From positions 16,530-80,529 of the forward strand of contig JAFGQZ010000043.1 of assembly GCA_016935435.1 (NCBI GenBank): a stretch of 64,000 bases of DNA, in the 5' to 3' direction. Under the pieces are notes generated by a model. That model was not told where the DNA came from and searched no databases. It was given only the letters and a program-made list of their open reading frames with translations. Positions 1 through 64,000 of the stretch are shown here, piece after piece (positions within the stretch are counted from its first letter, which is position 1; every line of letters begins with the position of its first letter). The DNA comes from Bacteroidales bacterium. Its GTDB lineage: Bacteria; Bacteroidota; Bacteroidia; Bacteroidales; UBA10428. Made by a program: the position numbers and the translations under genes.

Positions 1-28
1 TTTCAAATACCATACCAAAGTATTAAAA

Positions 29-1504
29 ATGGCTAAAGAAATAACAACGAGGGGAGAAAATTATTCGCAGTGGTATAACGATCTGGTTATAAAAGCCGAC
101 CTGGCCGAAAATTCTGCCGTTCGTGGCAGTATGGTGATAAAACCATACGGATATGCAATTTGGGAGAAAATGCAAGCCGCACTCGATAAAATGTTTAAAG
201 ATACCGGGCACGTTAATGCTTATTTCCCGCTTTTTATACCAAAATCGTTTTTTAGCAAAGAAGCAAAACACGTTGAAGGTTTTGCCAAAGAATGTGCCGT
301 TGTTACCCATTACAGGTTAAAAAATGCGGAAGATGGTAGTGGAATTGTGGTTGATGAAACTGCAAAACTTGAAGAAGAACTAATAGTCAGGCCTACATCG
401 GAAACTATTATTTGGAATACATATAAAAACTGGATCCATTCGTACCGCGATTTACCACTTTTAGTAAACCAATGGGCCAATGTTGTACGCTGGGAAATGC
501 GCACCCGTTTATTTTTGCGCACTGCCGAATTTCTCTGGCAGGAAGGCCACACAGCGCATGCCACAAAAGAAGAGGCACAGGAAGAGGCTTTGCGCATGCT
601 TGATGTGTATGTCGATTTTGCCGAAAACTTTTTGGCAATACCGGTTATTAAAGGCGATAAAACCGAAAACGAGCGCTTTGCAGGTGCTGAGAACACTTAT
701 ACTTTCGAAGCCTTAATGCAGGATGGCAAAGCCCTACAGACAGGAACATCGCATTTTCTGGGGCAAAACTTTGCAAAAGCTTTCGATGTAACCTATACAT
801 CCAAAGAAGGAAAAGAAGAATACGTTTGGGCAACTTCATGGGGAGTAACAACCCGTATGATTGGCGCCCTTATAATGTCGCATTCCGATGACAACGGACT
901 GGTTCTTCCCCCAAAAATTGCACCCACACACGTTGTAATTGTGCCTATTTATAAAAACCCAGAACAGCTTGAACAAATTTCGCTGAAGGCCAATGAAATA
1001 AAAAAACAACTCGAAGCCAAAGGTTTAACTGTTAAATACGACAACCGCGATACACATAAGCCCGGCTGGAAATTTGCCGAGTACGAGCTTAAAGGCATAC
1101 CGGTGCGCCTGGCCATTGGCCCGCGCGACCTGGAAAACGGTACTATAGAAGTTGCCCGCCGCGACACCCTTGAAAAGTCGGTTCAGGAAATTAATAGTAT
1201 TGCCGACCATGTTGTTGGTCTGCTCGATGCTATTCAGCAGAATATTTTTAATAAAGCCCTTAAATTCCGTGAGGCAAACACACACAAAACCGACTCGTGG
1301 GACGAATTTAAAGAAATTTTGGCCAACAAGGGCGGTTTTGTTCTGGCCCACTGGGACGGGACAACTGAAACAGAATTGAAAATAAAAGAAGAAACCAAAG
1401 CCACCATTCGTTGCATACCTTTCGGTTCTGTGCCTGAAGATGGAAAATGTATTTTCTCGGGTAAACCATCGAAACAACGCGTATTGTTTGCTGTGGCTTA
1501 TTAA
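29..1504 (+). CDS. proS: Proline--tRNA ligase, archaeal/eukaryote-like type without INS editing domain
   Basis: 491 aa; class II aaRS motifs ([43 protein letters not shown]), anticodon-binding domain, C-terminal ...FAVAY. Confidence 0.97.
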
Positions 1505-1529
1505 TAGAAAAGAATGCTATAAATCATAC

Positions 1530-1562
1530 CGCCGGAAACGCAGTTCTCCGGCGTTTTTTTTA
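1530..1562 (+). terminator. Rho-independent terminator after proS
   Basis: CGCCGGA...TCCGGCG stem (1530-1553) followed by a T-run. Confidence 0.85.
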
Positions 1563-1594
1563 TTTTTGAACCGTTTATTTTAACCCCTTCTGCA

Positions 1595-3217
1595 ATGAAA
1601 AAACTATTTATTATGTGTTTTGTATTGGCCGTGTTGGCTGGTTGCAATTCAAAACAAGCTGAAAAAGAAACCGATATGCAAAAAAAAGTATCCCAATTTG
1701 CCGGGTTTACACTTACTTCAAACATAAATGATTTATCGGAAAACGATAAACAAATGCTTTTGCTTTTCTTTGATGTGGCCCGTATAATGGATACCCTTTT
1801 CTGGGAACAGGCTTATGGTTCGAGGCTAGAGGCTATTAGATTGGCAAATGGCGATACCCTTAAAGAAAAGTTTATTGAAATAAACTACGGCCCGTGGGAA
1901 AGGTTGAACAATAATATTTCTTTTGTTGCCGGTATTGGGGAAAAACCCGCAGGTGCAAACTTTTATCCCTGCGATATTTCTAAAGAAGAATTCGACAATT
2001 TTGATACGCCCGATAAAACATCGCTCTATACCATTATCCGAAGGGATGAAAACCGGAACCTTGTTTCAATACCTTATCATGTTTATTATAAAAGCCAGCT
2101 CGATAGTGCTTCGCAGCTGCTTAAGAAGGCAGCATTGCTTGCTTCTGACGAAGGTTTAAAAAAATACCTCGAATTGCGGGCAGAGGCGCTCGTTACAAGC
2201 AACTACCTGCACAGCGATTTGGCCTGGATGGACATGAAGTCAAATCGTATCGATTTAGTTGTAGGGCCGATAGAAAATTACGAAGACCAGCTTTTTGGGT
2301 ACAAAGCATCTTTTGAGGCATATATTTTGCTCAAGGACATGGAGTGGTCGAAAAAACTCGAAAGGTATGCAACACTTTTACCCGATTTGCAAAAACGACT
2401 CCCTGTTGATGAAAAATACAAAACTGGTACACCGGGTGCCAGTTCCGACCTGGGAGCTTACGATGTTGTTTATTATGCTGGCGATTGCAATGCCGGGAGT
2501 AAAACAATTGCCATTAACCTGCCCAACGATCCCGAGGTGCACAAACAAAAAGGGAGCCGCCGGTTACAACTTAAAAATGCCATGCAGGCAAAATTCGATA
2601 AGATACTGGTGCCCATATCAAACCTTGTTATTTCTCCTGAACAACAACAGTTTGTTTCCTTTGAGGCTTTTTTCTCAAATACCATGTTCCACGAAGTTGC
2701 ACACGGGCTTGGCGTTTACCAGGTTGTTGACGATACCCTCTCGATAAGCGCTGCGCTTAAAGACAAATATACCACTATTGAAGAAGGCAAAGCCGATATA
2801 CTGGGCCTGTTTCTGGAAGACGAGCTTATTCGGTTAAACGAACTAGGAGCCGACATTCGCGAAAGTTATACTACTTTTGTAGCCGGCATTTTCCGGTCGA
2901 TTCGCTTTGGGGCTGCCAGTGCCCACGGTAAAGCAAATTTAATTAGCTATAATTATCTTTTGGAAAAAGGAGCCTTTAATCGTAACAGAAAAGGCATTTA
3001 TACAGTTGATTACGACAAAATGAAAGCGGCAGTTTCTATGCTGGCCAAAGAAATTATTGAGCTACAGGGGAACGGCAACTATGAAGCAGCCGTATCTTTT
3101 ATCGATTCATATAGCAAGTTCAAACCAGAGCTTAAGGCCGACATCGAAAAGATTAACAACATGGAAATACCTGTTGATATAGTTTTTAACCAGGGGCCGG
3201 CTTATATAGGCCTATAA
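1595..3217 (+). CDS. Peptidase family M49 (dipeptidyl-peptidase III-like) zinc metallopeptidase, predicted lipoprotein
   Basis: 540 aa; lipobox LAVLAGC; GPIENYEDQLFGYKA, KTIAINLPND, HEVAHGLG and EEGKAD motifs. Confidence 0.88.
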   Translation: MKKLFIMCFVLAVLAGCNSKQAEKETDMQKKVSQFAGFTLTSNINDLSENDKQMLLLFFDVARIMDTLFWEQAYGSRLEAIRLANGDTLKEKFIEINYGPWERLNNNISFVAGIGEKPAGANFYPCDISKEEFDNFDTPDKTSLYTIIRRDENRNLVSIPYHVYYKSQLDSASQLLKKAALLASDEGLKKYLELRAEALVTSNYLHSDLAWMDMKSNRIDLVVGPIENYEDQLFGYKASFEAYILLKDMEWSKKLERYATLLPDLQKRLPVDEKYKTGTPGASSDLGAYDVVYYAGDCNAGSKTIAINLPNDPEVHKQKGSRRLQLKNAMQAKFDKILVPISNLVISPEQQQFVSFEAFFSNTMFHEVAHGLGVYQVVDDTLSISAALKDKYTTIEEGKADILGLFLEDELIRLNELGADIRESYTTFVAGIFRSIRFGAASAHGKANLISYNYLLEKGAFNRNRKGIYTVDYDKMKAAVSMLAKEIIELQGNGNYEAAVSFIDSYSKFKPELKADIEKINNMEIPVDIVFNQGPAYIGL

Positions 3218-3254
3218 TACAGGTAATTTTTGTAGATAATTGATGTTTAGCCTG

Positions 3255-3320
3255 TAAAAGCCAAATGTTGGCGCAAAATAGCAGTTGTCTTACTGCCTTT
3301 GCACCAACATTTGGCTTTTA
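3255..3320. terminator. Long hairpin between convergent genes, probable bidirectional terminator
   Basis: 23-bp arms 3255-3277 and 3298-3320 with one mismatch, plus inner GCAGT/ACTGC stem. Confidence 0.7.
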
Positions 3321-3358
3321 TTACCTTGCTTGAATATATGTTAATTTTTTTTCTGTAG

Positions 3359-4117
3359 TTATTTCTGGTTTACAGAGGCAGATGCAATTTTTCTGCAAAA
3401 CTCGGCATCCAACCTGTCGATGTCCATAATTACTAACGACTCGCCTTCTATGTCGTAGATAGTAATGTAGTTGGGTATTTGGCGGGGCATTTCGCCAAGT
3501 ATAGCAGCAACAAAAACACAAGCCGATAAATAGGCGCCCAAAGCCGACTGGTGGCTGCCATCGGAAACATATAGCTGAATGTCGGGGCGAATTTGCTTTG
3601 CCTTTTCCCATGCCTTGCCAACAGGGACTAAAACGGCATTGTTTTCTTTTGCTGCACGGGTATATACATCTTCAATTACATGAAGGTATTGAGGCACTTT
3701 TTCCCTTGCCCAGGTCATATACAAATAAGGTTTTGCACCATGTTTTCGCGCAAGCCCGCAAAACAGCGCGATATATTTCAAAACACTGTCGGGCTGCTCA
3801 ATGGTTGACATACTCTGATCCTGTAAGACAACAATATCGAAATTACCAGTTTCTATGAGTTCTTTGGTATTTAACCCCCTGTTGCCATGCCAGTGTTCGC
3901 TCAACCTAGCCCCACCAACCACACTTTTTCGGGTAACCAGTTTAGTATCTGAACTATCGGATAGAATTGAGACTACCTGGGGTATGTTTTGAACATAGGT
4001 GTAACTGTTCCCAACAAACAAAACCTTTAGCGTATCTTTATCCGAAGGTGCAGAATAGCCTGGTTTTGGGCATAAAGCAATAAGAAAAAAAACGGTTGCT
4101 AATAGTTTTCTTTTCAT
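3359..4117 (-). CDS. SGNH/GDSL-family hydrolase, secreted
   Basis: 252 aa; signal peptide; LFVGNSYT block I, DIVVLQDQS, DGSH block V. Confidence 0.8.
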   Translation of the reverse strand: MKRKLLATVFFLIALCPKPGYSAPSDKDTLKVLFVGNSYTYVQNIPQVVSILSDSSDTKLVTRKSVVGGARLSEHWHGNRGLNTKELIETGNFDIVVLQDQSMSTIEQPDSVLKYIALFCGLARKHGAKPYLYMTWAREKVPQYLHVIEDVYTRAAKENNAVLVPVGKAWEKAKQIRPDIQLYVSDGSHQSALGAYLSACVFVAAILGEMPRQIPNYITIYDIEGESLVIMDIDRLDAEFCRKIASASVNQK

Positions 4118-4422
4118 AAATATTGTTTTGGTTAGTAATAAACAAATGAAGCTAAGCTAAATTACGGCTTTTATTCAGAATTTTTATTTTATAAGCTATA
4201 CGAAGTGCCCTGGATACTACATAAGATTGCTCACCCCCATAAAAAAGCTATTTTTTTTATAGCAACCTCTGCGTTTTTGATTAAAAATTATCCAACAAGC
4301 AAGGTAAAGATTACATGGGATTTATGGCCCTAAAGTTAAATTCTTTCATGCTTACATTTATCATTCCTTTGCAATGAGCAAAAATCTAACTTGGGTTCAG
4401 TATCAAACGATAAAATTGCGAT

Positions 4423-5997
4423 ATGAATGAAGGAGCTTTTCATTATGGCGAAGATTTTCTTACAGTTGGCACAGCACTAAAAATCGCTCATGGAACGATA
4501 AAAGGAATACTCTCGGAAAAAACAGGCAAAATTGTTCAAAACAGCCGCAAAGCAGTAGAAAACATTGTCCATAAGCAAAAAACTGTTTATGGCATAAACA
4601 CAGGCTTTGGTCCACTGTGTACTACACTTATCAATGAAGAAGACACAAAAAAGCTCCAGCATAACCTGCTTAAAAGCCACAGCGTTGGCGTAGGTAAAAA
4701 CATCGATCCGGAATTGGCCAGGTTAATGTTGGTTTTTAAGGTTCACTCATTGTCGAAAGGCTTCTCAGGTGTTTCAGTGGAAACATTAAGTCGAATAATC
4801 TGGTTTATCGAAGAAGATATTATCCCCTGTGTGCCTGAACAAGGCTCCGTAGGGGCATCGGGCGATCTTGCGCCCCTTGCGCACCTTTTTCTGCCCTTAA
4901 TAGGCTTGGGGCATGTTTTTCACCAGGGCGAAAAATTTCCGGCTTCTGAATTATACCGTATTCTTGGTGTCGAGCCTGTCGATCTGGGGCCTAAAGAGGG
5001 GCTTGCCCTTATTAACGGAACACAATTTATGTGTGCCCATGCTGCACTCGTTATTGAGAAATTGCAGAACTGCCTCGATAATGCCGATATAATTGCTGCC
5101 CTTAACCTCGAGGCAATGAAGGGCTCAGTAAAAAGTTTCGATGAAGGGTTGCACGCCCTGCGACCTTATCCGGCTGTTATGTATGTTGCCGAACGTATGC
5201 GCAATCTACTGCAAAATTCCGAAATAGTAGAGTCGCATAAAAACTGTACACGCGTTCAGGACCCATATTCGCTACGGTGCATACCACAGGTACACGGAGC
5301 ATCGCGAGCCGCATGGCTGCATCTTAAAGAAATACTCCATACCGAAATAAATTCTGTTACCGACAACCCGGTAATATTTGGCGAAGACAAAACTATAAGC
5401 GGCGGAAATTTTCATGGCCAGCCCCTTGCCCTTCCCCTCGATTATGTTGCTGTTGCAGCCTCTGAGCTCGGAAATATATCCGACAGGCGCATTTATTTGT
5501 CGCTTATGGATAAAACCGATGGTTTGCCTAAACTTTTAATGAAAAATACCGGGTTGAATTCGGGATTTATGTTGGTACAATATACTACGGCAGCACTTGT
5601 GAGCGAAAATAAAAGCTTGTGTTTTCCGGCCAGCGCCGACAGTATCCCCACTTCCCTCGGACAGGAAGACCATGTTAGCATGGGTTCAATAAGTGCCCGT
5701 AAAGCACTGCAAATCATAGAAAATCTCGAAAAAATTTTAGCCATTGAGCTTCTTACGGCAACACAGGGGTTTGAATTTCGGAGGCCTTTAAAATCCGGGT
5801 TGCTTATCGATAAATGCTTTGAATATGTTCGCTCTAAAGTTTGTTTTGCAGAAAACGACCGGGTTTTTGCCGATGATATAAATTCCTGTATAGGTATAAT
5901 CCGGAATAAAGAATTAACCTATCTGGTAGAAAAAGAAGCCCGCAACCATAACATACCAATAAAAAACCATACCCATGAAATATTCGGAATTTATTAA
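4423..5997 (+). CDS. hutH: Histidine ammonia-lyase
   Basis: [21 protein letters not shown] (MIO-forming ASG), [15 protein letters not shown]. Confidence 0.97.
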
Positions 5998-7645
5998 AAA
6001 ATTTGCACAGCACCCTAACTACAAATCTCCACGCGGAACTGAACTGCATGCCAGATCGTGGCAAACCGAGGCCCCTTTGCGAATGCTTTTAAACAATCTC
6101 GACCATGATGTGGCAGAAGACCCCGAAAACCTTATTGTTTATGGTGGTACCGGACAGGCAGCCCGAAACCCCGGGGCTGTGTTAAAAATTATTGAGGTTC
6201 TGCTCAAACTTGACGAAAACCACAGTCTGCTGGTTCAATCGGGGAAGCCTGTGGGCATTGTACGCTCTCACAAAGAAGCCCCACGGGTGTTTATTGCCAA
6301 CAGCAACCTGGTTCCTGCATGGGCAACCTGGGAGCACTTCGCTGAGCTTAAGAACCGTGGATTAATGATGTTTGGGCAAATGACTGCCGGAAGCTGGATT
6401 TATATTGGTACCCAGGGTATTTTGCAGGGTACTTACGAAACTTTTGCCGAATGCGGAAGGAAATATTTTAACGGTAAGCTACAGCACAAACTCATCGTAA
6501 GCGGCGGGCTTGGAGGCATGGGAGGGGCGCAGCCCCTGGCTGCAACCATGAATGGGGCTGTTTTTCTGGGGGCCGATGTGGATGCTTCACGAATAAAAAA
6601 ACGCATCGATACTGGTTATATCGACAAAATGACAAGCTCTTATTCCGAAGCTGTAAAATGGGTAACCGCCGCTAAGGATAAGGGAGAGGCTTTATCGGTT
6701 GGCCTGGTGGGAAATATTGGCAATTTGCTTGAACAACTCCTTAACGATAACCTGGTTCCCGATATTGTTACCGACCAAACATCGGCACACGATCCGGTAA
6801 ATGGCTATGTGCCATGCGGATTTAATATTGAAGAAGCAATGGATCTTCGAAAATCAAACCCGAAGCTATACAAAGATAATTCCTTGAAAAGCATGGCCCG
6901 CCATGTTGGTTTCATGCTCGAAATGAAAAATCGAGGCAGCATTGTGTTTGATTACGGCAACAATCTGCGCGAGTTTGCGCGTCAGGGCGGACAGAAAGAT
7001 GCCTTTAACTACAATGGGTTTGTTCCGGAGTTTATCAGGCCGTTGTTTTGCGAAGGAAAAGGCCCATTCCGTTGGGTAGCGCTTTCGGGCGATGCCGGCG
7101 ATATTGCAGCGACCGACAGGGCACTAATTGAAGCTTTTCCCCAAAACATGCATCTGATTAACTGGCTTAAAGAGGCCGAAAGAAAAGTGAAGTTCCAGGG
7201 ATTACCAAGTCGTATTTGCTGGTTAGGTATGGGAGAAAGGGAAAAAGCAGGCTTGTTGTTCAACCGGCTTGTGAAAAATGGTATTGTTAAAGCGCCTGTT
7301 GTAATCGGGCGCGATCATCTCGATTGCGGATCGGTGGCATCGCCAAACCGCGAAACCGAAGCCATGCCCGATGGTAGCGATGCCATATCGGACTGGCCTT
7401 TGCTAAACCTGATGGCCAACACCGGTGGCGGGGCTGCCTGGGTTTCGTTTCATCATGGTGGTGGGGTTGGCATGGGGTTTTCGCAACATGCCGGAATGGC
7501 AATTGTGGCCGACGGCAGCGAAACAGCCGAAAAATGCCTTAGCCGTGTTTTATACAACGACCCTGCACTTGGTATCTTCAGGCATAGCGATGCTGGTTGT
7601 GTGCCTGCAAGAGAAAATATGGGTATTTTTAATCTGAATTTCTGA
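5975..7645 (+). CDS. hutU: Urocanate hydratase
   Basis: [40 protein letters not shown]; overlaps hutH by 23 nt. Confidence 0.97.
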
Positions 7646-7649
7646 AGAA

Positions 7650-8891
7650 ATGATCGAAAGAAAACTTATTGGCCCCTTTAAGCAATTGCTTACCATGAAC
7701 AATTTGCCGGTAAATGGCCCATTAAACGATAATGAAATTGAAGTATTTGAAAAGGCCGGAATTTTAACCGAAGGCGGTTGCATTGCCGAAGTTGGCCTAT
7801 TTGACACCTTAGCGGAAGAAGCAAAAAAAAACAATTGTTCCATTGAAGAAATCAACAGTTGCACTGTGGCTATGCCGGGTTTTATCGATCCACACACACA
7901 TATTTGCTGGGCAGGAAACAGGGCAAACGACTATTCGATGCGCCTCGAAGGAAAAACCTATCCTGATATAGCAAAATCGGGCGGAGGCATTATCAGCACA
8001 GTAGAAAAAACGCGCAACGCAAATGCAGATGAACTTGCCTTCCTTACTGCCGATAGGGCCAAAAGGATGCTTAACGATGGTGTAACCACTATTGAAGTAA
8101 AAAGTGGTTATGGGCTTACTGGTAGCGAAGAAATAAAAATTCTTCAGGCAATAAAAAAAGCAGGTAATTTTGTTCAGGCCGATTTAATACCTACATGTCT
8201 GGCTGCCCATATTAAACCATACGATTTTGAAGGTTCAAATTCAGCCTATCTGAATTTTATTGTTAACGATTTGTTGCCTGAAATTTATGAAAAAGGCCTG
8301 GCAAACCGGGTTGATATTTATTGCGACGAAATGGCCTTTAAGCCCAAAGAAGCGCTCGATTTTCTCATGAAAGCAAAGGACATGGGGTTTGAACTTACCA
8401 TACATGCCGACCAGTTTACTATTGGTGGCAGCGAAGTAGCAGCAAAAGTGGGGGCTGTTAGCGCCGATCACCTTGAAGTTTCCGGCATACGGGAAATAAA
8501 ACTGCTGGCTGCCGGTAGTGTGGTTCCTGTGGCGCTGCCTGCATCGTCTGTCGGATTGGGCACTAAATTTGCCCCTGCCCGTAAACTGCTCAATGCCGGG
8601 GCAAGTCTTGCTATAGGTTCCGACTGGAACCCGGGTACGGCGCCGATGGGCGATTTATTAATTTGCGCTGCCATACTTGGTGTGTTTGAAAAACTAACCA
8701 ATGCCGAAACCCTGGCTGCTATAACTTTCAGGGCTGCTGCCGCACTCGATTTGAAAGACCGGGGAATAATTAAAAAAGGAAATATTGCTGATTTTATTGC
8801 TTTTGAGCTTAACGATTATAGAGAAATATTATATAACCAGGGCAAAATTAAACCAAACATTGTATGGAAAAACGGCATACCAGTGAAGTAA
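7650..8891 (+). CDS. hutI: Imidazolonepropionase
   Basis: PGFIDPHTH, GVTTIEVKSGYG, HADQF, SADHLE, SDWNPG amidohydrolase motifs; position in hut operon. Confidence 0.96.
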   Translation: MIERKLIGPFKQLLTMNNLPVNGPLNDNEIEVFEKAGILTEGGCIAEVGLFDTLAEEAKKNNCSIEEINSCTVAMPGFIDPHTHICWAGNRANDYSMRLEGKTYPDIAKSGGGIISTVEKTRNANADELAFLTADRAKRMLNDGVTTIEVKSGYGLTGSEEIKILQAIKKAGNFVQADLIPTCLAAHIKPYDFEGSNSAYLNFIVNDLLPEIYEKGLANRVDIYCDEMAFKPKEALDFLMKAKDMGFELTIHADQFTIGGSEVAAKVGAVSADHLEVSGIREIKLLAAGSVVPVALPASSVGLGTKFAPARKLLNAGASLAIGSDWNPGTAPMGDLLICAAILGVFEKLTNAETLAAITFRAAAALDLKDRGIIKKGNIADFIAFELNDYREILYNQGKIKPNIVWKNGIPVK

Positions 8892-8910
8892 TTATAAACA
8901 ATGGTATATC

Positions 8911-8919
8911 GGGGGGGGG
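8911..8919 (+). repeat. G9 homopolymer tract in the hutI-ftcD spacer
   Basis: Nine consecutive G in an otherwise AT-rich 74-bp spacer. Confidence 0.9.
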
Positions 8920-8965
8920 TACTAAAATATGTATTCGCTATTTGCAAACCTAATTTTTAAAAACT

Positions 8966-10666
8966 ATGCAGAAACAACTTATAGAATGTGTGCCAAATTT
9001 TAGTGAAGGGAACGATTTAAATATTATCAGGAAAATTACCGATGAAATTGAAACTGTGCAGGGCGTGCGGCTAATCGATGTCGATCCGGGAAAAGCTACC
9101 AACCGTACTGTGGTAACTTTTGTCGGCTCACCCGAAGCAGTTTGCGAAGCAGCTTTTAAAGCAGTAAAAAAAGCTTGTGAAGTAATAGACATGAGAAAAC
9201 ATAAAGGTGCCCATCCGCGCTTTGGCGCTACCGATGTTCTCCCTCTGGTGCCGGTTTCTGGTATTACAATGGACGAAGTGGTTATTTATGCGCGCGATTT
9301 AGGCAAAAGAATAGGCGATGAATTAAATATTCCGGTATATTGTTACGAGTTTGCAGCATTTGAAGAAAACCGAAAGAACCTGGCTAACTGTCGTGCTGGC
9401 GAATATGAAGGCCTCCCGCAAAAAATTGTGTCGCCTGAATGGAAGCCCGATTTTGGCCCGGCCCTTTTTACCCCGGAAACGGCTAAAAGTGGGGCAGTGG
9501 CTGTTGGCGCACGAAATTTTTTAATCGCCTACAATGTTAATTTAAACACTACATCGGTACGCAGGGCCAATGCCATTGCATTCGATATAAGGGAAAAAGG
9601 CCGCGCAAAGCGCGAAGGAAACACGCTTACAGGAAAGATACTTAAAGATTCTGATGGAAATACCCTTTACGAGCCCGGAATGCTTAAATGCGTTAAAGGT
9701 ATCGGCTGGTATATCGAGGAATATGGAATTGCCCAGCTTTCGTTTAACCTTACCGATATTACAGTAACATCGGTGCACCAGGTATTTGAGGCTGCCTGTG
9801 AACGTGCTGCAGCAAGAGGGATAAGGGTTACCGGCTCGGAATTGATTGGCTGTATTCCTTTAAAGGCCATGCTCGATGCCGGCAAATATTTTTTAAGAAA
9901 ACAACAACGCTCAACCGGAATATCCGACGATGAAATTCTAAAGATTGCCATTAAATCGCTTGGGCTCGACGACCTGGCCCCCTTCAACCCTAAAAAGAAA
10001 ATTATCGAATATTTATTAGATGAACCAACAGAAAAAAAACTTAACAGCTTAACAATAAAAGTTTTTACCGAATTAACTGCCTCGGAAACCCCGGCACCGG
10101 GCGGTGGTTCCATTTCAGCCTGTATGGGGGCATTTGGCGCTGCCCTGGCAACAATGGTTGCTAACCTGTCGGCCCACAAACGCGGGTGGGATAACCGTTG
10201 GGAAGAGTTTTCGGGGTGGGCAGAAAGAGGCAAAGAATGTTACAACCAGCTTATTAAACTTATAGATGACGATACCAATGCTTTTAACTCAATTCTAAAG
10301 GCCTATAATTTACCCAAAAACTCCGATGATGAAAAAACTATACGGCAGAAAGAAATTGAGCAGGCCACAATAACAGCTATTGAAGTGCCTTTGAAAACAA
10401 TGAAACTTGCTTTCGAATCGATGAAGATATTAAAAGTCATGGCTGAAACCGGAAACCCAAACTCTGTTTCCGATGCCGGTGTTGGTGCACTGGCTGCACG
10501 TTCTGCAGTTCTGGGCGCGCATTTAAATATCAGGATAAATGCATCGGGGTGTACCAATAAAGATTTTATAAATAAAGTTTTGTCGGAAGCAAAAGAAATT
10601 GAGGCCCAAACAATTGGCCTTGAAAAAGAAATCCTCGAAATTGTGGAACCGAAAATTCAAGCTTAA
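8966..10666 (+). CDS. ftcD: Bifunctional glutamate formimidoyltransferase / formiminotetrahydrofolate cyclodeaminase
   Basis: ECVPNFSEG N-terminus, HKGAHPRFGATDV, C-terminal cyclodeaminase domain (PAPGGGS, GNPNSVSDAGVG). Confidence 0.95.
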   Translation: MQKQLIECVPNFSEGNDLNIIRKITDEIETVQGVRLIDVDPGKATNRTVVTFVGSPEAVCEAAFKAVKKACEVIDMRKHKGAHPRFGATDVLPLVPVSGITMDEVVIYARDLGKRIGDELNIPVYCYEFAAFEENRKNLANCRAGEYEGLPQKIVSPEWKPDFGPALFTPETAKSGAVAVGARNFLIAYNVNLNTTSVRRANAIAFDIREKGRAKREGNTLTGKILKDSDGNTLYEPGMLKCVKGIGWYIEEYGIAQLSFNLTDITVTSVHQVFEAACERAAARGIRVTGSELIGCIPLKAMLDAGKYFLRKQQRSTGISDDEILKIAIKSLGLDDLAPFNPKKKIIEYLLDEPTEKKLNSLTIKVFTELTASETPAPGGGSISACMGAFGAALATMVANLSAHKRGWDNRWEEFSGWAERGKECYNQLIKLIDDDTNAFNSILKAYNLPKNSDDEKTIRQKEIEQATITAIEVPLKTMKLAFESMKILKVMAETGNPNSVSDAGVGALAARSAVLGAHLNIRINASGCTNKDFINKVLSEAKEIEAQTIGLEKEILEIVEPKIQA

Positions 10667-10810
10667 AGAAAAGTAACCGCTTATTGCCGGCAAGAAGTCT
10701 AACAGAACATAAAATTGTAAAGTTAGCATTCACGGTTATACCTATTTTTATTAAACCAAAAGAAAACATTAATTTCATGTTTTTGTTATTCGGTATAATT
10801 CATTTTGATA

Positions 10811-12349
10811 ATGACTAAAGCAGAGAACCATATCCTGGTTATTTTTGGGGCTTCAGGCGATTTAACCATGCGCAAACTTATTCCGGCCGTTTTTGAGCTA
10901 TCGGAGCAAAAACTTTTGCCTGAAAAATTTGCAGTTCTTGGTGTTGGGCGTACAGCATTGTCTGATAATAGTTTCAGGGCAAAAATGAAAGAATCGGTTA
11001 CCGCCTTTTCTTCACATGCAAAAGAAAATAAGGCCAACCTCGATAACTTTATTGGAAAATTGCACTACACCGGAATAAACACTTCCGATATTGCCGATTA
11101 TAAATTGCTTAAAGACAAAATTGAGGAGCTTGCAATAAGCCTGAACATTCCCTGCAATATAATTTACTATCTGGCAACACCTCCTTCGCTATACGAAATT
11201 ATACCACACCACCTTTACGAAAGCGGGTTAAATATGCCAGGATGCGAAAAAGGCTGGAAAAGACTAATAATTGAAAAGCCCTTTGGCACCGATTTAGAAA
11301 CAGCAAAAACACTGAACCGGAACCTGTTAAAATATTTTGACGAAAGCCAGATATACCGCATCGATCATTACCTGGGCAAAGAAACAGTTCAGAACGTTTT
11401 GGTTACAAGGTTTTCAAACGGAATTTTCGAACCTTTGTGGAACCGCAACTATATACACCGTGTTGAAATTACATCGGCCGAAAATATAGGAGTGGAAAAC
11501 CGTGGGGGCTATTACGATCATTCGGGGGCGCTGCGCGATATGCTGCAAAACCACCTGTTACAATTAACCGCCCTTATTGCTATGGAGCCGCCTACAGTTG
11601 TAAGTTCAACAGCAATACGCAACGAAACCATGAAAGTTTTTCAGGCCTTTAAGCCCCTATCGCCCGACGATGTTATTAATAATGTCATTCGCGGACAATA
11701 TATCGCTTCTGTTATCAGGGGCGAAAATGTAAACGGTTACCGCGAAGAAAAAGGGGTTGATCCGGATTCGCGCACCGAAACATTTGTTGCCATGAAATTC
11801 TTTATCGACAATTGGCGCTGGGGTGGGGTGCCCTTTTATATCCGAACGGGTAAGCGACTGCCCACAAGGGTTACAGAAGTGGTAATTCACTTTCGCCAAA
11901 CCCCGCACCACCTGTTTCAAAGCATGAAATTCTTAAGCAGCACACAAAATCAGCTTGTAATACGTATTCAGCCCGACGAAGGTATCTTGCTCAAGTTTGG
12001 GATGAAAGTGCCCGGCGCAGGTTTTGAGGTACAAAATGTAAATATGGATTTTCATTACGACAGCCTGAAAGACATACATCTTCCAAGTGCATACGAAAGG
12101 TTGCTGCTCGATTGTATGCAGGGCGATCAGACCCTGTATTCACGTGGCGATGCTGTGGAAGCTGCATGGGAATTTGTCCAGCCCGTGCTCGATACATGGA
12201 AGAATAACCCCAAAGCCCCGCTGTACGGTTACCCGGCAGGTACCTGGGGCCCCGACAAAGTGGTCGATGCCCTGCTTGGCGAAGCCGGAATATTGTGGCG
12301 ATACCCATGTAAAAACTTATCGAACGATGGTGAATTCTGCGAACTCTAA
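10811..12349 (+). CDS. zwf: Glucose-6-phosphate 1-dehydrogenase
   Basis: IFGASGDL, IIEKPFG, RIDHYLGKE, RWGGVPFYIRTGK; ATG at 10811 preferred over TTG at 10805. Confidence 0.97.
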   Translation: MTKAENHILVIFGASGDLTMRKLIPAVFELSEQKLLPEKFAVLGVGRTALSDNSFRAKMKESVTAFSSHAKENKANLDNFIGKLHYTGINTSDIADYKLLKDKIEELAISLNIPCNIIYYLATPPSLYEIIPHHLYESGLNMPGCEKGWKRLIIEKPFGTDLETAKTLNRNLLKYFDESQIYRIDHYLGKETVQNVLVTRFSNGIFEPLWNRNYIHRVEITSAENIGVENRGGYYDHSGALRDMLQNHLLQLTALIAMEPPTVVSSTAIRNETMKVFQAFKPLSPDDVINNVIRGQYIASVIRGENVNGYREEKGVDPDSRTETFVAMKFFIDNWRWGGVPFYIRTGKRLPTRVTEVVIHFRQTPHHLFQSMKFLSSTQNQLVIRIQPDEGILLKFGMKVPGAGFEVQNVNMDFHYDSLKDIHLPSAYERLLLDCMQGDQTLYSRGDAVEAAWEFVQPVLDTWKNNPKAPLYGYPAGTWGPDKVVDALLGEAGILWRYPCKNLSNDGEFCEL

Positions 12350-12362
12350 CATACCCAAAATT

Positions 12363-13094
12363 ATGTCAAACCCTGTTGTTAAAATTGCTGCATCGCCCGA
12401 AGAAACTGCCCATGAGATGGCAGTGTTTTTGGCTGCTGAAATCAACTCTTCGCCAGATAAATATTTTATTGCCCTTTCTGGCGGCTCTACTCCCAAAATA
12501 TTGTATAAAATACTAGCACAGGAATTCAAAAACTCTGTTGAATGGCACAAAGCCCATTTTTTTGTGGGCGACGACAGGTTGGTTCCTGTATCGAGCTCCG
12601 AAAGCAATTATGGCGAAGCTAAGCGGTTGTTGTTCGATAATATTTCTGTTCCACTGGAAAATATACATCCTGTCGATGGTTTAATACCACCCGAAATTGA
12701 AGCGGAACGTTATTCTGAAAAAATTAATGAACTGGTGCCCATGGAACACGGCCTGCCATGTTTCGATCTTATGCTTCTCGGATTGGGCGAAGATGGGCAT
12801 ACCGCCTCGATTTTTCCTAACCGCTTGGATCTTTTATCGTCCGATAAAAATTATGGCCCGGCCTGGCACCCCGAAACTAACCAACCACGGGTTACTGTTA
12901 CCGGAAAGGTAATAAACAACTCAAGAAAAATTATTTTTTTGGTTACCGGCAGGTCAAAATCGAAAATAGTCGATGAAATACTTAATAAGAAGGGCGACTT
13001 CTTAAAGTATCCGGCTGCACATATCGAACCTATGACTGGACAAGTATTCTGGTTTTTAGATAATAGCGCTGCAAAAAAAATAAGGAAAGATTAA
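12363..13094 (+). CDS. pgl: 6-phosphogluconolactonase
   Basis: ALSGGSTP, GDDRLVP, LLGLGEDGHTASIFP; real start ATG 12363, not the track start 12087 that overlaps zwf. Confidence 0.95.
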   Translation: MSNPVVKIAASPEETAHEMAVFLAAEINSSPDKYFIALSGGSTPKILYKILAQEFKNSVEWHKAHFFVGDDRLVPVSSSESNYGEAKRLLFDNISVPLENIHPVDGLIPPEIEAERYSEKINELVPMEHGLPCFDLMLLGLGEDGHTASIFPNRLDLLSSDKNYGPAWHPETNQPRVTVTGKVINNSRKIIFLVTGRSKSKIVDEILNKKGDFLKYPAAHIEPMTGQVFWFLDNSAAKKIRKD

Positions 13095-13142
13095 AACTTG
13101 CCGGATGTATAATTGTATTGGTCGGGGGCATTTCTTTTATTC

Positions 13143-13211
13143 ACCCTAATATGTTTTGCTTCGGAACAAAACTGGCCGATAATTAATGTATTGTGCATTT
13201 TTTATTAGGGT
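13143..13211. terminator. Structured spacer between convergent pgl and hdr-like operon
   Basis: GTTTTG-cTTCGg-aa-CAAAAC hairpin with a UUCG loop at 13153-13172, inside outer 9-bp arms ACCCTAATA / TATTAGGGT. Confidence 0.55.
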
Positions 13212-13212
13212 T

Positions 13213-15039
13213 TTATAGTGCCTGTTCCAAAACCTTTTTATCGGCACAGGCATTGCTTTTATTTTTCTGAACAATACTGGCAGCAACAACTTCGGAAATA
13301 TCTTTAACCATGATTTTGTTTCCCCTCGCAAAAGTTTTCTTACAAAGGGGGCACGATGTAATTAAACTATCGGGCGAATACTGCAAATATTCATCAAGTG
13401 CATTATTGGTAATTATATCGCGCTCACTCATTTGTATTTTGATGTTCGAAAGGCTTCCCCCGCAGCACAAACTTTTTTCTTTCTCGTTCATTATCGGTAT
13501 CAGGCTGGTATAGTTCGATAATAATTTACGGGGCTTATCGTATATGCCCGAACCCCTTCCTAGCTCACACGGGTCGTGATAAATTGATTTTTCGGAAGTT
13601 AAACGTTTTGGCAATGACCCCATTTGCATTAGCTCAAATAAATATTCGGAGTGATGTTGTACTTTAATGTCTGGTAGGTTATAGTCTTCAATAAAAACTT
13701 TATAACAAATCGGACAAGATACAACGAGCTTTTTGGCCCCCGAAGCCAATATTTTTTGCTGATTGTTTTCGATGAGCACTGCCGCAGCATCGTACTGTCC
13801 GGCCTGCATCAGGGGCCTTCCGCAACAGGGTGCCTTGTGCTCGTCCATAAACCAGTAATCGACTCCGGAATATGCAAAAATCTGTAGCATCGATTTTTTT
13901 ATTGAAGGGGTAAGATGGGTCATACAGCCGGCAAAATAAACCACATCGGCTTGTTTTACCTCTCCACCGGCCAAATAAGAATAAGAAGAATTGTATTGCA
14001 AAGTCGATTCTATGCGCTGGGTAATGCGCAGGTCGATTAGTTCTATGCCCACCGGGCAAACCTGCTGGCATTTGCCGCACAACAGGCAGTTAAACAATAC
14101 TTCGTCGGTAAGGTTTTTATTTCGAATATTCTTCAGTACATAAACCGATTGGGTGTGAATATTGGCCAGGTTTAGCTGGCAGGTATCAAGGCATATTCCG
14201 CAACGCGAGCAGGAAAACACCTGTACCAACGAATAAGTATTAACTCGTTTTTTAAGCCTTACACTATAGTTTCGCAAAAAAATAAAGAATACTTCTGCCG
14301 GTATATGCATATACCTCGAATTGGGCAGGCTGACAAAGAAAAAGCCCAGGGCAAACGAATAAGCTAACCATGTAACCGGTGTTGTTAGTTCAAGTGGCAC
14401 AAAAAGTGAAAACAAGTTTCCTAAGGGTTGCGTAATAATGCCACCATTTTTTAGTTGCCCCGCAGAAAAACTTTCGGCCAGCAACCGTAAAGGAAATATC
14501 AGCCACAACGCTGTCAGGGCTATACGGTCGCCCGATTTCAGCCGTGTAGCTTTTTTCATGCCAAAAAGTTTTTTGTTGAACCTTTTGTAATAGGCAAGCG
14601 AAACACCCGAGAGTACAAAGAGCAGTAATAAATCCATGAGCGATGCAAAAAAATGCATGAAGGGGTATGTTTCGATGCCATCGACAAAAAAACGGAAAAA
14701 AATAGGCAGATAAACCGGAAAAGAGAGGGAACCTTTATAAGCAACGGCTTCGAAATGGCCAAAAACAATAAGCAGGAACCAGCCAAAAGCCAGGCTCATG
14801 TGCATGTAGCCAAGCACCGGGTTTGTGCGGAAAATTTTCCTGTGGAGCAGCCCTTCGCGAAAGGCTTCAATGGCCGAATCGAGGGTTTTGCGCGAGCGAA
14901 GTCCTTTCCATATACGTATTTTGTCGATTTTCGACAGGCCCAGGGTCCATCGCACAAAGCGGTAGAGAACGATTATGGAAAAATATGCCAGCCCGATTAT
15001 AAAAGGCCAGATAAATATTTCGGGCAATAGTTTATTCAT
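13213..15039 (-). CDS. Membrane-bound Fe-S oxidoreductase: NarI/HdrE-like cytochrome b domain fused to HdrD-like 2x[4Fe-4S] and two CCG domains
   Basis: 608 aa; hydrophobic N-half with YMH motifs; CSRCGICLDTC and CLLCGKCQQVCP; GC..CCG..CPIC and PC..CCG..CPLC. Confidence 0.85.
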   Translation of the reverse strand: MNKLLPEIFIWPFIIGLAYFSIIVLYRFVRWTLGLSKIDKIRIWKGLRSRKTLDSAIEAFREGLLHRKIFRTNPVLGYMHMSLAFGWFLLIVFGHFEAVAYKGSLSFPVYLPIFFRFFVDGIETYPFMHFFASLMDLLLLFVLSGVSLAYYKRFNKKLFGMKKATRLKSGDRIALTALWLIFPLRLLAESFSAGQLKNGGIITQPLGNLFSLFVPLELTTPVTWLAYSFALGFFFVSLPNSRYMHIPAEVFFIFLRNYSVRLKKRVNTYSLVQVFSCSRCGICLDTCQLNLANIHTQSVYVLKNIRNKNLTDEVLFNCLLCGKCQQVCPVGIELIDLRITQRIESTLQYNSSYSYLAGGEVKQADVVYFAGCMTHLTPSIKKSMLQIFAYSGVDYWFMDEHKAPCCGRPLMQAGQYDAAAVLIENNQQKILASGAKKLVVSCPICYKVFIEDYNLPDIKVQHHSEYLFELMQMGSLPKRLTSEKSIYHDPCELGRGSGIYDKPRKLLSNYTSLIPIMNEKEKSLCCGGSLSNIKIQMSERDIITNNALDEYLQYSPDSLITSCPLCKKTFARGNKIMVKDISEVVAASIVQKNKSNACADKKVLEQAL

Positions 15040-15376
15040 TTCTAAATTTTACAATTCCTTTTTTTATGAGCATAACCACGTTACGAATATTAATATCGCG
15101 CGGGCAAACCAGCGTACACTTGCCACAGAGCATGCATTTATCGATTTCGCGGGCGAGGCTTTCAATATCGCACCGGCGCAGAAAAAGGTTTATTTTTCGC
15201 ACATTGAAGTCGATAAGGTTACCGGCGCTGCAAGTGGCTGTGCAGCCTCCGCAGGAAATACAGGTAAGGAACGAAGCCTCGTTTTCGAGAACATAACCTA
15301 ACAGGCGGTTGTCGAGCTCCCCAAAATTAACAGTGCGGGTTTCCATAACCGAAAAGCCAAATTTGCCCATTTGCAT
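15032..15376 (-). CDS. Small HdrC-like 4Fe-4S dicluster protein
   Basis: 114 aa; CISCGGCTATC and CMLCGKCTLVCP; TAATG coupling to the upstream gene. Confidence 0.85.
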   Translation of the reverse strand: MQMGKFGFSVMETRTVNFGELDNRLLGYVLENEASFLTCISCGGCTATCSAGNLIDFNVRKINLFLRRCDIESLAREIDKCMLCGKCTLVCPRDINIRNVVMLIKKGIVKFRNE

Positions 15377-16401
15377 TAGTTTTCAATTAAATAACGGTGA
15401 ACTTCAAAAGCTGCCGAGCGGGCATGTTCAATGGTATCTTTCACCGACATGGGGCAGCTGCACGAACCTGCAACAAATATTCCCTTGCGGCTGGTAAGGT
15501 TTCCGGCAAGGTGCACATCGGGTATTTTTAAATAGCCATACTGGTTAAACTCAATGTTGCATGCTTTTCCTATAGCCGTAGTACCAACGCCCGGTTCCAT
15601 TCCAACCAGCAATACCACTAAATCGACATTCATTTTCAACGGCCGCCCCGACAGGGTGTCTTCGGCTTTAATCAGGAGGGAATGGTCGATATTTTCCGAT
15701 ACTTCAGATAATCTTCCCCTGATAAACTGGATGTTGTGTTTTTCTTGTGCTGTTTTATATATTTCTTCATGTTCGAGGCCATGCATCCTTAAATCCATAT
15801 AAAAATTGAATATTTGTGTGGCGGGCAGAAGCTTATTGACTTCAATGGCCTGTTTAACACCTGTTACACAGCATACTTTTGAGCAATAAGTGTTGCCCAC
15901 TTTGGCATCGCGTGAGCCTACACAATGGATAAATGCAATACGCTGCGGGGTTTTACCGGCTAGGGTTGTAAGAGGTGTGCCCGATTTAAGCCGTTTTTCC
16001 AAATCGGCAGAGGTTATTACATTATCGTAAATTTTATAGCCATATTCTTCTTTGCGTTCGGCACTGAACACCTCAAAACCGGTTGCAACAATAACCGCGT
16101 GTGCGCTGTAGCTTACCCCGTGGTTCGATTTCAAAACAAAGCCCGATTTTATGTTCTCGAACGATGCAATGGTTGTATTGGGGAATAAGGTAATGCCTGG
16201 TGTTTTCCCTTTTCGCGAAAGGTAATCTTCGATTTCTTCGGCTTTACGCATATTCGGGAACAGGTGATCCCAGTTTTTAAGTTTGCCACCAAAGTCGGGT
16301 TCTTTTTCAATTACCGAAACTGCGTACCCCAGTTCGGCCAGAATTCCCGAAGCTTCGATTCCGGCAATGCCGCCTCCGATTGTTACTATACTTTTTCCCA
16401 A
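15376..16401 (-). CDS. hdrA: Short HdrA-like FAD/[4Fe-4S] protein lacking ferredoxin domains
   Basis: 341 aa; IGGGIAG Rossmann motif, VIVATG, EYGY, CVGSRD, YCSKVCC, YMDLR; TTG start. Confidence 0.85.
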   Translation of the reverse strand: MGKSIVTIGGGIAGIEASGILAELGYAVSVIEKEPDFGGKLKNWDHLFPNMRKAEEIEDYLSRKGKTPGITLFPNTTIASFENIKSGFVLKSNHGVSYSAHAVIVATGFEVFSAERKEEYGYKIYDNVITSADLEKRLKSGTPLTTLAGKTPQRIAFIHCVGSRDAKVGNTYCSKVCCVTGVKQAIEVNKLLPATQIFNFYMDLRMHGLEHEEIYKTAQEKHNIQFIRGRLSEVSENIDHSLLIKAEDTLSGRPLKMNVDLVVLLVGMEPGVGTTAIGKACNIEFNQYGYLKIPDVHLAGNLTSRKGIFVAGSCSCPMSVKDTIEHARSAAFEVHRYLIEN

Positions 16402-16442
16402 GGGTTATACTGTTTTAATTGTTTTGTTCTTCAAGAGTTTAT

Positions 16443-17507
16443 CTATGCTAAACATGCTGCAACTTCCGGCCGACCAATATATTTTTTGTTTGCGCCCAGG
16501 TATTTGTCTTCGGGGTTATAGGGCACTTTCATTTTATCGAGCAGTGGCTCGCAATCGATTTGGTGCATTTGCAGCCCTAAGTCCCACGGGTTATAACCCA
16601 AAACAAGTCCGGCAAGTTCTTCGTAGGTAAGAACCGGAATGCCTTTTCCATTCTGTCCGTAAGTTTTTCCCTGCATTTCAGCAAGGGTATATTGCCATTT
16701 ATCGAGGAACATATTACAGCCAGGGCAGTTGGCCACAATGGCATCGGGCATGTATGGCTCCATCGACTCAAACTTTTTCTTTGAATTCGATAAGGAATAT
16801 CCCCTGTTCGACTGAACCATATATTGCCGAAACCCAAAGCCACAACAATGCCTCCGTTCGGGATAATCGACCACTTCGCCGCCCCATTCCTCTATCATGC
16901 CGGAAAGCACATGAGGAAATTCTGCTCCGCCAACACCCTTCGAAGGGAACATTTTTGAGTAGTGGCAGCCAATATGTTCAACTATTTTTAAAGGTTTACC
17001 GGTTTGCTTGTTTATCAGCTCAAATTGTTGCTTTTCAGCAATCTCTCCTTTGAATTTATATATTATATCGCTGGCATGGGCAATGTTGGCTGGCACTTCA
17101 AACTCTTTGCCTATAGCTTTTTTAAGGGATTTTCTAACCTTTTCCAGTTCTTCGGGGAATTCTTTCCAGGTTTCGGTAATTTCGGAATAAATGCCAAACG
17201 ATGTAACACACGATATAGCCATGTTTTTATATCCGGCCTCTGTCATTAAGGCGAAATGCCTGGCCACCACAGCCTGTATAGTGTCGAAGGGAACAACATC
17301 GGTATGGTAACCTATACCGGTGCAGGTAGTATGGAGAGGATCGTCGTAAATGTCCTTTCCAAGCTCGTCCCTTAAAATCTTCAAAAAGGTTTTTTCCGAT
17401 GCGGGAAAGAAATTTTGCCTGATACAACTACGCTGGTAATAAAAATGGTCGCAGGCAATTTCTTTCTGGTATTCTCGCCATATATTTCGTTTTCCTTCGG
17501 CTTTCAT
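16443..17507 (-). CDS. hdrB: HdrB-like CCG-domain protein
   Basis: 354 aa; C-terminal HIGCH...HCCGFG...NCPGC domain; N-terminal domain partly degenerate. Confidence 0.85.
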   Translation of the reverse strand: MKAEGKRNIWREYQKEIACDHFYYQRSCIRQNFFPASEKTFLKILRDELGKDIYDDPLHTTCTGIGYHTDVVPFDTIQAVVARHFALMTEAGYKNMAISCVTSFGIYSEITETWKEFPEELEKVRKSLKKAIGKEFEVPANIAHASDIIYKFKGEIAEKQQFELINKQTGKPLKIVEHIGCHYSKMFPSKGVGGAEFPHVLSGMIEEWGGEVVDYPERRHCCGFGFRQYMVQSNRGYSLSNSKKKFESMEPYMPDAIVANCPGCNMFLDKWQYTLAEMQGKTYGQNGKGIPVLTYEELAGLVLGYNPWDLGLQMHQIDCEPLLDKMKVPYNPEDKYLGANKKYIGRPEVAACLA

Positions 17508-18199
17508 ATTTTATCTTCTGCATTAACTTTTTCTATGTATTTATCGATATTGCCATCGGTGCCTTCCAACCCGGCTTCCCGGGCCTTCATGGCACTGAAT
17601 TTCTCAATTTTATCAAATAATAAAGTGCCCCCGGTAACTTCAAAAATAGCCTTTAATTCCCCCAGTACTTCATTGTTTATTTTACGCAATGTTCCGGCCC
17701 CTTCTTTATCAAAGTTTCCACCCATACGTTCGTAAACATCGTTCGGGTTGTTGTAAACCCATTCCCACACAGGCCCCTGTTCGGGGTGCAATTCGGGTTT
17801 AACTATCGATGGATGTATGCAGTAACCTGTTTTAAGAATGGTATCGCCAATGTTGCGCTTAATTAGAATTTGCTGCCTCCCTTTTACACTTTCGGTAAAA
17901 TAACCCAGTTCCTGCGATATCTTTCTTAGCACGTTTATAACCAAACCCGGACAATTATTACGAGGACAGCGGGTTTTGCATGACATGCACTGCCCACAGT
18001 ACCAGATTGTGTCGCTCTTTAACAACTCAATAATAGCTTCTTCGTCGTTCGATTGTACTATTGACACCAGCATGCGCGGATCGTAATCGTAAAATTCGGC
18101 AGCCGGGCAAATAGCCGTGCAAACACCACAATTCATGCAGGCCTTCAGCCCTTCGTGAAAGCGTACATCCTGCTTTAATAAATCAAGGACAATTCCCAT
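17504..18199 (-). CDS. hdrC: HdrC-like 4Fe-4S dicluster protein
   Basis: 231 aa; CMNCGVCTAICP and IWYCGQCMSCKTRCP; 4-nt overlap with the hdrB-like gene. Confidence 0.85.
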   Translation of the reverse strand: MGIVLDLLKQDVRFHEGLKACMNCGVCTAICPAAEFYDYDPRMLVSIVQSNDEEAIIELLKSDTIWYCGQCMSCKTRCPRNNCPGLVINVLRKISQELGYFTESVKGRQQILIKRNIGDTILKTGYCIHPSIVKPELHPEQGPVWEWVYNNPNDVYERMGGNFDKEGAGTLRKINNEVLGELKAIFEVTGGTLLFDKIEKFSAMKAREAGLEGTDGNIDKYIEKVNAEDKI

Positions 18200-18234
18200 A
18201 AATACGACTTTAATTTTGTTTGGGCGAATATTTA

Positions 18235-18273
18235 CAAAGCTATTCTATACCAATTGAGGTGTAAACAGCTCAA
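18235..18273 (-). promoter_or_regulatory. Putative promoter of the hdr-like operon with an adjacent palindrome
   Basis: TAGCTTTG (TAnnTTTG) on the minus strand at 18235-18242; imperfect 20-bp palindrome at 18254-18273. Confidence 0.5.
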
Positions 18274-18319
18274 AATCGTATTTTGGGGTAAGTATTTATA
18301 CTTATAGAGGGTTTGTGGC

Positions 18320-18493
18320 GGTTGGAAGTTCAAGGTTTAAAGTTTAAAGTTTAAAGTTCAAAGTTCAAGGTTTAAAGTTTGAAGTGAGCTGTGAACGGTG
18401 AACAGGGAAAAAAATCATACTTATCATTCATTAATTCTCTTCATTTTCTTCATTTTCTTCATTCACCTCAGCACCAGCCTCAACCTCAGCCTC
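18320..18493 (+). repeat. Composite dispersed repeat, copy 1 (8 heptamers + 37-bp core + 9-mer block + hexamer block)
   Basis: GGTTGG, 8 AAGTTYA-type units at 18326-18381, core AAGTGAGCTGTGAACGGTGAACAGGGAAAAAAATCAT at 18382-18418, TTCATTTTC units, ACCTCA-like units. Confidence 0.9.
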
Positions 18494-18519
18494 TAATTTG
18501 TTGCCGGAGCATTTAGGGA

Positions 18520-19032
18520 CTAAAGTACTTTTAATAATTTTGTGCATTTGTTTTTTAAGCCTGCAGAAGCATCTATTGTAACCGACTCCAAAATAGCCTT
18601 AAGTTCTGGTTTTATTTCGGGGTATTTTTTCACCACTTTGAAAAGTATATCAATAGAAAAAGCCCTTATTGCAATTGCTTCGCCAGGTTCGCTTGCAAAA
18701 CGGAAACAGATATCGGCAAGTTCGCCCAATTGTTCCTCATCGATAAATACCTTTGTTTCCAGAAGGACTTTAAGTGTACAACGTTTCACCCCATCGATTT
18801 TCGACTTTAACAAAGTGTTTATAAGTGTTTGAATGTGTGGCCTTAACATTTCGGGATATTTTTCGGCAGAAAGCTGAACAACCCTGGCCGCCCGCATCGA
18901 AAGCGGATATTTGTCTGCCAGCATTAAAGCCAATGCCTGGTCGAACAATTCCTGGCTTTTGCCTATGTTCGTCACAACAATGTCGGCAATAACTCTCGAC
19001 GAATCAATCAGTTGTTCTTCAATGGCACCCAT
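18520..19032 (-). CDS. Conserved hypothetical all-helical (HEAT/ARM-like) protein
   Basis: 170 aa; LSMRAARV, EAIAIRAFSIDIL, SAGLKNK pattern typical of small Bacteroidota HEAT-like proteins. Confidence 0.6.
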   Translation of the reverse strand: MGAIEEQLIDSSRVIADIVVTNIGKSQELFDQALALMLADKYPLSMRAARVVQLSAEKYPEMLRPHIQTLINTLLKSKIDGVKRCTLKVLLETKVFIDEEQLGELADICFRFASEPGEAIAIRAFSIDILFKVVKKYPEIKPELKAILESVTIDASAGLKNKCTKLLKVL

Positions 19033-19079
19033 ATTAAAAATTTTGTAAATTAGTTGCTAAAATTACATGATTTACCATT

Positions 19080-19346
19080 ATGATGAAAGTATGGACACCT
19101 ACCGAACGCGAAATAGAAAACACAAAGGCCTGGGGCAACTGGAGCAAAGAGGTTTCGGAATTTCCCTGGTTTTACGATGACCAGGAAACCTGTTTTATAC
19201 TTGAAGGCGAAGCCGAAGTAAGCGATGAGAAAGGCAATATAATACGTTTCAAAGCTGGCGATATGGTTCAGTTCGAAGAAGGCCTGGAGTGTGTTTGGAA
19301 AATTACAAGGGCAGTAAAAAAGCGGTATATTTTTGGCGAGGGATAA
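19080..19346 (+). CDS. Cupin_3 / EutQ-like cupin
   Basis: 88 aa; WSKEVSEFPWFYDDQETCFILEG, FKAGDMVQFEEGLECVW. Confidence 0.88.
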   Translation: MMKVWTPTEREIENTKAWGNWSKEVSEFPWFYDDQETCFILEGEAEVSDEKGNIIRFKAGDMVQFEEGLECVWKITRAVKKRYIFGEG

Positions 19347-19350
19347 AATT

Positions 19351-20799
19351 CTATTCTTTAATAATGATGGCCTCATAAGTAAATATTTCAGCATCGCGCC
19401 AGCCGTCCCAGCCTATGCCGGCTTTGTCGCGTGCACAATGGCCAAGGAACTCCTCCTTCGTCCAGTTGGTTTTAGCAGCAACCTGTGGCAAAAATGTGCC
19501 GGATTTAAAGTCTTTTTTGATATAAATCCCATGCCTTCCCAATTCTATATCGCCGGGATCAGAAATTTTCTTTAGGGGGGTGAGCACCGAAACTTCAATT
19601 GACATTTCGTTTAGTTCGTCACGGGTAACCGGAGAAAACCGGCCATCGAAAAACGCCGAAGAAACAGCCATTTCGGCAACTGTTTCGTAAAGCGGAAGGT
19701 TAGCAGCCTGCAAGCGGCCAATGCAGCCCCTCAGTTCATCCTTAATATACAGGCTCACAAATGCCCCGCAGCTTTCATTTAAAGCTGACGAAAAAACTGT
19801 ACCGGAAAATGTGGTTTTTTCCCTTTTTTCGAGGTATTCTTTTATAGCTTTCCTTGCAATGTTCAGAAGTTCTTTTTTTTCGGAATTTTTTAATTGAAAT
19901 TCTCCCGATATAGATTTTTGCGATACCGCAACCGACTGGTAGCCGACAACGCGCCCGCGATCGGCATTGCTCAAGGCATCTCCACTGTTTTGGTATAACA
20001 CCGGGTGGTAAACAACATCGTTAATGTTTTCGAGCATGTACATAAGGGTGAGTACCGCTGTCCAGCCACACATAGAGGTTGCCAGGTTTGGGATGCCAGT
20101 GTCGCTGTTGCGGGCCATTTGTTCCAGCAGTATTTCGGGTTTGCCGGTAAGCAGGGCATCGACAGTAAGTTTATCGGCCCTGTTTGCATCGTTATAGGGC
20201 GGATAGTGCGACAAATCGGTACTTACGACAAAAAGGTTTTCGGGTACCAGGTATTCGCGAAGTTCAAGGGCCAGGTTAAGGCATGTTTCTTTCTGATGTG
20301 TAGCCAAAACCACAGGCACTATCTCAAATTGGTCTTTCCAGAAATATTGCAGAAACGGGAGCATTACCTCAATGCTGTGTTCGTGGGCGTGTACCGAGTG
20401 AACAAATTCTATATAGCCCGATTTACCGATAATTTCATTGGCAAGGTGTGTATCGACTTTAACTTTTCCTAAAGGGGTAACATAATCGCCCACATTATAA
20501 ACCGAAGCCCCATTAAAATCGGCATGATGGCTAGAGCCCAGGATAAAAACTTTTTTGCGCGGCGGAATATTTTTCAGCTGCATAAATGCCGATGCTGCCA
20601 CTACTCCCGAGAACACATAGCCGGCATGCGGGGCAATGAGGGCAAGAAGGTTTTCGTTTTCGGGCAATACAAACCCTGTTAGCGAGGCAGCTTCTTCTGC
20701 CATATTCCCGATTTCGGTTTCGAGTTTACCGGCATGTGCCGAGTAGAACCTTCCGGCTGCTACAGGCACCCTATCGACATGAGAAGTATAAATATCCAT
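19351..20799 (-). CDS. amrB: AmmeMemoRadiSam system protein B (Memo) fused to protein A (AMMECR1)
   Basis: PVAAGRFY, APHAGY, EHSIEV, STDLSHY, MCG, then GAFVSL, LRGCIG, GTFLPQVA, KAG; ATG 20799 preferred over the track start. Confidence 0.9.
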   Translation of the reverse strand: MDIYTSHVDRVPVAAGRFYSAHAGKLETEIGNMAEEAASLTGFVLPENENLLALIAPHAGYVFSGVVAASAFMQLKNIPPRKKVFILGSSHHADFNGASVYNVGDYVTPLGKVKVDTHLANEIIGKSGYIEFVHSVHAHEHSIEVMLPFLQYFWKDQFEIVPVVLATHQKETCLNLALELREYLVPENLFVVSTDLSHYPPYNDANRADKLTVDALLTGKPEILLEQMARNSDTGIPNLATSMCGWTAVLTLMYMLENINDVVYHPVLYQNSGDALSNADRGRVVGYQSVAVSQKSISGEFQLKNSEKKELLNIARKAIKEYLEKREKTTFSGTVFSSALNESCGAFVSLYIKDELRGCIGRLQAANLPLYETVAEMAVSSAFFDGRFSPVTRDELNEMSIEVSVLTPLKKISDPGDIELGRHGIYIKKDFKSGTFLPQVAAKTNWTKEEFLGHCARDKAGIGWDGWRDAEIFTYEAIIIKE

Positions 20800-20929
20800 A
20801 GTACCCACAACTTTAGTTTTTAACAACCCTCTAAGTTACAATTTTATAAGGGTTGTAGTCAAGGCTTTATTGAAAAGAAAATACCGAAATGGAGCAATTC
20901 CCTGTATCGCAGAAATATACAGCAGCAGC

Positions 20930-23206
20930 CTACCTGTTCTCTTTTCTTTTACCAAAAATGCGCCGGATAAAATCGCCAATGCCATCGTTGGTTTTAATAA
21001 TTTCGAAAAACGTTTCGACAGGTGTTTCGCTATAATCGGCACACGATAACTTACTGTTTATATCGGCCGAAATATTGAATGAAGAACTTTGCATGTACTT
21101 ATATAACGGATCGCTATATATTTTTTTATGGAAACGGGCAAAAATGGGCATCGCTGCAAACGAGCCCTGGCCATAATATCCACGAAACCTTACCACGGGG
21201 CTGCCCCCACCTACCCACACACCCATAACCAGGTGTGGGTTCATACCAATAAACCAGCCATCGGCCTGCTCCTGAGTGGTTCCTGTTTTCCCGGCGAGTT
21301 CGCAGTCGAATTTCCAGAAATTGCGGAGGTTGTGGGCGGTGCCCCGGTCAACTGTGCCACGAAGCATGGCAAGAATAGTTTCGGCGGTTTCGGAAGACAT
21401 AACCGTATCGCCGGGAAGGTGCGCCGGGTCGGAATATACAAGGCGGCCTTGCGAATCCTCGATACGCCTGATAAGCCTTGGATTTATTGCCCTGCCCTTG
21501 TTCATAAAAGAACAATAGGCCACCACCATTTCGTATAGCGAAACCCCGCCAGTACCCAATGCCAGGCTGGGCACTGACGGGAGCTGGCTGGTGATGCCCA
21601 TTTTGCGGGCAAGGTTAATAACACTGTCGATACCGGTTTCCATAAGAATTTTTACGCTTACAGTATTTACAGATTTGGCCAAAGCGCCTTTCATAGAATA
21701 GAAACCCCCATATTTACCATCGGAGTTTTCGGGTGCCCAATTGTTATATGCTGTATAAACTATGCTGTCGTTGGCGTAAAACCGGCACGGACTGGCTCCC
21801 GATTCAAGTGCAGCGGCATAAACTATGGGCTTAAAGGTTGAACCTGCCTGCCGTTTCGATTTAACATGGTCGTATTTGAAATATTTATACCCCGAGCCGC
21901 CAACCCATGCAAGTATATCGCCGTTAAAGGGGTTCATTGCCAACACGCCTGCCTGCAGGGTCTTAAAATGGTACAGCACCGAATCGAGTGGGGAAATAAG
22001 TGTATCTTTATCGCCCTGCCAGCTGAAAACACGGGTTTGGCGTTTCTCATGCATGGCAACAAGGGCATCGTTGTAAGAATAACCGGCAGCCGATAATTCT
22101 TTGTAAGCATCGCTCTGTTTAATCTGTTGTCGTGCCAGTCCCGGGTCTTTTATCCAGGCTTCGCGCCCTTTCCATTGTTTATCGAACAATTCCTGTAGCT
22201 GCGCCATGTGTTCTTTTACCGACTCCTCGGCAAAAACCTGCAAGGTATAATTTACGGTAGTATATATTTTAAGCCCGTCGGAATAAATATTGTAGGGTGT
22301 TCCATCGGCTTTCTTTTTATCTTTCAGTATTTCTGTAACCTCGTGCCTGAGCTGTTCGCGCAGGTAGGGGGCAGGCCCTTCGTTATGGGTCAGCCTGCGG
22401 TAATTCAATTTTACAGGCAAGCCTTTAAGAGAATCGGCCTCCCCGGCCGAAAGGTGTTTATACTTGACCATTTGGCTTAGCACCGTGTTTCGGCGCATTA
22501 ATGCCGCCTCGGGCTTTGTCCGGGGGTTGTAGTTGCCGTTTGCTTTCAGTATGCCAACCAACAGTGCCGATTCTTCCATTTTTAATTCAGCAGGCTTTTT
22601 GCCAAAAAAAATTATCGATGCTGTTTCGATGCCAAAAGTATTTTCTCCAAACGACACGGTGTTTAAGTAGAGTTCAAGTATTTCGTTTTTTGTATAGTAT
22701 TTCTCGATGCGTTTTGCAATTATTATTTCACGCATTTTTGCCACAGGCAGGGTTAAAAACCCTAACCGCTTACGAGGATAAATGTTTTTGGCCAATTGCT
22801 GGGTAATGGTACTGCCACCACCGGCGCTGCGGTTAAAAAGCAAAACCGACTTAAACAGTACACGCAGGCTGCTGCGCGCATCGACACCCTTATGCTTGTA
22901 AAACCGGACATCTTCGGTAGAAACAAGGGCATTGATAAATCCTGCAGGTATATCGCTCAGGCTTGCATTTGATCGGTTTTCGAAATAATAGCGGCCTAAA
23001 AGCTTGTTATCGACCGACATGATGTCGGTTGCCGTGTTGTTTTTTATCTGTTTGAGGTCGGCCTCTTTGGGCATTTTGCCGAAAATCCCAAGCTGTACTA
23101 ATAAAAACAATAAAAAGCAAAACGATGCGATAGAAATTGCTGTGTATAAAAAAAACTTCGCGGTTACCCGTCGGAGTTGGGCAGTAAATTCATTTTGGGT
23201 TGCCAT
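20930..23206 (-). CDS. Class A penicillin-binding protein (PBP1A-like transglycosylase/transpeptidase)
   Basis: EDVRF, GGGSTITQQLAKN, GSTFKP, SVN, KTG motifs; N-terminal TM anchor. Confidence 0.93.
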   Translation of the reverse strand: MATQNEFTAQLRRVTAKFFLYTAISIASFCFLLFLLVQLGIFGKMPKEADLKQIKNNTATDIMSVDNKLLGRYYFENRSNASLSDIPAGFINALVSTEDVRFYKHKGVDARSSLRVLFKSVLLFNRSAGGGSTITQQLAKNIYPRKRLGFLTLPVAKMREIIIAKRIEKYYTKNEILELYLNTVSFGENTFGIETASIIFFGKKPAELKMEESALLVGILKANGNYNPRTKPEAALMRRNTVLSQMVKYKHLSAGEADSLKGLPVKLNYRRLTHNEGPAPYLREQLRHEVTEILKDKKKADGTPYNIYSDGLKIYTTVNYTLQVFAEESVKEHMAQLQELFDKQWKGREAWIKDPGLARQQIKQSDAYKELSAAGYSYNDALVAMHEKRQTRVFSWQGDKDTLISPLDSVLYHFKTLQAGVLAMNPFNGDILAWVGGSGYKYFKYDHVKSKRQAGSTFKPIVYAAALESGASPCRFYANDSIVYTAYNNWAPENSDGKYGGFYSMKGALAKSVNTVSVKILMETGIDSVINLARKMGITSQLPSVPSLALGTGGVSLYEMVVAYCSFMNKGRAINPRLIRRIEDSQGRLVYSDPAHLPGDTVMSSETAETILAMLRGTVDRGTAHNLRNFWKFDCELAGKTGTTQEQADGWFIGMNPHLVMGVWVGGGSPVVRFRGYYGQGSFAAMPIFARFHKKIYSDPLYKYMQSSSFNISADINSKLSCADYSETPVETFFEIIKTNDGIGDFIRRIFGKRKENR

Positions 23207-23427
23207 TTTGCAAGTTAGCCTGTTTAATTAACCCCGTGAAACCCATCGATAGCCCACGGTTTATGAATTTCATTTATTGGCCCTGTTATTATTGGCGGCC
23301 AACTTCCAAAGATACCGAAATGCCCAAAGTGAAATTAACAATTGGGTAAAAACAAATCAACAAAAGTTGGCATTCAAAAAAGTTTTCGGTTAATTTGAAC
23401 CAACCTCAACTTAGGCACAAAAAGTAA

Positions 23428-24054
23428 ATGACCAGACAAGAACAATTAAAATACTGTAAAACATGCCAAAACCGTGGGTTTAATACCCGGAAAGGCATAA
23501 TTTGCGGCCTCACAGGAGATATTGCCGGTTTTGATGTTCATTGCCCCCATTATCAGATCGACGAACGAGCCCAATCGCTTGAGAGGTATATAAAAGAAAA
23601 TGCCCCCTTGCCAAAGCCGGTAAAAATGAAAAAACAAAAAACAAAACAATCGGCAAAATTATCGAGAAACGAAACAGTTGTTCTTATAGGGTTGGCACTT
23701 TTGGCAGCTTTTGTTTTCAGGCTTTCTATATATATTAAGTATAGTTATGAGAGCAAAAATATCACCTCTTTTTTATGTGTTGTACTATTTGTGTTTACTG
23801 CTTTGGCATTTTTATTAAGGAAAAAGGCTTTCAAAACATTCTCAATAACAAGCAGCCTGATGTATAACCTGTTATTTGCTGCTTTTTTTTCGCTAATTAA
23901 CCTGATATACATGTTGCTAGTATATCCCTTTTTTTACAAAATGTTATTGCTTCCTTTCCTAATTGTCATATTATCGTTTGCACTGGGAGTTTTAAGCTAT
24001 ATAATTGTAATACCCCCGGGTATTTTACTCTCAAAATGGTTTTCAAAAAAATGA
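23428..24054 (+). CDS. Hypothetical membrane protein with an N-terminal Cys-rich putative zinc-binding segment
   Basis: 208 aa; CKTC...C...CPHY, a basic linker and 4-5 hydrophobic helices. Confidence 0.7.
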   Translation: MTRQEQLKYCKTCQNRGFNTRKGIICGLTGDIAGFDVHCPHYQIDERAQSLERYIKENAPLPKPVKMKKQKTKQSAKLSRNETVVLIGLALLAAFVFRLSIYIKYSYESKNITSFLCVVLFVFTALAFLLRKKAFKTFSITSSLMYNLLFAAFFSLINLIYMLLVYPFFYKMLLLPFLIVILSFALGVLSYIIVIPPGILLSKWFSKK

Positions 24055-27017
24055 GCAGGTTTAATAAAATATTCATTGGCACCGCATTTTTTTTATTAGT
24101 TCTTTTAGGATTGATAGAGAAAGACGTTTTTATTAAACGCGGCATAATAACCTGGAACAGCACGATACCTGTTACATGGGCCGATTTCAGGGGCTATCCG
24201 AACCTGCTTTCGCAATATTCGGCCGCCATTACCAGCTATTTTACTGTTGAAACCTTTGGAAATACTATCGATTCGGTAAAAGTTGAAACCATCATGCTCC
24301 CACATCATTCTTGGGTAAGAAATTCCAGTTTAGAATGGGATTATGGCTTAAGACACGAGCAATATCATTTTAATATAAGCGAAGTACTTGCCCGGCAATT
24401 TAGAAAAGTTATAAAAGATTTACCTGAGGCAAACAGGAATGAAAAGGAAGTTCAGGCATTGTTCAAACAATTCAGCAAAGAACTTGGCAGGGTACAGGAT
24501 AAATACGACGATGATACCGACCACAGCATCTTAATTGAAAGGCAAAAAGACTGGGAATACCTTATCGACAGCATGTTAAATGAATATTCGTATTATGCTT
24601 GCCCTCTTATCAGTTTTAAAAGTGAGGAAGAAATACAAAGCAACAGGTTCCGGCAGATAACTCTCAATGCTCGCCATGAAATCGAAGGCATCTTTCCACT
24701 TGATTCACATACAGCCGCTTGTTCAAAGCATTATTTGTTTACATACGAAGGCGCTAAAATTAAAAAGATTGAGTTTTTTGACAGGGGCAAACCATCTATT
24801 GACGATAACCTGGATGTTTCAGCGGTTAATTTCAGTTACAACGGTAACACAGAGGTACGCAGTTATTTATCGCCCAATGGCGAAAATATGGCCACCCCTG
24901 CTGGTGTGTTTTACTCCCAAATTGAAAAGGCCAATAAACAAATTATTGTTACAAACCTCGACCACAACGGCCTGCCTGTTGAAAATACCGATGGAATTGC
25001 AAAAGTTGTTTGGGAACTCGACTATAAGGATCGGAAAACAACAGGAAGGCTATATAATAAAAACAACATGCAGATAACCGATAATGAAGGTTTTACTGTA
25101 GTGAAATATAAATATGGAACAAATGATAAAATTATCGAATATGCAAATTTCGACTACAATAACAAATTGTGCAATTTGAAAAACGGTGTTGCCTATTATA
25201 CCTATCAGTATGATGAAAAGAATAATGTCGCACGCATAAATGCATACAGCAGCAGTGACAAGCCACAAGCCTATTCAGGTAAAGTATCATCTGCATGTTA
25301 CCACTACGATATAGATGGAAATATTGTTCGTCAGCATTTTATTAAACCCGATGGCAACATATTTATCGACGATAAAGGAATTGCAATATCGTATTTTGAA
25401 TATGATAAATACGCCAATATTACCGATGAAAGGCATTATGGCACTAACAAAAACCTGATAATTTCGGAAAGCAAAACCGGGCGTTTAAAAAGAAAATACG
25501 ACCTGCGGGGAAACATTACCAAAGTGGAAAACTTCGATGCATACGATCAATTCCTGAACGATGCCAGCTTTGTGTGCAAAAAACAATTTTCATATAACCT
25601 AAACCAACAGCTTATCGAAGAGCAGCAATTTACTTGCGACAGTGCTAAATCAATATTACATTTAAAAACAATAAAATATTTTTACGATGACAAAGGCAAT
25701 ATTATTGCTGAGAAATATTTTAACCAGTTAAACAAACCTCTGGCCGATTCTGCGGGTGTGTATATGAAAAAGTTCACATACGACCATAAGAACAGGCTCA
25801 TACAAACAGAATTCCTGAACGAGAAAGAAGCCCTTACCCCCGGAGAATCGGGAATTGCCGTTTATAAATATAAATACGGATCAAATGATAATATTGTTGA
25901 AGTGCGGTTTTTTAATGAGAACCTTTTGCCAACAGGGAACGAGGAGAATATAGCAATGGAAAAATACGTTTATGGCCAAAACAGCCTTATGGCCGAACGC
26001 AGTTTCTATGACATTGACTATAAACCTACAGCATGTTCAAACGGTTTTCAATCGGTTAGTTGGCAATATAACGCAAAAAAAAATATAATTAAGGAATCGT
26101 ATTATGATAAACACCTAAAACCGGCAGCCGACAATTCCGGGATATCGGTATATGAATATGAATACGATTCTAACAACAACAAAACAATTACCAGGTGTTA
26201 CAACCGGCAATTGCTACCAGCTAAAGATGAAAATTATGGCATAGCAGTCATTCTCAACGAATATTCCGATGAAAACCAATTGATTTCGACATCATATTAT
26301 AACTATTGCGGTATTCTAAAAAATACTTCGGCGGGTTATGCAATCGAAACTTTCGGGTACAATAACCGCGGACTGGTTACCCGCAAAGATTATTATTCCG
26401 AGTTTAAACAACCAATAGTTTCGACCTTCGGATATGCTGCAATTGAGTGGCGCTACGATAACAACAATAATACTATTGGCGAATTGTATTTCGATGAAAA
26501 TAACCAGCTCATTGCTGATAAAGATGGGTATGCTGCTTACAACTGGATTTATGACAGGAATGGAAACTCAACATCGGGCTTTGGTTTTGAACCAGTTGAT
26601 ATTGAAGAACTAGGTTTGAACGAAGGGCCTTTTATGGAAACGGTAACCGGTATCTATCCAGATTATAATTACAACCCTTCGACCGGCGCAAGCACAAGGC
26701 TCCAGACAACCTACCACAATAACGGTCAAAAAAGTACCGAGGTGTTGTATATCCATGGTAAGCCGGAAGGGACTTATACCTCATGGTATAAGAACGGACA
26801 GGTTGAGTCTTTGGTTGAATATAAAAACGGGCAGCGAAATGGTTTAATGGTTGAATATAATAAAAGTGGCCAGAAAATAAGGGAATTGCTCTATCGCAAT
26901 GGTGTTTTGGTAAGCCAATCTGAAATTACCTGGCACGATAACGGGCAACTTCGCTCTAAGTATATGAACGGCGAACGCGTGGAATGGACAGAAAACGGTG
27001 AGATTATAACCGACTGA
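24051..27017 (+). CDS. Membrane-anchored or secreted protein: DUF922-like HExxH peptidase domain + about 17 32-aa YD-like repeats + MORN-type repeats
   Basis: N-terminal hydrophobic helix, LTWADF-like (VTWADFRG), LRHEQYHF; regular Y(D/G/N)xxxN repeats; C-terminal YHNNGQ/WYKNGQ/WHDNGQ repeats; ATGA overlap supports start 24051 (alternative 24036). Confidence 0.75.
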   Translation: MSRFNKIFIGTAFFLLVLLGLIEKDVFIKRGIITWNSTIPVTWADFRGYPNLLSQYSAAITSYFTVETFGNTIDSVKVETIMLPHHSWVRNSSLEWDYGLRHEQYHFNISEVLARQFRKVIKDLPEANRNEKEVQALFKQFSKELGRVQDKYDDDTDHSILIERQKDWEYLIDSMLNEYSYYACPLISFKSEEEIQSNRFRQITLNARHEIEGIFPLDSHTAACSKHYLFTYEGAKIKKIEFFDRGKPSIDDNLDVSAVNFSYNGNTEVRSYLSPNGENMATPAGVFYSQIEKANKQIIVTNLDHNGLPVENTDGIAKVVWELDYKDRKTTGRLYNKNNMQITDNEGFTVVKYKYGTNDKIIEYANFDYNNKLCNLKNGVAYYTYQYDEKNNVARINAYSSSDKPQAYSGKVSSACYHYDIDGNIVRQHFIKPDGNIFIDDKGIAISYFEYDKYANITDERHYGTNKNLIISESKTGRLKRKYDLRGNITKVENFDAYDQFLNDASFVCKKQFSYNLNQQLIEEQQFTCDSAKSILHLKTIKYFYDDKGNIIAEKYFNQLNKPLADSAGVYMKKFTYDHKNRLIQTEFLNEKEALTPGESGIAVYKYKYGSNDNIVEVRFFNENLLPTGNEENIAMEKYVYGQNSLMAERSFYDIDYKPTACSNGFQSVSWQYNAKKNIIKESYYDKHLKPAADNSGISVYEYEYDSNNNKTITRCYNRQLLPAKDENYGIAVILNEYSDENQLISTSYYNYCGILKNTSAGYAIETFGYNNRGLVTRKDYYSEFKQPIVSTFGYAAIEWRYDNNNNTIGELYFDENNQLIADKDGYAAYNWIYDRNGNSTSGFGFEPVDIEELGLNEGPFMETVTGIYPDYNYNPSTGASTRLQTTYHNNGQKSTEVLYIHGKPEGTYTSWYKNGQVESLVEYKNGQRNGLMVEYNKSGQKIRELLYRNGVLVSQSEITWHDNGQLRSKYMNGERVEWTENGEIITD

Positions 27018-27187
27018 CAGCACAATTATTTACCCGGTTTCAATCTTCCTTCTAAATTTAGGGTTCAACCCCGGCAAAAAATGTCCCGGTTTTTTTTCGG
27101 TAGCCTGTATGATAAATACAATGTACAATACCCGGAGAAGGAAATTATGGAAGGGCAAAAAATTGTGGAGCAGTTTCTTGTGAAGGG

Positions 27188-28090
27188 TTAGAATAATTGG
27201 TTTGAGTGGTTTGTAATCAATAATTCGGTGAGTTTTCCGCGTCTTTCTGCATTTGCATTTACAATTCTTGCCGCCATAACACGTTTGATGTTAAATTGTC
27301 CATACAAATCGTCAAAAAAATCGTTGTCAGGATTATTGCCTCTTACATCAGAATTACTTAAAATAAAACTATGGCCCAGGCTATTGATCTTTTTACAGAA
27401 ATTACCTAAACGAACCTGTTCATGGTCGTTAAAGTTTTCTTTTGCATAAGAGTTGAAATTCGACGTTTCGTTTAGTGGTTTGTATGGAGGGTCAAAATAA
27501 AAAAAGCTGTTATTTGAGGCATATTTTAAAGTTTCTTCGAAATCACCTGTTAATATCTCAACATTTTGCAATAAAGCACTATCGGCAAATAAGGTTTCTT
27601 CATCGCAAATTTTAGGATTTGCATGTCTTCCAAACGGAACATTGAACAGGCCTTTACTATTTACCCGGTATAGTCCGTTAAAGCATGTACGGTTCAAAAA
27701 AATAAACAAAGCAGAATTTTCAACTGAATCGAGCGACTTTGTGTTAAACCTGTCACGCCTGTTTAAATAATAATCTTTTCGTTTAGCCTCGCTTAAAGGC
27801 AAATACTCTTTTTGAATGAAATGCAATAATTTAACCAGTTCAAAAGGTTTTTCTTTAATAGTTTTATATGCCGTTGTTAGATCGGGGTTTATGTCATTTA
27901 TAACAGCTTTTGTAACATTTTTATATTGTTGCAGTATCCAGAATAAAACGGCCCCGCCCCCCACAAATGGCTCAATAAACGTTAACTTATCTATATGGGG
28001 AAAATTTCCGGGTAAAGCCTCTTCTATGTTTTTAATTAATTGGGTTTTTCCACCGGCCCATTTTATAAAAGGTTTTGCTTTAAATGCCAT
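27188..28090 (-). CDS. dam: Dam/DpnM-family DNA adenine methyltransferase (alpha class), orphan
   Basis: PFIKWAGGK, EPFVGGGAV, LNRTCFNGLYRVN, YFDPPY. Confidence 0.92.
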   Translation of the reverse strand: MAFKAKPFIKWAGGKTQLIKNIEEALPGNFPHIDKLTFIEPFVGGGAVLFWILQQYKNVTKAVINDINPDLTTAYKTIKEKPFELVKLLHFIQKEYLPLSEAKRKDYYLNRRDRFNTKSLDSVENSALFIFLNRTCFNGLYRVNSKGLFNVPFGRHANPKICDEETLFADSALLQNVEILTGDFEETLKYASNNSFFYFDPPYKPLNETSNFNSYAKENFNDHEQVRLGNFCKKINSLGHSFILSNSDVRGNNPDNDFFDDLYGQFNIKRVMAARIVNANAERRGKLTELLITNHSNQLF

Positions 28091-28272
28091 TAAATTATTT
28101 TTCTTTTATCGGCAAAATTACATTTTATTCCCGGTTTTTTGCCTGCGTAGGTTTTAACATGCCTGGCCTCTGACAAATGATTTTCAGCAGCTATTTGACT
28201 GCAAATAAAACTTCATTATTTTTAACAAATGTTTTTGTCTGGTATTCTTAACCCTATTTAATATCCCTAGAA

Positions 28273-29262
28273 ATGAAAAACCTTCTCCGGTTGCTTTTTA
28301 TCCTGCTTTTCCTGGTTATCGTTCTTATTATTTTTGGTTTGTTCCTGCCCGGGAAACACAAAATTGTTGTACGCAAGGCCATTGATGTGCCGGCAGAAAT
28401 TGTATTTCCGCTGGTAAACGATTTTCGTAACTGGAACAGCTGGTCGCCCTGGCTGCAAAACGATACATCGATGATAGTAAAAACCGAAAAACATACTTCG
28501 GGGAAAGGTGCCCGGTTAAGCTGGGAAAGCGAGAAATATGGCAATTGTATTGTAATCATTACCCATTGTATTGAACCCGAAAGCATTGCAATAAACTTCG
28601 ATTATGGTACAAAGAGCCAGACAAATTCATTATGGAATTTTTTACAAACTGACGAAGGCACACAGCTTGAATGGACTATAAGCCTGGAGAGGTTAAGTAT
28701 CTGGGAACGTTATTTTGTGCTGTTCAATAAAAACAGAATGAGGCAGCTTATAGTTTCCGGTGCCGATGAACTTGAAGAACTGGCAATCACATTTTCGAGG
28801 AGCAGAATTGGCGAAATTCAGATGGCAAGGTGCGAAGCCCGGCCGGTAATAGTTATGTCCGATTCGGTTTTGGCTGCAAATGTGCCTGCCCGTATGCAGG
28901 AAATGTTTGCCTATTTAAATACATTCTTTCAACGGCGCAAGCTGGAAGCAAGTGGTAACCCCATTGCTGTATTTTATGGCGTAGTAAGCGACAGCTTGTT
29001 TAAATTCGATTGTGCAATACCGGTTACAGAACGTACATGGGTATGGCAAACGCTCAGGTTTTACCAAATGCCGGCAACCAATGTGGTAAGCGTTTCGCAC
29101 TTCGGGTACCCCACCGATAAGGCTCACCGGGCAATTCTGAAATATATCGAAGCCAATAAGCTCGAAGCCAACGGGTTTCCGTTCGAAGAATATTTATACG
29201 ATGCCCAATCAGATATCGATACTGTTAGTTGGGAGACTAAAGTCTATTATCCGGTGAAATAA
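28273..29262 (+). CDS. SRPBCC domain protein fused to a GyrI-like small-molecule binding domain
   Basis: VNDFRNWNSWSPW, GKGARLSW, then a GyrI-like domain ending PFEEYLYD...WETKVYYPVK. Confidence 0.82.
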   Translation: MKNLLRLLFILLFLVIVLIIFGLFLPGKHKIVVRKAIDVPAEIVFPLVNDFRNWNSWSPWLQNDTSMIVKTEKHTSGKGARLSWESEKYGNCIVIITHCIEPESIAINFDYGTKSQTNSLWNFLQTDEGTQLEWTISLERLSIWERYFVLFNKNRMRQLIVSGADELEELAITFSRSRIGEIQMARCEARPVIVMSDSVLAANVPARMQEMFAYLNTFFQRRKLEASGNPIAVFYGVVSDSLFKFDCAIPVTERTWVWQTLRFYQMPATNVVSVSHFGYPTDKAHRAILKYIEANKLEANGFPFEEYLYDAQSDIDTVSWETKVYYPVK

Positions 29263-29328
29263 TACTTTTTACGGGTTCCAGGTGCATACATTTCATTATT
29301 TGTGCCTAATGTGCATTCTATGAATGTT

Positions 29329-29568
29329 TTAGTTGGAACTTTTGTTTGTGTCCCTCAGTTCTTGTTTTATTTCTTTCAGTTCTTCCAGAATAGATTTTAC
29401 CGAAACCATATTTTTATAGTTCATCAGTATTATTTTTACCGAAACCAGAAAAACCCCTGCTTCTAAAAGAATATCGTGGGTAAGGCCTTTGAAAAACAAG
29501 GCCGCAACAAAAAGTATTAAAGTTGTAAGAATTACTGCCAGTTCTGTAATTGATAAGTGTTTTCCCAT
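29329..29568 (-). CDS. Small membrane protein, last gene of the crt operon
   Basis: 79 aa, two hydrophobic helices plus a coiled tail; starts 2 nt after the crtI stop. Confidence 0.65.
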   Translation of the reverse strand: MGKHLSITELAVILTTLILFVAALFFKGLTHDILLEAGVFLVSVKIILMNYKNMVSVKSILEELKEIKQELRDTNKSSN

Positions 29569-29570
29569 TG

Positions 29571-31046
29571 TTATATGTTTAAGTTTTCAATTCTTTTACA
29601 GGCAAGTTTCGAGCTTATTAAGGCCATTGGCAGCCCGGCACCGGGGTGGGTAGAAGCCCCCGCATAAAAAACGTTTTTAAATTTTTCGTCGAAATTTGCC
29701 GGCCGCAGGGCGCCAATCTGCCACAGGCTGTGCGCGAGCCCCAGTCCGCTGCCACGAAACAGGTTAAAGTGGTTTTGCCATTCTACAGGCGTATAAATGG
29801 TTTTCGACACTATTTCGGGGGCTATGTCCTTTCCAATTCTCAAGGAGAAATCGTCGATAATGCTGTTTACAATGGCATCTTTGTCGTCCCAGTCGGGTTT
29901 GTACTTTAAATCGGGCACCGGGCACACAAAGAAAAGGCTTTCGCAGCCTTCGGGGGCACAACTGCTGTTATGTTTCGATGGCACATTAACGTAATAGTAA
30001 GGTTTTTGCAAGGTGCCGGGGTTTTTCATTACTTTGTTCGCGTATTCTTCGTAATTCGACCCGAGGTAATAATTATGGTGGTGAATTTCGGGGAGTTTGC
30101 ATTTTATGCCCAGGTAAAAAGTTAGGTACCCCATGGTCCAGTTCATTTTGTCGAGCTTTTTTACCGAATATTTTTTACGTCCGAAAACTTTGCCACGGAA
30201 CCATGCCGCATCGCTGTTAATCAGGAAAATGTCGGCATTATGTTTTTTTCCGGCAGAGTCGGTCAAGCTTTCAAGTTTGTCGTGGTTTCCGGTAAAGCCG
30301 GTAATTTCTGTGTTGTATTGTATGTTTACATGGTTTTTCTCCAATTCCGAAACCAATCCTTCAACAATTTTATACATACCCCCATCTACATTGTAATACC
30401 CATCGTGCTTAAACTCGGTGTACGATAGAAGGGTATAAATAGCCATAGTATCGAAAGGGGTGCGCCCCAGGAAGAAAGCTACCAAGGATATTATCTGGCG
30501 GGCTTCTTTAGAAGAGAAATGTCTTTTTACCTCCTTCCAGAAACTTCTAAAAAGAACAGGCAGGTGCACAGGGTTCACTTTCATTAAGGTAATGAAGTAT
30601 GAAAACAGTGAATCGAAATTGTTTTTAATTACCAAATCGACTGTATCATGGAAAAGCTTTCCCGAATCGGCAAGGTACCTGTCCATTTTTGAAGCAAAAC
30701 CAGGTTCGAAGCTTGCAAACTGGGCTGCCAGTTTATCAATATCGCTGTACAGGAAAAATGTTTGCGGGTTATCGCTGAAATTTACTGTATAAAGCGGGTC
30801 GAGCCGGTGATATGAAAAGGGAAGCTCAATGCCGCATTCTTTTGCAAATTCTTCGAATTCGTACGACATAGAAAAAAAGCTGGGGCCAGTGTCGAAGGTA
30901 AACCCATCTTTCTTTATCTGGTTCAACCTGCCGCCTGCCTTATCGTTTTTTTCGACTATTTTAACCTTATACCCTTTTTTAGCAAGCCTCAGGGCGGCTG
31001 TAAGCCCGCCCAGCCCGGCACCTGTTATGAGCACATTTTTTGACAT
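29571..31046 (-). CDS. crtI: Phytoene desaturase family (CrtI/CrtD-like) FAD oxidoreductase
   Basis: GAGLGGL, GFTFDTGPS, THPGAGLP; lies in the carotenoid operon; exact step (CrtI vs CrtD) not resolvable by eye. Confidence 0.85.
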   Translation of the reverse strand: MSKNVLITGAGLGGLTAALRLAKKGYKVKIVEKNDKAGGRLNQIKKDGFTFDTGPSFFSMSYEFEEFAKECGIELPFSYHRLDPLYTVNFSDNPQTFFLYSDIDKLAAQFASFEPGFASKMDRYLADSGKLFHDTVDLVIKNNFDSLFSYFITLMKVNPVHLPVLFRSFWKEVKRHFSSKEARQIISLVAFFLGRTPFDTMAIYTLLSYTEFKHDGYYNVDGGMYKIVEGLVSELEKNHVNIQYNTEITGFTGNHDKLESLTDSAGKKHNADIFLINSDAAWFRGKVFGRKKYSVKKLDKMNWTMGYLTFYLGIKCKLPEIHHHNYYLGSNYEEYANKVMKNPGTLQKPYYYVNVPSKHNSSCAPEGCESLFFVCPVPDLKYKPDWDDKDAIVNSIIDDFSLRIGKDIAPEIVSKTIYTPVEWQNHFNLFRGSGLGLAHSLWQIGALRPANFDEKFKNVFYAGASTHPGAGLPMALISSKLACKRIENLNI

Positions 31047-31047
31047 A

Positions 31048-31782
31048 TCAACTTAATTTCTTTAAAAATGCAGGATAAAGTTCTTCTTTAACCCACAAAT
31101 ATTTTGGTTCAATTTTAATAATTTTCAGGTAATATTTTTTTGCCTCGGGGTACATTTTCAATTCTTCGTAGGCCATAGCTATTTGTGTGAGCAGCCCGAG
31201 GTAATTCCAGTTGTTTGTCGATTGGTAAGCATTATTTTCCATAAGAGTGGCCGCTTTAATGTAGTATTCGAGGGCCCGGGTTTTGGAACCGCCGAAAGCT
31301 GCAGGCATATAATAATCGCTGTTGCCAAGCTGAATGTAACCATAAGGGTTATTGGCGTCGAGTTTAATAGCTGCTTTGGCATGTTCGATGCTTTTAGGCC
31401 CTAAAAATGGCGCCTGCAATTTGTTAAGCCCTATACGAAAGCCATAAAAAGCAGCCTTGTACGCATTAACAGCAGAGAGCTGATAGCCGGCTTTCTCGAG
31501 CGTGGCAATATTTTTTTCGCCAAGTGCGATATAATGTCCCGCCTCTTTATAATTTTTGTTTCCCATACACCAGCCAATATATCCATATTGGTAATTTAAA
31601 AGTTCGGCAGTAAGTACGGTTGTTTTATTTTTTTTGGCTTCCAATGCATCGATAACTATTTTCCAATCTTTCATATTATTGCCAATGTAAGCATTGTAAA
31701 TACGGGTTTTATAATCTGGTGCAGTGGCAAAGACAAACACTGGCAGCATCCATAAAATCAGGAAATAAGCCTTCCTTTCCAT
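31048..31782 (-). CDS. Secreted TPR-repeat protein within the crt operon
   Basis: 244 aa; signal peptide; helical TPR-like repeats (AKAAIKLDANNP, AKKYYLKIIKIEP). Confidence 0.7.
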   Translation of the reverse strand: MERKAYFLILWMLPVFVFATAPDYKTRIYNAYIGNNMKDWKIVIDALEAKKNKTTVLTAELLNYQYGYIGWCMGNKNYKEAGHYIALGEKNIATLEKAGYQLSAVNAYKAAFYGFRIGLNKLQAPFLGPKSIEHAKAAIKLDANNPYGYIQLGNSDYYMPAAFGGSKTRALEYYIKAATLMENNAYQSTNNWNYLGLLTQIAMAYEELKMYPEAKKYYLKIIKIEPKYLWVKEELYPAFLKKLS

Positions 31783-32849
31783 ATATATTGTTTTTTAAAT
31801 TTATTAATAATGGCTTTACCAATAAACAATCCGGTAACAATTTGGTGCGGTAAGGCCAATGCTAAATTTTTTAGTATATGTTGTTTGCTTACTATAGAAA
31901 CAATGGTTCGTGCCACAAAAACCAAAGCAAGATAAAGCCATGTGAAATTTACCGGCAGCAGCAAGAAAACCGGAACTATGCCAAAGGTTGTAACCAGCCA
32001 GAAGGAGATAGCAAGCAACGGGGAATTTCCGAAATAACCAATGATATTCTTCGAAAACCCCTGCACGGCAGCGTTAAACGATTTGTACATGCGGCATTCG
32101 ATAAAACCTGTCGATGCCAAGCAGGCTATTTTTTCGCTGTTCCTTTTAAAAAGCCTGGCTGTTTCAATGTCTTCCACTTTGTGGGACCGTAGCACCTGAT
32201 GGGGCTGGTAATTCTTATACGCGCCGGCATTGAAAAACATGTATTGCCCGTTTGCTGCCGCAAGCGAGCTGAAACCCGATTTGCGCACCAGCACCAGCGG
32301 CAGTAGTGTAAGAAGAATTGAATTCATAACGGGCACTGTAAGCCACTCGCCAGCCGAATGCATTTGCTGGCGTGGAAAAACCGAAAGAAGTGCAGTTTTG
32401 TGTTTGCGTGCAAAAGCCACGCTTTTGCCAATACTTTGATGGCCAATGCGCACATCGGCATCGATAAAAAGCAGGTAAGAGCCCCGGGCTTCAGAAGCAA
32501 GGCGGTAACATGCGTAATTTTTCCCCAGCCATCCGGGAGGCAACCCGTCGGAACCGATGAGCTTAATCCTGCAATCTGCCTGCTGCATTTGTTTAACAAT
32601 AGCGGCGGTTTGATCTGTAGATTGATCGTTAAAAACCAGTATTTCAATATTTGTATATTGTTGCCGGAGCAAACAGGCTAGCAGCACACCAATATTTTCT
32701 TCTTCGTTGCGTGCAGGAATGAGCACCGAAACCAGGCTGTCATTAGCAACAATGCCTTTGGGCAGCCTCTGAAAAAACAGCAGGTTCGACAGCGCAACCA
32801 ATAAACGCAGTAACTCAAAAGCCAGTATGGAATATGCAAGATAAATCAT
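31758..32849 (-). CDS. GT2 glycosyltransferase (CruC/CrtQ-like carotenoid glycosyltransferase)
   Basis: VSVLIPARNEE, DQSTD, GWLGK, FIDADV, ANGQ, VED. Confidence 0.88.
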   Translation of the reverse strand: MIYLAYSILAFELLRLLVALSNLLFFQRLPKGIVANDSLVSVLIPARNEEENIGVLLACLLRQQYTNIEILVFNDQSTDQTAAIVKQMQQADCRIKLIGSDGLPPGWLGKNYACYRLASEARGSYLLFIDADVRIGHQSIGKSVAFARKHKTALLSVFPRQQMHSAGEWLTVPVMNSILLTLLPLVLVRKSGFSSLAAANGQYMFFNAGAYKNYQPHQVLRSHKVEDIETARLFKRNSEKIACLASTGFIECRMYKSFNAAVQGFSKNIIGYFGNSPLLAISFWLVTTFGIVPVFLLLPVNFTWLYLALVFVARTIVSIVSKQHILKNLALALPHQIVTGLFIGKAIINKFKKQYIWKGRLIS

Positions 32850-33469
32850 TCCTCAATAGCTGCCTGTTTTTCAATACATTTAACATAAAAAGAATTATAG
32901 TGTGCCTCGAGGTTGTGCAAGCCAGAGGTGCCCATATCAAAATCTGTGAAATACAAGTATAAACGGGGTTTTTTGTCGGAAAAGTATTCGGTTAAACAAA
33001 CCAGGAAAACAATATTTACAGGTTTTTGGGCCATTTCCAGAACTTTTTCAGTACCTCTCCCGAACCTGATTTCTTGTTGGTGCACCGATACAAGTTTGCC
33101 CTGTGGGAACAATAACACCAGGTTGTTTTTGTTACGGAGCAATTGGGCCGTATAACCCATTGTTTCCATGACACTTCGCGATTGTTTCTTTACCGAAAAA
33201 CCACCGGCATAATTAAAATACCAATGTTTACGGAGCTGGTTTTCGAGCATCATGAAATGGAATTTCCGTTTAAATACTTTCTGGTTCAGCCATAGTGACC
33301 AAAACCCGTCCCACCAGGTCGAATGGTTTGATAGTAGCAATACCGGCAGGTTCTTTTCGATATAATGCCCGTTAACAATTACCGAACTAAAATTTTTGCG
33401 GACAATATATAGCGTGTACCATTTAAAGAATGGGTATATTACCTTATGGTGCCTGGCTTTTATTATCAT
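32846..33469 (-). CDS. Lysophospholipid acyltransferase family protein (CruD-like)
   Basis: NHSTWWDG (HxxxxD), LFPQG; 4-nt overlaps with both neighbours. Confidence 0.85.
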   Translation of the reverse strand: MIIKARHHKVIYPFFKWYTLYIVRKNFSSVIVNGHYIEKNLPVLLLSNHSTWWDGFWSLWLNQKVFKRKFHFMMLENQLRKHWYFNYAGGFSVKKQSRSVMETMGYTAQLLRNKNNLVLLFPQGKLVSVHQQEIRFGRGTEKVLEMAQKPVNIVFLVCLTEYFSDKKPRLYLYFTDFDMGTSGLHNLEAHYNSFYVKCIEKQAAIEE

Positions 33470-34152
33470 TTTGTAAGAATAAAACGGATGAATATGCCCA
33501 GGAAAAACACAAGTTGGCTGAAGAATATAACCGGGGCTATTTTATTTTCGGCCTTTATGCCCGACCAGCGAAAAATTGTGTGCAGTATCAGGGCAACAAA
33601 GAACCATGCCATATAATTCATTATTGGCACCGTATTGTCTTTCCAGTACCACATGCCGGTAACCGGTGCTACTTGTTCCATGAGCAAATCGTACGCCAGC
33701 ATTACCAGCGAAGCAGCAATAATTGTAAGAACCGCATTCAGTTTTAACTTTTCTATCAGGTTTGCCGAAAGGTAAACCAATAATAGCCAGTTGATGCCAA
33801 TAATTAGCGGGGTATCGAAAACCTTAAGCCCCAGTGTGCTCCCGTAATTATAAACCCCAAAGATTAACCCTGTTTTTACACCTGCTACTTCAATAAAAAA
33901 TCCAATAAAGTAAATAGCAAAAAATACAACGATAGTTTTCTTTACAGGCTTAAAACGATGAAATGCCAATATAGCAAAAACACTAATGATAAGTGCCAGC
34001 GGGGTAAGCTTTAGAAATAAAGCATTTGTATATGGCAGCACAACTCCGGCAAGCCCTATGGCATAAAACCAAACAAAAAACGATTTGTATTTTTTTGTAC
34101 GCACCGGATTATCGGTGAATTGGCTTATAAGTATGTTCTTCAATGTATTCAT
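33466..34152 (-). CDS. cruF: Carotenoid biosynthesis membrane protein, CruF-like 1,2-hydratase (DUF422)
   Basis: EVAGVKTGLIFGVYNYG, PLIIGINW, DLLMEQVA, W.W, PIMNYMAWF. Confidence 0.85.
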   Translation of the reverse strand: MNTLKNILISQFTDNPVRTKKYKSFFVWFYAIGLAGVVLPYTNALFLKLTPLALIISVFAILAFHRFKPVKKTIVVFFAIYFIGFFIEVAGVKTGLIFGVYNYGSTLGLKVFDTPLIIGINWLLLVYLSANLIEKLKLNAVLTIIAASLVMLAYDLLMEQVAPVTGMWYWKDNTVPIMNYMAWFFVALILHTIFRWSGIKAENKIAPVIFFSQLVFFLGIFIRFILTK

Positions 34153-34195
34153 GAAGCTGATAGTTTTGTATAAGGGGAAATAGCGGCCACAGATG

Positions 34196-35032
34196 CTAAA
34201 CCAACCTTAATTTATATACAAAGGTTGCTTTGAGCAACAGGGCAAGCTTACGTATATTCGACACCCTGACACGTGTTTCGAGAATTGTACCTGCCGGGGT
34301 AAGTTTAATTTTTTCGAGCAGCCTTTTATAATAATAGTAAGCAATTAGTACGGCAAATTTCGATCGTCCGGGAAGCTTAGTGATGCCCTGCCTGGCAATT
34401 GAAAAGTCGCTTTCAATTTCAGTAATTATTTTCTGTTTAATGTTCTCGTTAAGCATATTGTCCCCAATCTCCGGAAAGTAATTTCTTCCCAGGCTTTCGA
34501 TATCGTTTTTTAAGTCGCGCAGAAAATTTACTTTTTGAAATGCCGAGCCCAGTTTCATCGCAGGGATTTCCAGTTCTTTGAAGAGCTTTTCATTGCCATT
34601 GCAGAAAACCCTTAGGCACATTAGTCCCACTACATCGGCCGAACCATAAATGTATTCGTTCATTTCGCTTTTCGACCCGTAACTGCTTTTCTCCAGGTCG
34701 AATTTCATGCTCTGAAGAAATGCCTGCACATACAAATCGGAGATACCGTATTTTTTAACCGTAAGCTGAAAGGCATACAGAACTGGGTTGGTGCTAATGT
34801 TTTCGCGGCAGGCCTCGTAATAATCGCTTTCGAATTTTTGCAGAAGGTTCTTTTTATCAAACCCGTGAAAAGAATCGACAATTTCGTCGGCAAGCCTTAC
34901 AAAACCGTATATGCTGTATATGGCCTCGCGCACTTCCCTGCCAAACATACGTGTGGCCATCGAAAACGAAGTGCTGTAGTTTTGGGTTATCAATCGGCTT
35001 ATTTCAAACGATGTTGTTGCAAAAAGCTCCAT
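34196..35032 (-). CDS. crtB: Phytoene synthase
   Basis: YSTSFS, IYGFVRLADEIVD, YGSADVVGLMCL, FQKVNFLRD; ATG 35032 preferred over TTG 35071. Confidence 0.93.
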   Translation of the reverse strand: MELFATTSFEISRLITQNYSTSFSMATRMFGREVREAIYSIYGFVRLADEIVDSFHGFDKKNLLQKFESDYYEACRENISTNPVLYAFQLTVKKYGISDLYVQAFLQSMKFDLEKSSYGSKSEMNEYIYGSADVVGLMCLRVFCNGNEKLFKELEIPAMKLGSAFQKVNFLRDLKNDIESLGRNYFPEIGDNMLNENIKQKIITEIESDFSIARQGITKLPGRSKFAVLIAYYYYKRLLEKIKLTPAGTILETRVRVSNIRKLALLLKATFVYKLRLV

Positions 35033-35086
35033 ACAATTGTTTTGGGTTAAGTTGAACGGTATATATAACAATGCTTCTGAAAGAAA

Positions 35087-35106
35087 TGTTTAACCAAAAT
35101 TAAACA
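35087..35106 (-). promoter_or_regulatory. Palindrome overlapping the putative crtB promoter
   Basis: TGTTTAA-N6-TTAAACA; minus-strand TAATTTTG at 35095-35102 lies inside it. Confidence 0.5.
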
Positions 35107-35180
35107 ATCATAAAAATTCTTCACTAAAGCTTCTGTAAAAATAAAACATAAACTAATTCCTACAATACATGAAAAAATAA

Positions 35181-35247
35181 ATATCGCTTGCGACATAAAA
35201 ATTTATTTTTAACTTTGTATCGAAAACGAATAAATCTTGCACGATAT
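35181..35247 (+). promoter_or_regulatory. gpx promoter with two candidate MarR operators
   Basis: TTG at 35188-35190, 19-nt gap, TAACTTTG at 35210-35217; ATATCG-N4-CGATAT-like sites at 35181-35196 and 35232-35247. Confidence 0.6.
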
Positions 35248-35270
35248 TAATTATTAAAATAAATTACATT

Positions 35271-35753
35271 ATGAGCACAAATTTTTATGAATTTAAGGCC
35301 CGCAGCCTTCAGGGAAAAGACATTCCGATGGAAGAATTCAAAGGGAAGGCAATTCTTGTTGTAAACACAGCCAGCAAGTGCGGTCTGACCCCGCAGTTCG
35401 AAGGACTTGAGAAGTTATACCAGCAATACAGGCAAAAAGGGTTGGTAATACTAGGTTTTCCGTGTAACCAGTTTGCCAACCAGGAGCCCGGCGACGATAA
35501 ATCGATATCTGAAGGGTGTTTATTGAATTATGGTGTAACATTTCCCATGTTTGCAAAAATTGATGTGAACGGCCCTGATGCCCATCCTATATATAAATAC
35601 CTGAAAAAGGAGTTAAGTGGTTTTTTGGGCAGCAAAATAAAATGGAACTTCACAAAATTCCTTATTGACCCGAAGGGTAAGCCGGTTAAAAGGTTTTCGC
35701 CAACCACCAGTCCGGGAAAGATTGGGCAATTTTTACAAAAAATGTTGAATTAG
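35271..35753 (+). CDS. gpx: Glutathione peroxidase family protein (Cys-type)
   Basis: [29 protein letters not shown]. Confidence 0.95.
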
Positions 35754-35972
35754 GGTTGGAAGTTTAAAGTTCAAAGTTTAAAGTTCAAAGTTTAAAGTTC
35801 AAAGTTCAAAGTTCAAAGTTCAAAGTTTAAAGTTCAAAGTTTAGAGTTTAGAGTTTGAAGTGAGCAGTGAACGGTGAACAGTTGAAAAAATCATTATTAA
35901 TACATTAATTAATTTCCTTCATTTTTTAATTATTTTCATTTTTTTTATTCACCTCAACCTCAACCTCAACCT
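35754..35972 (+). repeat. Composite dispersed repeat, copy 2 (14 heptamers)
   Basis: GGTTGG, 14 AAGTTYA-type units at 35760-35857, core at 35858-35894, degenerate TTCATTTT block, (ACCTCA)3. Confidence 0.92.
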
Positions 35973-36020
35973 TTTCAATACTAAAACTATTTTCTATTTT
36001 TATCGACAAACATACTGAAA

Positions 36021-36464
36021 ATGGAGTTTGAACAATTAAAACTGGACAATCAATTGTGTTTTCCGGTTTATGCAGCGTCAAGATTAATAACGCGCGAATA
36101 TCAGCCATACCTCGACCGTCTGGGCATTACCTATCCGCAATACCTGGTTATGCTGGTGCTTTGGGAGCATGGAGGCATAACAGTGAACGAAATAGCACGA
36201 AAGCTGATATTACAGACCAACACAGTTACCCCGCTATTGAAGCGCATGGAGTCGATGGGACTGGTTACTCGGGTACGTTCGGGCAACGATGAACGAAAGG
36301 TTTTAATTTCATTAACCGAAAATGGGCGGAATATGCAGGCCGAAGCAGCAAAGATTCCCGAAGAACTTGCCAAAGGTTTAATTTCGGGGCCGATGGAACT
36401 CCAGGAGATTATTTCCCTGAAAACCAGCCTGGAAAGGTTAATCGGCTATTTATCGGCAAAATAA
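36021..36464 (+). CDS. MarR-family transcriptional regulator (OhrR-like)
   Basis: LDNQLCFPVYAASR with the redox-active Cys, LGITYPQYLVMLVLWE, DERKV. Confidence 0.92.
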   Translation: MEFEQLKLDNQLCFPVYAASRLITREYQPYLDRLGITYPQYLVMLVLWEHGGITVNEIARKLILQTNTVTPLLKRMESMGLVTRVRSGNDERKVLISLTENGRNMQAEAAKIPEELAKGLISGPMELQEIISLKTSLERLIGYLSAK

Positions 36465-36491
36465 CTTTTTCAAAGCTGGAACTTCAAGGCC

Positions 36492-36749
36492 TTACATGCC
36501 TGTAGGGTATTTAAAAAAGTCGAAAGCAGAGTTTTTAAGCTCGGCTTCAACAGGCAACCAAATAGTTTTCCATTCATTATCGGGCAGCTTTGCCCCTTCG
36601 TCCCAAAACGGAATATTAGTTTCTGCCAGATTGAGAAAAAAGCACTCGTTGAATAGTACCAGATTTAAATTGAGATTTTGAATAAACCTCCCAACTTTTT
36701 CCGATTGAGAGCTTCTTCTATGGCTTCCTGTAACAATGGTAACTTTCAT
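36492..36749 (-). pseudogene. Truncated NADPH-dependent FMN reductase
   Basis: GSHRRSSQSEKV N-terminus and LAETNIPFWDE; ends at 85 aa where the PEY/W-G motif should begin, with only 27 bp left before the marR stop. Confidence 0.7.
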
Positions 36750-36752
36750 AAA

Positions 36753-37667
36753 TTAGTAGCTTTTTGGAAAAATATCGGCCAAAGCTTTTTTTAGCGAGGG
36801 AAACAAAAAATGGTACCCCGACTGCATAATTTTATCGGGCGATACACGGCTGCCATTCAATAATATGCTGGCCATTTCGCCGAATATGGCCTTCAATATG
36901 AATGCCGGTATGGCAGGCAGCCAGAATGGCTTCCTTAGCGAAATGGCAAGGGTTTTCATAAACAGCTTGTTGGAAACGTACTCGGGGGCAACTGCGTTAA
37001 TTGCCCCAAAAAGCATTTCGTCGTTAACGGCCTTCAGATAAATTCTGCATAAATCGTCAATATGTATCCAGGGAATATATTGTTTTCCGGTTCCTAATGC
37101 AGCACCAAGCCCCAGCTTAACAGGGGCTGCCATTTTCGACAAGGCGCCCCCTTGCGGGCTTAAAACAATTCCGGTGCGTATTTTTACAGTGCGCACGCCC
37201 AATTTTTCGAAGTTAGCAGCAGCAGATTCCCACTTATGGCATACATTCCCTGTAAAGTCGTTCGCTGACAAATTGGTTTCGTCGAAAACTTTGTTTGTGC
37301 TTATTGAGCCATAATAGCCAGTGGCCGATGCCGTAATAAATGCTTTAAGTTGGTGTTTGTTTTCTTTTATGGTTTTATAGATCAGATGGACCGATTTTAC
37401 CCTACTGTCGGTTATCTCCTGTTTTCTGGCTTTTGTCCATCGCTTCGCGCTTATGCCGGCACCGGCAAGATGAATGATGTAATCGGCATGCAGTACCATT
37501 TCGGTATTGATAATTCCTTTGTTTATATCCCAAAAATAAGAATCGGCCGTCACATTCCTTTTGTCGCGCGAACTAAAAACCACCACCCTGTAACCGTTGT
37601 CGCGTAGTATCTTTCTTAAATGGGTGCCCACCAGGCCGGTACCACCGGTAATTAAAATGGTTTCCAT
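36753..37667 (-). CDS. TIGR01777-family NAD-dependent epimerase/oxidoreductase
   Basis: ITGGTGLVG, IIHLAGAGI, ASATGYYG, RTGIVL, PWIHIDD. Confidence 0.92.
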   Translation of the reverse strand: METILITGGTGLVGTHLRKILRDNGYRVVVFSSRDKRNVTADSYFWDINKGIINTEMVLHADYIIHLAGAGISAKRWTKARKQEITDSRVKSVHLIYKTIKENKHQLKAFITASATGYYGSISTNKVFDETNLSANDFTGNVCHKWESAAANFEKLGVRTVKIRTGIVLSPQGGALSKMAAPVKLGLGAALGTGKQYIPWIHIDDLCRIYLKAVNDEMLFGAINAVAPEYVSNKLFMKTLAISLRKPFWLPAIPAFILKAIFGEMASILLNGSRVSPDKIMQSGYHFLFPSLKKALADIFPKSY

Positions 37668-37862
37668 GGTTTTGCAAATTAACTTCTATGTTCGATGTGT
37701 GTTTATAATTGTTTAATATTCAGCAACTAAGAACGAACTTAAAGGTACAATATTAACGTCGGTTCATCAAATTTGTTCGGTGCAAATTTATTGAAACTAT
37801 AGCTACGTATTTTTTTTATAGATTTGTAGTAATTCTTAATACCCACATTAATCCTATCTGTC

Positions 37863-38750
37863 ATGGAAAGCCATAAAAACACCTGTTTAATACTTAGCCT
37901 TATTGTTTTATCGGTCTTGTTTTTTTCAACAAAAGTTTACAGCCAGGCCTGGGACAATCCTAAAGTTGAAAAAGTTGCCGAAGGGTTTATATTTATCGAA
38001 GGCCCTGTATGGTCCGATAGTTTAGGATTGTTGTTCAGCGATATTCCCGGCGATAAAATCTACCAGTTCGGAATCGATTCAACAGTTTCTGTATATCAGT
38101 CGCCTTCAGGAAATTCGAACGGACTGGCCTTCGATGAAGCGGGCAACCTGGTTCTTTGCCAGCATGGGCTGCGCCAGGTAAGCCGCATGGAAAAAAACGG
38201 CGAATTTGCCCCGCTGGCTACACACTATAAGGGAAAACGGCTGAACAGCCCGAATGATTTGGACATTGCTGCCGATGGCTCGGTTTTTTTTACCGATCCG
38301 CCTTACGGTTTGGACGACAAGGCAAAAAGTGAACTTGGTTTTTGCGGCATTTACCGGCTAATGCCGTCGGGGAAACTGTATTTACTCGACAGTACAGTAA
38401 AAACCCCCAACGGAATTGCTTTAAGTGCCGATGAAAAGAAACTCTATGCCGGCGATTCGGAAGAAAGGCTCCTATTCTGCTGGGACATAGTTAACGACTC
38501 TGTTCTTGCCCATAAAACCCAATTTGCCTACATGGATGCCAAAGGTTATACCGACGGGATGAAAACCGACAAAAATGGATTTTTATATTCTACCGGCCCC
38601 GGCGGAATTTGGATATATTCGCCACAAGGGGAATTTCTGCAATTAGTTGAGGTGCCTGGCCAAAACACAAATTGTGCCTGGGGCGGTGCCGACAGAAAAA
38701 CCCTTTATGTAACCTCGGGGAACACACTTTACAGGATTATTGAAAAATAA
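37863..38750 (+). CDS. SMP-30/gluconolactonase/LRE-family protein, secreted
   Basis: Signal peptide; FIEGPVW, FSDIP, LNSPND, FTDPPYG, PNGIA, DGMK. Confidence 0.9.
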   Translation: MESHKNTCLILSLIVLSVLFFSTKVYSQAWDNPKVEKVAEGFIFIEGPVWSDSLGLLFSDIPGDKIYQFGIDSTVSVYQSPSGNSNGLAFDEAGNLVLCQHGLRQVSRMEKNGEFAPLATHYKGKRLNSPNDLDIAADGSVFFTDPPYGLDDKAKSELGFCGIYRLMPSGKLYLLDSTVKTPNGIALSADEKKLYAGDSEERLLFCWDIVNDSVLAHKTQFAYMDAKGYTDGMKTDKNGFLYSTGPGGIWIYSPQGEFLQLVEVPGQNTNCAWGGADRKTLYVTSGNTLYRIIEK

Positions 38751-38771
38751 ACCTCGCCCGGAAAAGGAATT

Positions 38772-41156
38772 CTACCTGCCAATGCCACCGCCTTTGGTGT
38801 CGCTTTCTATTTCCGACTTGCGTTCGGTTTTCTTAATGGCCCTTCCTTTGTTAAATTTATACGAATACATAAGCTGTATAAACCACGAAGCATCGAACGA
38901 CACCTTGTTCTCGGAATATATCTGAGGCGTTTCGGTAATGGTTTTGCTAAACACTACTTCATTCGACAGTGGCAACAAATAAAAAATACCGTATGAATGG
39001 TTTTTTATGTTTTGCTGGGCACCAAACCCATAAATCAGGGCCGAATAAAATTTGCTTTGTCCGCTAATGTTTACCCCGTTATAGTTTATAAAGGCAAAGG
39101 CATTAATTTTTGTCTTGAACACCGGGGCATACACAAAACTATTTAACCTGAAAGAGAAGTAGTCGTTTTCATCAATATGAGTCAATGAGTCGGTATAAGC
39201 ATTGTAGTGCCCCTGGTAAACACTTCCGTTAATATTAAACGACCATAGGGTGGTATTTAGCCCGAGGCCACGCTCGTAACCTGTAAGCACGTTCCCGGGC
39301 ATGTTGTATTTCACGTAATTATCGGACAAGGGCGAACTTTTTAGTACCGAAATATTTGCAATTTTATCGGAATAATATTCCTGGTAGATATATGGCGAAA
39401 AGTTTATCTTTTTGATATTCAGTGTGTAAGTCAACTGTAGCCGATCTTTTATTTCGGGTTCCAGGTTTTGGTTTCCCGAGCTCACCGAAAGGTCGTTTTC
39501 AAGTTTCTCAAACGGGTTAAGGTTGTATATATCCGGACGGTTAATCCGGCGGTTATAGGTAAACTTTAAGTTTTGTTTTGTTGAGAATTTATACATCAGG
39601 TTTGCCGAAGGAAGAAATGCTGAATACTGCGAAGGTATTTCCTTATTAATGTCAATCTGGCTGTTTTCAACGCGCAGGGTGGTTTGGGCCGAAAAATCCT
39701 TCAGGTTCCAGAAAAAGCTGGCATAGGCAGCATTTCTTATTTCAGAATAGATATAATTGTCCCTTGGAATGCTGTTGTATTCCGAATTGTAGTCCATGCC
39801 CTGCCAGTAAAACTGGTACCCGCCTTCGAGCCGCATTGAAACACCAATCGGTTGTACATAGTCGGCCTTTGTGCTGAAGTATTTTCTGTGGTTTACAGCT
39901 AGCTCATCACGTTCGTTCGAAAACATAAGGGTATCGGGGTTGCGGTGGTACAGGCCGAAAAAAAAGCTGTTGTTGTCGGTTGAGTTGAAGAAATAGTAGT
40001 TCGATTCCACTGTAAACTCCTGAATGGGCTTTTTATATTTTTTTCGGTAAAACAGAGAAATGTTCGATTCACCGCTATTTGACGATAAACTGTTTTCGCT
40101 GGCATTAGAAAAATTATGCAGGTTGTTTACCATGATATTGCCGGTATTAGCCAGTTCGTTTGACATTTGAAAAGGCTTATAGCTGTAATTAATGCTGATA
40201 TTGTTTTTTTCGTTATAATAGTAATCGAAACCAGTATTTATTGCAGATGCAGATATGCTAAAATCGCCATTTCCCCGGATGCTCACCGAAGAATCGACAA
40301 ATTCGGAGTTTCTCGGTATAGTTATTTGCTGATAATCGGTATTATTGCTGTTCAGGTTTTGTACAAAAGTATAACCCGACACGTAAAATGTTATTTTTTC
40401 GCGACCATAATCGAGGCTGGCCATGCTGCCCAGAGTAGCCTTGCCAACAGGCTTGGCCTGAACCCCGAAGTTGCCGTTGATACCTACACGGGCTTCCTTT
40501 TTCAGCACCACATTAATTACCCCTTCTATAGAGCCATCGTATTTGCCCGAAGGGTTATGGATAATTTCGACCGACTCTATATCGCCGGGCAATATGCGGG
40601 CAAGAAATTCTTTGTCGCGCTGCTTGCCATCGACCTGTATAATAAAATTGCTTTTGCCGTTTAGGGTAACATTATTGTTAAAATCGACCTGCACCGAAGG
40701 TATTTTTTTGAGCACATCGTACCCGTTTGTCGAAGTTTTTTCGATTTCGGGCAGTATTTCATAAACAGTGCGATCGACCAGCTCCTTGGCCCTTATCAGG
40801 TCGCCCTTGACCACAACATCATCAATTTGGTTTGTTCTTTCTGTTAAAAAAATGGTGTCGGCAATAACCACTGTCTGCCCTTCGTTAACCTCAATTGCTA
40901 TGCCTCCGCTATTATACCCCACAAACGACGATTTAATATAGTATTTACCGGGCTTGATATTATCGGCCGAATACTGTCCGTCGGGATACGATACTACCCC
41001 TTTGGCCATTACCGAATCGGGCAGGTTAAGAATTAGCACATTGGCAAACTCCACCGGCTTGTTGTCGGGCAAAGAAAACACGTATCCCTTTACAGACTGG
41101 GCATTGGCCAAACAGGAAAAGGAAAATGCAAGAATCAGAAATTGTATTTTTTTCAT
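38772..41156 (-). CDS. Outer-membrane beta-barrel / TonB-dependent receptor-like protein with an N-terminal carboxypeptidase-regulatory-like domain
   Basis: 794 aa; signal peptide, PVEFANV, IDDVVV, IESVEIIHNPSGKYD plug-like segment, RRINRP barrel motif. Confidence 0.8.
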   Translation of the reverse strand: MKKIQFLILAFSFSCLANAQSVKGYVFSLPDNKPVEFANVLILNLPDSVMAKGVVSYPDGQYSADNIKPGKYYIKSSFVGYNSGGIAIEVNEGQTVVIADTIFLTERTNQIDDVVVKGDLIRAKELVDRTVYEILPEIEKTSTNGYDVLKKIPSVQVDFNNNVTLNGKSNFIIQVDGKQRDKEFLARILPGDIESVEIIHNPSGKYDGSIEGVINVVLKKEARVGINGNFGVQAKPVGKATLGSMASLDYGREKITFYVSGYTFVQNLNSNNTDYQQITIPRNSEFVDSSVSIRGNGDFSISASAINTGFDYYYNEKNNISINYSYKPFQMSNELANTGNIMVNNLHNFSNASENSLSSNSGESNISLFYRKKYKKPIQEFTVESNYYFFNSTDNNSFFFGLYHRNPDTLMFSNERDELAVNHRKYFSTKADYVQPIGVSMRLEGGYQFYWQGMDYNSEYNSIPRDNYIYSEIRNAAYASFFWNLKDFSAQTTLRVENSQIDINKEIPSQYSAFLPSANLMYKFSTKQNLKFTYNRRINRPDIYNLNPFEKLENDLSVSSGNQNLEPEIKDRLQLTYTLNIKKINFSPYIYQEYYSDKIANISVLKSSPLSDNYVKYNMPGNVLTGYERGLGLNTTLWSFNINGSVYQGHYNAYTDSLTHIDENDYFSFRLNSFVYAPVFKTKINAFAFINYNGVNISGQSKFYSALIYGFGAQQNIKNHSYGIFYLLPLSNEVVFSKTITETPQIYSENKVSFDASWFIQLMYSYKFNKGRAIKKTERKSEIESDTKGGGIGR

Positions 41157-41192
41157 CGAAGGGAATAAAAATGATTTTCAAGAATAGAGATT

Positions 41193-41335
41193 CAATCGTT
41201 TAGTTAACAATATTTCCTCACGCGCACCCCTTAATCCCCTAAAGGGAACAGCGCGTTTGAGGTTCCCCTTCAGGGGATTAAGGGGTGAGTGTAAGGGTTT
41301 CATCTATTACTTTTTTTCTTAACTAAACCACATTG
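41193..41335. mobile_element. MITE copy 1 (143 bp) with IS4-like terminal inverted repeats
   Basis: Ends CAAT--CGTTTAGTTAA / TTAACTAAACCACATTG; exact 10-bp flanking duplication AATAGAGATT at 41183-41192 and 41336-41345; internal perfect 16-bp stem. Confidence 0.9.
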
Positions 41336-41396
41336 AATAGAGATTGCAAAAGCTATGTTCCGCACTTTTTGGACAGCCCAAACAACAGTAAACAGT

Positions 41397-42323
41397 TTAA
41401 GGCAATGCAACAATTTCGCTGTCGCTGTTTATTTCAATAGGTATTTGCATCGACATGCCCTGGGCGTTTACACTCATTTCGCCTTTCATTTGTTGCTTGC
41501 TTGTGCCTTTAATAACCCATCCCGTAGAGGTGTCAACAGTGATTTCCGATTTGCCTACACCGCGGATATCGGGAATAATTTCAGCCCCGTGCATGTTCAT
41601 AGGTTTGCGGCCCGATTCAATAACTAAGTCACCGGCAATTTTTGCCTGGTTCCCATCTATAGCAGAAAGCAGAAAAGCCGAGGAAACATTCATGTCCATA
41701 CCGCCTGATGAAATAAGCAGGTTGGTTTCCCACTTTTCGTCCTTTTTTATTTCTTTACCGGGCAGGTAAGCTGTAACCGACTCAATCATGCTCTTAATTG
41801 CTCCGGGCTGTACCATGTTTTTTGCCTGGGTTTTAATAATTTCGGCCATAGGTCCCTGTACCGAATCGATTCCCTGCAAAATACCAGCAGAAGCTGTCTC
41901 TAAGTTCATAATTTCAATAACATGTCCGGTACCAGCAAATTTGACCAGAAAAGTGCTGTTGCTCAGTCGGTTCATAATACATTCCATAACTTTCGATATA
42001 TCAGACGAATTCAAATCGCCGGGGCGCGAAGAGTTTATTTCCATCGGGGGCATGCTAACAAGGGTAATAATGGTATCGAACCGCACTTCGGCAATAAAAG
42101 CACCCTCAATATTTTTTAAGGGTTTTAAAGATAACACCACCGAATTATTGGTCTGGACCGACTGTTGCATGCCCTGCACAGTTTGGGTTGTGTTTTGTAC
42201 ACTGGTGTTTTTTACACGGTAGGATTTTTGAATCTCGAGATTGTACTTTAAATCGGCCTGGTTTTGGGCCGTAAGGCTAAAAACAGAGAATAGCGCAAGG
42301 GATAATACGATAAGGTTTTTCAT
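41397..42323 (-). CDS. Secreted beta-rich hypothetical protein (DUF6263-like)
   Basis: 308 aa; signal peptide; LKYNLE...Q.V.G.Q pattern, W..G beta motifs. Confidence 0.6.
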   Translation of the reverse strand: MKNLIVLSLALFSVFSLTAQNQADLKYNLEIQKSYRVKNTSVQNTTQTVQGMQQSVQTNNSVVLSLKPLKNIEGAFIAEVRFDTIITLVSMPPMEINSSRPGDLNSSDISKVMECIMNRLSNSTFLVKFAGTGHVIEIMNLETASAGILQGIDSVQGPMAEIIKTQAKNMVQPGAIKSMIESVTAYLPGKEIKKDEKWETNLLISSGGMDMNVSSAFLLSAIDGNQAKIAGDLVIESGRKPMNMHGAEIIPDIRGVGKSEITVDTSTGWVIKGTSKQQMKGEMSVNAQGMSMQIPIEINSDSEIVALP

Positions 42324-42557
42324 AATATATGTTGTTTTAGGATTAAACAGTTAAACCAAAAAAAAATAATAATTGAGCCTTTCAACGACTGTTTTCGACA
42401 GCCTTTTAAAGCCATATTTTCAGCAAGTGTCATACCTTGCAATACATCTATTGCCAGAAAAGGAGTTTATAAAACTTTCCATTAAACAGGCTATCGGGCA
42501 TTTATTGTACAAATATACTCAATAGCTTGAAAAACAAGCACGTTGCAGAAAAAAAAT

Positions 42558-43043
42558 CTACATCCGGTTTTGTCCTGGTTTTTTTTCGTGAATATAGCCA
42601 ATAATTCTTTGGACACACCCATCAAAGTCTTCTTTAAGCCCCTTTTCCCAAAAACGCATTACATGCCAGCCATTATCAATGAGTAATTGGTTGTTCTGCT
42701 TGTCGCGCTGCATGTTCCTTTCGATTTTTGGTACCCAGAAAGCACGGTTGGTTTGGATTTTTTCTTTCTTCTCCTGCCAGTTAAATCCATGCCAGAACTC
42801 ACCATCTACAAATATTGCCAGTTTGTATTTTGGATATACAATATCTGGCTTTCCGGGCAAAGAAGTTAAATTTTTTCTATACCGGTAACCAAGTGCCCAA
42901 AGCGCCCTTCTTAGCTTTAACTCTTGCTTTGTATTTTTAGACTTAATTTTTCGCATAAGCCCCGATCGCTGCTTTGTAGTGTAAAAGCCATTTTTTTCAT
43001 TAAACCTGGGCACAACTATATGATTGTCTGAATATTGCTTCAA
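42558..43043 (-). CDS. vsr: Very short patch repair endonuclease
   Basis: RSGLMRKIKSKNT, LPGKPDI, FVDGEFWHG, FWVPKIERNMQRD, GWHVMRFWE; adjacent to a C5 methyltransferase. Confidence 0.95.
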   Translation of the reverse strand: MKQYSDNHIVVPRFNEKNGFYTTKQRSGLMRKIKSKNTKQELKLRRALWALGYRYRKNLTSLPGKPDIVYPKYKLAIFVDGEFWHGFNWQEKKEKIQTNRAFWVPKIERNMQRDKQNNQLLIDNGWHVMRFWEKGLKEDFDGCVQRIIGYIHEKKPGQNRM

Positions 43044-43103
43044 AATTAATAATTGTTAATAATTAAAAGGCCAAATTAGGCTATTATGATTAATAAATAA
43101 AAC

Positions 43104-43144
43104 TAATTTTGTAACCATGTGTAATGTTGTTTAATGTGGTTACA
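43104..43144 (+). promoter_or_regulatory. MTase promoter with an overlapping inverted repeat (candidate autoregulatory operator)
   Basis: TAATTTTG at 43104-43111; TGTAACCA-N19-TGGTTACA at 43110-43144. Confidence 0.55.
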
Positions 43145-43146
43145 TA

Positions 43147-44379
43147 ATGGAAAAACTATATTCAATCTCGGAAGTTGCAGATTTACTTTCTGTTAGCAAA
43201 GAAACCCTGAGGCGCTGGGACAAAAGCGGGAAACTGACAGCAGTACGTGAGCCCATGAGTAATTATCGTGCTTATCGAAAGGATCAGCTTAAGATTTTTG
43301 AAAGCCTTGATTTTCTCTTTGCCCCAACAGAGGAAAATAATGAAACAATTGCAAACAGGGATTTTAACGCTATTGAATTATTTGCCGGGGCAGGCGGGCT
43401 GGCTATTGGGTTAGAAGAAGCAGGAATAAAGTGTTTGGCCCTGAATGAATTTGATCATTGGGCTTGCGAAACCCTTAGAAAAAACAAACCCAATTGGAAC
43501 GTTATTGAGGATGATGTTAAAAACATTTCATTTTCACAGCTAAACGGAAAAGTGGATATTGTAACCGGAGGCTTTCCTTGCCAGGCTTTTAGCTATGCCG
43601 GCAAAAAATTAGGGCTTAACGATGCACGGGGCACTTTGTTTTATGAATTTGCAAGGGTAGTGCAGGAGACAAACCCTGCAATTTTTATTGGGGAAAATGT
43701 GCGCGGTTTGCTCACACATGAAAATGGCAGGACGATAGAAGGCATGATTTCTATATTGGATGAAATTGGGTACAACGTAATAACCCCACGAATTTTTAAA
43801 ACAATCTTTTATAAAGTCCCGCAAAAAAGGGAAAGGGTTTTAATTGTTGGTGTAAGAAAAGATTTAAACCATCATTTGTTTGAATTCCCAAAACCCTATA
43901 AGAAAGTTTACACACTAAAAGATGCCTTAAAAAAAGGCGAATTGTATAATTGTGATGTTCCTGAATCGGCAGGCTCAAAATATCCCAAAAGCAAGAAAGA
44001 AGTGTTAGACCTGGTTCCTGAAGGAGGATATTGGAGAGATTTGCCCATTGAGATACAAAAGCGTTACATGGGAGGCAGTTACCATTTAGGAGGGGGCAAA
44101 ACTGGAATGGCAAGACGGATGAGCTGGGCAGAACCAAGCTTGACCCTCACTTGCAGCCCTGCCCAGAAACAAACAGAGCGTTGCCACCCGGAAGAAACAA
44201 GGCCCTTTACAGTAAGGGAATATGCAAGGATACAAACATTTCCCGACAGTTGGGTTTTTGCTGGCTCCGTATCGCAACAATACAAACAAATAGGCAATGC
44301 GGTGCCTGTTAATTTTGCTAAAGAAGTCGGATATTCAATTATTCGGTTCTTAAATAAGGTTTATCCTAAACAGAACTGA
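43147..44379 (+). CDS. dcm: Type II DNA (cytosine-5)-methyltransferase with an N-terminal MerR/excisionase-like HTH (Eco47II/Sau96I-like)
   Basis: SISEVADLLSVSKETLRRWD HTH; LFAGAGG, GGFPCQ, ENV, QKRER, QIGNAVP. Confidence 0.93.
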   Translation: MEKLYSISEVADLLSVSKETLRRWDKSGKLTAVREPMSNYRAYRKDQLKIFESLDFLFAPTEENNETIANRDFNAIELFAGAGGLAIGLEEAGIKCLALNEFDHWACETLRKNKPNWNVIEDDVKNISFSQLNGKVDIVTGGFPCQAFSYAGKKLGLNDARGTLFYEFARVVQETNPAIFIGENVRGLLTHENGRTIEGMISILDEIGYNVITPRIFKTIFYKVPQKRERVLIVGVRKDLNHHLFEFPKPYKKVYTLKDALKKGELYNCDVPESAGSKYPKSKKEVLDLVPEGGYWRDLPIEIQKRYMGGSYHLGGGKTGMARRMSWAEPSLTLTCSPAQKQTERCHPEETRPFTVREYARIQTFPDSWVFAGSVSQQYKQIGNAVPVNFAKEVGYSIIRFLNKVYPKQN

Positions 44380-44477
44380 TTTTTTCAGTTCAATAAATGA
44401 AATTCATATATAGAACAGGTTAAGGCTTAAAATATTTTTTATTTTTATGGTTTGTTTTCACATAAACCTTTAAGCCA

Positions 44478-45188
44478 ATGCCCTATTTAAATTGGATCCC
44501 AGATACAGGCCTGATTCATGAAGTAACACAATTGCTTTATATCGCTAAAAGCGCCCAAATATCGGCTATAAAGGAATTTGGCAAAAATGTAATTGACCCG
44601 TTTGCTGCCCTTTTTGAGATGTCGGGCTTTGAAATTGACTATACTACCTGGTTAAACAGCGAAACAACAAGACAGGCACAGAAAACACTACAAAACCATA
44701 TCGGCGACTTCCATCAAAACATACTTGGATATTCAAAAGACTGGACAAATAAGGGTGTAGGCAATATAATTGACTTGTTGTCGGATAAAAACAAGGTAAT
44801 AGCAGAAATTAAAAATAAATATAACACCATTTCGGGCGGAAAACTTTCCGATTTGTACTATTCCTTAGAAAAACAGGTAAGCCCAAAATCGAGCATTTAT
44901 AAGGGTTACACAGCATTTTATGTTGCAATTATACCTAAAAAGGGCGACCGGTACAATAAACCATTTACCCCTTCGGACAAGGACAAAGGCGAAAAATGCC
45001 CGGTAAATGAGCTCATCAGGGAAATTGACGGAGCAAGCTTTTACAGCCTGGTAACAGGTTCCGATACAGCTTTGGAAGATTTGTTCAACGTTTTGCCCGA
45101 TGTGGTAAAAGCATGTTCTGAGGATAAATATGTTATTAAAGACAAGAAAAAACTCAAAGAATTCTTTAACCTCGCCTATAAGCTTTAA
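44478..45188 (+). CDS. Type II restriction endonuclease, Eco47II family (predicted GGNCC)
   Basis: KNVIDPF, RQAQK...IGDFHQNI, IAEIKNKYNT; directly downstream of the C5 MTase. Confidence 0.8.
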   Translation: MPYLNWIPDTGLIHEVTQLLYIAKSAQISAIKEFGKNVIDPFAALFEMSGFEIDYTTWLNSETTRQAQKTLQNHIGDFHQNILGYSKDWTNKGVGNIIDLLSDKNKVIAEIKNKYNTISGGKLSDLYYSLEKQVSPKSSIYKGYTAFYVAIIPKKGDRYNKPFTPSDKDKGEKCPVNELIREIDGASFYSLVTGSDTALEDLFNVLPDVVKACSEDKYVIKDKKKLKEFFNLAYKL

Positions 45189-45189
45189 T

Positions 45190-48100
45190 TTAATCCCATA
45201 CCTCAACCACCTTCATGTTGGTATTAGCATTCACTACCGGTACATACATTAACGAAACCTGTGCCGGGTTCAGGTGATATTTGCCTGTAAAACGGGGCAA
45301 TAGGTTAACCTGGAAAATGTATTTGCCGGTTTTCATATTTTCGCAGAACAGTACTGTGCGGTCGCTGAAATATTCGCGATGGGTTTCTACACTGTTTTGT
45401 GCCTGTCGCTTGTCGGCATAGCTGCATGCCCCGGGTATGGGCACTTCTATCATAACATGCTCGGCGCCTGCATCTTTAATAACTTCCACCTCAATATTAA
45501 GCACAACGGGTTCTCCGGCTTTTAGCTTGTTGCTTCCCGAAAGAAAGGAAGTATGTATTTTAAACCCTTCAACCCCGGTTTTTGCCTGTGTAACCCTTTC
45601 GTTGGTGTACTGAACGAAATAGAGCGGAACGCCACTGCTTTTATACACACTTAGTTTCTCCTTTTCTTTCAGAACCATGCGAAAAGGGAATTCCGATACT
45701 GTTTTGTTTTCTTTTCCAGCAAGGGCTACAGTCGCTACCTGTCTTTTTGACGATCGCCCGGCAATTATGTCGGGCAAGATACATTGAATTATATTGGCCG
45801 ACTGGTATGTGTTCCATGTACCATTTTTTCGCTGGCCCAGGAAATACAGCTGCATGGAAGCGCGCAAACCATGCAGGAGAGTGTCGTTCTTTATTAACCG
45901 GTAGGCAGCTGCATTGGCCAAAAGTGTATTGTTGTGCCAATATGCCGATGGCTTGTTGTCGGAGAAAAAGATTTCGCCTAATATCCCTTCTTTTCTGTAT
46001 TTCAGAAGGCTGTCGCGTTCATAACCGTTCGCGGTTATCTGCCGTATTTCCTGCAGCATTAATTTCTCGGTAAGCAAAGAATACCTGTATTCATATTTTT
46101 GGCCATACGCATCGGAGAAAAATTCCTTTTCCAAAAGAAGCGAGTCCATCACCTGCAGATACTCGCCATAGTCTATTGCAGCGCCCCAGGTGGCCAATGA
46201 ATGAAGCAAATCGATATCGTAAATCGAGAACGATTTCAGGAAATCGAACTGGTAAGTCGCTTTCCGGGCAATGTTTTCGATGTTCAGAGGGACATCGTAA
46301 CCGGCATCTTTGGCACATTTTAATGCCCGGAGAATATGGGCTGACATCCAATGCGAAGTATTGCCCGTAACATTCCACCACGACCATAAAAACTCCCGGT
46401 TCTGGTTTTTCAGCAAGCGTTTAACAATATCGTTCACGTTTTTGTCGTATTTAAACGCCTTGCCTTCGTATTGCATCAAAAGCTTATAATTAATTAAGCC
46501 TACGAGTTTTGAGGCAAGCTGTTCGTTACAATCGTAACGGTAATGAAGCAGGTTATATGCCTCCCCTGCATAAATATCGAGCTGGCTGCTCAATATTTCA
46601 ACAGTAAGTGTTGTGTTTTCAGGTGCTTCGATATGCAGGCTGTCGCCATTTTGCAATACAGAAAGCGAACCTTCGGCCCTTTCGGTGCCCTGCTCAATTA
46701 CCCTGACGGTGCGTTCTTCGCCATCGGTATAGCCATCGTTGCGGGTAAATACATAACGTGTGGTAATTGAGTCGGCAGTTGCTGCATAAACCGGCAGTTT
46801 ATCGGTGCGATACTGCCCGAAAGCAACATTTCGAACAAAAGCATTGCCTGTACCGCTCCAGTTTACCGTTCCGGAAATTGTGCTGTCGGTAGTATAGTTT
46901 AACAATTTCCCCAGGAAAAAGGCCGAATCGCCCCTTGCAAGGAAGTTAGGAACATGGAGTTCTGCCATAAGTGGCTTGTACGATTTTATGGTCTTGCGTG
47001 CCGTGCCGGTATGAAGGTTGCGGTTCATGGCGTAAACTAAAGCGTCCCAGCGGGTAATATCATCGGGAAAGGTTACTGTAAATTTCGATTCGCCTTTTCT
47101 GTCGGTATATAAGCGTGGCTCCCAAAAGCCTACATCGGAAAACGACGATCGGATACTTTTTAGGTTCAGCAGTTCCTGGTAAAGCCTGTTTTCGGCATCG
47201 GTATCGGTTATATCTGTTGTTTTAGTTTCTTCATCCATTATGTCGGGAGCAATGCTGCTTTCGCCACTAACCCTCGAAACGGCTCCTGTTAGCATACTTT
47301 TATGTTGTACGCCATAACCGATTACAACAACCTCTTCGAGGGCAGAAATGTCGGGGGTCATCGACAACATTACTTCAGAACCTGCCGAAACTTCAATTTC
47401 TTCCATTAAATAACCGATAAAAGAAACCACCAGGGTTGCCGTAAAATCATCAATTTGCAGCGAGAAGCGGCCATCGATGTCGGTAATTGTTCCTTTCTGT
47501 GTCCCTTTTATTACAATACATGCTCCCGGCAGGGGATCATTGTTCTCATCGAAAATAATGCCGCGTATATTTCCCGGGCTGCTTGCCTGGATATATTCGT
47601 ACCTTGGCGAGGGTTTATTATCTGTGGCGTTACTGTAACAATTGTAATTTCGCCCCGGAAGGTTGAGCACCAATCGCGATGAAAACGTATCGGGCCGACA
47701 AATGGGCAAATAACCAAAGTCGGCAACCAGGGTTGAATGCCTGCTTATATCTACACTGTCCATTTGCAAATATGTGCCATTGTTGTATAAAACAATAATT
47801 CTGTAAAAACCCCGGGGCAAGGCGAAAAATTCGAGTTTGCTTTGATACTGGTTGTCGAAACAGGGCGACAGTATTGCTTTGCTCTCACAATTTTGAAAAT
47901 ACAGGTTGAATACCCCTTTGCCGGTAACCTCTTGGGGCAGTATAATTTTTATTCTCGATTCCGGGGCCACAATATCGATGGTTTGTGGCTGCCATATAAT
48001 GCCACCTGAAGCTTGCCGTTCAAGAAAGCGTTTTTTGTTCATAACCCGGTCGTTCACATTCAGCATGGGGTTGAATGGTTTGCCATCCAAATACCCAGGC

Positions 48101-50718
48101 AAAAGGTTCGAAGCCGTGAGCTTATACACAATATTGTCTTCAAAAGCATAAGAAAACCCTCCTGTATGGGTGTAAACTATCTGGTATGAGCCATTCAGGG
48201 AATATGTTTTCTTCCCCTGTAGTGAGGGGCCAATACTTAAGGTACCATAACTAGTGTACTTATTGTTATAAACATTATACAGTGGCAGAAACTCTTTTTC
48301 CGATTCCAGCCAGGCATAGCTGCCGTTGGAATAATTTACCGATGACATTAGAGGTTTGTAGCGGTTTCGCTCAACAGGGGTCAGTTGGTTCGAAAGCTTA
48401 ATTTCCTGAGAATATTTTTTCAGGCTGTTCATATCAAAACTAATAACGGTTTTCTTTCCTGCTTCGAACATCAAAGAGTCGAGCACAACAACCCTGTCGT
48501 TTAGCCGCAGGCTTATAGAATGTTTCTGGTTGGGGGAAATATAAAACGAATATTCTTTTGGCCTGTTGGCCCATGAAAAATATACGGGGTTGCGATCGAC
48601 TTCAATTACATAAATTGGAACGGCCATACCATTTTGCATAATGTAGGGGGCAAACTGGGTACTGTCGTTACTATCGAAAAGATAAACAAACGGCTCCCTG
48701 CCCGGATAGGTAAACTGGTAATAAATCATGGTGTCGAGCTGAAAGAGGTTATGCCATTTTTGGTAGTTTAGCTTAATAACTGCGGATCGGGAGTTTATGT
48801 CGTTTTTGGTAAAATGTGCACTTTTTGGCCGCGGTATCGAACTGCTTCCATAGTAGGGCAGGTCGGGCAAGTGGTAGTTAAGCTTACCGGTAACCGCCAA
48901 AGCAGTAAGATCGACCCCACTAACCGGATTTCCCAGCTGGTTGGTAACACGTATTTCCGCATCGATGGTTTGGCCGGGGTAAACCTTATCGGGAACGTTG
49001 AGGGTAACATCCAGGAACTCTTCCCTGAAAACAAAAGGGAAACGCTTTATTTGATCCTGTCCCCCGAAAGTGTAAATAAGTTCAACGTAATAAGTTTTCA
49101 GCCTGTTTTCTATGAGCGAACGAAATTCAAACTCTTTGCCAAAACCCTTCTTTAAAAGTTCCGCTCCCTGGTAAACATACCACGAAACATCGAGTTGATG
49201 AGGGTTAATGAGCGATATGTTAAAACTGTCTTTTTGTATTCCACCCGATAATTCAATTTTGGGGCTTATATGGGCCAGGTTAAAAATGCCTGATTTATAA
49301 TAACAGCTAAGCTTTATTGATGAAACCAGTGGGTTTATTTTTTCTTTATAAGGGAAAACTATGGCAAAACTGTCGGGATTGTTGTTGTAAGCAATACAGC
49401 CCGGCACATTTGTTAATGGTTCGCCGTTTTTTATGATGTCGAAACATATACTGTCGTTTGAAAGTTTGTTTATTAGTTCGTACTGCGAATAGAAAAAATC
49501 TGCCGAAACAGTTTGCTCCATGCGTTGGTACTGAGTGTTGAGCACAACCACCTGCACTTCGTACCCGGTATTCGACATCTGGAATAAACCAGGAAGAATT
49601 TCAACCGTGGTAGGTTTTGCCGGATCGAGATCGATTTGAAAATAACTCAATGTGTCGGGCAGTATGATAAGGGGCTGAAAAGTTTTTGAAATGTTCCTGG
49701 TGCGCACCAGAATAAAAGCTTTCGCATCTTTGAGCAACAATCCGTTTATGTCGGTTGCTGTAATGGTAATTTCGTTTTTTGCCGGAAAATAGTGTTTTGT
49801 GTTGGTTATCTGAACATTGAGTTTATTGCCGGTAAGTTCATAATCTTCGTACATAAAACTGCAATTTGAAACCATCTTACCGTTTTTTTCGCGCAATTGA
49901 AGGTTGTATGTCTTGTCCAGCACAAGATTAAGCGAATCGTGCAATTGTAATTCCCCGGCATAGCTGCCCGGCCTGTGGGGCTTTATCTTGTTGAGTTTAA
50001 TGTTTTTTTTATACCCCGACACCCATACTTCAAGCTCACGGCGCAGGGGAAATTTATTGCCCGACAATGCATACGATTTGAACCGCAACATATCGTTTGG
50101 CCTGTATTTGTTCTTGTCGGTAATTAAGTAACTATAGAACGAAGGGCTTTGGTAGTGGCTGTATGCGCTATGCCATTCCGGCACATCGTGCTTTACAATC
50201 TGGAACACCGACCGGAAACCGTCAAGTTCAACAGTTGCAAATTGATTTTTTGCATTGATCCACTCGTTTTCGAGCCTGTAAGTTTTGCTTTCGGGGTCAG
50301 GGCGCAGGCGTTTATATTTAAGTTTTACTTTTGCATCGGTGCGCACATTCCCACTGAAATCGGTTACCTGCAACGAAAGTGCCCCATATTCCCTGAACAG
50401 GAAAACCTGGTATGGAAAAACTCCCGTATAGGAGCAATGCAGCTTGTTCCCTTCAACCTTTACCAAAACAAAATGCCCTTTCGGGCAATGGTTTATCCAT
50501 CCTTTTTCAACTTCGAACGAATCGACCAGGTTATACAATAAACCATCGAAAACAGTATCGGGTTTTGCCCTTGTTAGTAACTTTTGTGCTTCTTTGTTTG
50601 TGATTTGAAAAACCAGTCCTTTTTGAGGTGCATTGCCCCAGTTAACCGGCTGGGAAAAAGAACTTAGGTGAATAAGAATAATATACCCTGCTGCAAATAT
50701 TCTGGAAATAGTTTTCAT
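45190..50718 (-). CDS. Bacterial alpha-2-macroglobulin family protein with an inserted carboxypeptidase-regulatory-like (SusC N-terminal) domain
   Basis: 1842 aa; TDKNKYRP (MG2), FWEPRLYTD..FPDDITRW (A2M), CNEQ thioester motif at 46519-46530, C-terminal EVPIPG/REYFSDR. Confidence 0.88.
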   Translation of the reverse strand: MKTISRIFAAGYIILIHLSSFSQPVNWGNAPQKGLVFQITNKEAQKLLTRAKPDTVFDGLLYNLVDSFEVEKGWINHCPKGHFVLVKVEGNKLHCSYTGVFPYQVFLFREYGALSLQVTDFSGNVRTDAKVKLKYKRLRPDPESKTYRLENEWINAKNQFATVELDGFRSVFQIVKHDVPEWHSAYSHYQSPSFYSYLITDKNKYRPNDMLRFKSYALSGNKFPLRRELEVWVSGYKKNIKLNKIKPHRPGSYAGELQLHDSLNLVLDKTYNLQLREKNGKMVSNCSFMYEDYELTGNKLNVQITNTKHYFPAKNEITITATDINGLLLKDAKAFILVRTRNISKTFQPLIILPDTLSYFQIDLDPAKPTTVEILPGLFQMSNTGYEVQVVVLNTQYQRMEQTVSADFFYSQYELINKLSNDSICFDIIKNGEPLTNVPGCIAYNNNPDSFAIVFPYKEKINPLVSSIKLSCYYKSGIFNLAHISPKIELSGGIQKDSFNISLINPHQLDVSWYVYQGAELLKKGFGKEFEFRSLIENRLKTYYVELIYTFGGQDQIKRFPFVFREEFLDVTLNVPDKVYPGQTIDAEIRVTNQLGNPVSGVDLTALAVTGKLNYHLPDLPYYGSSSIPRPKSAHFTKNDINSRSAVIKLNYQKWHNLFQLDTMIYYQFTYPGREPFVYLFDSNDSTQFAPYIMQNGMAVPIYVIEVDRNPVYFSWANRPKEYSFYISPNQKHSISLRLNDRVVVLDSLMFEAGKKTVISFDMNSLKKYSQEIKLSNQLTPVERNRYKPLMSSVNYSNGSYAWLESEKEFLPLYNVYNNKYTSYGTLSIGPSLQGKKTYSLNGSYQIVYTHTGGFSYAFEDNIVYKLTASNLLPGYLDGKPFNPMLNVNDRVMNKKRFLERQASGGIIWQPQTIDIVAPESRIKIILPQEVTGKGVFNLYFQNCESKAILSPCFDNQYQSKLEFFALPRGFYRIIVLYNNGTYLQMDSVDISRHSTLVADFGYLPICRPDTFSSRLVLNLPGRNYNCYSNATDNKPSPRYEYIQASSPGNIRGIIFDENNDPLPGACIVIKGTQKGTITDIDGRFSLQIDDFTATLVVSFIGYLMEEIEVSAGSEVMLSMTPDISALEEVVVIGYGVQHKSMLTGAVSRVSGESSIAPDIMDEETKTTDITDTDAENRLYQELLNLKSIRSSFSDVGFWEPRLYTDRKGESKFTVTFPDDITRWDALVYAMNRNLHTGTARKTIKSYKPLMAELHVPNFLARGDSAFFLGKLLNYTTDSTISGTVNWSGTGNAFVRNVAFGQYRTDKLPVYAATADSITTRYVFTRNDGYTDGEERTVRVIEQGTERAEGSLSVLQNGDSLHIEAPENTTLTVEILSSQLDIYAGEAYNLLHYRYDCNEQLASKLVGLINYKLLMQYEGKAFKYDKNVNDIVKRLLKNQNREFLWSWWNVTGNTSHWMSAHILRALKCAKDAGYDVPLNIENIARKATYQFDFLKSFSIYDIDLLHSLATWGAAIDYGEYLQVMDSLLLEKEFFSDAYGQKYEYRYSLLTEKLMLQEIRQITANGYERDSLLKYRKEGILGEIFFSDNKPSAYWHNNTLLANAAAYRLIKNDTLLHGLRASMQLYFLGQRKNGTWNTYQSANIIQCILPDIIAGRSSKRQVATVALAGKENKTVSEFPFRMVLKEKEKLSVYKSSGVPLYFVQYTNERVTQAKTGVEGFKIHTSFLSGSNKLKAGEPVVLNIEVEVIKDAGAEHVMIEVPIPGACSYADKRQAQNSVETHREYFSDRTVLFCENMKTGKYIFQVNLLPRFTGKYHLNPAQVSLMYVPVVNANTNMKVVEVWD

Positions 50719-50861
50719 GATTGCCGTTTTGTATCTGACAATTTTAAAAAAACAGCCCCCTAAAAACCGATGTTTTTTTTTAGTTTGTGCCTGACCCCTG
50801 AGTTATTAAGGCGTTTTTGCATCTTTGCGAAAAGCAGCCTTACAGATATATGTCGGGTTTT

Positions 50862-51509
50862 TTAAAAAGCGTAACCTAACGACAGCATTAGGGTAAAAGT
50901 ATCATCGGTAATTTCGCCGGCTGTCCTAAGCAGGCTTTCGTTCCATTCAGCTATTTTACTGAAATTCAGGTAGTAGTCGCCTTTCAGCCCTATCTGAATT
51001 TTGGAAATGTTTAACTTAATACCAGCTCCGAACAAGAGCCCATAGGCAATTTTTTTCAGTTCATCGTTTTTTTCCAAATAAGAAAAATCATCGCTGTGCC
51101 CAATCAAAAAATCTATCCTTGGGCCTCCGCAAATAAAGGGCAACACCTGTTCGGAAAGCGGATAATTAAAATCGATGGCAGTGTTAAAAGACAGGTAATT
51201 GAGAGTTGGTTTGTCAACAATTGTCTGGCCTGTGAATATGCCCCAGGGATCGGATAACTCTGATTCGGACTTTCCACCTTTCTGAAGGTAACCAATATTG
51301 GTTGTAAGGTTGTAGTTGCCATTCTTTAAATAATCAATCCCCAGAAAAAACGAGTTGCCTGTGAAGGCCATATCGTATAACTGATCATTGGTTGTAGGAA
51401 TTTTCCAATCGAGTTTTGAAATGCTTGTACCCACCTGTAACTTTATAACCTGGGCATTTAATGAACAAAAAACTGATACAAAAATAATTGAGGCAAGTAT
51501 TTTTTTCAT
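50862..51509 (-). CDS. Outer-membrane beta-barrel protein (PorT-like)
   Basis: Signal peptide from MKKILAS, amphipathic strands, terminal LGYAF; track start 51533. Confidence 0.75.
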   Translation of the reverse strand: MKKILASIIFVSVFCSLNAQVIKLQVGTSISKLDWKIPTTNDQLYDMAFTGNSFFLGIDYLKNGNYNLTTNIGYLQKGGKSESELSDPWGIFTGQTIVDKPTLNYLSFNTAIDFNYPLSEQVLPFICGGPRIDFLIGHSDDFSYLEKNDELKKIAYGLLFGAGIKLNISKIQIGLKGDYYLNFSKIAEWNESLLRTAGEITDDTFTLMLSLGYAF

Positions 51510-51625
51510 TGTTATTGCAAATAAGTCAGACATGATTGTTTATTGGCCAAATATAAGAAATATTCTGCCCTTTGAATTCTGCCTGCCAGCGTTTTTTTAA
51601 CGCCGAATATATTATTTATTATAAG

Positions 51626-51742
51626 TGCAAACGAATGCCTTAAAAACTAACAATAATTACGTTGAAAGTCTTAATTAACAACTAAAAACATATTTTAGAT
51701 ACAAGCAAACGATTGCATAATTTGTAAAAATATTTATATTTG
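51626..51742 (+). promoter_or_regulatory. Promoter of the T9SS cargo gene with two LacI/GalR-like operator candidates
   Basis: TTG 51713-51715, 19-nt gap, TATATTTG 51735-51742; TGCAAACGAATGC at 51626-51638 and AGCAAACGATTGCA at 51704-51717. Confidence 0.55.
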
Positions 51743-51840
51743 CATAACTGTTTTTCTCGCATTTTATAGAACAATACGGTTAAAAAAAGTCAGCCTTGCA
51801 AAATAGGCAGGCAAACAACAATTGATAAAACAATTTTACC

Positions 51841-52893
51841 ATGAAAAAAATCTACCCATTGATTCTGGCAACAATGTTTTGTACACAGCTTTTTGCCCAG
51901 AAAAGTATTTTATTTGTTAGCGCAAATGCGCCCGATGCCGATGCCACTATCCAAAAATTTATCGAACAAATTGAATCGATAGAAGGCTTTAGTGTAACCC
52001 ATAAACTTTTAGCCGACTACAAGCTTATGACTGCTGCCGAATTTGGGGCATTTGATGCGGCAGTTTTATCTGAGAACGGGGGCTCGGCCGATTATGTTAC
52101 GATAGGCAACGAAGGTTGGCCCATTGCGGTATTAAACCTGAAATCGTACATGAACCACAGGCCAACCAGTCCGCTTTATGCTGCCCAGGCCGATGTTGAC
52201 TGGTTTTTACACCGGACTTATGATATTGCTGCCGGTGCTTTGACTATGTATGTTGAAAACAACAACGATATTCTTTGTAATTATACCGAGGGCTCCGAAC
52301 TTGTGTGGTCAACCGGTACCGACGGCACCCCTTCCATAACCGATGCCCACTGCCAGACTTTCAACCTCGAAAAATCAACAGTAACCGATGTTGCCGGAAA
52401 TGCTATTTTGTTGGGGTCGATAAAAGAATTGAAAGACGGGGGCGAAAATACTTCGGCATTTCTCTGGAAAATAAACGAAAACAATACAACCAAACGAACT
52501 GTTTTATGGGGCATTCACCATGGCTTTATCGGAGAAGGGAATGCTACCGCCGATTTCTGGAAGGTGATCAAAAACTCAATTGTTTGGTTAACCGGCGGAT
52601 CGCCCTGCTCATCGACCGCACTAAAACCAGTTTTGGAAGAAACCAATGATATTACGGTATTTTGTTCATCGATTTCTAAATATGCCTCTGTTAACTTTAA
52701 ACTGAATGTACCGCAAACCTCTAACATTCAGGTAATGGATATTTCCGGAAAAATTGTTTATAGTCAGCTTTTAAATGGCAATGCCGGCTCGAACGAAATA
52801 TCCTTTAGCACCAATAGCTTTGCATGCGGCTTATATATTGTTAAACTAAGTGCAGGACACCAGATACTGACAGAAAAATTCATAGTACGATAG
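51841..52893 (+). CDS. T9SS type A sorting domain-containing protein, N-terminal domain unknown
   Basis: Signal peptide; C-terminal VMDISGK...GLYIVKL...TEKFIVR. Confidence 0.85.
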   Translation: MKKIYPLILATMFCTQLFAQKSILFVSANAPDADATIQKFIEQIESIEGFSVTHKLLADYKLMTAAEFGAFDAAVLSENGGSADYVTIGNEGWPIAVLNLKSYMNHRPTSPLYAAQADVDWFLHRTYDIAAGALTMYVENNNDILCNYTEGSELVWSTGTDGTPSITDAHCQTFNLEKSTVTDVAGNAILLGSIKELKDGGENTSAFLWKINENNTTKRTVLWGIHHGFIGEGNATADFWKVIKNSIVWLTGGSPCSSTALKPVLEETNDITVFCSSISKYASVNFKLNVPQTSNIQVMDISGKIVYSQLLNGNAGSNEISFSTNSFACGLYIVKLSAGHQILTEKFIVR

Positions 52894-52963
52894 AGTAAGA
52901 TTAGGATTAGTTGTGATTAGTTGTGGTTACTATTGGAAAAAATAGTACAGGATACAATTAGTT

Positions 52964-53005
52964 AAAAACGCTGTCTGATATACATTTAGGCAGCGTTTTC
53001 TTTTT
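52964..53005. terminator. Rho-independent terminator, probably bidirectional
   Basis: AAAACGCTGTCT...AGGCAGCGTTTT 12-bp stem with flanking A and T runs, between convergent genes. Confidence 0.8.
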
Positions 53006-53023
53006 ATTGCCAAACACGGGTAA

Positions 53024-53288
53024 TTAGGTTGTGGTTGAGAAGGGGTAAATGAAGGAAATGAAGGGAATTAATGAATGAAGGGAATGAAAGAAATGAAGTG
53101 AATTCATGAATGATAAAAATGATTTTTTCAACTGTTCACCGTTCATTGCTCACTTTAAACTTTAAACTTAAAACTTTGAACTTTAAACTTTGAACTTTGA
53201 ACTTTGAACTTTGAACTTTGAACTTTGAACTTTGAACTTTGAACTTTGAACTTTGAACTTTGAACTTTAAACTTTGAACTTAAAACCT
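53024..53288 (-). repeat. Composite dispersed repeat, copy 3 (18 heptamers), inverted orientation
   Basis: 18 TRAACTT-type units at 53156-53281, reverse-complement core at 53119-53155, GAAATGAAG-type 9-mers, GGTTGTGGTTGAG end. Confidence 0.92.
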
Positions 53289-53708
53289 TTCCCATTCCTC
53301 AATATTGCCCTCAGTAGCAGTAAACATGGGGTGGGGGAGAAGCTCTTTTAACGAAATTAGTTTGGAGTATTTTTCAGTATCCCTTGTTTGGAGTTTTTTC
53401 AACAGGTGTTCACGCTCAAAACGAAGCTGACCGGTCGTTACATTCATTTTTACAGGAGAAAACTTATAGTTAATTTTTTCTTTATCGAAACTATAACCAC
53501 GCTTCAGCGCTTCGTAATATACATCGGTTAAATACTGGTTTATTGCTTCAACAGGCTTTTGCACCGATTTAAACCTTTCGAGCTGCGGATGGTTTTTATA
53601 CCCCTTAGTGTTGCCTTCCAGGACATTTTTTGCCAACAGGGTTTCGCGCCACAATGCTACCAAGCCTTTTGTGTCGAGATAACACGGATGAACTGACCAT
53701 ATTCTCAT
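53280..53708 (-). CDS. Pyrimidine dimer DNA glycosylase / endonuclease V family
   Basis: MRIWSVHPCYLDTKGLVALWRE, GYKNHPQLERF. Confidence 0.9.
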   Translation of the reverse strand: MRIWSVHPCYLDTKGLVALWRETLLAKNVLEGNTKGYKNHPQLERFKSVQKPVEAINQYLTDVYYEALKRGYSFDKEKINYKFSPVKMNVTTGQLRFEREHLLKKLQTRDTEKYSKLISLKELLPHPMFTATEGNIEEWERF

Positions 53709-53860
53709 TTCAGGGCGAATAAAATTTAACAGTTATAACCCTGATTCCCAAAAAATGTTTAAATTGATTCGAAATGCATTAACGGTTTTATTGCCGGAAA
53801 TATAAACAGCAAAGTATGTGCAGTTTTTATGGTGCTTAAATAAATTAATAAAACAGAATT

Positions 53861-54005
53861 TAATGTCGTTTAGTTAACAGTATTTCCGCACGCTCACCCT
53901 TAAATTCCCTAAAGGGAACAGCGCGTTTGGTTTTCCCCTTCAGGGGATTATGGGGTGTGTGAAAGGGTTTCATGTATTACATTTTTTCTTAACTAAACGA
54001 CATTG
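53861..54005. mobile_element. MITE copy 2 (145 bp)
   Basis: TAATGTCGTTTAGTTAA / TTAACTAAACGACATTG (16 of 17 bp inverted match); exact 10-bp duplication AAACAGAATT at 53851-53860 and 54006-54015; about 88% identical to copy 1 by hand alignment. Confidence 0.92.
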
Positions 54006-54037
54006 AAACAGAATTCTTAAATTTTAAAAATAAAATT

Positions 54038-54565
54038 ATGGCTATCAGAAAAATTGTGTTGCCAATTATCGGCATAATTGCCTTAGGTTCATGTGCATCG
54101 ATACCCAAAGGGGTAGAAGCAGTAGGTTCTTTCGATGCCAAAAAATATACCGGCACCTGGTATGAAATTGCCCGTTTCGATTTTCGTTTTGAGAAAAACC
54201 TAAATAATGTTACTGCCACTTATTCTTTAAACCCTAACGGGACAATAAAAGTTGAAAACCGAGGCTATAATTACGTTACCCAGGAATGGAAACAAGCCAT
54301 TGGCAAAGCAAAATTTATCGATAAGCCACAGGTGGCAATGCTTAAAGTTTCGTTTTTCGGCCCGTTCTATTCGGGATATAATGTTATTGCACTTGATGAT
54401 GAATATAAGTACGCTCTTGTTGCTGGCAAAAACTTTAGTTACCTGTGGATTCTTTCAAGGGAAACCACTATGCCTGAGGAAATAAAAGGCCGGTACCTTC
54501 AATTGGCCATGAACCTGGGGTTTGATACCTCGAAACTGATATGGACAATGCACGATAAAAAGTAG
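54038..54565 (+). CDS. blc: Bacterial lipocalin, lipoprotein
   Basis: Lipobox LGSC; YTGTWYEIARF, VTATY, YLWILSR. Confidence 0.93.
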   Translation: MAIRKIVLPIIGIIALGSCASIPKGVEAVGSFDAKKYTGTWYEIARFDFRFEKNLNNVTATYSLNPNGTIKVENRGYNYVTQEWKQAIGKAKFIDKPQVAMLKVSFFGPFYSGYNVIALDDEYKYALVAGKNFSYLWILSRETTMPEEIKGRYLQLAMNLGFDTSKLIWTMHDKK

Positions 54566-54586
54566 CGGAACCCTACATAAAAATTT

Positions 54587-54610
54587 ATCCGGGAGCGGAT
54601 TTGTTTTTTT
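54587..54610 (+). terminator. Terminator after blc
   Basis: ATCCG-GGAG-CGGAT followed by TTGTTTTTTT. Confidence 0.55.
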
Positions 54611-54672
54611 ATGGCTAATAATTATGGTAATAGGTATTTAAACAGTATTTTTGTCGGGTTTTTTAAAAAAAT

Positions 54673-56472
54673 ATGTACACAAACCGGCCATTTTTTGGGT
54701 CAAGATCAAACGCTAAGTTTGTTGTTAAAATTCTTCGTCCGGTAATAAACAACTTTTTGCTGGGGCTTTTGTTTGCCCTTACTTTGGCGGCTATAAGCAA
54801 AATTGGTTTCCACGAACAAGACAGCTCGGTATTAAGCTATATTGGCAACCAGTATTATTCATTCTTATCGCTTGCAGCCATACTTTACCTTGCAAGGGTA
54901 ATTGTTTGTGTAGGCTTCAGGAGTTATACCATCGATTTTATTATTTTTCTAGGGATTTCCTTGCTTATTTTTTCAACCATTACTTTTAATATCGATAAGA
55001 ACATTAGCTGGCTAAACAACCATTACTTTTATTCGTTGCTGGTATTTGGCTTGTTTGTGTTTGAGTTTTCGCGTTTCGATGTAAAACGCGCAAGCCTGGT
55101 GCTAAACCCGGCCCAACTGCTTATGGCAAGTTTCGGGCTTATTATCTTTGTAGGTTCGCTTCTGCTTATGTTGCCAACAGCTACTACACAGCCTATAAAA
55201 TATATCGATGCACTTTTTACATCGACCAGCGCTGTGTGCGTTACTGGGCTTACTGTTTTAGATACCTCAAAAGATTTTACCATTTTTGGGAAAAGCATTA
55301 TTTTGCTTCTGTTTCAGGCGGGAGGAATTGGTATTATGACATTTACCAGTTTTTTTGGGTATTTTTTCAAGGGTAATTCTTCATCGTTTTCGGAAAAATT
55401 GGTGCTTAGCGATTTTTTTAGCGAAGACAATATTTCGGAAATCGGAAAAACCCTTATTAAGGTTATATTGTTTACACTTGTTATTGAGGCTATTGGTTCA
55501 ATATTTATCTTTTTTAGTCTCGACACAGACTATTTTGCATCTATCGAACAGCGAATTTACTTTTCGGTGTTCCATTCGGTTTCTGCTTTTTGCAACGCAG
55601 GCTTTTCAACACTAAGCAGTGGAATATACGACATTAGTACCAGAAGCTCCGTGCCACTGCTGTATTCTCTATCCTTTCTTATAATATTGGGGGGCATAGG
55701 ATTTCCAATTTTATTGAACTTATACGCATTTCTGAAAATTAAATTAAACGCATTGTTTAGCATGTTGTTCAGGAAACAGAAAAAAGCTATTATTCCTCAA
55801 ATTATTAATATTAATACCCGCCTGGTTGTATTAACAACAATATTCCTTTTGGGCACAGGCACATTCTTTTTCTATTTATTTGAGAACAATGGAGTTCTCA
55901 GCGAAATGGGCTTTTCCGATAAAATTGCACATGCCTTCTTTGGCAGTGTAACTCCACGTACAGCCGGGTTTAATTCGGTAAATTATGCCAGCCTTTCGGT
56001 GGCAACCATTGCGCTTACTATATTCCTGATGTGGGTAGGGGCATCGCCGGTTTCCGCCGGGGGGGGTATTAAAACCAGCACTTTTGCTATTGCTGTGCTA
56101 AATACCATGCGTATTGCCCGAATGAAAAACCATATTGAATTCCATAAAAGGGAAATACACGAACGTTCGGTTGACAGGGCTTTTGCTATTATTATCCTTT
56201 CAATACTTATTCTCGGTAGTTCATCGCTGCTTCTGTACTTAATAGAACCTCAGCATGGAGCTTTAAATATTTTGTTTGAGTGTGTCTCGGCATTCAGCAC
56301 TGTGGGGCTTTCTCTGGGCATTACACCTGCATTGGGCAGTGCTTCGAAGGTATTGCTTATTTGCCTGATGTTTGTGGGCAGAATGGGCGTACTAACCCTG
56401 TTGTTTGCTGTTTTTCGCAGAACAAGGGCTATGGTATATCGTTTTCCGAAGGAAAATATTGTAATTAACTAA
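54673..56472 (+). CDS. trkH: TrkH/KtrB potassium uptake membrane subunit
   Basis: SAVCVTGL, SAFCNAGF, TPRTAGF, SAFSTVGLS pore loops; extra N-terminal TM segments. Confidence 0.92.
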   Translation: MYTNRPFFGSRSNAKFVVKILRPVINNFLLGLLFALTLAAISKIGFHEQDSSVLSYIGNQYYSFLSLAAILYLARVIVCVGFRSYTIDFIIFLGISLLIFSTITFNIDKNISWLNNHYFYSLLVFGLFVFEFSRFDVKRASLVLNPAQLLMASFGLIIFVGSLLLMLPTATTQPIKYIDALFTSTSAVCVTGLTVLDTSKDFTIFGKSIILLLFQAGGIGIMTFTSFFGYFFKGNSSSFSEKLVLSDFFSEDNISEIGKTLIKVILFTLVIEAIGSIFIFFSLDTDYFASIEQRIYFSVFHSVSAFCNAGFSTLSSGIYDISTRSSVPLLYSLSFLIILGGIGFPILLNLYAFLKIKLNALFSMLFRKQKKAIIPQIININTRLVVLTTIFLLGTGTFFFYLFENNGVLSEMGFSDKIAHAFFGSVTPRTAGFNSVNYASLSVATIALTIFLMWVGASPVSAGGGIKTSTFAIAVLNTMRIARMKNHIEFHKREIHERSVDRAFAIIILSILILGSSSLLLYLIEPQHGALNILFECVSAFSTVGLSLGITPALGSASKVLLICLMFVGRMGVLTLLFAVFRRTRAMVYRFPKENIVIN

Positions 56473-56485
56473 AACTGGTTTTAAA

Positions 56486-57172
56486 ATGAACTTTGTAATT
56501 ATCGGGTTGGGCAATTTTGGCGCATCGCTGGGCAAAAAGCTTACAGCCCTTGGGCACGATGTAATAGGTGTCGATAAGGAATTGTCGAAGGTTGAGTTCT
56601 TTAAAGATACTATCAAAAATACGGTAAGCATGGACATTACGGATATACATGCTTTAAAAACGCTTCCCCTGAAAGATGCCGATATGGTTGTTGTATGTAT
56701 TGGCGACGATTTTGGCTCATCGGTAATGACTACTGCACTGCTCAAAAAGCTGGGCGTAACAAACCTTTATAGCCGCGAAAGTTCGCTTGTGCATAAAACA
56801 GTTTTGAACTCTATCGGGGTTATGAATACCATTAACCCCGAATACGAAACTGCCGGTCTTTTTGCTGAAAAGTTAATTATGAAAGGGGTATGGAGCATTT
56901 ATAATATTTCTGACGAGATTAAAATTGCCGAAGTAAGCATTCCCGATGAATATATTGGCAAAACTATTAAAGATATTGACTTTAAAACAGAACACAATAT
57001 TAAGCTCCTGGCCTTAAAACAACTCGATAAAAAGTTTTCTACCCCGGTGCTGGAAAAGTGGAATGCTGTTGAAAAGAAAGACCTTGAGGCTGCCGAGGTT
57101 GTTCTTGAAAAAGATATGCGCTTTATTGTGAAAGGCCGTAAGAAAGATATAATTGAGTTTATTAGCTTGTAA
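56486..57172 (+). CDS. trkA: TrkA/KtrA RCK regulatory subunit
   Basis: IIGLGNFG, DMVVVCIGDD, INPE, C-terminal TrkA_C. Confidence 0.92.
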   Translation: MNFVIIGLGNFGASLGKKLTALGHDVIGVDKELSKVEFFKDTIKNTVSMDITDIHALKTLPLKDADMVVVCIGDDFGSSVMTTALLKKLGVTNLYSRESSLVHKTVLNSIGVMNTINPEYETAGLFAEKLIMKGVWSIYNISDEIKIAEVSIPDEYIGKTIKDIDFKTEHNIKLLALKQLDKKFSTPVLEKWNAVEKKDLEAAEVVLEKDMRFIVKGRKKDIIEFISL

Positions 57173-57212
57173 TTACATTAACAGTATCTGTCCGATACAT
57201 AAACAAATTTCG

Positions 57213-58112
57213 ATGCTAAATTATACTGGTGAATTGGCAGCCCTTGCTGTAGCTATTTTCTGGACAATAACTGCCCTGGCTTTTGAAAGGGCAAGTTTTA
57301 AAATTGGCTCCCTGGCAGTTAATATTATCCGCTTGTTTATAGGTTTTGTTTTTCTTAGTGCTTTTACATTTTTCTACAGGGGCAGCCTGCTCCCGGCCGA
57401 TGCAACCACCCATAACTGGCTATGGTTGGCCCTTTCGGGGTTTGTAGGTTTTGTTTTTGGCGATTTGCTGCTTTTTAAGTCATACACCATTATTGGTTCG
57501 AGGTTTGCCATGTTAATTATGACACTTGTGCCCCCAATAACTGCAATTACAGGTTGGGCTGTGCTGGGCGAGAAGCTGTCGCTAATAAATTTAACCGGTA
57601 TGGTTTTAACCGTTGGCGGAATTGCCCTGGCAATATTCAGCCGGAACACTGCCGATGGGAAATTCAGGCTAAAACTATCGCCCAAGGGAATTTTTTTTGC
57701 GCTTGGTGGTGCATTAGGGCAAGCCGTAGGCCTTGTGCTGAGTAAGTTAGGCATGCAGGGCTACGATGCTTTTGCAGCAACCCAAATCAGGCTTCTTGCC
57801 GGCATGTTTGGTTTTGCTGTTTTGGTTTCGGTATTAGGCAGGTGGGGGAGCATTTTTAAGTCGCTGACGAACCGTAAAGGCATGGTTTCAACTACTATAG
57901 GTTCGTTCTTCGGCCCTTTCCTGGGCGTTTCACTGTCATTGCTCGCCGTACAATATACAAAAACAGGAATTGCTTCTACCATTATGTCAATAGTGCCCAT
58001 TCTTATTATTCCACCAGCCATTCTGCTCTATAAGCAAAAAGTAACCCCGATTGAAGTTTTGGGCGCCCTGGTAAGCATTGGGGGCATAAGCTTGTTTTTT
58101 GTAAACCTGTAA
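57213..58112 (+). CDS. EamA/DMT family transporter
   Basis: Ten TM helices; GELAALAVAIFW, LSGFVGFVFGD; ATG 57213 preferred. Confidence 0.88.
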   Translation: MLNYTGELAALAVAIFWTITALAFERASFKIGSLAVNIIRLFIGFVFLSAFTFFYRGSLLPADATTHNWLWLALSGFVGFVFGDLLLFKSYTIIGSRFAMLIMTLVPPITAITGWAVLGEKLSLINLTGMVLTVGGIALAIFSRNTADGKFRLKLSPKGIFFALGGALGQAVGLVLSKLGMQGYDAFAATQIRLLAGMFGFAVLVSVLGRWGSIFKSLTNRKGMVSTTIGSFFGPFLGVSLSLLAVQYTKTGIASTIMSIVPILIIPPAILLYKQKVTPIEVLGALVSIGGISLFFVNL

Positions 58113-58125
58113 AATATACTGCTGC

Positions 58126-59043
58126 GTGGAACATCGGCTTGTAATCAGTCATTTAAAGCTGCATATTATTGTTTTTATTTATGGGTTTACTGCCATTTTC
58201 GGGAAACTCATCAGCCTTGATGCTGTTCATCTGGTATGGCACCGGGTTTTAATTGCAACTGTTGCACTGGGTGTTTTTATCGGTTTTAAAAAATTGAAGT
58301 TTGCCTTATCGCAAAAAGACAGGTTAAAAATTGCAAGTGTCGGACTGGTAGTGGCTTTACACTGGATAAGCTTTTTCGGGGCAATTAAACTCGCCAATGT
58401 ATCGGTTGCATTAGGATGCCTGGCATCGGGCACGCTTTTTACGGGTATCCTGGAGCCATTTTTCTTCAATAAAAAACATAGCAAAGCAGAACTATTTATC
58501 GGGCTGATTATAATAGCCGGAATTTATCTTATTTTTAGGTTTGAAACCCACTATTGGCAGGGTATTGCTGTTGCATTAATTTCGGCCTTTCTGGCTGGTT
58601 TGTTTGCGGTGCTAAACAAAAAACTGGTAGTATTATATCCTGCCCGCATAATTGGCTTTTATGAAATGCTGGGGGCTTTTACAGGCATAAGCATTTATCT
58701 TTTTATATCGGGCACCTTTAAAATAAAATACTTGCTGCCGGGTTTTTCCGACAGTGTTTATTTGCTTTTGCTCGGCACTGTTTGTACAGCTTTTGCCTTT
58801 GTTGTGCAGGTCGATGTTATGAAGAAACTTACTGCCTACGTTGTGTCGCTGGCTATAAACCTTGAGCCCGTATATGGAATAGTTCTTGCATACCTGCTAT
58901 TTGGCGAGGGCGAGCTTATGTCGGGGGGCTTTTATTTAGGCACTATTATTATTCTGCTTTCTGTTTTCGGATACCCGGTTTTTAACCATGTAAAAAACAG
59001 AAAAGCTGAAAATATTGATAATTCAAACGCAACCAATAAATGA
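58126..59043 (+). CDS. EamA/DMT family transporter
   Basis: LHIIVFIYGFTAIFGK, VALHWISFF, INLEPVYG; GTG start. Confidence 0.88.
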   Translation: MEHRLVISHLKLHIIVFIYGFTAIFGKLISLDAVHLVWHRVLIATVALGVFIGFKKLKFALSQKDRLKIASVGLVVALHWISFFGAIKLANVSVALGCLASGTLFTGILEPFFFNKKHSKAELFIGLIIIAGIYLIFRFETHYWQGIAVALISAFLAGLFAVLNKKLVVLYPARIIGFYEMLGAFTGISIYLFISGTFKIKYLLPGFSDSVYLLLLGTVCTAFAFVVQVDVMKKLTAYVVSLAINLEPVYGIVLAYLLFGEGELMSGGFYLGTIIILLSVFGYPVFNHVKNRKAENIDNSNATNK

Positions 59044-59085
59044 ATTTTAACATCTCACTGTTATAAAATACAAAACCAGAATGTT

Positions 59086-59586
59086 ATGAAAAAAGTAGTT
59101 TACCCATTGTTGTTTTTAACGGTTTTATTGTTTAATTCTTCCCGCGACAATTTTTCCAGCGGATCGGCCTATATGCCTATTCTTATGGAACGTACCGAGC
59201 TTGAAAAAAGCGTAAAATTCCGCGAAGCCCAAACCATCGAAAACCCTGGAAAAATTTATTATAAAGACAAAACCATTTTTTTGAACGAAAAGTACAAAGG
59301 AATTCATATTATTGATAATTCCGATCCCCGGAAACCTTTGGCAATTGGGTTTATTAACATTCCCGGATGTATTGATATGGCCGTAAAGAACAATAGCCTC
59401 ATGGCCGATAATGCTACCGATTTAGTTTCGGTTGATATTAGCGATTTGGCCAACTTAAGGGTTACAGGGCGTTTGCAGAATGTTTTTCCGGAAACAACAC
59501 CGCCCGATCTCGAATATATACCCTACATGTTTACTGCTACGAACCGTCCGCGAAATACTATTATTGTTGGCTGGGAGAAAGAATAG
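59086..59586 (+). CDS. LVIVD-associated secreted protein (N-terminal half of an LVIVD propeller)
   Basis: PGKIYYKD, YKGIHIIDNSDP, FINIPGCIDMAV, DLVSVDIS. Confidence 0.75.
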   Translation: MKKVVYPLLFLTVLLFNSSRDNFSSGSAYMPILMERTELEKSVKFREAQTIENPGKIYYKDKTIFLNEKYKGIHIIDNSDPRKPLAIGFINIPGCIDMAVKNNSLMADNATDLVSVDISDLANLRVTGRLQNVFPETTPPDLEYIPYMFTATNRPRNTIIVGWEKE

Positions 59587-59609
59587 AAATTAACTAAAAG
59601 AACAATGTT

Positions 59610-60344
59610 ATGAAAAACCCGATAAAAATTTTATTGTTTGTGTTTATGCTTGTAATTGCCTGTGAAGAAGGAAGTTTAGACTATTCTTCCGATAAAGGCG
59701 AATCTACAGGCACAGGCGGATCCTTAGCCCGCTTTACCATTACAAAAGATTGCCTTTACACGGTCGATAATTATACACTGAAGGTTTTCAGCCTTTCAAA
59801 TGAGAAAATTCCGGAAAAAGTAAACGAACTATATGCAGGTTTTGAAATTGAAACCATTTTTGCAAAAAGTAATTTATTATTCCTGGGTTCCCGTTGGGGT
59901 GTTTATATCTATGATATTTCAGAGCCTCATAACCCTATGCACCTTTCTACCTACAGTCATACATACAGCTGCGATCCGGTAGTGGTGTCTGGCAGTTATG
60001 CCTATTCTACGCTTAGCAGCTCCGGTCCGTGTGCCAGGGGCCAGAACGAACTCGATATTATTGACATTTCAAACCCGGCAACACCAAACCTTGTTAAAGT
60101 TATAAATATGGATAGCCCCAGGGGCCTGGGTATTAGCGGGAACCTTCTGTTTGTTTGCGATAAGGGGTTAAAAGTGTTCAATATTGCCGATAAAGAAAAC
60201 CCTGTTTTTCTTAAGAAAATTTCTGTTACTGCGGTAGATGTTATCCCCATTGATACCTTGCTGCTTGTTGCCACCGAAAGCGGGTTGAGCCAGTATTTAA
60301 TTACCCCCGAAAACGATCTGGAATTCCTGAGCACCTTATATTAA
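59610..60344 (+). CDS. LVIVD repeat lipoprotein
   Basis: Lipobox VIAC; GGSLARF, VYIYDISEP, SCDPVVV, LDIIDISNP. Confidence 0.82.
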   Translation: MKNPIKILLFVFMLVIACEEGSLDYSSDKGESTGTGGSLARFTITKDCLYTVDNYTLKVFSLSNEKIPEKVNELYAGFEIETIFAKSNLLFLGSRWGVYIYDISEPHNPMHLSTYSHTYSCDPVVVSGSYAYSTLSSSGPCARGQNELDIIDISNPATPNLVKVINMDSPRGLGISGNLLFVCDKGLKVFNIADKENPVFLKKISVTAVDVIPIDTLLLVATESGLSQYLITPENDLEFLSTLY

Positions 60345-60364
60345 CACAGAAAACCTATATCAGT

Positions 60365-60973
60365 ATGAAAAAAATATTTGCTGTCATTTTCCTGCTTTAT
60401 GCTTCAGTTAACCTAGCCTTTTCGCAGAACCAGGAATTTAATAAGTCTATTTATTCGTTTGTTCCTCAATATCTTATCAACAGGGGGATACGCGTCGATA
60501 TCGATAAAAAAATATCCGGAAGGCATTACCTGCAAATATGTCCGCAGTTTTACCTGAGCGAAAAGGAAGGAAAGGAATTTGTAAATGATAAAAACCAGTT
60601 CAATTTTCTTGTTGGTGGCGGTGTAAATGCTTACCATAAAATTTTCACTGTCGATAATTTAAAATATAACGGGCTTTACCTTGCTTATGGGCCATCGTAT
60701 AATTATTTTAAAATTGAATATATCGACGATTCCGGCGATTATGATGTTACTGCAAATGCCACAATAAATAAGTTTGGGGCCGATGTTTTGCTGGGATACC
60801 AGATTCTGGTGCACGAAATTGTTTCATTCGATATTTATACCGGTTTGGGCACAAGGTTCAGTTTTATGGAAGCCGGGGGCAACGATACAAACAGGTTTAA
60901 CGATGGCTATTTTGGCTACAACTATACCGGCAATATATTATTGTTGGGCTTTCGCATTGGTGTTGCCTTATAA
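60365..60973 (+). CDS. Outer-membrane beta-barrel protein (DUF3575-like)
   Basis: Signal peptide; VPQY...GIRVD; terminal GFRIGVAL. Confidence 0.7.
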   Translation: MKKIFAVIFLLYASVNLAFSQNQEFNKSIYSFVPQYLINRGIRVDIDKKISGRHYLQICPQFYLSEKEGKEFVNDKNQFNFLVGGGVNAYHKIFTVDNLKYNGLYLAYGPSYNYFKIEYIDDSGDYDVTANATINKFGADVLLGYQILVHEIVSFDIYTGLGTRFSFMEAGGNDTNRFNDGYFGYNYTGNILLLGFRIGVAL

Positions 60974-61068
60974 TATTTATAATTTGGCCTTTCAAGGGCT
61001 GCTAAAACGTTTATTGCCTCAATAGTGGCAAAATATTAATAACGAATTCAATTAAAACAACACAGGAC

Positions 61069-61749
61069 ATGAAAAATAAATATATACTGGTTTTGGTTTT
61101 TATTTTTATTTCATTTACCGGTTATGCCCAGGAGGAAGCTGTTGAAAAATCGCCGGGGCTTATGGTTTTTGGGGTGCCACAATATATTCTTACAAATGGT
61201 TTGAGAATTGATTTTGATTTGCACAAAAAGGGCACCCAAAACTGGATTGTGCTATCGCCATATTATTATTCCGATAATTCATCGGCAGACCTGCTTAACC
61301 TTGGTGGCAGCGATGAATATTTCGATGTTTACAATTACGATAAACTTACCGGTGCCGGTTTGGGCATTTTAAAGAAAACCTTTCTTTCGAAAAAATCGCT
61401 AACAGAGGGTTTTTACCTTGCTTATGGCGGAAGTTACAAATATTTCGATATTGATGGTAACAGCTATACCTGGATTGAATTTACCGGTACCGATGGCCTT
61501 GTTTATCAGAAAATGGCCGATTTAAAATACGATCTTTACATACATTCCATAAACGCAAACGCCATTATTGGGTACCAGCTCGAAGCAAACCCTTCGTTGT
61601 TTTTCGACTTCTTTTGTGGGTTTGGGCTGCGCTATTCTATTCATAGCTCGCCACAAAATGTTACCACAAAATATAACCGGGGCTATTACGACTATGGATA
61701 TACTGGCACCCAGTTTATTGCAGGCTTAAGGGTTGGGATTCTGTTATAA
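61069..61749 (+). CDS. Outer-membrane beta-barrel protein, paralog of the upstream gene
   Basis: Signal peptide; VPQY...GLRID; terminal GLRVGILL. Confidence 0.7.
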   Translation: MKNKYILVLVFIFISFTGYAQEEAVEKSPGLMVFGVPQYILTNGLRIDFDLHKKGTQNWIVLSPYYYSDNSSADLLNLGGSDEYFDVYNYDKLTGAGLGILKKTFLSKKSLTEGFYLAYGGSYKYFDIDGNSYTWIEFTGTDGLVYQKMADLKYDLYIHSINANAIIGYQLEANPSLFFDFFCGFGLRYSIHSSPQNVTTKYNRGYYDYGYTGTQFIAGLRVGILL

Positions 61750-61876
61750 TATTGCCGGGGCAAAACTCCGGGGACCCGAAATCACTTTGTTTAAAAGAGA
61801 TTTTTAGCTATTTCGACCTTTCCTTCTTCAAATTTAGTATCAGGTAAAGCTTTTATCTCGCGATAATATAAAAAAA

Positions 61877-61926
61877 ATGCCTAAGTACCTTTATCTGTAT
61901 TGATTACAGTTTAAGTACTTAGGCAT
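61877..61926. terminator. Hairpin between convergent genes
   Basis: Perfect 12-bp arms ATGCCTAAGTAC / GTACTTAGGCAT with an inner CTGTA/TACAG stem. Confidence 0.7.
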
Positions 61927-61953
61927 AGGCTTATGTGTCCCCGTACAGAGCAG

Positions 61954-63999
61954 TTATTTGCTCAGTATTTTAAATTCCACCCTTCTGTTTCGGGCTTTTC
62001 CTTCATCGGTTGTGTTAGGGGCAATTGGCATCGACTCGCCATAGCCTTTATAGCTTAGCCTTTCATACGAAATGCCCTGGCTTATCAGGTAATTAACCAC
62101 CGATTTGGCCCTTTCTTCAGAGAGTTTCAGGTTTGCTTTGTCTGAGCCAACATTATCGGTATGGCCATCAATCTCTATGCGAAGGGTTTCGTTGTTTACA
62201 AGTAGTTTTACAACTTTATCGAGACTGTAAAACGATTCTTCTTTTAATGTTGCTTTGCCTGTTTCGAAATATATGTTTTGCAGAACAACTTTTGCTCCAA
62301 CCTCAACTTTCTCAAGGGTAAAATTCCTTACAATTATTTCATCGGAGCTTTCCTGCGACAAGTCTAACACATCTATGTGCATAAGGTACCCTTTGGCCGC
62401 AATATCGATACCATAAGGTTTAGGTTCGGGCAAATATATTTTATAGTTTCCGGTAGAATCCGAAATAGCAATGCCCTCAACCGTGTTTTTTTGCTGATCG
62501 ATTAGTTCAAGCTTAGCACGAACGGGTTCGTTTGTTTCACTGTCGGTTATTAAACCACGCAGGAGCAGCCTTGAATCGACTGTAAGCAGGTTAGGTTTTT
62601 CGAAATAGAATTTATCTTCCGGAGGCCTTATGCCCATAAGTGGTTCCGACAAGAACCCCATTAACATATCTTTTTGGGCGCCGAGATAGATAATTTTGTA
62701 AATATCCAACCCGCCAATGCCCGATTCGCGGTTTGAAGCATAATAGGCGGTTTTTCCATCAGGCATTTCAGTGTAAAAAACATCGTCGTCGGGGGTGTTT
62801 ACCGGGTAGCCTAGGTTTTCGGGCTTCGACCAAAGGTTTACCTTTTCGAGTGTACTTTTAAAAACATCGTAGCCACCCATTGAATTGTGCCCTTGGGAGC
62901 TGAAATACAGTGTACTGTCGTTCGCAGAAAGGCTTACGCCAACCTCATCCCAAAAAGTGTTAATCGTATTGCCTATATTTTGTGGTTTTCCCCACTTTCC
63001 GTTGGCCTTCTTTTTACTGAAGTATATATCGGTACCCCCGTATGTGTCTTTTTTGTTTGAAGAAATGAAGTACAACGTGCTTTCGTCCGACGATATGCAC
63101 ATCGAAGTTTCTTTGTTCTTCTTGGTGTTCAGCTTTTTGAGTTTTTTTGGCTTTCCCCATTTATCTTTTTTAAGCTGCGAATAAAAAATATTGCCATTGT
63201 CTTCTTTGCCTTTATACAGGTACAATTTATCTTTTTGGGGCGATAGGCCTACAACTGCAATATTTGTTGTGTTTTTCTTTTCAAGAATTTTTTTGCTCAT
63301 GCGCTCCGATAATGCCCATTCGCCATTCTCGGATTTCGAGTGGTAAATGTCTTCAAAGAATTTATCATCGATAATGCTCCTTTTGCTTTTTAAATTTTGC
63401 ATTCGTCTCGATGTAAAATATATTTGGCTGGCATCGTCGGGCAAAACCGGAGAATATTCATCGAAAACCGAATTCACTTTTTCGCCTAAATTGTTTATTA
63501 CAACACGCTTCGGATCGAGCACCAGGTCGCGGCCGAACTTGCATTGCCGGATAAACATGTTCACTCTTTCCTGGTATATGGCATTTTGCTTTTTCGAGAG
63601 GTTCCTGAGAAAAAGATTATACTCTTCTATGGCATTGTCGAACTCGTTCACCTGATGGTATGCCATGCCCAGCAGCAGGTGTATGTCGAAATGCACATTG
63701 GGGTTTATCTCGTATGCCTTCTGCATATATTTTATCGACTCGTATTTGTTGTCGGTATATAAGTAGCATTTGCCAATCATATAATTTAATTTGGCATTTT
63801 CTGGGTTATAGGTATAAGCAGCCATGTAACTGTCGCGTGCATCCCTGAAAGAGCCCGGGCCGTATGAGTAAAAGGCTTCGGCATCGCGCACCGAGCGTAT
63901 GGCCTCTTTAAAGCCAAATTCTTCTTTTTTAAATTCTTTGCGCTTAATTTTCAATGGGCCTTGTTGTCCAAAGCAGTTAAAAGTAACCGTTAATAACAA
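61954..63999 (-). CDS. OmpA-family protein with TPR, PD40 and carboxypeptidase-regulatory-like domains (PorE-like); 5' end beyond the window
   Basis: TPR N-half, FDEYSP / GGTDIY / GGYDVF PD40 repeats, IYFETGK, GHTDNVG, LSEERA, NRRVEF. Confidence 0.9.
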   Translation of the reverse strand: MLLTVTFNCFGQQGPLKIKRKEFKKEEFGFKEAIRSVRDAEAFYSYGPGSFRDARDSYMAAYTYNPENAKLNYMIGKCYLYTDNKYESIKYMQKAYEINPNVHFDIHLLLGMAYHQVNEFDNAIEEYNLFLRNLSKKQNAIYQERVNMFIRQCKFGRDLVLDPKRVVINNLGEKVNSVFDEYSPVLPDDASQIYFTSRRMQNLKSKRSIIDDKFFEDIYHSKSENGEWALSERMSKKILEKKNTTNIAVVGLSPQKDKLYLYKGKEDNGNIFYSQLKKDKWGKPKKLKKLNTKKNKETSMCISSDESTLYFISSNKKDTYGGTDIYFSKKKANGKWGKPQNIGNTINTFWDEVGVSLSANDSTLYFSSQGHNSMGGYDVFKSTLEKVNLWSKPENLGYPVNTPDDDVFYTEMPDGKTAYYASNRESGIGGLDIYKIIYLGAQKDMLMGFLSEPLMGIRPPEDKFYFEKPNLLTVDSRLLLRGLITDSETNEPVRAKLELIDQQKNTVEGIAISDSTGNYKIYLPEPKPYGIDIAAKGYLMHIDVLDLSQESSDEIIVRNFTLEKVEVGAKVVLQNIYFETGKATLKEESFYSLDKVVKLLVNNETLRIEIDGHTDNVGSDKANLKLSEERAKSVVNYLISQGISYERLSYKGYGESMPIAPNTTDEGKARNRRVEFKILSK

Positions 64000-64000
64000 T

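Follow-up and report, generated by a model that had tools for sequence, protein, structure and literature searches.

What does an Hdr-like operon with its own membrane subunit do in a Bacteroidales bacterium? The operon lies in the stretch of 64,000 nucleotides analysed here (the window; contig JAFGQZ010000043.1), and Bacteroidota are, to our knowledge, not producers of CoM or CoB; they use menaquinone, not methanophenazine. We put at about one in two the probability that the five genes encode a single membrane-bound, menaquinone-linked complex with a third kind of layout among sHdr-like enzymes. No description of this five-gene complex was found in the literature, and it is apparently unstudied.

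The five open reading frames, all on the minus strand, exactly fill positions 13213-18199 in the ORF list (Table 1), C1 and B1 overlapping by 4 nt, B1 and A being separated by 41 nt, and A overlapping F114 by 1 nt and F114 overlapping M608 by 8 nt. By Pfam and NCBIfam, C1 is a Fer4 dicluster protein of the HdrC type, B1 a CCG protein of the HdrB type, A a Pyr_redox_2 protein of the HdrA type and F114 a further Fer4 dicluster protein, and M608 has a hydrophobic N-terminus followed by Fer4 and two CCG domains. The flanking genes encode a formiminotransferase-cyclodeaminase, G6PD, 6-phosphogluconolactonase, a cupin, a Memo/AMMECR1 protein, a class A PBP and a 170-aa ORF that matches no family; mvhD, hydrogenase, flx and formate dehydrogenase (fdh) genes are not among them, as the earlier note had stated. 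That note had also described a self-contained module in which an HdrCBA-type core is joined to a membrane HdrD/E-type protein, a description that is borne out here. A sigma-70 scan of the upstream region (18200-18519) gave no score above chance. On direct reading, the word TAGCTTTG stands at 18242-18235 on the minus strand, ending 35 nt 5′ of the C1 start codon; it is a putative −7 element, TAnnTTTG being what we take to be the Bacteroidetes −7 consensus.

Table 1. Genes of the operon and the region upstream of it (positions in the window).
Feature	Positions	Strand	Length	Start	Assignment
C1	17504-18199	minus	231 aa		HdrC/sHdrC1-like
B1	16443-17507	minus	354 aa		sHdrB1-like CCG (non-cubane cluster)
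A	15376-16401	minus	341 aa	TTG	minimal HdrA
F114	15032-15376	minus	114 aa		ferredoxin, two [4Fe-4S] motifs
M608	13213-15039	minus	608 aa		membrane subunit, Fer4 + CCG
Upstream intergenic region	18200-18519	minus			presumed promoter-bearing

Subunit A (IHCVGSRDAKVGNTYCSKVCCV) combines the GGGIAG motif for FAD binding with a single [4Fe-4S] site (C160, C173, C177, C178), whose four Cys are invariant together with H159 in 79 sequences. Among solved structures, the best match is the short sHdrA from Hyphomicrobium denitrificans (6TJR), which aligns over the full length at E 9e-62; methanogen HdrA cores follow at E 1e-51 to 1e-56. The earlier note's likening of this subunit to the short HdrA of sulfur oxidizers is thereby upheld, and its observation that A keeps the FAD site and the CVGSRD/YCSKVCC cluster can be read directly in the 341-aa sequence, which has neither a CxxCxxCxxxC motif nor a ferredoxin domain. 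A is 43-44% identical to its counterparts in Altiarchaeales and Picosynechococcus, 39% to the methanogen HdrA core, that is, to its thioredoxin-reductase domain, and 34% to 6TJR, so that in overall sequence it has more in common with methanogen HdrA than with type I sHdrA, which runs against an sHdr affiliation; unlike methanogen HdrA, A is without the N-terminal, inserted and C-terminal Fe-S domains. The proposal of the earlier note that A oxidizes NAD(P)H, so that NAD(P)H and menaquinone are coupled to a disulfide, is disfavoured and highly improbable. HdrA does belong to the pyridine-nucleotide-disulfide oxidoreductase superfamily according to Pfam, but its sole dinucleotide motif is the N-terminal GGGIAG of the FAD site, and the second dinucleotide position is taken by the invariant cluster motif H159-C160-VGSRD...C173-x3-C177-C178, which leaves NAD(P)H input through HdrA unsupported. 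The same HCVGSRD...CSKVCC motif aligns in methanogen HdrA and sHdrA, and we know of no direct use of NAD(P)H by either. Methanogen HdrA receives its electrons from Fe-S partners and not from pyridine nucleotides, and the FAD of HdrA-type flavoproteins, as in HdrABC, is accessed via Fe-S clusters and not by soluble substrates.

C1 carries two [4Fe-4S] cubane motifs and a long C-terminal extension, and matches the HdrC model NF041779 (E 2.9e-28), Fer4_8 and the solved HdrC 5ODC_C (E 5e-11). All eight cluster Cys are conserved in 100% of 64 orthologs, and C1 is 46% identical to its Altiarchaeales counterpart, 48% to that of a Picosynechococcus plasmid and 27-31% to type I sHdrC1. B1, which with M608 makes up the CCG proteins of the genome, matches HdrB models at E 1e-39. 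In the alignment to 5ODC_B, all five Cys of its C-terminal CCG site are present (C181, C221, C222, C261, C264), and its N-terminal site keeps three of five Cys (C28, C62, C100), with Thr63 and Ser103 in place of C42 and C81 of HdrB. The derived motifs C-x-TSF-x-x-Y and CCGFGFR are common to B1 and type I sHdrB1, and the site and motif residues are invariant in 68 orthologs. Phylogeny, which the earlier note had named as a check, groups the B1 clade with the sHdr lineage, as sister to the type I sHdrB1 of sulfur oxidizers (SH-aLRT 99). Judged from this tree and the common motifs, the core is specifically sHdr-like, a kinship to which the closeness of A to 6TJR among solved structures also points.

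F114 is the counterpart of the N-terminal half of HdrC, with two [4Fe-4S] motifs (Fer4_9; HdrC models, E 8e-9). It aligns to the ferredoxin domain of C1/C2 proteins and is without their C-terminal extension; its eight Cys are invariant in 70 orthologs, it is 40% identical to the Altiarchaeales F112, and it stands directly upstream of M608 even in rearranged operons (loci L168 and L169). In M608, five TM helices (approximately residues 8-240) precede an HdrC-like domain, whose two cubane motifs lie at C277-C328, and an HdrD-type domain, in which both CCG motifs (C372-C566) are complete; Pfam places Fer4 at 275-332 and CCG at 366-446 and in a second stretch. Its best models are TfrB (E 2e-29), then LdhH, GlpC and DsrK, and it matches Mycobacterium smegmatis EtfD (9OJN) at E 6e-16 and the Altiarchaeales M630 with 38% identity over the full length. 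In the AF2 model (pLDDT 75.5) the helices span 8-34, 74-102, 128-154, 169-196 and 216-240, and the ferredoxin domain is of low confidence (pLDDT <50 for 262-352). Foldseek places 9OJN at the top for this model (784 columns, E 1.8e-15) and LutA second. Eighteen Cys and three His (H66, H80, H245) do not vary among orthologs, and H95 is kept in only 37 of 68.

M608 is thus a single-chain protein of the EtfD/EMO architecture, which in published structures links a cytoplasmic flavoprotein to menaquinone (bioRxiv 10.64898/2026.08.18.745454; PMC13083937). With the ETF:(methyl)menaquinone oxidoreductases (S. aciditrophicus EMO, or SaEMO, and M. smegmatis EtfD, also FadF and DgcB) it has in common the five TM helices, an HdrC-like two-cubane domain, an HdrB-like non-cubane domain, an N-terminus outside and Fe-S domains in the cytoplasm. 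The invariant H80 and H245 fall at the positions of the proximal-haem ligands H87 and H251 of SaEMO, whereas the distal-haem ligand H233 has no counterpart, position 227 of M608 being an invariant Tyr. The five helices and invariant His agree with the label cytochrome b in the earlier note, and haem binding is predicted from them. M608 is approximately 100 aa shorter than EMO/EtfD; its TM domain has no detectable sequence similarity to theirs and gave no sequence match to NarI either; and its partner is an Hdr-type module, not ETF. It also retains ten of ten non-cubane Cys, as HdrD does, with a complete distal site where EMO/EtfD are short of one ligand, and could therefore be a catalytic HdrD-like disulfide reductase and not a wire.

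The arrangement is widespread in other Bacteroidota, as the earlier note had supposed. The five genes keep one and the same order in each of 80 related Bacteroidota loci, wherever the contig is long enough, and among 301 genomes of this taxonomic order 108, about one third, encode a homolog of M608. Because the same genes recur in the same order, the arrangement is not due to chance; there is no conserved flanking gene, each other gene family near the operon appearing in at most 11 of the 80 loci. Altiarchaeales archaea have orthologs of all five proteins (38-46% identity). The overlapping junctions, the constant order, the Altiarchaeales orthologs and the persistence of F114 beside M608 are consistent with products that form one complex. 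No characterized ortholog of the operon was found among solved structures or in the literature, which agrees with the earlier note that no substrate had been established.

In such a complex, the cytoplasmic core would be built as in the sHdr of sulfur oxidizers, the active site being the non-cubane Fe-S centre of B1, with two cubanes in C1 and with FAD and one [4Fe-4S] in the minimal HdrA, a dimer. The soluble sHdrC2/B2 arm and the lipoate-binding proteins are missing, and F114 and M608 would form the second arm, M608 contributing two cubanes beside its HdrD-type non-cubane domain and, in a NarI-like five-helix domain, one haem b or more. Electrons could then move, in either sense, between a substrate at B1, C1, the [4Fe-4S] and FAD of HdrA, F114, the Fe-S chain of M608, haem b and menaquinone. 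The substrate is most likely sulfane-level sulfur (persulfide or polysulfide) or a thiol/disulfide couple, and the reaction most likely runs as an oxidation, in which menaquinone would accept the electrons and sulfite may be the product, as it is in sHdr; NAD(P)H would not be involved.

Type I sHdr-LbpA (shdrC1B1AHC2B2) of H. denitrificans, Aquifex and Acidithiobacillus, to which 6TJR belongs, likewise has the order C1-B1-A followed by a second Fe-S arm, a short HdrA with FAD and one [4Fe-4S], and a B1 of the sister clade with a degenerate N-terminal cluster site and CCGFGFR. Identity is, however, only 24-31%, B1 is approximately 100 aa shorter here and has CxxC where type I has DxxC in the second site, sHdrH (approximately 289 aa) is absent, and C2/B2 are replaced by F114 and membrane-bound M608. 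Type II sHdr (shdrC1B1AHB3-etfAB-emo) occurs in Sulfobacillus, Chloroflexota and Actinobacteriota (PMC11094781). It has the same C1-B1-A core with a short HdrA, a second arm consisting of a fused HdrC+HdrB-type protein, and a menaquinone exit via a membrane protein that combines cytochrome b, Fe-S and CCG parts; here, in contrast, sHdrH, a separate sHdrB3 and etfAB are lacking, and the membrane protein belongs to the operon itself, is preceded by a dedicated ferredoxin of 114 aa and has two complete non-cubane sites. Since sHdrH, sHdrC2/B2, LbpA, DsrE and TusA are all absent alongside the operon, it is neither type I nor type II. According to published work, LbpA/DsrE/TusA-type partners always accompany sHdr (PMC11094781, PMC6067878). 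Neither lbpA (a second GcvH of this type included), dsrE nor tusA was found in the cluster or the genome, which contains no sulfur transferase, so that sulfur delivery would have to differ from that of sHdr. Methanogen HdrDE and HdrABC have the same cofactor set, but HdrD and HdrE are fused here, the distal site of B1 is altered and there is no Mvh/Fdh partner. QmoABC also combines HdrA-type flavoproteins with a membrane cytochrome b bearing an HdrC-like domain, and couples a sulfur reaction in the cytoplasm to the quinone pool; it differs in that it has two paralogous HdrA subunits, has neither an HdrB-type CCG subunit nor an HdrD domain, and adjoins aprAB, an arrangement not seen at this operon.

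The opposite direction, in which a menaquinol-dependent reductase would use B1, the complete HdrD-type site of M608 or both to act on a disulfide, persulfide or polysulfide, is unlikely; a low-potential ferredoxin may then feed the HdrA flavin (confurcation), and fermenting Bacteroidales would gain an extra electron sink. HdrDE, of the same architecture, runs in this direction (bioRxiv 10.64898/2026.08.18.745454), bifurcation is known to take place at HdrA flavins (PMC6019823), and M608 has the ten non-cubane Cys of catalytic HdrB/HdrD, one of which the merely conducting EMO/EtfD have lost. The hosts, mostly anaerobes of sulfidic sediments, digesters and guts, would suit it too. Menaquinol (approximately −74 mV) is nevertheless a poor donor for disulfides and polysulfide (approximately −140 to −270 mV) in the absence of added driving force; the minimal HdrA has none of the ferredoxin domains that bear the low-potential branch in methanogens; B1 is in the sHdrB1 lineage, whose characterized members are oxidative (PMC11094781); and the sulfite-consuming cysteate synthase that adjoins the operon in some relatives fits oxidation better.

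We regard as distinctly unlikely the oxidation of an organic acid or small metabolite that feeds menaquinone, with CCG domains that only pass electrons, on the model of LutABC, GlpC, GlcF, LdhH and type E succinate dehydrogenases. The scores of the M608 CCG part against TfrB, LdhH and GlpC, the LutA structural match and the missing sulfur transferases are compatible with it, and the EMO preprint stresses electron transfer as the frequent sole role of non-cubane domains; yet the operon has no dehydrogenase or substrate-binding subunit besides HdrA and B1, HdrA-type FAD is reached through Fe-S clusters as noted above, B1 has the altered cluster site of its sister sHdrB1, and sulfur-amino-acid and sulfonolipid genes neighbour the operon in six relatives. 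Still less probable is that M608 serves as the ETF:menaquinone oxidoreductase of the organism (EMO/EtfD/FadF type), C1-B1-A-F114 being an additional or unrelated input module. M608 has the three-domain architecture of EtfD, its best structural match, etfB-etfA lies on another contig of the genome, and type II sHdr clusters include EMO (PMC11094781); but M608 is always joined to F114 by overlapping codons and never lies beside etf in 80 loci, Altiarchaeales carry the same five-gene set, the complete distal site sets it apart from EMO, EtfD, FadF and DgcB, and most genomes of the order are without it.

For the preferred oxidative reading, sulfonolipid-type neighbours in relatives hint at sulfite. 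A cysteate synthase or ThrC-like gene abuts the operon on the same strand in six genomes of four families, accompanied by a BioF/SPT-family acyltransferase gene in three of the six and also by an SDR gene in two; cysteate synthase, BioF/SPT acyltransferase and SDR are the three kinds of enzyme that make up sulfonolipid synthesis (PMC11211663). A bona fide cysteate synthase is present in 33 of 69 genomes with M608 and in 75 of 232 others, a modest enrichment (odds ratio 1.9, p 0.02) in which phylogeny is ignored. The absence of a NIR_SIR sulfite reductase from the genome of the window also counts for the oxidative reading. The sulfonolipid link cannot be the general role of the operon, because the adjacency is found in only 6 of 108 genomes and no cysteate synthase-like gene occurs in this genome, its genus or its family. 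Other, related clusters with a short HdrA likewise have ties to quinone-linked components, as in type II sHdr: that of the Picosynechococcus plasmid includes an SQR-like FAD protein, and the C1 encoded on the metagenome contig L165 carries a fused membrane domain.

The interval 13213-18199 is filled exactly by five minus-strand genes encoding an HdrC-like protein (C1), an sHdrB1-like protein (B1), a minimal HdrA (A), a small ferredoxin (F114) and a membrane subunit (M608). Neighboring genes overlap by 4 nt (C1/B1), 1 nt (A/F114) or 8 nt (F114/M608), and B1 and A are separated by a gap of 41 nt. A convergent 6-phosphogluconolactonase gene lies downstream, and the flanks in the window consist of unrelated housekeeping genes for formiminotransferase-cyclodeaminase, G6PD, the lactonase, a cupin, a Memo/AMMECR1 protein and a PBP. 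The ORF list, the Pfam and NCBIfam matches and the annotation of these flanks bear out the description, in an earlier note, of a five-gene Hdr-like operon. Upstream of C1 is a 320-nt intergenic region in which, on direct reading of the sequence, the word TAGCTTTG stands 35 nt ahead of the start codon; the region also contains a 7-bp tandem repeat, AAGTTTA, of 8.6 copies with 84% matches (18326-18385) and 3.3 copies of a 9-bp repeat, ATTTTCTTC (18434-18463). A scan for sigma-70 promoters and terminators gave fewer matches than shuffled sequence and was uninformative. Immediately upstream of the operon, a 170-aa ORF (18520-19032, minus strand) matches no Pfam family at E <= 1e-5 and, in the locus comparison, is not kept beside the operon in other genomes.

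Genes of the Hdr-like operon, in order of reading
Gene	Coordinates	Strand	Product	Source
C1	17504-18199	minus	231 aa	ORF list
B1	16443-17507	minus	354 aa	ORF list
A	15376-16401	minus	341 aa, TTG start	ORF list
F114	15032-15376	minus	114 aa	ORF list
M608	13213-15039	minus	608 aa	ORF list

According to Pfam and NCBIfam, C1 is an HdrC-type two-cubane protein, B1 is an HdrB-type CCG protein, A is the thioredoxin-reductase-like core of HdrA, F114 is a two-cubane ferredoxin nearest to the N-terminal half of HdrC, and in M608 a two-cubane domain and two CCG domains come after a hydrophobic N-terminal region. The window's own genome (GCA_016935435.1) has no CCG proteins besides B1 and M608. Cluster cysteines are invariant across 64-79 orthologs of C1 (eight), F114 (eight), A (four) and M608 (18), and ortholog alignments of B1 show five invariant cysteines at the C-terminal site and three at the N-terminal site. 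Among solved structures, B1 and C1 match methanogen HdrB and HdrC. A aligns over its full length with the short sHdrA of Hyphomicrobium denitrificans (6TJR; E 9e-62), which agrees with the likeness to the HdrA of sulfur oxidizers that had been noticed before, and its match to methanogen HdrA structures is confined to the flavin/[4Fe-4S] core. Like short HdrA proteins, A combines FAD with a single [4Fe-4S] site and has no ferredoxin domains.

Electron entry from NAD(P)H through HdrA, as proposed in the earlier note, does not agree with the motifs of A. The FAD motif is at the N-terminus, and the place of a second dinucleotide motif is taken by the invariant cluster site H-C-VGSRD...C-SKV-CC, which is identical to that of methanogen HdrA and sHdrA. 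Because this site is a cluster motif, and because methanogen HdrA and sHdrA get their electrons via Fe-S partners, NAD(P)H input is unsupported. A cysteine of C1 (C127) was also considered as completing the degenerate site of B1; it is invariant in Bacteroidota but not in the proteins of Altiarchaeales, the Picosynechococcus plasmid or type I clusters, and the idea was rejected.

The CCG part of M608 scores with the TfrB, GlpC and DsrK models and not with HdrB. An AlphaFold2 model of M608 from 40 homologs (mean pLDDT 75.5) has five long helices, at residues 8-34, 74-102, 128-154, 169-196 and 216-240, together with a confident CCG domain and a poorly modelled cubane domain. A Foldseek search with this model returned the EtfD structure of M. 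smegmatis (9OJN) first over the full length (E 1.8e-15), followed by LutA and HdrB; the TM-score against 9OJN is low (0.35), because the packing of the domains in the model is uncertain. M608 shares the three-domain single chain of EMO/EtfD (five-helix transmembrane, two-cubane and non-cubane), in which a NarI-like five-helix domain with its N-terminus outside is joined to HdrC-like and HdrB-like domains and electrons pass from a flavoprotein to menaquinone (bioRxiv 10.64898/2026.08.18.745454; PMC13083937). The proximal haem ligands of the EMO of S. aciditrophicus (SaEMO) are H87 and H251 (bioRxiv 10.64898/2026.08.18.745454), and two invariant histidines of M608, H80 where helix II starts on the cytoplasmic side and H245 just past helix V, are putative ligands by their matching positions. 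Only 37 of 68 orthologs retain H95, at the outer end of helix II, so that many M608 orthologs may be mono-haem proteins like EtfD. We infer that M608 binds both haem and quinone.

The five-gene cluster is clearly a relative of sHdr types I and II, though a member of neither. Type I reference clusters were pulled from metagenomes with the 6TJR sequence as query, and one of them, locus L105, reads C1-B1-A-H-C2-B2 followed by a GcvH-like LbpA gene. Identity between the window proteins and type I sHdr proteins is only 24-31%, and B1, 24-27% identical to type I sHdrB1, falls in a separate clade. The B-subunit alignment nevertheless places the derived motifs of sHdrB1 in B1 (C-T for CC, CxTSF and CCGFGFR): at the N-terminal site the second cysteine of CC is replaced by threonine and CxxC becomes CxTS inside a TSF-x-x-Y motif common with sHdrB1, and the C-terminal site is the CCGFGFR common to sHdrB1. 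In a tree of 70 HdrB-type proteins, with canonical HdrB and type I sHdr sequences as references, type I sHdrB1 and its nearest relatives form one group, the sister of which comprises Bacteroidota B1, Altiarchaeales, a Picosynechococcus plasmid and a metagenome contig. Each of these groups and their union have an SH-aLRT of 99 and stand apart from canonical HdrB and sHdrB2. Subunit phylogeny, a check put forward in the earlier note, is less clear for HdrA: in its tree the branch of type I sHdrA is long, and A is 39% identical to the methanogen HdrA core as against 34% to 6TJR.

Several components of sHdr are missing. None of the window proteins corresponds to the ~289-aa sHdrH of loci L083, L105 and L137, and the position of sHdrH is occupied by the unrelated F114; separate soluble sHdrC2 and sHdrB2 are absent, the last gene being a membrane fusion without a BLAST match to sHdrB2. 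No GcvH-like neighbor that could represent LbpA occurs in the best 80 of at least 595 loci, and in the own genome a single full-length GcvH lies elsewhere (contig C47), besides which there is one weak partial lipoyl/biotinyl-type match (23 bits). The DsrE (PF02635) and TusA (PF01206) families have no match in this genome, which is 93.5% complete; control searches gave matches in 10/14 genomes. According to published work, sHdr always comes with LbpA and sulfur transferases (PMC11094781; PMC6067878), and their absence therefore puts the cluster outside types I and II. The etfAB genes characteristic of type II are likewise found in none of the best 80 of at least 595 loci, the etfBA genes of the own genome lying on contig C91 away from the operon, and type II has a fused sHdrB3 with one non-cubane site, whereas M608 is EMO-like with two complete sites.

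Other known systems differ as well. EMO/EtfD proteins work with ETF, and no etf gene lies near the M608 gene in the best 80 loci or the own genome. HdrD and HdrE of methanogens, which use methanophenazine to reduce CoM-S-S-CoB, are separate proteins, whereas the subunits are fused here. QmoABC has two HdrA paralogs and QmoC beside aprAB, whereas the operon has one HdrA and no apr genes in its flanks, and the match of the QmoC model NF038018 is confined to the ferredoxin part of C1, at 41 bits against a cut-off of 300. The operon is a new arrangement of known parts that no characterized system found explains. Full-text searching of the literature found no description of this cluster, a "complete HDR system" being named only in passing in one paper on a Black Sea isolate; the module is widespread and also archaeal, yet it has no name, and no paper or assay on it was found.

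A scan of the genome collection confirmed at least 595 relatives of A, the best 80 of which are all from Bacteroidota (Bacteroidales, Prolixibacteraceae, Lentimicrobiaceae, Gaoshiqia and Mangrovibacterium). Similar clusters had been expected in other Bacteroidota, and the order C1-B1-A-F114-M608 recurs in 80/80 of these best loci wherever the contig permits. When all flanking ORFs of the 80 loci were clustered, no family occurred in more than 11 loci, the commonest being an ArfB-like release-factor-domain protein; ten further neighbors, which include OmpA, a lipid kinase, a sigma factor, a cation antiporter and GH5 and TPR proteins, are unrelated. Directly upstream in 7 of the 80 loci (L001, at 2542-4165, L007, L010, L048, L053, L055 and L056) lie genes for a membrane histidine kinase, by sequence of the HisKA_3 type, and for a response regulator of the LuxR/NarL type, and this pair may be a dedicated regulator of the operon. 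An even sample of the window's order has an M608 homolog in 108/301 genomes and 84/208 genera, that is, ~36% of the sampled species genomes and 40% of the genera, sediment, digester, rumen and gut lineages included. A phylum-wide even sample has one in only 3/401 genomes, the own genome among them, and only 65 of 1.8 billion representative proteins match B1 at E <= 1e-30.

The nearest full-length relatives beyond Bacteroidota are in Candidatus Altiarchaeales, on contigs carrying C1, a NifX-like gene, B1, A, a small ferredoxin, F112 and a 630-aa ortholog of M608. All five window proteins share 38-46% identity with these orthologs, the transmembrane motifs LLHRKIFR and R-Y-M-H-I-P being among the shared residues, and the module has therefore crossed domains. 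At one such locus (L162, Altiarchaeales WOR_SM1, MCBE01000066.1, 4393-12958), a second C1-B1 pair lies upstream, an extra 65-84-aa ferredoxin is present, the NifX-like (Nitro_FeMo-Co) gene stands between C1 and B1, and two nitrogenase-like Oxidored_nitro genes lie alongside on the other strand. Coupling to nitrogenase, an idea drawn from these neighbors, was rejected: M608 occurs in 11/31 genomes of the order with PF00148 versus 97/270 without (no association; odds ratio 0.98), and nif genes are absent from the own genome. The Picosynechococcus sp. PCC 7003 plasmid (NZ_CP016476.1; L081, 7056-12796) has C1-B1-A-C2-B2 followed by an SQR-like flavoprotein gene and lacks sHdrH, and its proteins are 39-48% identical to C1, B1 and A of the window. 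A JGI metagenome contig (Ga0374055_0073639; L165, 1-4875) encodes an HdrC1-type protein whose N-terminal membrane domain has a P-Y-S-K-L-A-H motif (a QmoC-like fusion) and, after A, an SQR-like Pyr_redox_2 protein. These two members of the same clade are also tied to quinone-linked parts.

The most probable reading, with a probability of about 0.7, is an Hdr-type complex in which a redox site in the cytoplasm is wired to the quinone pool. In the type I sHdr model, C1B1 is bound on one side of an HdrA dimer and C2B2 on the other (PMC11094781); by analogy, C1-B1 would sit on one protomer of an HdrA dimer and F114 on the other. B1 would provide the substrate site, and M608 would take up electrons from F114 at its exposed non-cubane end and send them by way of the two cubanes and haem b on to menaquinone. 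Most likely, a sulfane-level sulfur species or a thiol would be oxidized, possibly as far as sulfite. The chances that such a quinone-wired complex acts on a sulfur substrate are about even, and sulfite formation specifically is a more tentative suggestion. The main rival is the reverse direction, in which menaquinol would reduce a disulfide or polysulfide and ferredoxin might take part by confurcation at the flavin. This rival is favored by the HdrD-type site of M608, which is fully intact: EMO and EtfD each lack one ligand of the distal non-cubane cluster, whereas M608 retains all ten cysteines, as do the catalytic HdrB and HdrD. The sHdr systems yield sulfite; the own genome has no NIR_SIR sulfite reductase and four TauE-type matches, which would be compatible with a sulfite-forming role but is no proof of it.

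Taken furthest, the oxidative reading would make the complex a lipoate-independent "type III" sHdr, an anaerobic oxidase of sulfide or sulfane sulfur to sulfite that delivers electrons straight to the menaquinone pool and thence to fumarate, nitrite or low oxygen; this version is doubtful. If true, it would be an unrecognized route by which Bacteroidales and Altiarchaeales respire or detoxify reduced sulfur in sulfidic habitats. A link through the module from sulfur or thiol chemistry to menaquinone, if real, would add a respiratory branch to organisms that are modelled as fermenters with fumarate respiration, and would bear on sulfide turnover in guts and sediments. The module is also a natural experiment on the function of an sHdr-type enzyme without lipoate carriers and on non-cubane clusters of EMO-like proteins as wires or catalysts.

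A further clue to function comes from cysteate synthase, which consumes sulfite as its substrate. Cysteate synthase, called by TIGR03844 above its cut-off, is present in 69 of the 301 genomes of the order, and M608 occurs in 33/69 genomes with the enzyme versus 75/232 without (odds ratio 1.9, Fisher p 0.02, uncorrected for kinship). Direct adjacency to the operon is more telling than this enrichment: in six genomes of four families, cysteate synthase (bona fide in G547 and G406) or a ThrC-like relative (G431, G487, G530 and G613) directly adjoins the operon on the same strand. A gene for a BioF/serine-palmitoyltransferase-family acyltransferase stands beside the synthase-like gene in three of the six (G487, G530 and G613), two of which (G487 and G613) also have an SDR gene there. 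Sulfonolipid synthesis uses these three types of enzyme, synthase, acyltransferase and SDR (PMC11211663). If the "type III" reading is true, the module would, in lineages with these adjoining genes, supply the sulfite that anaerobes without sulfate assimilation need for making sulfonolipids and for which a source is missing, and the possible link would explain the sulfite supply of anaerobes. Such a link cannot be the module's general role, because no cysteate synthase-like gene occurs in the window's own genome, its genus or its family. At two loci of one family (L168, 2283-7166, and L169, 10104-15022), the operon adjoins ThrC-like, BioF/SPT-like acyltransferase and SDR genes and is rearranged to C1-F114-M608-B1-A, F114 still standing with M608 and B1 with A.

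Follow-up and report, generated by a model that had tools for sequence, protein, structure and literature searches.

Three copies of a composite repeat in a Bacteroidales contig

The window, a stretch of 64,000 nt from the genome of a Bacteroidales bacterium (contig JAFGQZ010000043.1), contains three copies of a composite repeat, and their positions and block order in the sequence are those given in the original prediction (Table 1). Copy 2 is located between the genes encoding glutathione peroxidase (gpx) and a MarR protein; its GGTTGG follows directly upon the gpx stop codon, and marR starts 49 nt 3′ of the element. In copy 3, the first AAGTTYA unit overlaps the TAA stop of a pyrimidine-dimer glycosylase gene. 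The hairpin just past the end of this copy was called by the terminator scan for the plus-strand gene only; if it ends the transcript of the convergent minus-strand gene as well, copy 3 lies within the 3′ untranslated region of the latter. Copy 1 is flanked by two minus-strand genes and is therefore in reverse orientation to local transcription. The claim that every copy abuts a gene 3′ end agrees with the location of the family at gene 3′ ends but needs correction for copy 1, which is reversed: 27 nt separate its hexamer end from the stop codon of a minus-strand gene. The cores of copies 2 and 3 differ at one base, as reported before (0 matches in 100 shuffles), and the core of copy 1 gave no match to that of copy 2 at ≤3 mismatches, compatible with the four differences counted earlier.

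Table 1 Composite repeat copies and adjacent features in the 64-kb window
Feature	Position	Strand	Description
Copy 1	18320–18493	+	Composite element
Copy 1, 5′ end	18320–18325	+	GGTTGG
Copy 1, heptamers	18326–18381	+	8 × AAGTTYA
Copy 1, core	18382–18418	+	37-nt GTGAAC core
Copy 1, nonamers	18419–18464	+	TTCATTYCY block
Copy 1, hexamers	18465–18493	+	ACCTCA-type block
gpx stop codon	35751–35753	+	TAG
Copy 2	35754–35972	+	Composite element
Copy 2, 5′ end	35754–35759	+	GGTTGG
Copy 2, heptamers	35760–35857	+	14 × AAGTTYA
Copy 2, core	35858–35894	+	Core
Copy 2, nonamers	35895–35950	+	Nonamer block
Copy 2, hexamers	35951–35972	+	ACCTCA × 3.7
Hairpin	52965–52999		14 bp, GC-containing, T/A runs at the sides; between convergent genes
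Copy 3	53024–53285	−	Composite element
Glycosylase stop codon	53282–53280	−	TAA
Copy 3, heptamers	53281–53156	−	18 × AAGTTYA
Copy 3, core	53155–53119	−	Core
Copy 3, nonamers	53118–53047	−	Nonamer block
Copy 3, hexamers	53046–53024	−	Degenerate hexamers

A dispersed family with a fixed block order

The dispersed intergenic family anticipated from these three copies does exist: throughout the 3.94-Mb genome we found 111 repeat-block matches (51 AAGTTYA, 33 GTGAAC and 27 strict TTCAT-type arrays) at about 64 loci, and none of any kind in reversed-sequence controls. At least two kinds of block were present at 29 of the 64 loci, and in nearly all of these composite loci the order was identical: AAGTTYA heptamers, GTGAAC heptamers, sometimes GATTTG octamers, an AT-rich core, TTCATTYCY nonamers and AACCTC hexamers. 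The elements are 150–330 bp long, carry no gene and are polar in base content, with 19.5% G and 8.8% C in the 5′ half and 2.8% G and 27.1% C in the 3′ half. They correspond to neither a CRISPR nor a classical MITE, as had been proposed, nor to an Rfam family; the accompanying statement that inverted repeats are lacking was not quite right, because the GTGAAC block partly complements the AAGTTCA block and GGTTGG is predicted to pair with AACCTC.

Sub-families share non-repeat cores that are 80–100% identical over 60–143 bp, and similarity stops at the element edges. Since these unique cores are common to unrelated sites, spread is by copy-and-paste; the element, whose spread had been suspected, multiplies by copying and as one unit. 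Unit number ranges from 3 to 18, and the unit mix differs between arrays (chi-square p = 7e-7), which fits homogenization of each array at its own locus by local slippage, the mechanism that had been put forward for the length changes.

These approximately 64 loci were reached in one Prolixibacteraceae-like species. Pattern matches numbered 182 here and at most two in each of 24 same-genus genomes; a sample of 400 further genomes from the phylum gave at most 11 matches to AAGTTYA ×4 in any one of them, compared with 139 here. The suggested check for empty sites could be made at gpx-marR, where six same-genus genomes have the conserved gene pair without the element and the orthologous spacer measures 23–115 nt, compared with 270 nt here. 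AAGTTYA ×4 arrays occurred in 6 of the 400 phylum genomes versus 4 of 400 for the reversed heptamer, and AAGTTYA ×5 arrays occur in many other phyla.

Placement at stop codons and predicted folding

A same-strand upstream gene was present for 32 of 48 AAGTTYA arrays, with its stop codon mostly between −3 and +22 nt from the array start. In 14 complete elements the median gap was 7.5 nt on the upstream and 64.5 nt on the downstream side (KS p = 9e-4), and the upstream stop was TAG in 6 of these 14, compared with 17.6% genome-wide. Alignments of the upstream proteins to full-length NCBIfam profiles reach the end or stop within a few residues of it; the upstream gene is intact, and its native stop lies within a few bases of the element or is overlapped by it. 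Most of each occupied spacer is filled by the element, fewer elements than expected lie in divergent promoter regions (3 observed, about 9 expected) and the flanking genes are functionally unrelated. Between co-directional genes, 11 of 31 AAGTTYA arrays are in reverse orientation, and a purely sense-RNA role therefore cannot apply to every copy.

Thermodynamic support was obtained for a hairpin in which the GTGAAC units pair with the final units of the AAGTTYA array, for which the predicted energy was −16.7 kcal/mol, compared with −9.9 after reversal of the GTGAAC block and −11.3 after shuffling (p = 5e-4). One composite was predicted to form two hairpins (z = −2.6), and fold z-scores were weak for two of the three window copies (−0.6 and −1.2). 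No C/T-to-G/A covariation was detected between AAGTTYA and GTGAAC units (rho 0.2–0.27, not significant).

The same blocks bracket PF05635 genes

A link that the original prediction had missed is that to PF05635, the four-helix-bundle "23S rRNA intervening-sequence protein" (S23p), which resembles the Avd protein found in diversity-generating retroelements. Four such genes exist in the genome, and at least three of them are directly flanked by the blocks of the composite (AAGTTCA and its complement, GTGAAT/ATTCAC, TTCATTYCY); across all genes, an array of this kind lies within 120 nt in only 5.3%. Just upstream of the fourth PF05635 gene is a hairpin built from other hexamers. In the cassette on contig C106, a perfect 31-bp AAGTTCA/TGAACTT stem, beginning at a TAG stop just as composites begin at stops, encloses the PF05635 gene (predicted fold, z = −4.5). 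Among 28 PF05635 loci of relatives, arrays were found in 18 and GC skew was higher upstream than downstream in 24; the flanks are complementary arms, G-rich and then C-rich with the same polarity, which pair at −75 kcal/mol versus −56 kcal/mol when reversed (p = 2.5e-7). A PF05635 gene flanked by GTGAAC arrays was also present in a same-genus genome, and GTGAAC arrays occurred in 9 of 40 relatives versus 2 for the control. No published link between heptamer arrays and PF05635 genes was found in the literature searched, and the association offers a lead, open to testing, on the bacterial 7-base repeats that have long lacked an explanation.

The composites themselves contained no PF05635 gene remnant in a tblastn search covering all of them. 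Pairing between their 5′ and 3′ halves (−7.7 kcal/mol, compared with −8.3 reversed and −8.1 shuffled) showed no excess complementarity, and the composite is therefore not simply a PF05635 cassette minus its gene. Relatives with up to 16 PF05635 genes show no burst of the composite family.

Origin of the element

We regard the composite as a gene-less modular tandem-repeat element, for which a non-autonomous derivative of the arms that bracket PF05635 genes is the most likely origin, held with evenly balanced confidence. Against this reading speak the missing gene remnant, the lack of complementarity between the halves, the absence of covariation, the weak folds of two window copies, the reversed arrays and the small number of PF05635 genes here, together with the lack of a burst in relatives that have more of them. 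Parent PF05635 cassettes would insert behind a host gene and be co-transcribed with it, and their arms would form a long double-stranded RNA stem cut by RNase III, as in PF05635-bearing intervening sequences of 23S rRNA. After loss of the PF05635 gene, the composite would remain and spread, mainly as spacer DNA that is selfish or neutral and in which replication slippage lengthens or shortens the arrays, possibly with side effects on mRNA 3′-end processing or stability. Among the functions considered at the outset, RNA processing best fits the cassette link.

A functional 3′-end module, in which Rho is loaded at a long tract with C but no G after the hairpin, so that transcription stops or is attenuated beyond the upstream gene, appears unlikely. 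Of the 20 longest G-free tracts in the genome, about 14 consist of TTCATTYCY and AACCTC blocks, the base content of the 3′ half would suit Rho loading, and elements begin at stop codons, where untranslated RNA is first exposed; moreover, canonical intrinsic terminators are scarce, being present within 150 nt of the stop in 13.7% of genes and after only 2 of 24 complete elements. However, co-directional spacers overall have almost no excess of C (16.1%) over G (15.1%), the 24 same-genus genomes do without the family and the reversed arrays argue against such a role. Furthermore, no plus-strand promoter-like site was called between copy 2 and marR within the conserved gene pair, so a strong terminator at copy 2 would silence marR.

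Less probable again is a classical non-autonomous transposon, MITE or REP-like, mobilized by a transposase, for instance the one Y1 (IS200-like) protein that the genome encodes. Y1 enzymes are not known to require long terminal repeats or target duplications, the unique cores did spread by copying, and a short terminal inverted repeat is conceivable (5′ TAGTT or GGTTG, 3′ CAACC or AACCT). But this candidate repeat has just 5–6 nt, no target-site duplication was seen and there were no arrays within about 450 nt of the Y1 gene; homologues of this gene are present in 35 of 41 relatives, which almost lack the family. A true MITE with 9–10-bp duplications coexists in the same genome and looks quite unlike the composite element.

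We consider it very unlikely that the element acts at the DNA level as a row of binding sites for a protein, nucleoid-associated or regulatory, recognizing GTTCA/TGAAC and TTCAT motifs at 7- or 9-bp spacing. The AAGTTYA block contains GTTCA in forward and the GTGAAC block in inverted orientation, TTCAT recurs in the nonamer block, and the elements occupy most of each spacer; against this stand the lack of a candidate binding protein specific to this genome, the variable unit number and drifting unit sequence, the unrelated flanking genes, the depletion at divergent promoters and the close relatives without the family. Independent microsatellites, born in place by slippage with zero mobility, are hardly credible, as this reading, despite the locus-by-locus homogenization and the AAGTTYA arrays in other genomes of the phylum, at a frequency close to that of the reversed heptamer, and in other phyla, is largely refuted by the shared cores and faces both the 29 loci with the same five or six blocks in one order and the excess of AAGTTYA ×4 matches here.

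Comparison with known systems

REP/BIME elements of enterobacteria and BOX elements of Streptococcus pneumoniae likewise lack genes; they are short repeats of modular build that occupy spacers behind stop codons or inside operons, are transcribed and form hairpins, and BOX elements have one internal module in variable number. The composite resembles them in being short, gene-less, modular, intergenic and located after stop codons, but it is built from microsatellite-like arrays, whereas they consist of palindromic or unique modules of 20–60 nt. For an involvement of RAYT transposases, with which REP elements are associated, the transposase genes of this genome and the Y1 neighborhood gave no evidence.

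PF05635 genes here and in relatives lie between short-period arrays that are complementary to each other, the upstream ones rich in G and the downstream ones rich in C. At least three of the four cassettes of this genome have blocks in common with the composite, and one likewise starts at a stop codon, but the composite has no gene and its halves are not mutually complementary. In Coxiella, 23S rRNA carries a selfish, PF05635-bearing intervening sequence, and RNase III removes it from this host transcript (Warrier 2016, PMC4990558). Unlike that sequence, the composite lies between protein-coding genes.

Far from being an isolated oddity, the element is a member of a class already described, the dispersed intergenic heptamer repeats. 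The cyanobacterial STRR, said to have been described by Mazel in 1990, are reportedly dispersed heptamer repeats. GGGAATC of Xanthomonas and GGGGA(C/T)T of Nostoc are such repeats (Rehm 2015, PMC4692102), and TAACTGA repeats occur in Beggiatoaceae, cyanobacteria and some Bacteroidetes, in some of which "assemblages of heptamer repeats", without a fixed composite, were noted (MacGregor 2015, PMC4679880). Like these, the element has tandem copies of one 7-nt unit in intergenic DNA, at sites that number from tens to hundreds, favors spacers of aligned or convergent genes over divergent ones, and shows variable unit number, a patchy, lineage-specific distribution, and a function and mode of spread that are likewise unexplained. 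While dispersed heptamer repeats are thus of a known kind, the fixed multi-block composite is new: five to six blocks (periods 7, 7, 8, 9 and 6) and a non-repeat core are held in fixed order and move together as one element, and the heptamer unit is AT-rich and unable to form a G-quadruplex.

Anatomy and extent of the composite family

The three composite copies described in the window were all found, with the stated order of blocks. Their AAGTTYA arrays comprise 8, 14 and 18 units, the 37-nt core stays in the 7-nt phase, and the core of each copy is followed by a degenerate TTCATTYCY nonamer block and then by an ACCTCA-type hexamer block. As had been claimed, the cores of copies 2 and 3 are 1 base apart (0 matches in 100 shuffles); the core of copy 1 lies more than 3 mismatches away from that of copy 2. 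Searching the whole host assembly (3.94 Mb in 107 contigs, 41% G+C, with the window on contig C72), we identified block A (AAGTTYA) in 51 arrays, block B (GTGAAC-type) in 33 arrays and block E (strict TTCAT-type) 27 times, compared with 0 for blocks A, B and E alike in reversed-sequence controls. Going by the names that homologues of the glutathione peroxidase next to copy 2 bear, the host belongs with the Prolixibacteraceae / Draconibacterium-like Bacteroidales. The expectation of many further copies therefore held, with 64 loci in the genome and 0 in the controls, and 29 of the 64 carry at least two kinds of block.

The order of the blocks is constant: A, B, optional GATTTG octamers (C), an AT-rich core (D, for example GATGTGCCAATTATTAATT), E and AACCTC hexamers (F). 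Block A arrays consist of 3-18 units of 7 nt, that is, of the at least three tandem copies that characterize a heptamer repeat, and complete composites measure 69-328 bp (median 193 bp). The two halves differ strongly in composition: G makes up 19.5% and C 8.8% of the 5′ half, compared with 2.8% and 27.1%, respectively, of the 3′ half. A repeat block is present at 10 of the 214 contig ends, compared with 0.6% of random windows, so copy number and array lengths are underestimates; a practical consequence is that short-read assemblies are broken by these arrays.

Positions of the repeat elements, PF05635 cassettes (genes of the 23S rRNA intervening-sequence protein family bracketed by repeat arms) and other features in the host genome; further MITE copies exist.
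Feature	Location	Details
Composite copy 1	window 18320-18493 (+)	
Composite copy 2	window 35754-35972 (+)	between gpx and marR
Composite copy 3	window 53024-53285 (-)	
Sub-family	three window copies	common core
Sub-family	C53, C61, C67	core 89-100% identical over 60-115 bp
Sub-family	C68	two copies carrying GTTAAC units, absent elsewhere
PF05635 cassette	C106	V-type ATPase B gene, its TAG stop forming part of a TAGTTCA unit; then A units (about four), PF05635 gene 5 nt on; at least 11 complementary TGAACTT units on the 3′ side
PF05635 gene	C60	bracketed by GTGAAT-type and ATTCAC-type units
PF05635 gene	C6	eight TTCATTYCY units directly after stop codon
PF05635 gene	C4	TTGGAG / CTCCAA hairpin just upstream
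MITE copy	window 41196-41328 (-)	
MITE copy	window 53865-53999 (-)	
MITE copy	C53:10296-10432	
MITE copy	C75:154506-154640	
Y1 transposase-domain gene	C53:44749-45180	IS200-like, directly upstream of trmD-like gene
Reverse transcriptase gene	C4:48515-49135	RVT_1, 471-residue open frame
Methyltransferase-like gene	window 43147-44376	region with neighbours 42600-45200
Long ORF	window 45190-50718 (-)	uninterrupted, 1842 residues

Placement behind stop codons

The following counts refer to longest-ORF gene calls on a fragmented assembly. An upstream neighbour could be scored for 48 A arrays; in 32 cases it lies on the same strand, with its stop codon mostly at -3 to +22 nt relative to the array start. 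The variant TAGTTYA accounts for about 26 array units, and in 8 loci this TAG is the actual stop codon. The 14 complete composites located behind a same-strand gene are separated from it by a median of 7.5 nt, compared with 64.5 nt on the downstream side (KS p = 9e-4), and TAG is the stop codon in 6 of these 14 upstream genes versus 17.6% genome-wide. The upstream proteins are intact, since full-length NCBIfam profiles were matched to the last position or to within a few residues of it. The A arrays were observed 31 times in co-directional spacers (20 forward, 11 reverse; about 26 expected), 9 times in convergent spacers (about 8 expected) and 3 times in divergent spacers (about 9 expected), which indicates that orientation by itself is weakly biased and that proximity to 3′ ends is strong. 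The genes flanking the composites have no functional relation to one another.

Such placement is familiar from published heptamer families, which favour the sense strand within about 50 bp of the stop and are depleted between divergent genes (Rehm 2015, PMC4692102); the arrays of the composite share both the stop proximity and the divergent depletion and thus behave in the same way.

Copying of a defined element

Within sub-families, non-repeat cores are common to unrelated sites and the likeness stops at the element edges, which shows the copying of a defined element, as had been proposed, rather than microsatellites born independently. Two sub-families each cluster on one contig, a hint that spread was local or that gene conversion took place. 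The mix of unit variants differs from array to array (chi-square p = 7e-7), as expected of local slippage after insertion and in line with the proposed changes in length by slippage.

The family is largely restricted to the host. A three-unit AAGTTYA pattern gave 182 matches in its genome versus at most 2 in each of 24 same-genus genomes, and a four-unit pattern gave 139 versus at most 11 in any of 400 other genomes sampled from the phylum; the nonamer block and the non-repeat core were absent, rare or at chance level in the relatives. The proposed search for empty sites in close relatives succeeded in part: the gpx-marR pair is kept without the element in six same-genus genomes, with a unique spacer of 23-115 nt versus 270 nt in the host, and no strain-level empty site was found. 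The collections searched contained no closer strain (exact-protein matches 0, nearest glutathione peroxidase at most 81% identical), hence exact insertion boundaries are not definable; a metagenome scan for such a strain returned solely a methyltransferase island that is array-free and whose conservation is local.

A classical transposon would likewise spread as a defined element, and we consider it less likely. As first noted, the element contains no ORF, and neither an open reading frame nor a tblastn remnant of a PF05635 gene was detected within any composite. It was also correctly set apart from MITEs, as the combination of a target-site duplication with terminal inverted repeats measuring about 10 bp or more was not found. 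On the finer claim that both were lacking altogether, no duplication was seen, and a terminal repeat of 5-6 nt is possible. The tandem arrays are not the imperfect palindromes of 20-40 nt that define REP elements, nor do their 6-9 nt units, joined head to tail and lacking unique spacers, resemble the 24-48 nt repeats and spacers of a CRISPR, and the prediction that the core matches no Rfam family agreed with the lack of any gathering-score match in the 64-kb window. We rejected the Y1 transposase as the mover, because 35 of 41 relatives have homologues of it, yet the family is almost lacking in these relatives. The host has a single Y1_Tnp gene, near which no arrays were seen, so that a RAYT-type arrangement is absent, and this gene looks domesticated rather than mobile. 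A link to reverse transcriptase was rejected as well, with one copy in the host and sporadic copies in relatives that do not correlate with the family. About 7 kb separate the sole reverse transcriptase gene of the genome from the PF05635 gene of the same contig.

RNA folding and signals

A single long fold-back of the composite was rejected, since its 5′ half pairs with its 3′ half at -7.7 kcal/mol versus -8.3 for reversed and -8.1 for shuffled controls. More locally, the last A units and block B are predicted to pair through 5-bp GUUCA/UGAAC helices with 2x2 loops between them, at -16.7 kcal/mol compared with -9.9 when B is reversed and -11.3 when it is shuffled (p = 5e-4); no covariation between AAGTTYA and GTGAAC unit variants was detected. 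For one full composite two hairpins are predicted, one between A and B and another in which GGTTGG and C pair with E and F (z = -2.6). The fold z-scores of the three window copies are -3.95, -0.58 and -1.18.

A Rho-loading role of the G-free tract would be consistent with the fact that E and F blocks make up about 14 of the genome's 20 longest tracts devoid of G. It is less likely, and a Rho-site trend was rejected, as spacers in general have no excess of C over G. Also less likely is an array of DNA-binding sites. An intrinsic terminator (GC-rich stem of at least 5 pairs plus T run) was found inside none of the 24 complete composites, and within 150 nt downstream in 2 of the 24. In the whole genome, a canonical hairpin and T-run terminator lies within 150 nt past the stop of 13.7% of the called genes, so most transcription ends must arise by other means. 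A promoter in the core was dismissed, because sigma-70-like matches were no commoner than in shuffles; the sigma-70 consensus is in any case not known to apply to Bacteroidota.

PF05635 genes flanked by the same blocks

The host genome encodes four PF05635 genes, all at loci other than the composites. Three of them are flanked by AAGTTCA, GTGAAT or TTCATTYCY blocks; among all genes, 5.3% have an array of period 6-9 within 120 nt. The RNA of the cassette on C106 is predicted to form a perfect 31-bp stem around the gene (z = -4.5). PF05635 genes are present in 37 of 41 related genomes, with 1-16 genes each, and among 28 such loci a strict array lies no more than 200 nt away in 18, while 24 have flanks that are G-rich upstream and C-rich downstream (higher GC skew upstream). 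The flanks of these 28 loci pair with each other at -75 kcal/mol, compared with -56 kcal/mol when one flank is reversed (p = 2.5e-7). At one same-genus locus (L284) the gene is flanked by GTGAAC arrays, which occur in 9 of 40 relatives versus 2 for the control. In the literature, we found no paper linking heptamer arrays to PF05635 genes.

Composite and cassette thus share blocks, a G-rich 5′ and C-rich 3′ polarity and the junction with a stop codon, whereas the composite has no gene and its halves do not pair with each other, unlike the paired arms of true cassettes.

Heptamer repeats in other bacteria

Dispersed heptamer repeats have reportedly been on record since 1990, and to our knowledge it has not been established what they do or how they spread. 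Repeats of TAACTGA have been described from Beggiatoaceae, cyanobacteria and five Bacteroidetes, and heptamer repeat assemblages from Gramella, Aequorivita and Elizabethkingia (MacGregor 2015, PMC4679880). In public genomes, AAGTTYA arrays of five units were present in at least 117 stretches from many phyla (Acidobacteriota, Verrucomicrobiota, Planctomycetota, candidate-phyla-radiation bacteria, cyanobacteria and others; L129-L208). Some of these lie on contigs of 60-70% G+C. In many cases a TGAACTT array comes next, after a short loop, and the two arrays form a long hairpin; one acidobacterial array (L185) precedes what is apparently the gene of ribosomal protein S11. Arrays of four units were found in 6 of 400 genomes of the phylum and reversed-heptamer arrays in 4 of 400. 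We therefore rejected AAGTTCA as a special pan-bacterial motif; similar frequencies indicate that it arises repeatedly, as other heptamers do.

Interpretation

The host genome provides two handles on the function and spread of dispersed heptamer repeats. Firstly, arrays and non-repeat cores move jointly, their order being fixed, so the spread of the arrays can be followed as the copying of a defined element and not as site-by-site slippage. Secondly, there is a candidate parent: the blocks of the composite bracket PF05635 genes of the same genome, and one cassette is joined to a stop codon like the gene-less copies, pointing to a concrete, testable mechanism at the RNA level, the proposed cutting of a stem by RNase III. 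Our preferred reading, to which we give about even odds, is that the composite is a gene-less, rearranged derivative of cassette arms that has undergone a burst in the host species. In Coxiella, a PF05635-bearing intervening sequence is excised from 23S rRNA by RNase III (PMC4990558); by analogy, the parent cassettes are probably dependent on being co-transcribed with a host gene and on having their arm stem cleaved. As for the gene-less copies, they may be neutral passengers that affect mRNA 3′ ends as a side effect. S23 proteins are resembled by Avd, a protein of diversity-generating retroelements (bioRxiv 10.1101/2023.10.23.563531), so a retro-copying mechanism is at most conceivable.

We regard as improbable the much broader reading that heptamer families across bacteria are the arms and gene-less offspring of one widespread selfish PF05635 (Avd-like) cassette. 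Such a cassette would insert directly behind stop codons and hence share the transcript of the host gene; a dsRNA stem would arise from its repeat arms, and a cut by RNase III would free its own mRNA. An Avd-like protein, perhaps with a reverse transcriptase, would then turn arm RNA back into DNA, arrays would come from repeated copying of a 7-nt template, and the composite would be a non-autonomous derivative caught mid-burst.

A coexisting MITE and other features

The genome also contains a true MITE family of about 137-165 bp and about 20 copies (34 BLAST segments), with ends TCAATGYCGTTTAGTTAAC... and a GC-rich internal hairpin. Unlike the composite, it has 9-10-bp target duplications and shows both hallmarks of a MITE. 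Several copies lie inside or beside heptamer arrays of the AATTCAC type, and three lie within composites (C52, C53, C94), which recalls the small dispersed repeats nested in heptamer repeats of Nostoc. In the window, the cytosine methyltransferase-like gene and its neighbours have 86-89% protein identity to several unrelated metagenome contigs, and the DNA similarity breaks off near 42.6 and 45.2 kb; the region therefore looks like a small, horizontally moving island.

What the first reader, a model, noticed from the sequence alone, without database searches (positions are those of the whole stretch)
41183..54015. New-looking MITE family with IS4-type ends, 10-bp target duplications and a GC-rich internal hairpin
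Seen: two copies, 41193-41335 (143 bp) and 53861-54005 (145 bp), about 88% identical (16 substitutions and a 2-bp gap by hand). The terminal inverted repeat consensus is YAATGTCGTTTAGTTAA. Each copy is flanked by a different exact 10-bp direct repeat (AATAGAGATT; AAACAGAATT), both of form AA-N6-TT, which directly shows independent transposition events. Copy 1 holds a perfect 16-bp stem (CACCCCTTAATCCCCT / AGGGGATTAAGGGGTG) extended by an imperfect GGGAAC/GTTCCC stem; the stem is eroded in copy 2. Established, from memory and needing a check: E. coli IS4 ends read TAATGCCGATCAGTTAAG and IS4-subgroup elements make 10-13 bp duplications. There is no transposase in the window. Inference: a non-autonomous IS4-subgroup derivative mobilised in trans, with the internal palindrome as passenger or functional RNA structure.
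Basis: partly seen in the sequence, partly recalled or inferred. Interest (0 to 1): 0.72.

Follow-up and report, generated by a model that had tools for sequence, protein, structure and literature searches.

The report
IS4-type miniature transposon with hairpin core
The two 143-145-base repeats are copies of a gene-less miniature transposon (MITE) whose ends match an IS4-family insertion sequence common in Bacteroidota, so this is ordinary mobile DNA; the one unusual point is that its central hairpin also occurs inside unrelated miniature transposons.

Summary
Both copies sit at the stated coordinates, are about 89% identical, and each is flanked by its own exact 10-bp duplication.

- **Copy number:** the genome is a 3.9-Mb, 107-contig Bacteroidales MAG. 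It holds 14 complete copies plus about 15 contig-end fragments, in four subfamilies. Nine of 12 complete copies tested have 9/10 or better flank matches.
- **Transposase:** none is in the assembly. A 1467-bp IS in a same-family genome has perfect 18-bp ends, CAATGTCGTTTAGTTAAG, identical to the MITE ends, and makes a 10-bp duplication. It encodes a DDE/YREK IS4-family transposase.
- **IS4-subgroup criteria:** the published criteria for ends, size and duplication length are all met.
- **Spread:** the 18-mer is found across Bacteroidota and flanks dozens of unrelated MITE interiors.

- Copy 1's perfect 16-bp stem is derived, not ancestral. Three substitutions fix exactly the three imperfect pairs of the family consensus.
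- The hairpin shows no covariation and no orientation bias, so an RNA function is unsupported.
- The ~77-nt core also occurs in MITEs with other ends, in 22 of 201 genomes of the order, and is not linked to Y1 transposases.

Verdict: a new member of a known kind, of modest interest.

The parts
41183..41192 (.). Target-site duplication of copy 1, left copy (AATAGAGATT)
   Evidence: Identical 10-mer at 41336-41345
41193..41335 (+). MITE copy 1, subfamily A, 143 bp
   Evidence: Its closest relative is the C68 copy
41193..41208 (+). Left terminal inverted repeat of copy 1 (CAATCGTTTAGTTAAC). It lacks 2 bases (GT) of the consensus CAATGTCGTTTAGTTAA
   Evidence: Alignment of copies
41218..41295 (+). 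Palindromic core module of copy 1. The perfect 16-bp arms lie at 41225-41240 and 41272-41287, and the inner stem is GGGAAC/GTTCCC
   Evidence: Fold. Covariance-model hit at C72:57747-57824, 82 bits. The perfect stem is unique to this copy
41318..41335 (-). Right terminal inverted repeat of copy 1 (reads CAATGTGGTTTAGTTAAG on the minus strand, 1 mismatch)
41336..41345 (.). Target-site duplication of copy 1, right copy (AATAGAGATT)
53851..53860 (.). Target-site duplication of copy 2, left copy (AAACAGAATT)
53861..54005 (+). MITE copy 2, subfamily A, 145 bp, both ends intact
53861..53878 (+). Left terminal inverted repeat of copy 2 (TAATGTCGTTTAGTTAAC)
53888..53965 (+). Palindromic core module of copy 2, carrying the family-typical imperfect stem
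   Evidence: Covariance-model hit at C72:70417-70494, 86 bits. Fold
53988..54005 (-). Right terminal inverted repeat of copy 2 (CAATGTCGTTTAGTTAAG on the minus strand). It is identical to both ends of the full-length IS in G030
54006..54015 (.). Target-site duplication of copy 2, right copy (AAACAGAATT)

Best explanation
[quoted passage not shown] Its only transposon-derived parts are the 17-18-bp ends, (C/T)AATGTCGTTTAGTTAA(G/C).

**Shown:** these ends are those of a lineage of IS4-family insertion sequences widespread in Bacteroidota. The lineage matches the published IS4-subgroup features: about 1.46-1.48 kb, a DDE/YREK transposase, and a 10-bp duplication.

**Inferred mechanism:** such a transposase, supplied in trans, binds the two ends and excises the element by the cut-and-paste chemistry known for IS4-family enzymes. 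It then reinserts the element across a 10-bp staggered cut, and repair of that cut gives the 10-bp direct repeats.

**The element in this genus:** it has spread and diversified, here into four subfamilies totalling 14 complete copies plus about 15 contig-end fragments. No transposase is in this assembly, so the copies are probably stranded at present. Copy 1 in addition has a damaged left end.

**The centre:** the GC-rich middle is a passenger module, independent of the ends. It is a ~77-nt imperfect palindrome made of two inverted ACCCC-N5-CCCCTNNAGGGG units. Its sequence boxes are conserved, but nothing indicates that it acts as an RNA.

**Copy 1's stem:** the perfect 16-bp stem arose secondarily. 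The most likely route is templated correction of the imperfect palindrome by strand switching during replication.
For: **1. Independent insertions.** Each complete copy has a different 10-bp flank. Of 12 tested, 5 are exact and 4 are 9/10, against a chance rate of 8e-5 for 9/10 or better. All 14 complete copies are intergenic.

**2. Autonomous partner.**
- G030:C84 is a 1467-bp contig that begins and ends with the perfect 18-mer CAATGTCGTTTAGTTAAG. It carries one ORF that hits NCBIfam transpos_IS4_1 at 142.7 bits (cut-off 115) and Pfam DDE_Tnp_1.
- That ORF aligns with E. coli InsG at E=1e-12, including the D, D and Y-x2-R-x3-E-x6-K motifs.
- Its insertion between two G030 contigs shows the duplication AATTATGAAT.
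- A 1479-bp copy with an exact 10-bp duplication lies in a complete Prolixibacteraceae chromosome.

**3. Same-genus support.** Same-genus genome G003 has an intact 445-aa homologue in a ~1.44-kb IS. Its end variant, CAATGTCATTAAGTTAAG, is the same variant carried by G003's own MITE copies. So MITE ends and IS ends co-vary.

**4. IS4-subgroup fit.** The criteria in PMC2266710 Table 1 are 1400-1650 bp, ends -AATR--------WTW, YREK present, and DR 10-13 bp. All are met.

**5. Abundance of the end.** The exact 18-mer is in more than 120 stretches of species-representative genomes, nearly all Bacteroidota. Among them are 55 MITE-size pairs of 75-372 bp, of which 23 have exact 10-bp duplications, and 3 IS-size pairs.

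**6. The core is separable from the ends.** Only 1 of those 54 MITE-bearing loci has the core. Conversely, the core occurs with other ends in this genome and in 22 of 201 genomes of the order.

**7. Copy 1's stem is derived.** Its three differences from its nearest relative in the left arm fall exactly on the three non-Watson-Crick positions of the consensus.
Against: - No transposase of this family, nor any PF01609 or PF13006 hit, is in the window's own assembly. Mobilisation in trans in this organism is therefore inferred, not shown. The assembly is a 93.5%-complete MAG, so an IS could simply be missing.
- Only the ~18-bp ends are shared with the IS, so descent from that IS by internal deletion is not shown.
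- An exact empty site could not be demonstrated. Orthologous intergenic regions in two congeners lack the element but are too diverged to show the single 10-mer.
- Assignment to the IS4 subgroup rests on ends, size, duplication length and motifs, not on a transposase phylogeny or ISfinder.
- Identity within subfamily A is only 82-95%, so activity may be old.
Confidence: 0.9

Rival explanations
1. The element is a REP/REPIN-like or palindrome-associated element moved as single-stranded DNA by a Y1 (HUH) transposase. On this view the inverted pair of palindromic units in the core is the real mobile part.
For: The core is an inverted doublet of a ~22-nt unit that itself contains a palindrome, which resembles a REPIN. 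The genome has one Y1_Tnp gene. All 22 core-positive genomes of the order have Y1 genes, against 148 of 201 overall.
Against: Y1 transposases make no target duplication, whereas the copies here have 10-bp duplications outside IS4-type ends. The genome's Y1 gene is not flanked by the unit. No unit or core hit lies within about 900 bp of any of 17 further Y1 genes sampled in 9 other core-positive genomes. There are only about 30 units in the genome, mostly inside MITEs.
Confidence: 0.03
2. The repeats are copies of a structured non-coding RNA gene or cis-regulatory RNA such as a terminator, stabiliser or riboswitch-like leader. On this view the terminal repeats are merely the base of a long stem.
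For: The predicted folds are very stable, with z-scores of -6.9 to -9.4. Both window copies lie 22-26 bp upstream of a start codon. The stem boxes are conserved across species.
Against: No Rfam family reaches threshold; the only hits are sub-threshold generic hairpin matches. The covariation term is about zero (-0.14), and the stems are conserved as sequence rather than through compensatory change. Orientation relative to co-directional flanking genes is 5 sense to 5 antisense. Different 10-bp duplications and a matching IS explain the ends directly.
Confidence: 0.04
3. The element is a simple internal-deletion derivative of an IS resident in this genome (a 'type I' MITE) rather than a chimera of IS ends and foreign interior.
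For: Many bacterial MITEs arise this way. The A-rich stretch next to one MITE end loosely resembles the stretch after the left end of the G030 IS.
Against: Beyond about 18 bp the MITE shares nothing recognisable with the G030 or G003 IS. The same ends flank dozens of unrelated interiors. The interior occurs with other ends. There is no transposase remnant in the genome.
Confidence: 0.05

Closest known systems
E. coli IS4 and the IS4 subgroup of the IS4 family (De Palmenaer, Siguier and Mahillon 2008, PMC2266710)
   Same: The ends fit -AATR--------WTW. They match the K-12 IS4 ends at 14-15 of 18 positions. The target duplication of 10 bp lies in the subgroup range of 10-13. The partner IS is 1459-1479 bp, within the 1400-1650 range, and its transposase has DDE and YREK motifs.
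   Different: The transposase is only 22% identical to InsG. The host is Bacteroidota. The element in the window is a 143-145-bp gene-less derivative. Placement in the subgroup by transposase phylogeny or ISfinder was not done.
Bacterial MITEs in general (Correia/NEMIS of Neisseria, RUP of pneumococcus, Nezha of cyanobacteria; IS231-derived MIC231 within the IS4 family), from my own knowledge
   Same: Small, gene-less, multi-copy and intergenic. The terminal inverted repeats match those of an IS, the target duplication has the IS's length, the whole element folds into a long hairpin, and subfamilies differ by inserted modules.
   Different: The sequences are unrelated. Here the same ends flank many unrelated interiors, and the same interior sits between several unrelated kinds of ends.
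Porphyromonas gingivalis MITEs (BrickBuilt, MITE239, MITE464/PgRS, MITE700; PMC4596501)
   Same: MITEs of a Bacteroidales host, 10-20 copies per genome, with ends shared with resident IS elements.
   Different: Those carry IS5-type ends (GAGACC...) and short or variable duplications. They are not related to the present ends.
REP/BIME/REPIN elements with RAYT transposases
   Same: The core is an inverted doublet of a short palindromic unit and forms a long hairpin.
   Different: Low copy number, no flanked Y1 gene, and the whole element has 10-bp duplications.

Membership tests
[quoted passage not shown] | Short (well under 1 kb) and without coding capacity for a transposase | tested here: met
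   Copies are 142-211 bp. No long ORF spans any of the 14 complete copies.
[quoted passage not shown] | Terminal inverted repeats | tested here: met
   17-18-bp ends (C/T)AATGTCGTTTAGTTAA(G/C) on both sides.
[quoted passage not shown] | Target-site duplications that differ between copies | tested here: met
   Of 12 copies, 5 are exact and 4 are 9/10, all with different sequences. Chance of 9/10 or better is 8e-5.
[quoted passage not shown] | Multiple dispersed copies in the genome | tested here: met
   14 complete copies and about 15 contig-end fragments on 25 contigs.
[quoted passage not shown] | An autonomous element with matching ends exists | tested here: met
   G030:C84 (1467 bp), L076 (1479 bp), L141 and L156. 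G003 holds a matching end variant. None is in the window's own assembly.
IS4 family, IS4 subgroup (PMC2266710 Table 1) | Conserved end pattern -AATR--------WTW | tested here: met
   In CAATGTCGTTTAGTTAAG, positions 2-5 are AATG and positions 14-16 are TTA.
IS4 family, IS4 subgroup (PMC2266710 Table 1) | Direct repeats of 10-13 bp | tested here: met
   10 bp for the MITE copies and for the G030 and L076 IS copies. The G003 IS copy shows 11 bp.
IS4 family, IS4 subgroup (PMC2266710 Table 1) | Autonomous element of 1400-1650 bp with a DDE transposase carrying the Y-(2)-R-(3)-E-(6)-K motif | tested here: met
   1459-1479 bp. PF01609 and NF033592 score above their cut-offs. The motif reads YHLRWNEEEGYKLLK and aligns with InsG YSHRWEIELGYREIK.
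IS4 family, IS4 subgroup (PMC2266710 Table 1) | Transposase groups with IS4-subgroup members in a phylogeny or in ISfinder classification | not tested
   ISfinder was not available. The 120 nearest database relatives are named at most 'IS4 family transposase'.
IS4 family, IS4 subgroup (PMC2266710 Table 1) | The MITE is actually bound and moved by such a transposase | not testable with these tools
   Needs a transposition assay.
REP/REPIN with RAYT | A single-copy Y1 transposase gene flanked by the repeat unit, and no target duplication | tested here: not met
   There is no unit near the genome's Y1 gene, nor near 17 further Y1 genes in 9 other core-positive genomes. 10-bp duplications are present.
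Any Rfam RNA family | Score at or above the family's gathering threshold | tested here: not met
   The best hit is 32.6 bits against a threshold of 100, to a generic miRNA-precursor hairpin model.

The most novel reading that the evidence does not exclude
The ~77-nt palindromic core may be a module that spreads or is retained independently of any one transposase. It consists of two inverted units, ACCCC-N5-CCCCTNNAGGGG ... CCCCTNNAGGGG-N5-GGGGT.

The core sits inside MITEs with at least four unrelated kinds of ends:
- IS4-type ends.
- GTCTC(T/A)GCAAGAAAAC ends, with duplications of about 6 bp.
- TGTCTCAAAAGT ends.
- TTTGACAG-type ends.

It occurs in multiple copies in 22 of 201 sampled genomes of the order, representing 20 genera. 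In contrast, the IS4-type ends usually carry other interiors.

On this reading the core is either an undescribed self-mobile hairpin element that lands in MITEs, or a cargo that makes very short MITEs better at transposing or persisting. One possible mechanism is extrusion as a cruciform that brings ends only about 145 bp apart together.
Probability: 0.25. Interest if true: 0.6.

Novelty: new member of a known kind. Interest (0 to 1): 0.3.

Why it matters
In itself this is routine annotation. It explains two intergenic repeats and about half of the contig breaks that end in this repeat. It also flags two genes, an outer-membrane beta-barrel gene and a lipocalin gene, whose upstream regions were displaced by about 155 bp.

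More broadly, it documents an IS4-subgroup lineage with a nearly invariant 18-bp end. That lineage has generated dozens of MITE families across Bacteroidota, apparently without being described in the literature available to me.

The combinatorial pairing of ends and hairpin cores gives a concrete system for asking how MITE interiors are acquired, and whether internal palindromes help very short elements transpose.

Tried and rejected
1. **Transposase in the own genome.** Searches with PF01609 and PF13006, and tblastn with the G030 transposase at E up to 10, found nothing.
2. **Exact empty-site test in 24 congeners.** Coding flanks match at only 66-76%. Synteny around copy 1 is kept in G004 and G019, and the element is absent there, but the intergenic DNA is too diverged to see the 10-mer. 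Copy 2's flanks are not syntenic in relatives.
4. **Rfam.** Only sub-threshold generic hairpin hits.
5. **RNA-structure support.** The covariation term is about zero, and orientation relative to flanking genes is unbiased.
6. **REPIN/RAYT or PATE origin of the core.** Y1 genes are common in the order (148 of 201 genomes), but none of the 18 inspected is near a unit.
7. **Literature search.** Searches for the terminal 16-mer, the core palindromes, and IS4-type MITEs of Bacteroidetes found nothing relevant. P. gingivalis MITEs have IS5-type ends.
8. **Dispersed small repeats.** The 33-nt insert of subfamily B and the extra insert of the C64 copy occur only inside these MITEs.
Full report
**Observation**

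They align at 88-89% identity.

Each is bracketed by an exact 10-bp direct repeat. Copy 1 has AATAGAGATT at 41183-41192 and 41336-41345. Copy 2 has AAACAGAATT at 53851-53860 and 54006-54015.

Copy 2 has intact ends, TAATGTCGTTTAGTTAAC on the left and CTTAACTAAACGACATTG on the right. Copy 1 lacks two bases (GT) in its left end and has one mismatch in its right end.

The end motif occurs 3 times in the window at 2 or fewer mismatches, against 0.12 expected from shuffles.

**Copy number and subfamilies**

The window lies in contig C72 of a 3.94-Mb, 107-contig, 41% G+C assembly that is 93.5% complete. BLASTN, an end-motif scan and an nhmmer profile of the core find 14 complete copies and about 15 fragments at contig ends. 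The repeat therefore breaks the assembly. One further complete copy lies 5 kb before the window, at C72:11185-11362.

The copies fall into four subfamilies:
- **A:** about 145 bp, includes both window copies.
- **B:** about 178 bp, which is A plus a 33-nt hairpin insert in the left arm. One B copy has a second insert and measures 211 bp.
- **C:** about 147 bp.
- **D:** a divergent group.

Pairwise identity is 82-95% within A and 86-96% within B.

**Evidence for transposition**

Of 12 complete copies tested, 5 have exact 10/10 flank matches and 4 have 9/10, each with a different sequence. Three of the exact ones were scored by script. The other two, C60 and C93:6142, were read by eye, because the script's boundaries were off by 1-2 bases there. 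Random positions 145 bp apart reach 9/10 or better at a frequency of 8e-5.

All 14 complete copies are intergenic.

Related copies at 71-78% identity, with their own 10-11-bp duplications, occur in two congeners, G003 and G023. Examples are ACCGCACGAT and ACCACCGTACG. The family has therefore moved in several species. In this genome the consensus is closer to AAWnnnGAWT.

**The autonomous partner**

The assembly has no DDE_Tnp_1 or Nterm_IS4 hit and no tblastn remnant of the relevant transposase.

In relatives, 22-25-nt matches to the MITE end recur at contig ends. In G030, which is in the same family but a different genus, contig C84 is exactly one element:
- It is 1467 bp long. It starts with CAATGTCGTTTAGTTAAG and ends with the perfect reverse complement.
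- Its single ORF hits NCBIfam transpos_IS4_1 at 142.7 bits (cut-off 115) and Pfam DDE_Tnp_1.
- The ORF aligns with E. coli InsG at 22% identity, E=1e-12. The alignment includes both Asp motifs and Y-x2-R-x3-E-x6-K (YHLRWNEEEGYKLLK).
- Joining the end of G030 contig C20 to the start of C27 shows the duplication AATTATGAAT.

Three more IS-size pairs were found. One is a 1479-bp copy with the exact duplication ATACAGGATA and a 391-aa ORF in a complete Prolixibacteraceae chromosome.

In same-genus genome G003, an intact 445-aa homologue sits in a ~1.44-kb IS. The ends of that IS carry the variant CAATGTCATTAAGTTAAG, which is the same variant found on G003's own MITE copies. Ends of MITE and IS therefore co-vary within a genome, as expected for a working pair.

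**Comparison with IS4**

I read the E. coli K-12 IS4 ends directly. They are TAATGCCGATCAGTTAAG and TAATGCCAGTCAGTTAAG, flanked by a 12-bp duplication.

Table 1 of De Palmenaer et al. 2008 (PMC2266710) defines the IS4 subgroup by four features: 1400-1650 bp, ends -AATR--------WTW, YREK present, and direct repeats of 10-13 bp. All four are met.

A transposase phylogeny and ISfinder classification were not available. The 120 nearest of 2785 related protein clusters are named at most 'IS4 family transposase'.

**Distribution of the ends**

Nearly all are labelled Bacteroidota: Bacteroidales, Cytophagales, Chitinophagales, Saprospiraceae, Sphingobacteriaceae and Flavobacteriales. From sequence length alone I estimate fewer than 20 chance matches in the whole collection; this is my own arithmetic, not a tool result.

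In those loci there are 55 MITE-size pairs of ends, 75-372 bp apart. Of these, 23 have exact 10-bp duplications and 11 have 9/10. Their interiors are mostly unrelated, as in the ~110-bp family of G043. Only one of the 54 loci holding such pairs contains this core.

**The internal hairpin**

Both copies fold far better than shuffles on either strand.

Across 19 diverse copies from six genomes, the conserved structure is three short stems: CAC.CCC/GGGGTG, TCCCT/GGGGA and AAGGG/CCCTT. The segment between the first two stems is not kept complementary. The covariation term is -0.14, which is effectively none.

The perfect 16-bp stem is unique to copy 1. Its nearest relative, C68, reads CACCCTTAAATTCCCT where copy 1 reads CACCCCTTAATCCCCT. 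The three substitutions fall on exactly the two G-T positions and the one A-A position of the consensus pairing. This is the signature of templated quasipalindrome correction, or of selection for pairing, and not of erosion in copy 2.

Three further results argue against an RNA function:
- No Rfam family is matched.
- For the ten copies between co-directional genes, orientation is 5 sense to 5 antisense.
- The T-run lies about 35 nt after the stem, so the element is not a canonical intrinsic terminator.

**The core as a separate module**

The core profile also finds elements with different ends in the same genome:
- A ~173-bp family with ends GTCTC(T/A)GCAAGAAAAC and duplications of about 6 bp, on C58, C25, C52, C3 and C74.
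- A third type on C42, with ends TGTCTCAAAAGT.

A covariance model of the core finds multiple copies in 22 of 201 sampled genomes of the order, from 20 genera. Their flanks are again different, for example TTTGACAG-type inverted repeats.

The shared unit is ACCCC-N5-CCCCTNNAGGGG, arranged as an inverted pair. This resembles a REPIN, so I tested a Y1-transposase link:
- The genome's one Y1 gene, next to trmD, has no unit nearby.
- Y1 genes occur in 148 of 201 genomes of the order and in all 22 core-positive ones.
- None of 17 further Y1 genes in 9 other core-positive genomes has a unit or core hit within about 900 bp.

That link is therefore not supported. How the core comes to sit between different ends remains open.

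**Context**

Copy 1 lies between a DUF6263 gene and an outer-membrane beta-barrel gene (CarboxypepD_reg plus OMP_b-brl_3), 26 bp before the latter's start codon. Copy 2 lies between a pyrimidine-dimer glycosylase gene and a lipocalin gene, 22 bp before the lipocalin start codon.

Seven of the 14 complete copies lie within 65 bp upstream of a start codon. Whether the element supplies or displaces promoters was not tested.

The orthologous intergenic region of copy 1 in congeners G004 and G019 has no such element. It is too diverged to show the single 10-mer.

**Verdict**

The element is an IS4-subgroup-type MITE, a new member of a known kind.

Earlier notes of this scan describe similar IS4-type MITEs in other Bacteroidota as ordinary. 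I treated them only as leads.

Noticed in passing
Own genome contigs C58:~1065-1235, C25:~37085-37250, C52:~161880-162060, C3:~5095-5240, C74:~15040-15200, C42:~2270-2420 (outside the window): Two further MITE-like families carry a homologous palindromic core but different ends. One has ends GTCTC(T/A)GCAAGAAAAC with flank repeats of about 6 bp. The other has ends TGTCTCAAAAGT.
   Followed up: partly
L193-L203 (G005, G160, G093, G183, G076, G090, G064, G100, G212, G232, G184): A covariance model of the core finds multi-copy inverted pairs of ACCCC-N5-CCCCTNNAGGGG in 22 of 201 genomes of the order, with varied flanks. None of the 18 Y1 transposase genes inspected is near one.
   Followed up: partly
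window 41225-41240 versus other subfamily-A copies (for example own genome C68:30780-30910): In copy 1, three clustered substitutions convert exactly the three non-Watson-Crick positions of the family's stem into perfect pairs. This looks like templated quasipalindrome correction.
   Followed up: yes
Own genome, flanks of copies on C93:25614-25760, C93:6142-6283, C64:1612-1822, C3:64519, C18:1-141, C101:15400, C53:10292: At least 7 of 29 copies abut heptamer microsatellites. Six of these are of the (GAATTGW)n type, of which only about 8 'AATTCAC'-class arrays exist genome-wide; the C53 copy abuts a GTTCAAA array. The G030 IS also sits in (TGAATTA)n. This suggests a target preference for such tracts.
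   Followed up: partly
window 41157-41192 and 54006-54037: Both window copies lie 22-26 bp upstream of a start codon, one before an outer-membrane beta-barrel gene and one before a lipocalin gene. Seven of 14 complete copies lie within 65 bp of a start codon. Promoter displacement or promoter supply was not examined.
   Followed up: no
L002 1380-1680 and L190 (G023:C25:~335400-338240): In congener G023 the MITE-derived sequence forms tandem arrays with a period of about 152 bp. In these arrays the left end is replaced by another segment.
   Followed up: no
L040 97-1449 (G030:C84): The transposase frame is open for 451 codons, but the first ATG/GTG/TTG is at codon 67. The upstream part looks like a genuine IS4-type N-terminus (..FTRVRKLAFKTLIIFLI..), so the start codon may be unusual or mutated in this copy.
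   Followed up: no
Own genome C53:44758-45099 (L171 1492-1926): A single 144-aa Y1_Tnp-like gene (HUH motif HIHIV) lies directly upstream of trmD. It has no flanking hairpin repeats and may be a domesticated or orphan Y1 gene.
   Followed up: partly
L010 (G010:C54:~10060-10260) versus own subfamily B copies: The 33-nt hairpin insert that defines subfamily B (..GAGATCGCT.GCTAAGTT..) is also present in a copy in another species of the genus. The insert therefore predates the species split. In the own genome it occurs only inside these MITEs.
   Followed up: partly
L083 (QFQQ01000031.1), L086 and L090 (WYBG01), L104 (JALSLW01), L141 (JAFGAC01): A few contigs carrying the exact 18-mer, some as MITEs with exact 10-bp duplications, come from MAGs labelled Citrobacter, Deltaproteobacteria, Methylomonas or Clostridiales. 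This could be mis-binning or transfer outside Bacteroidota.
   Followed up: no
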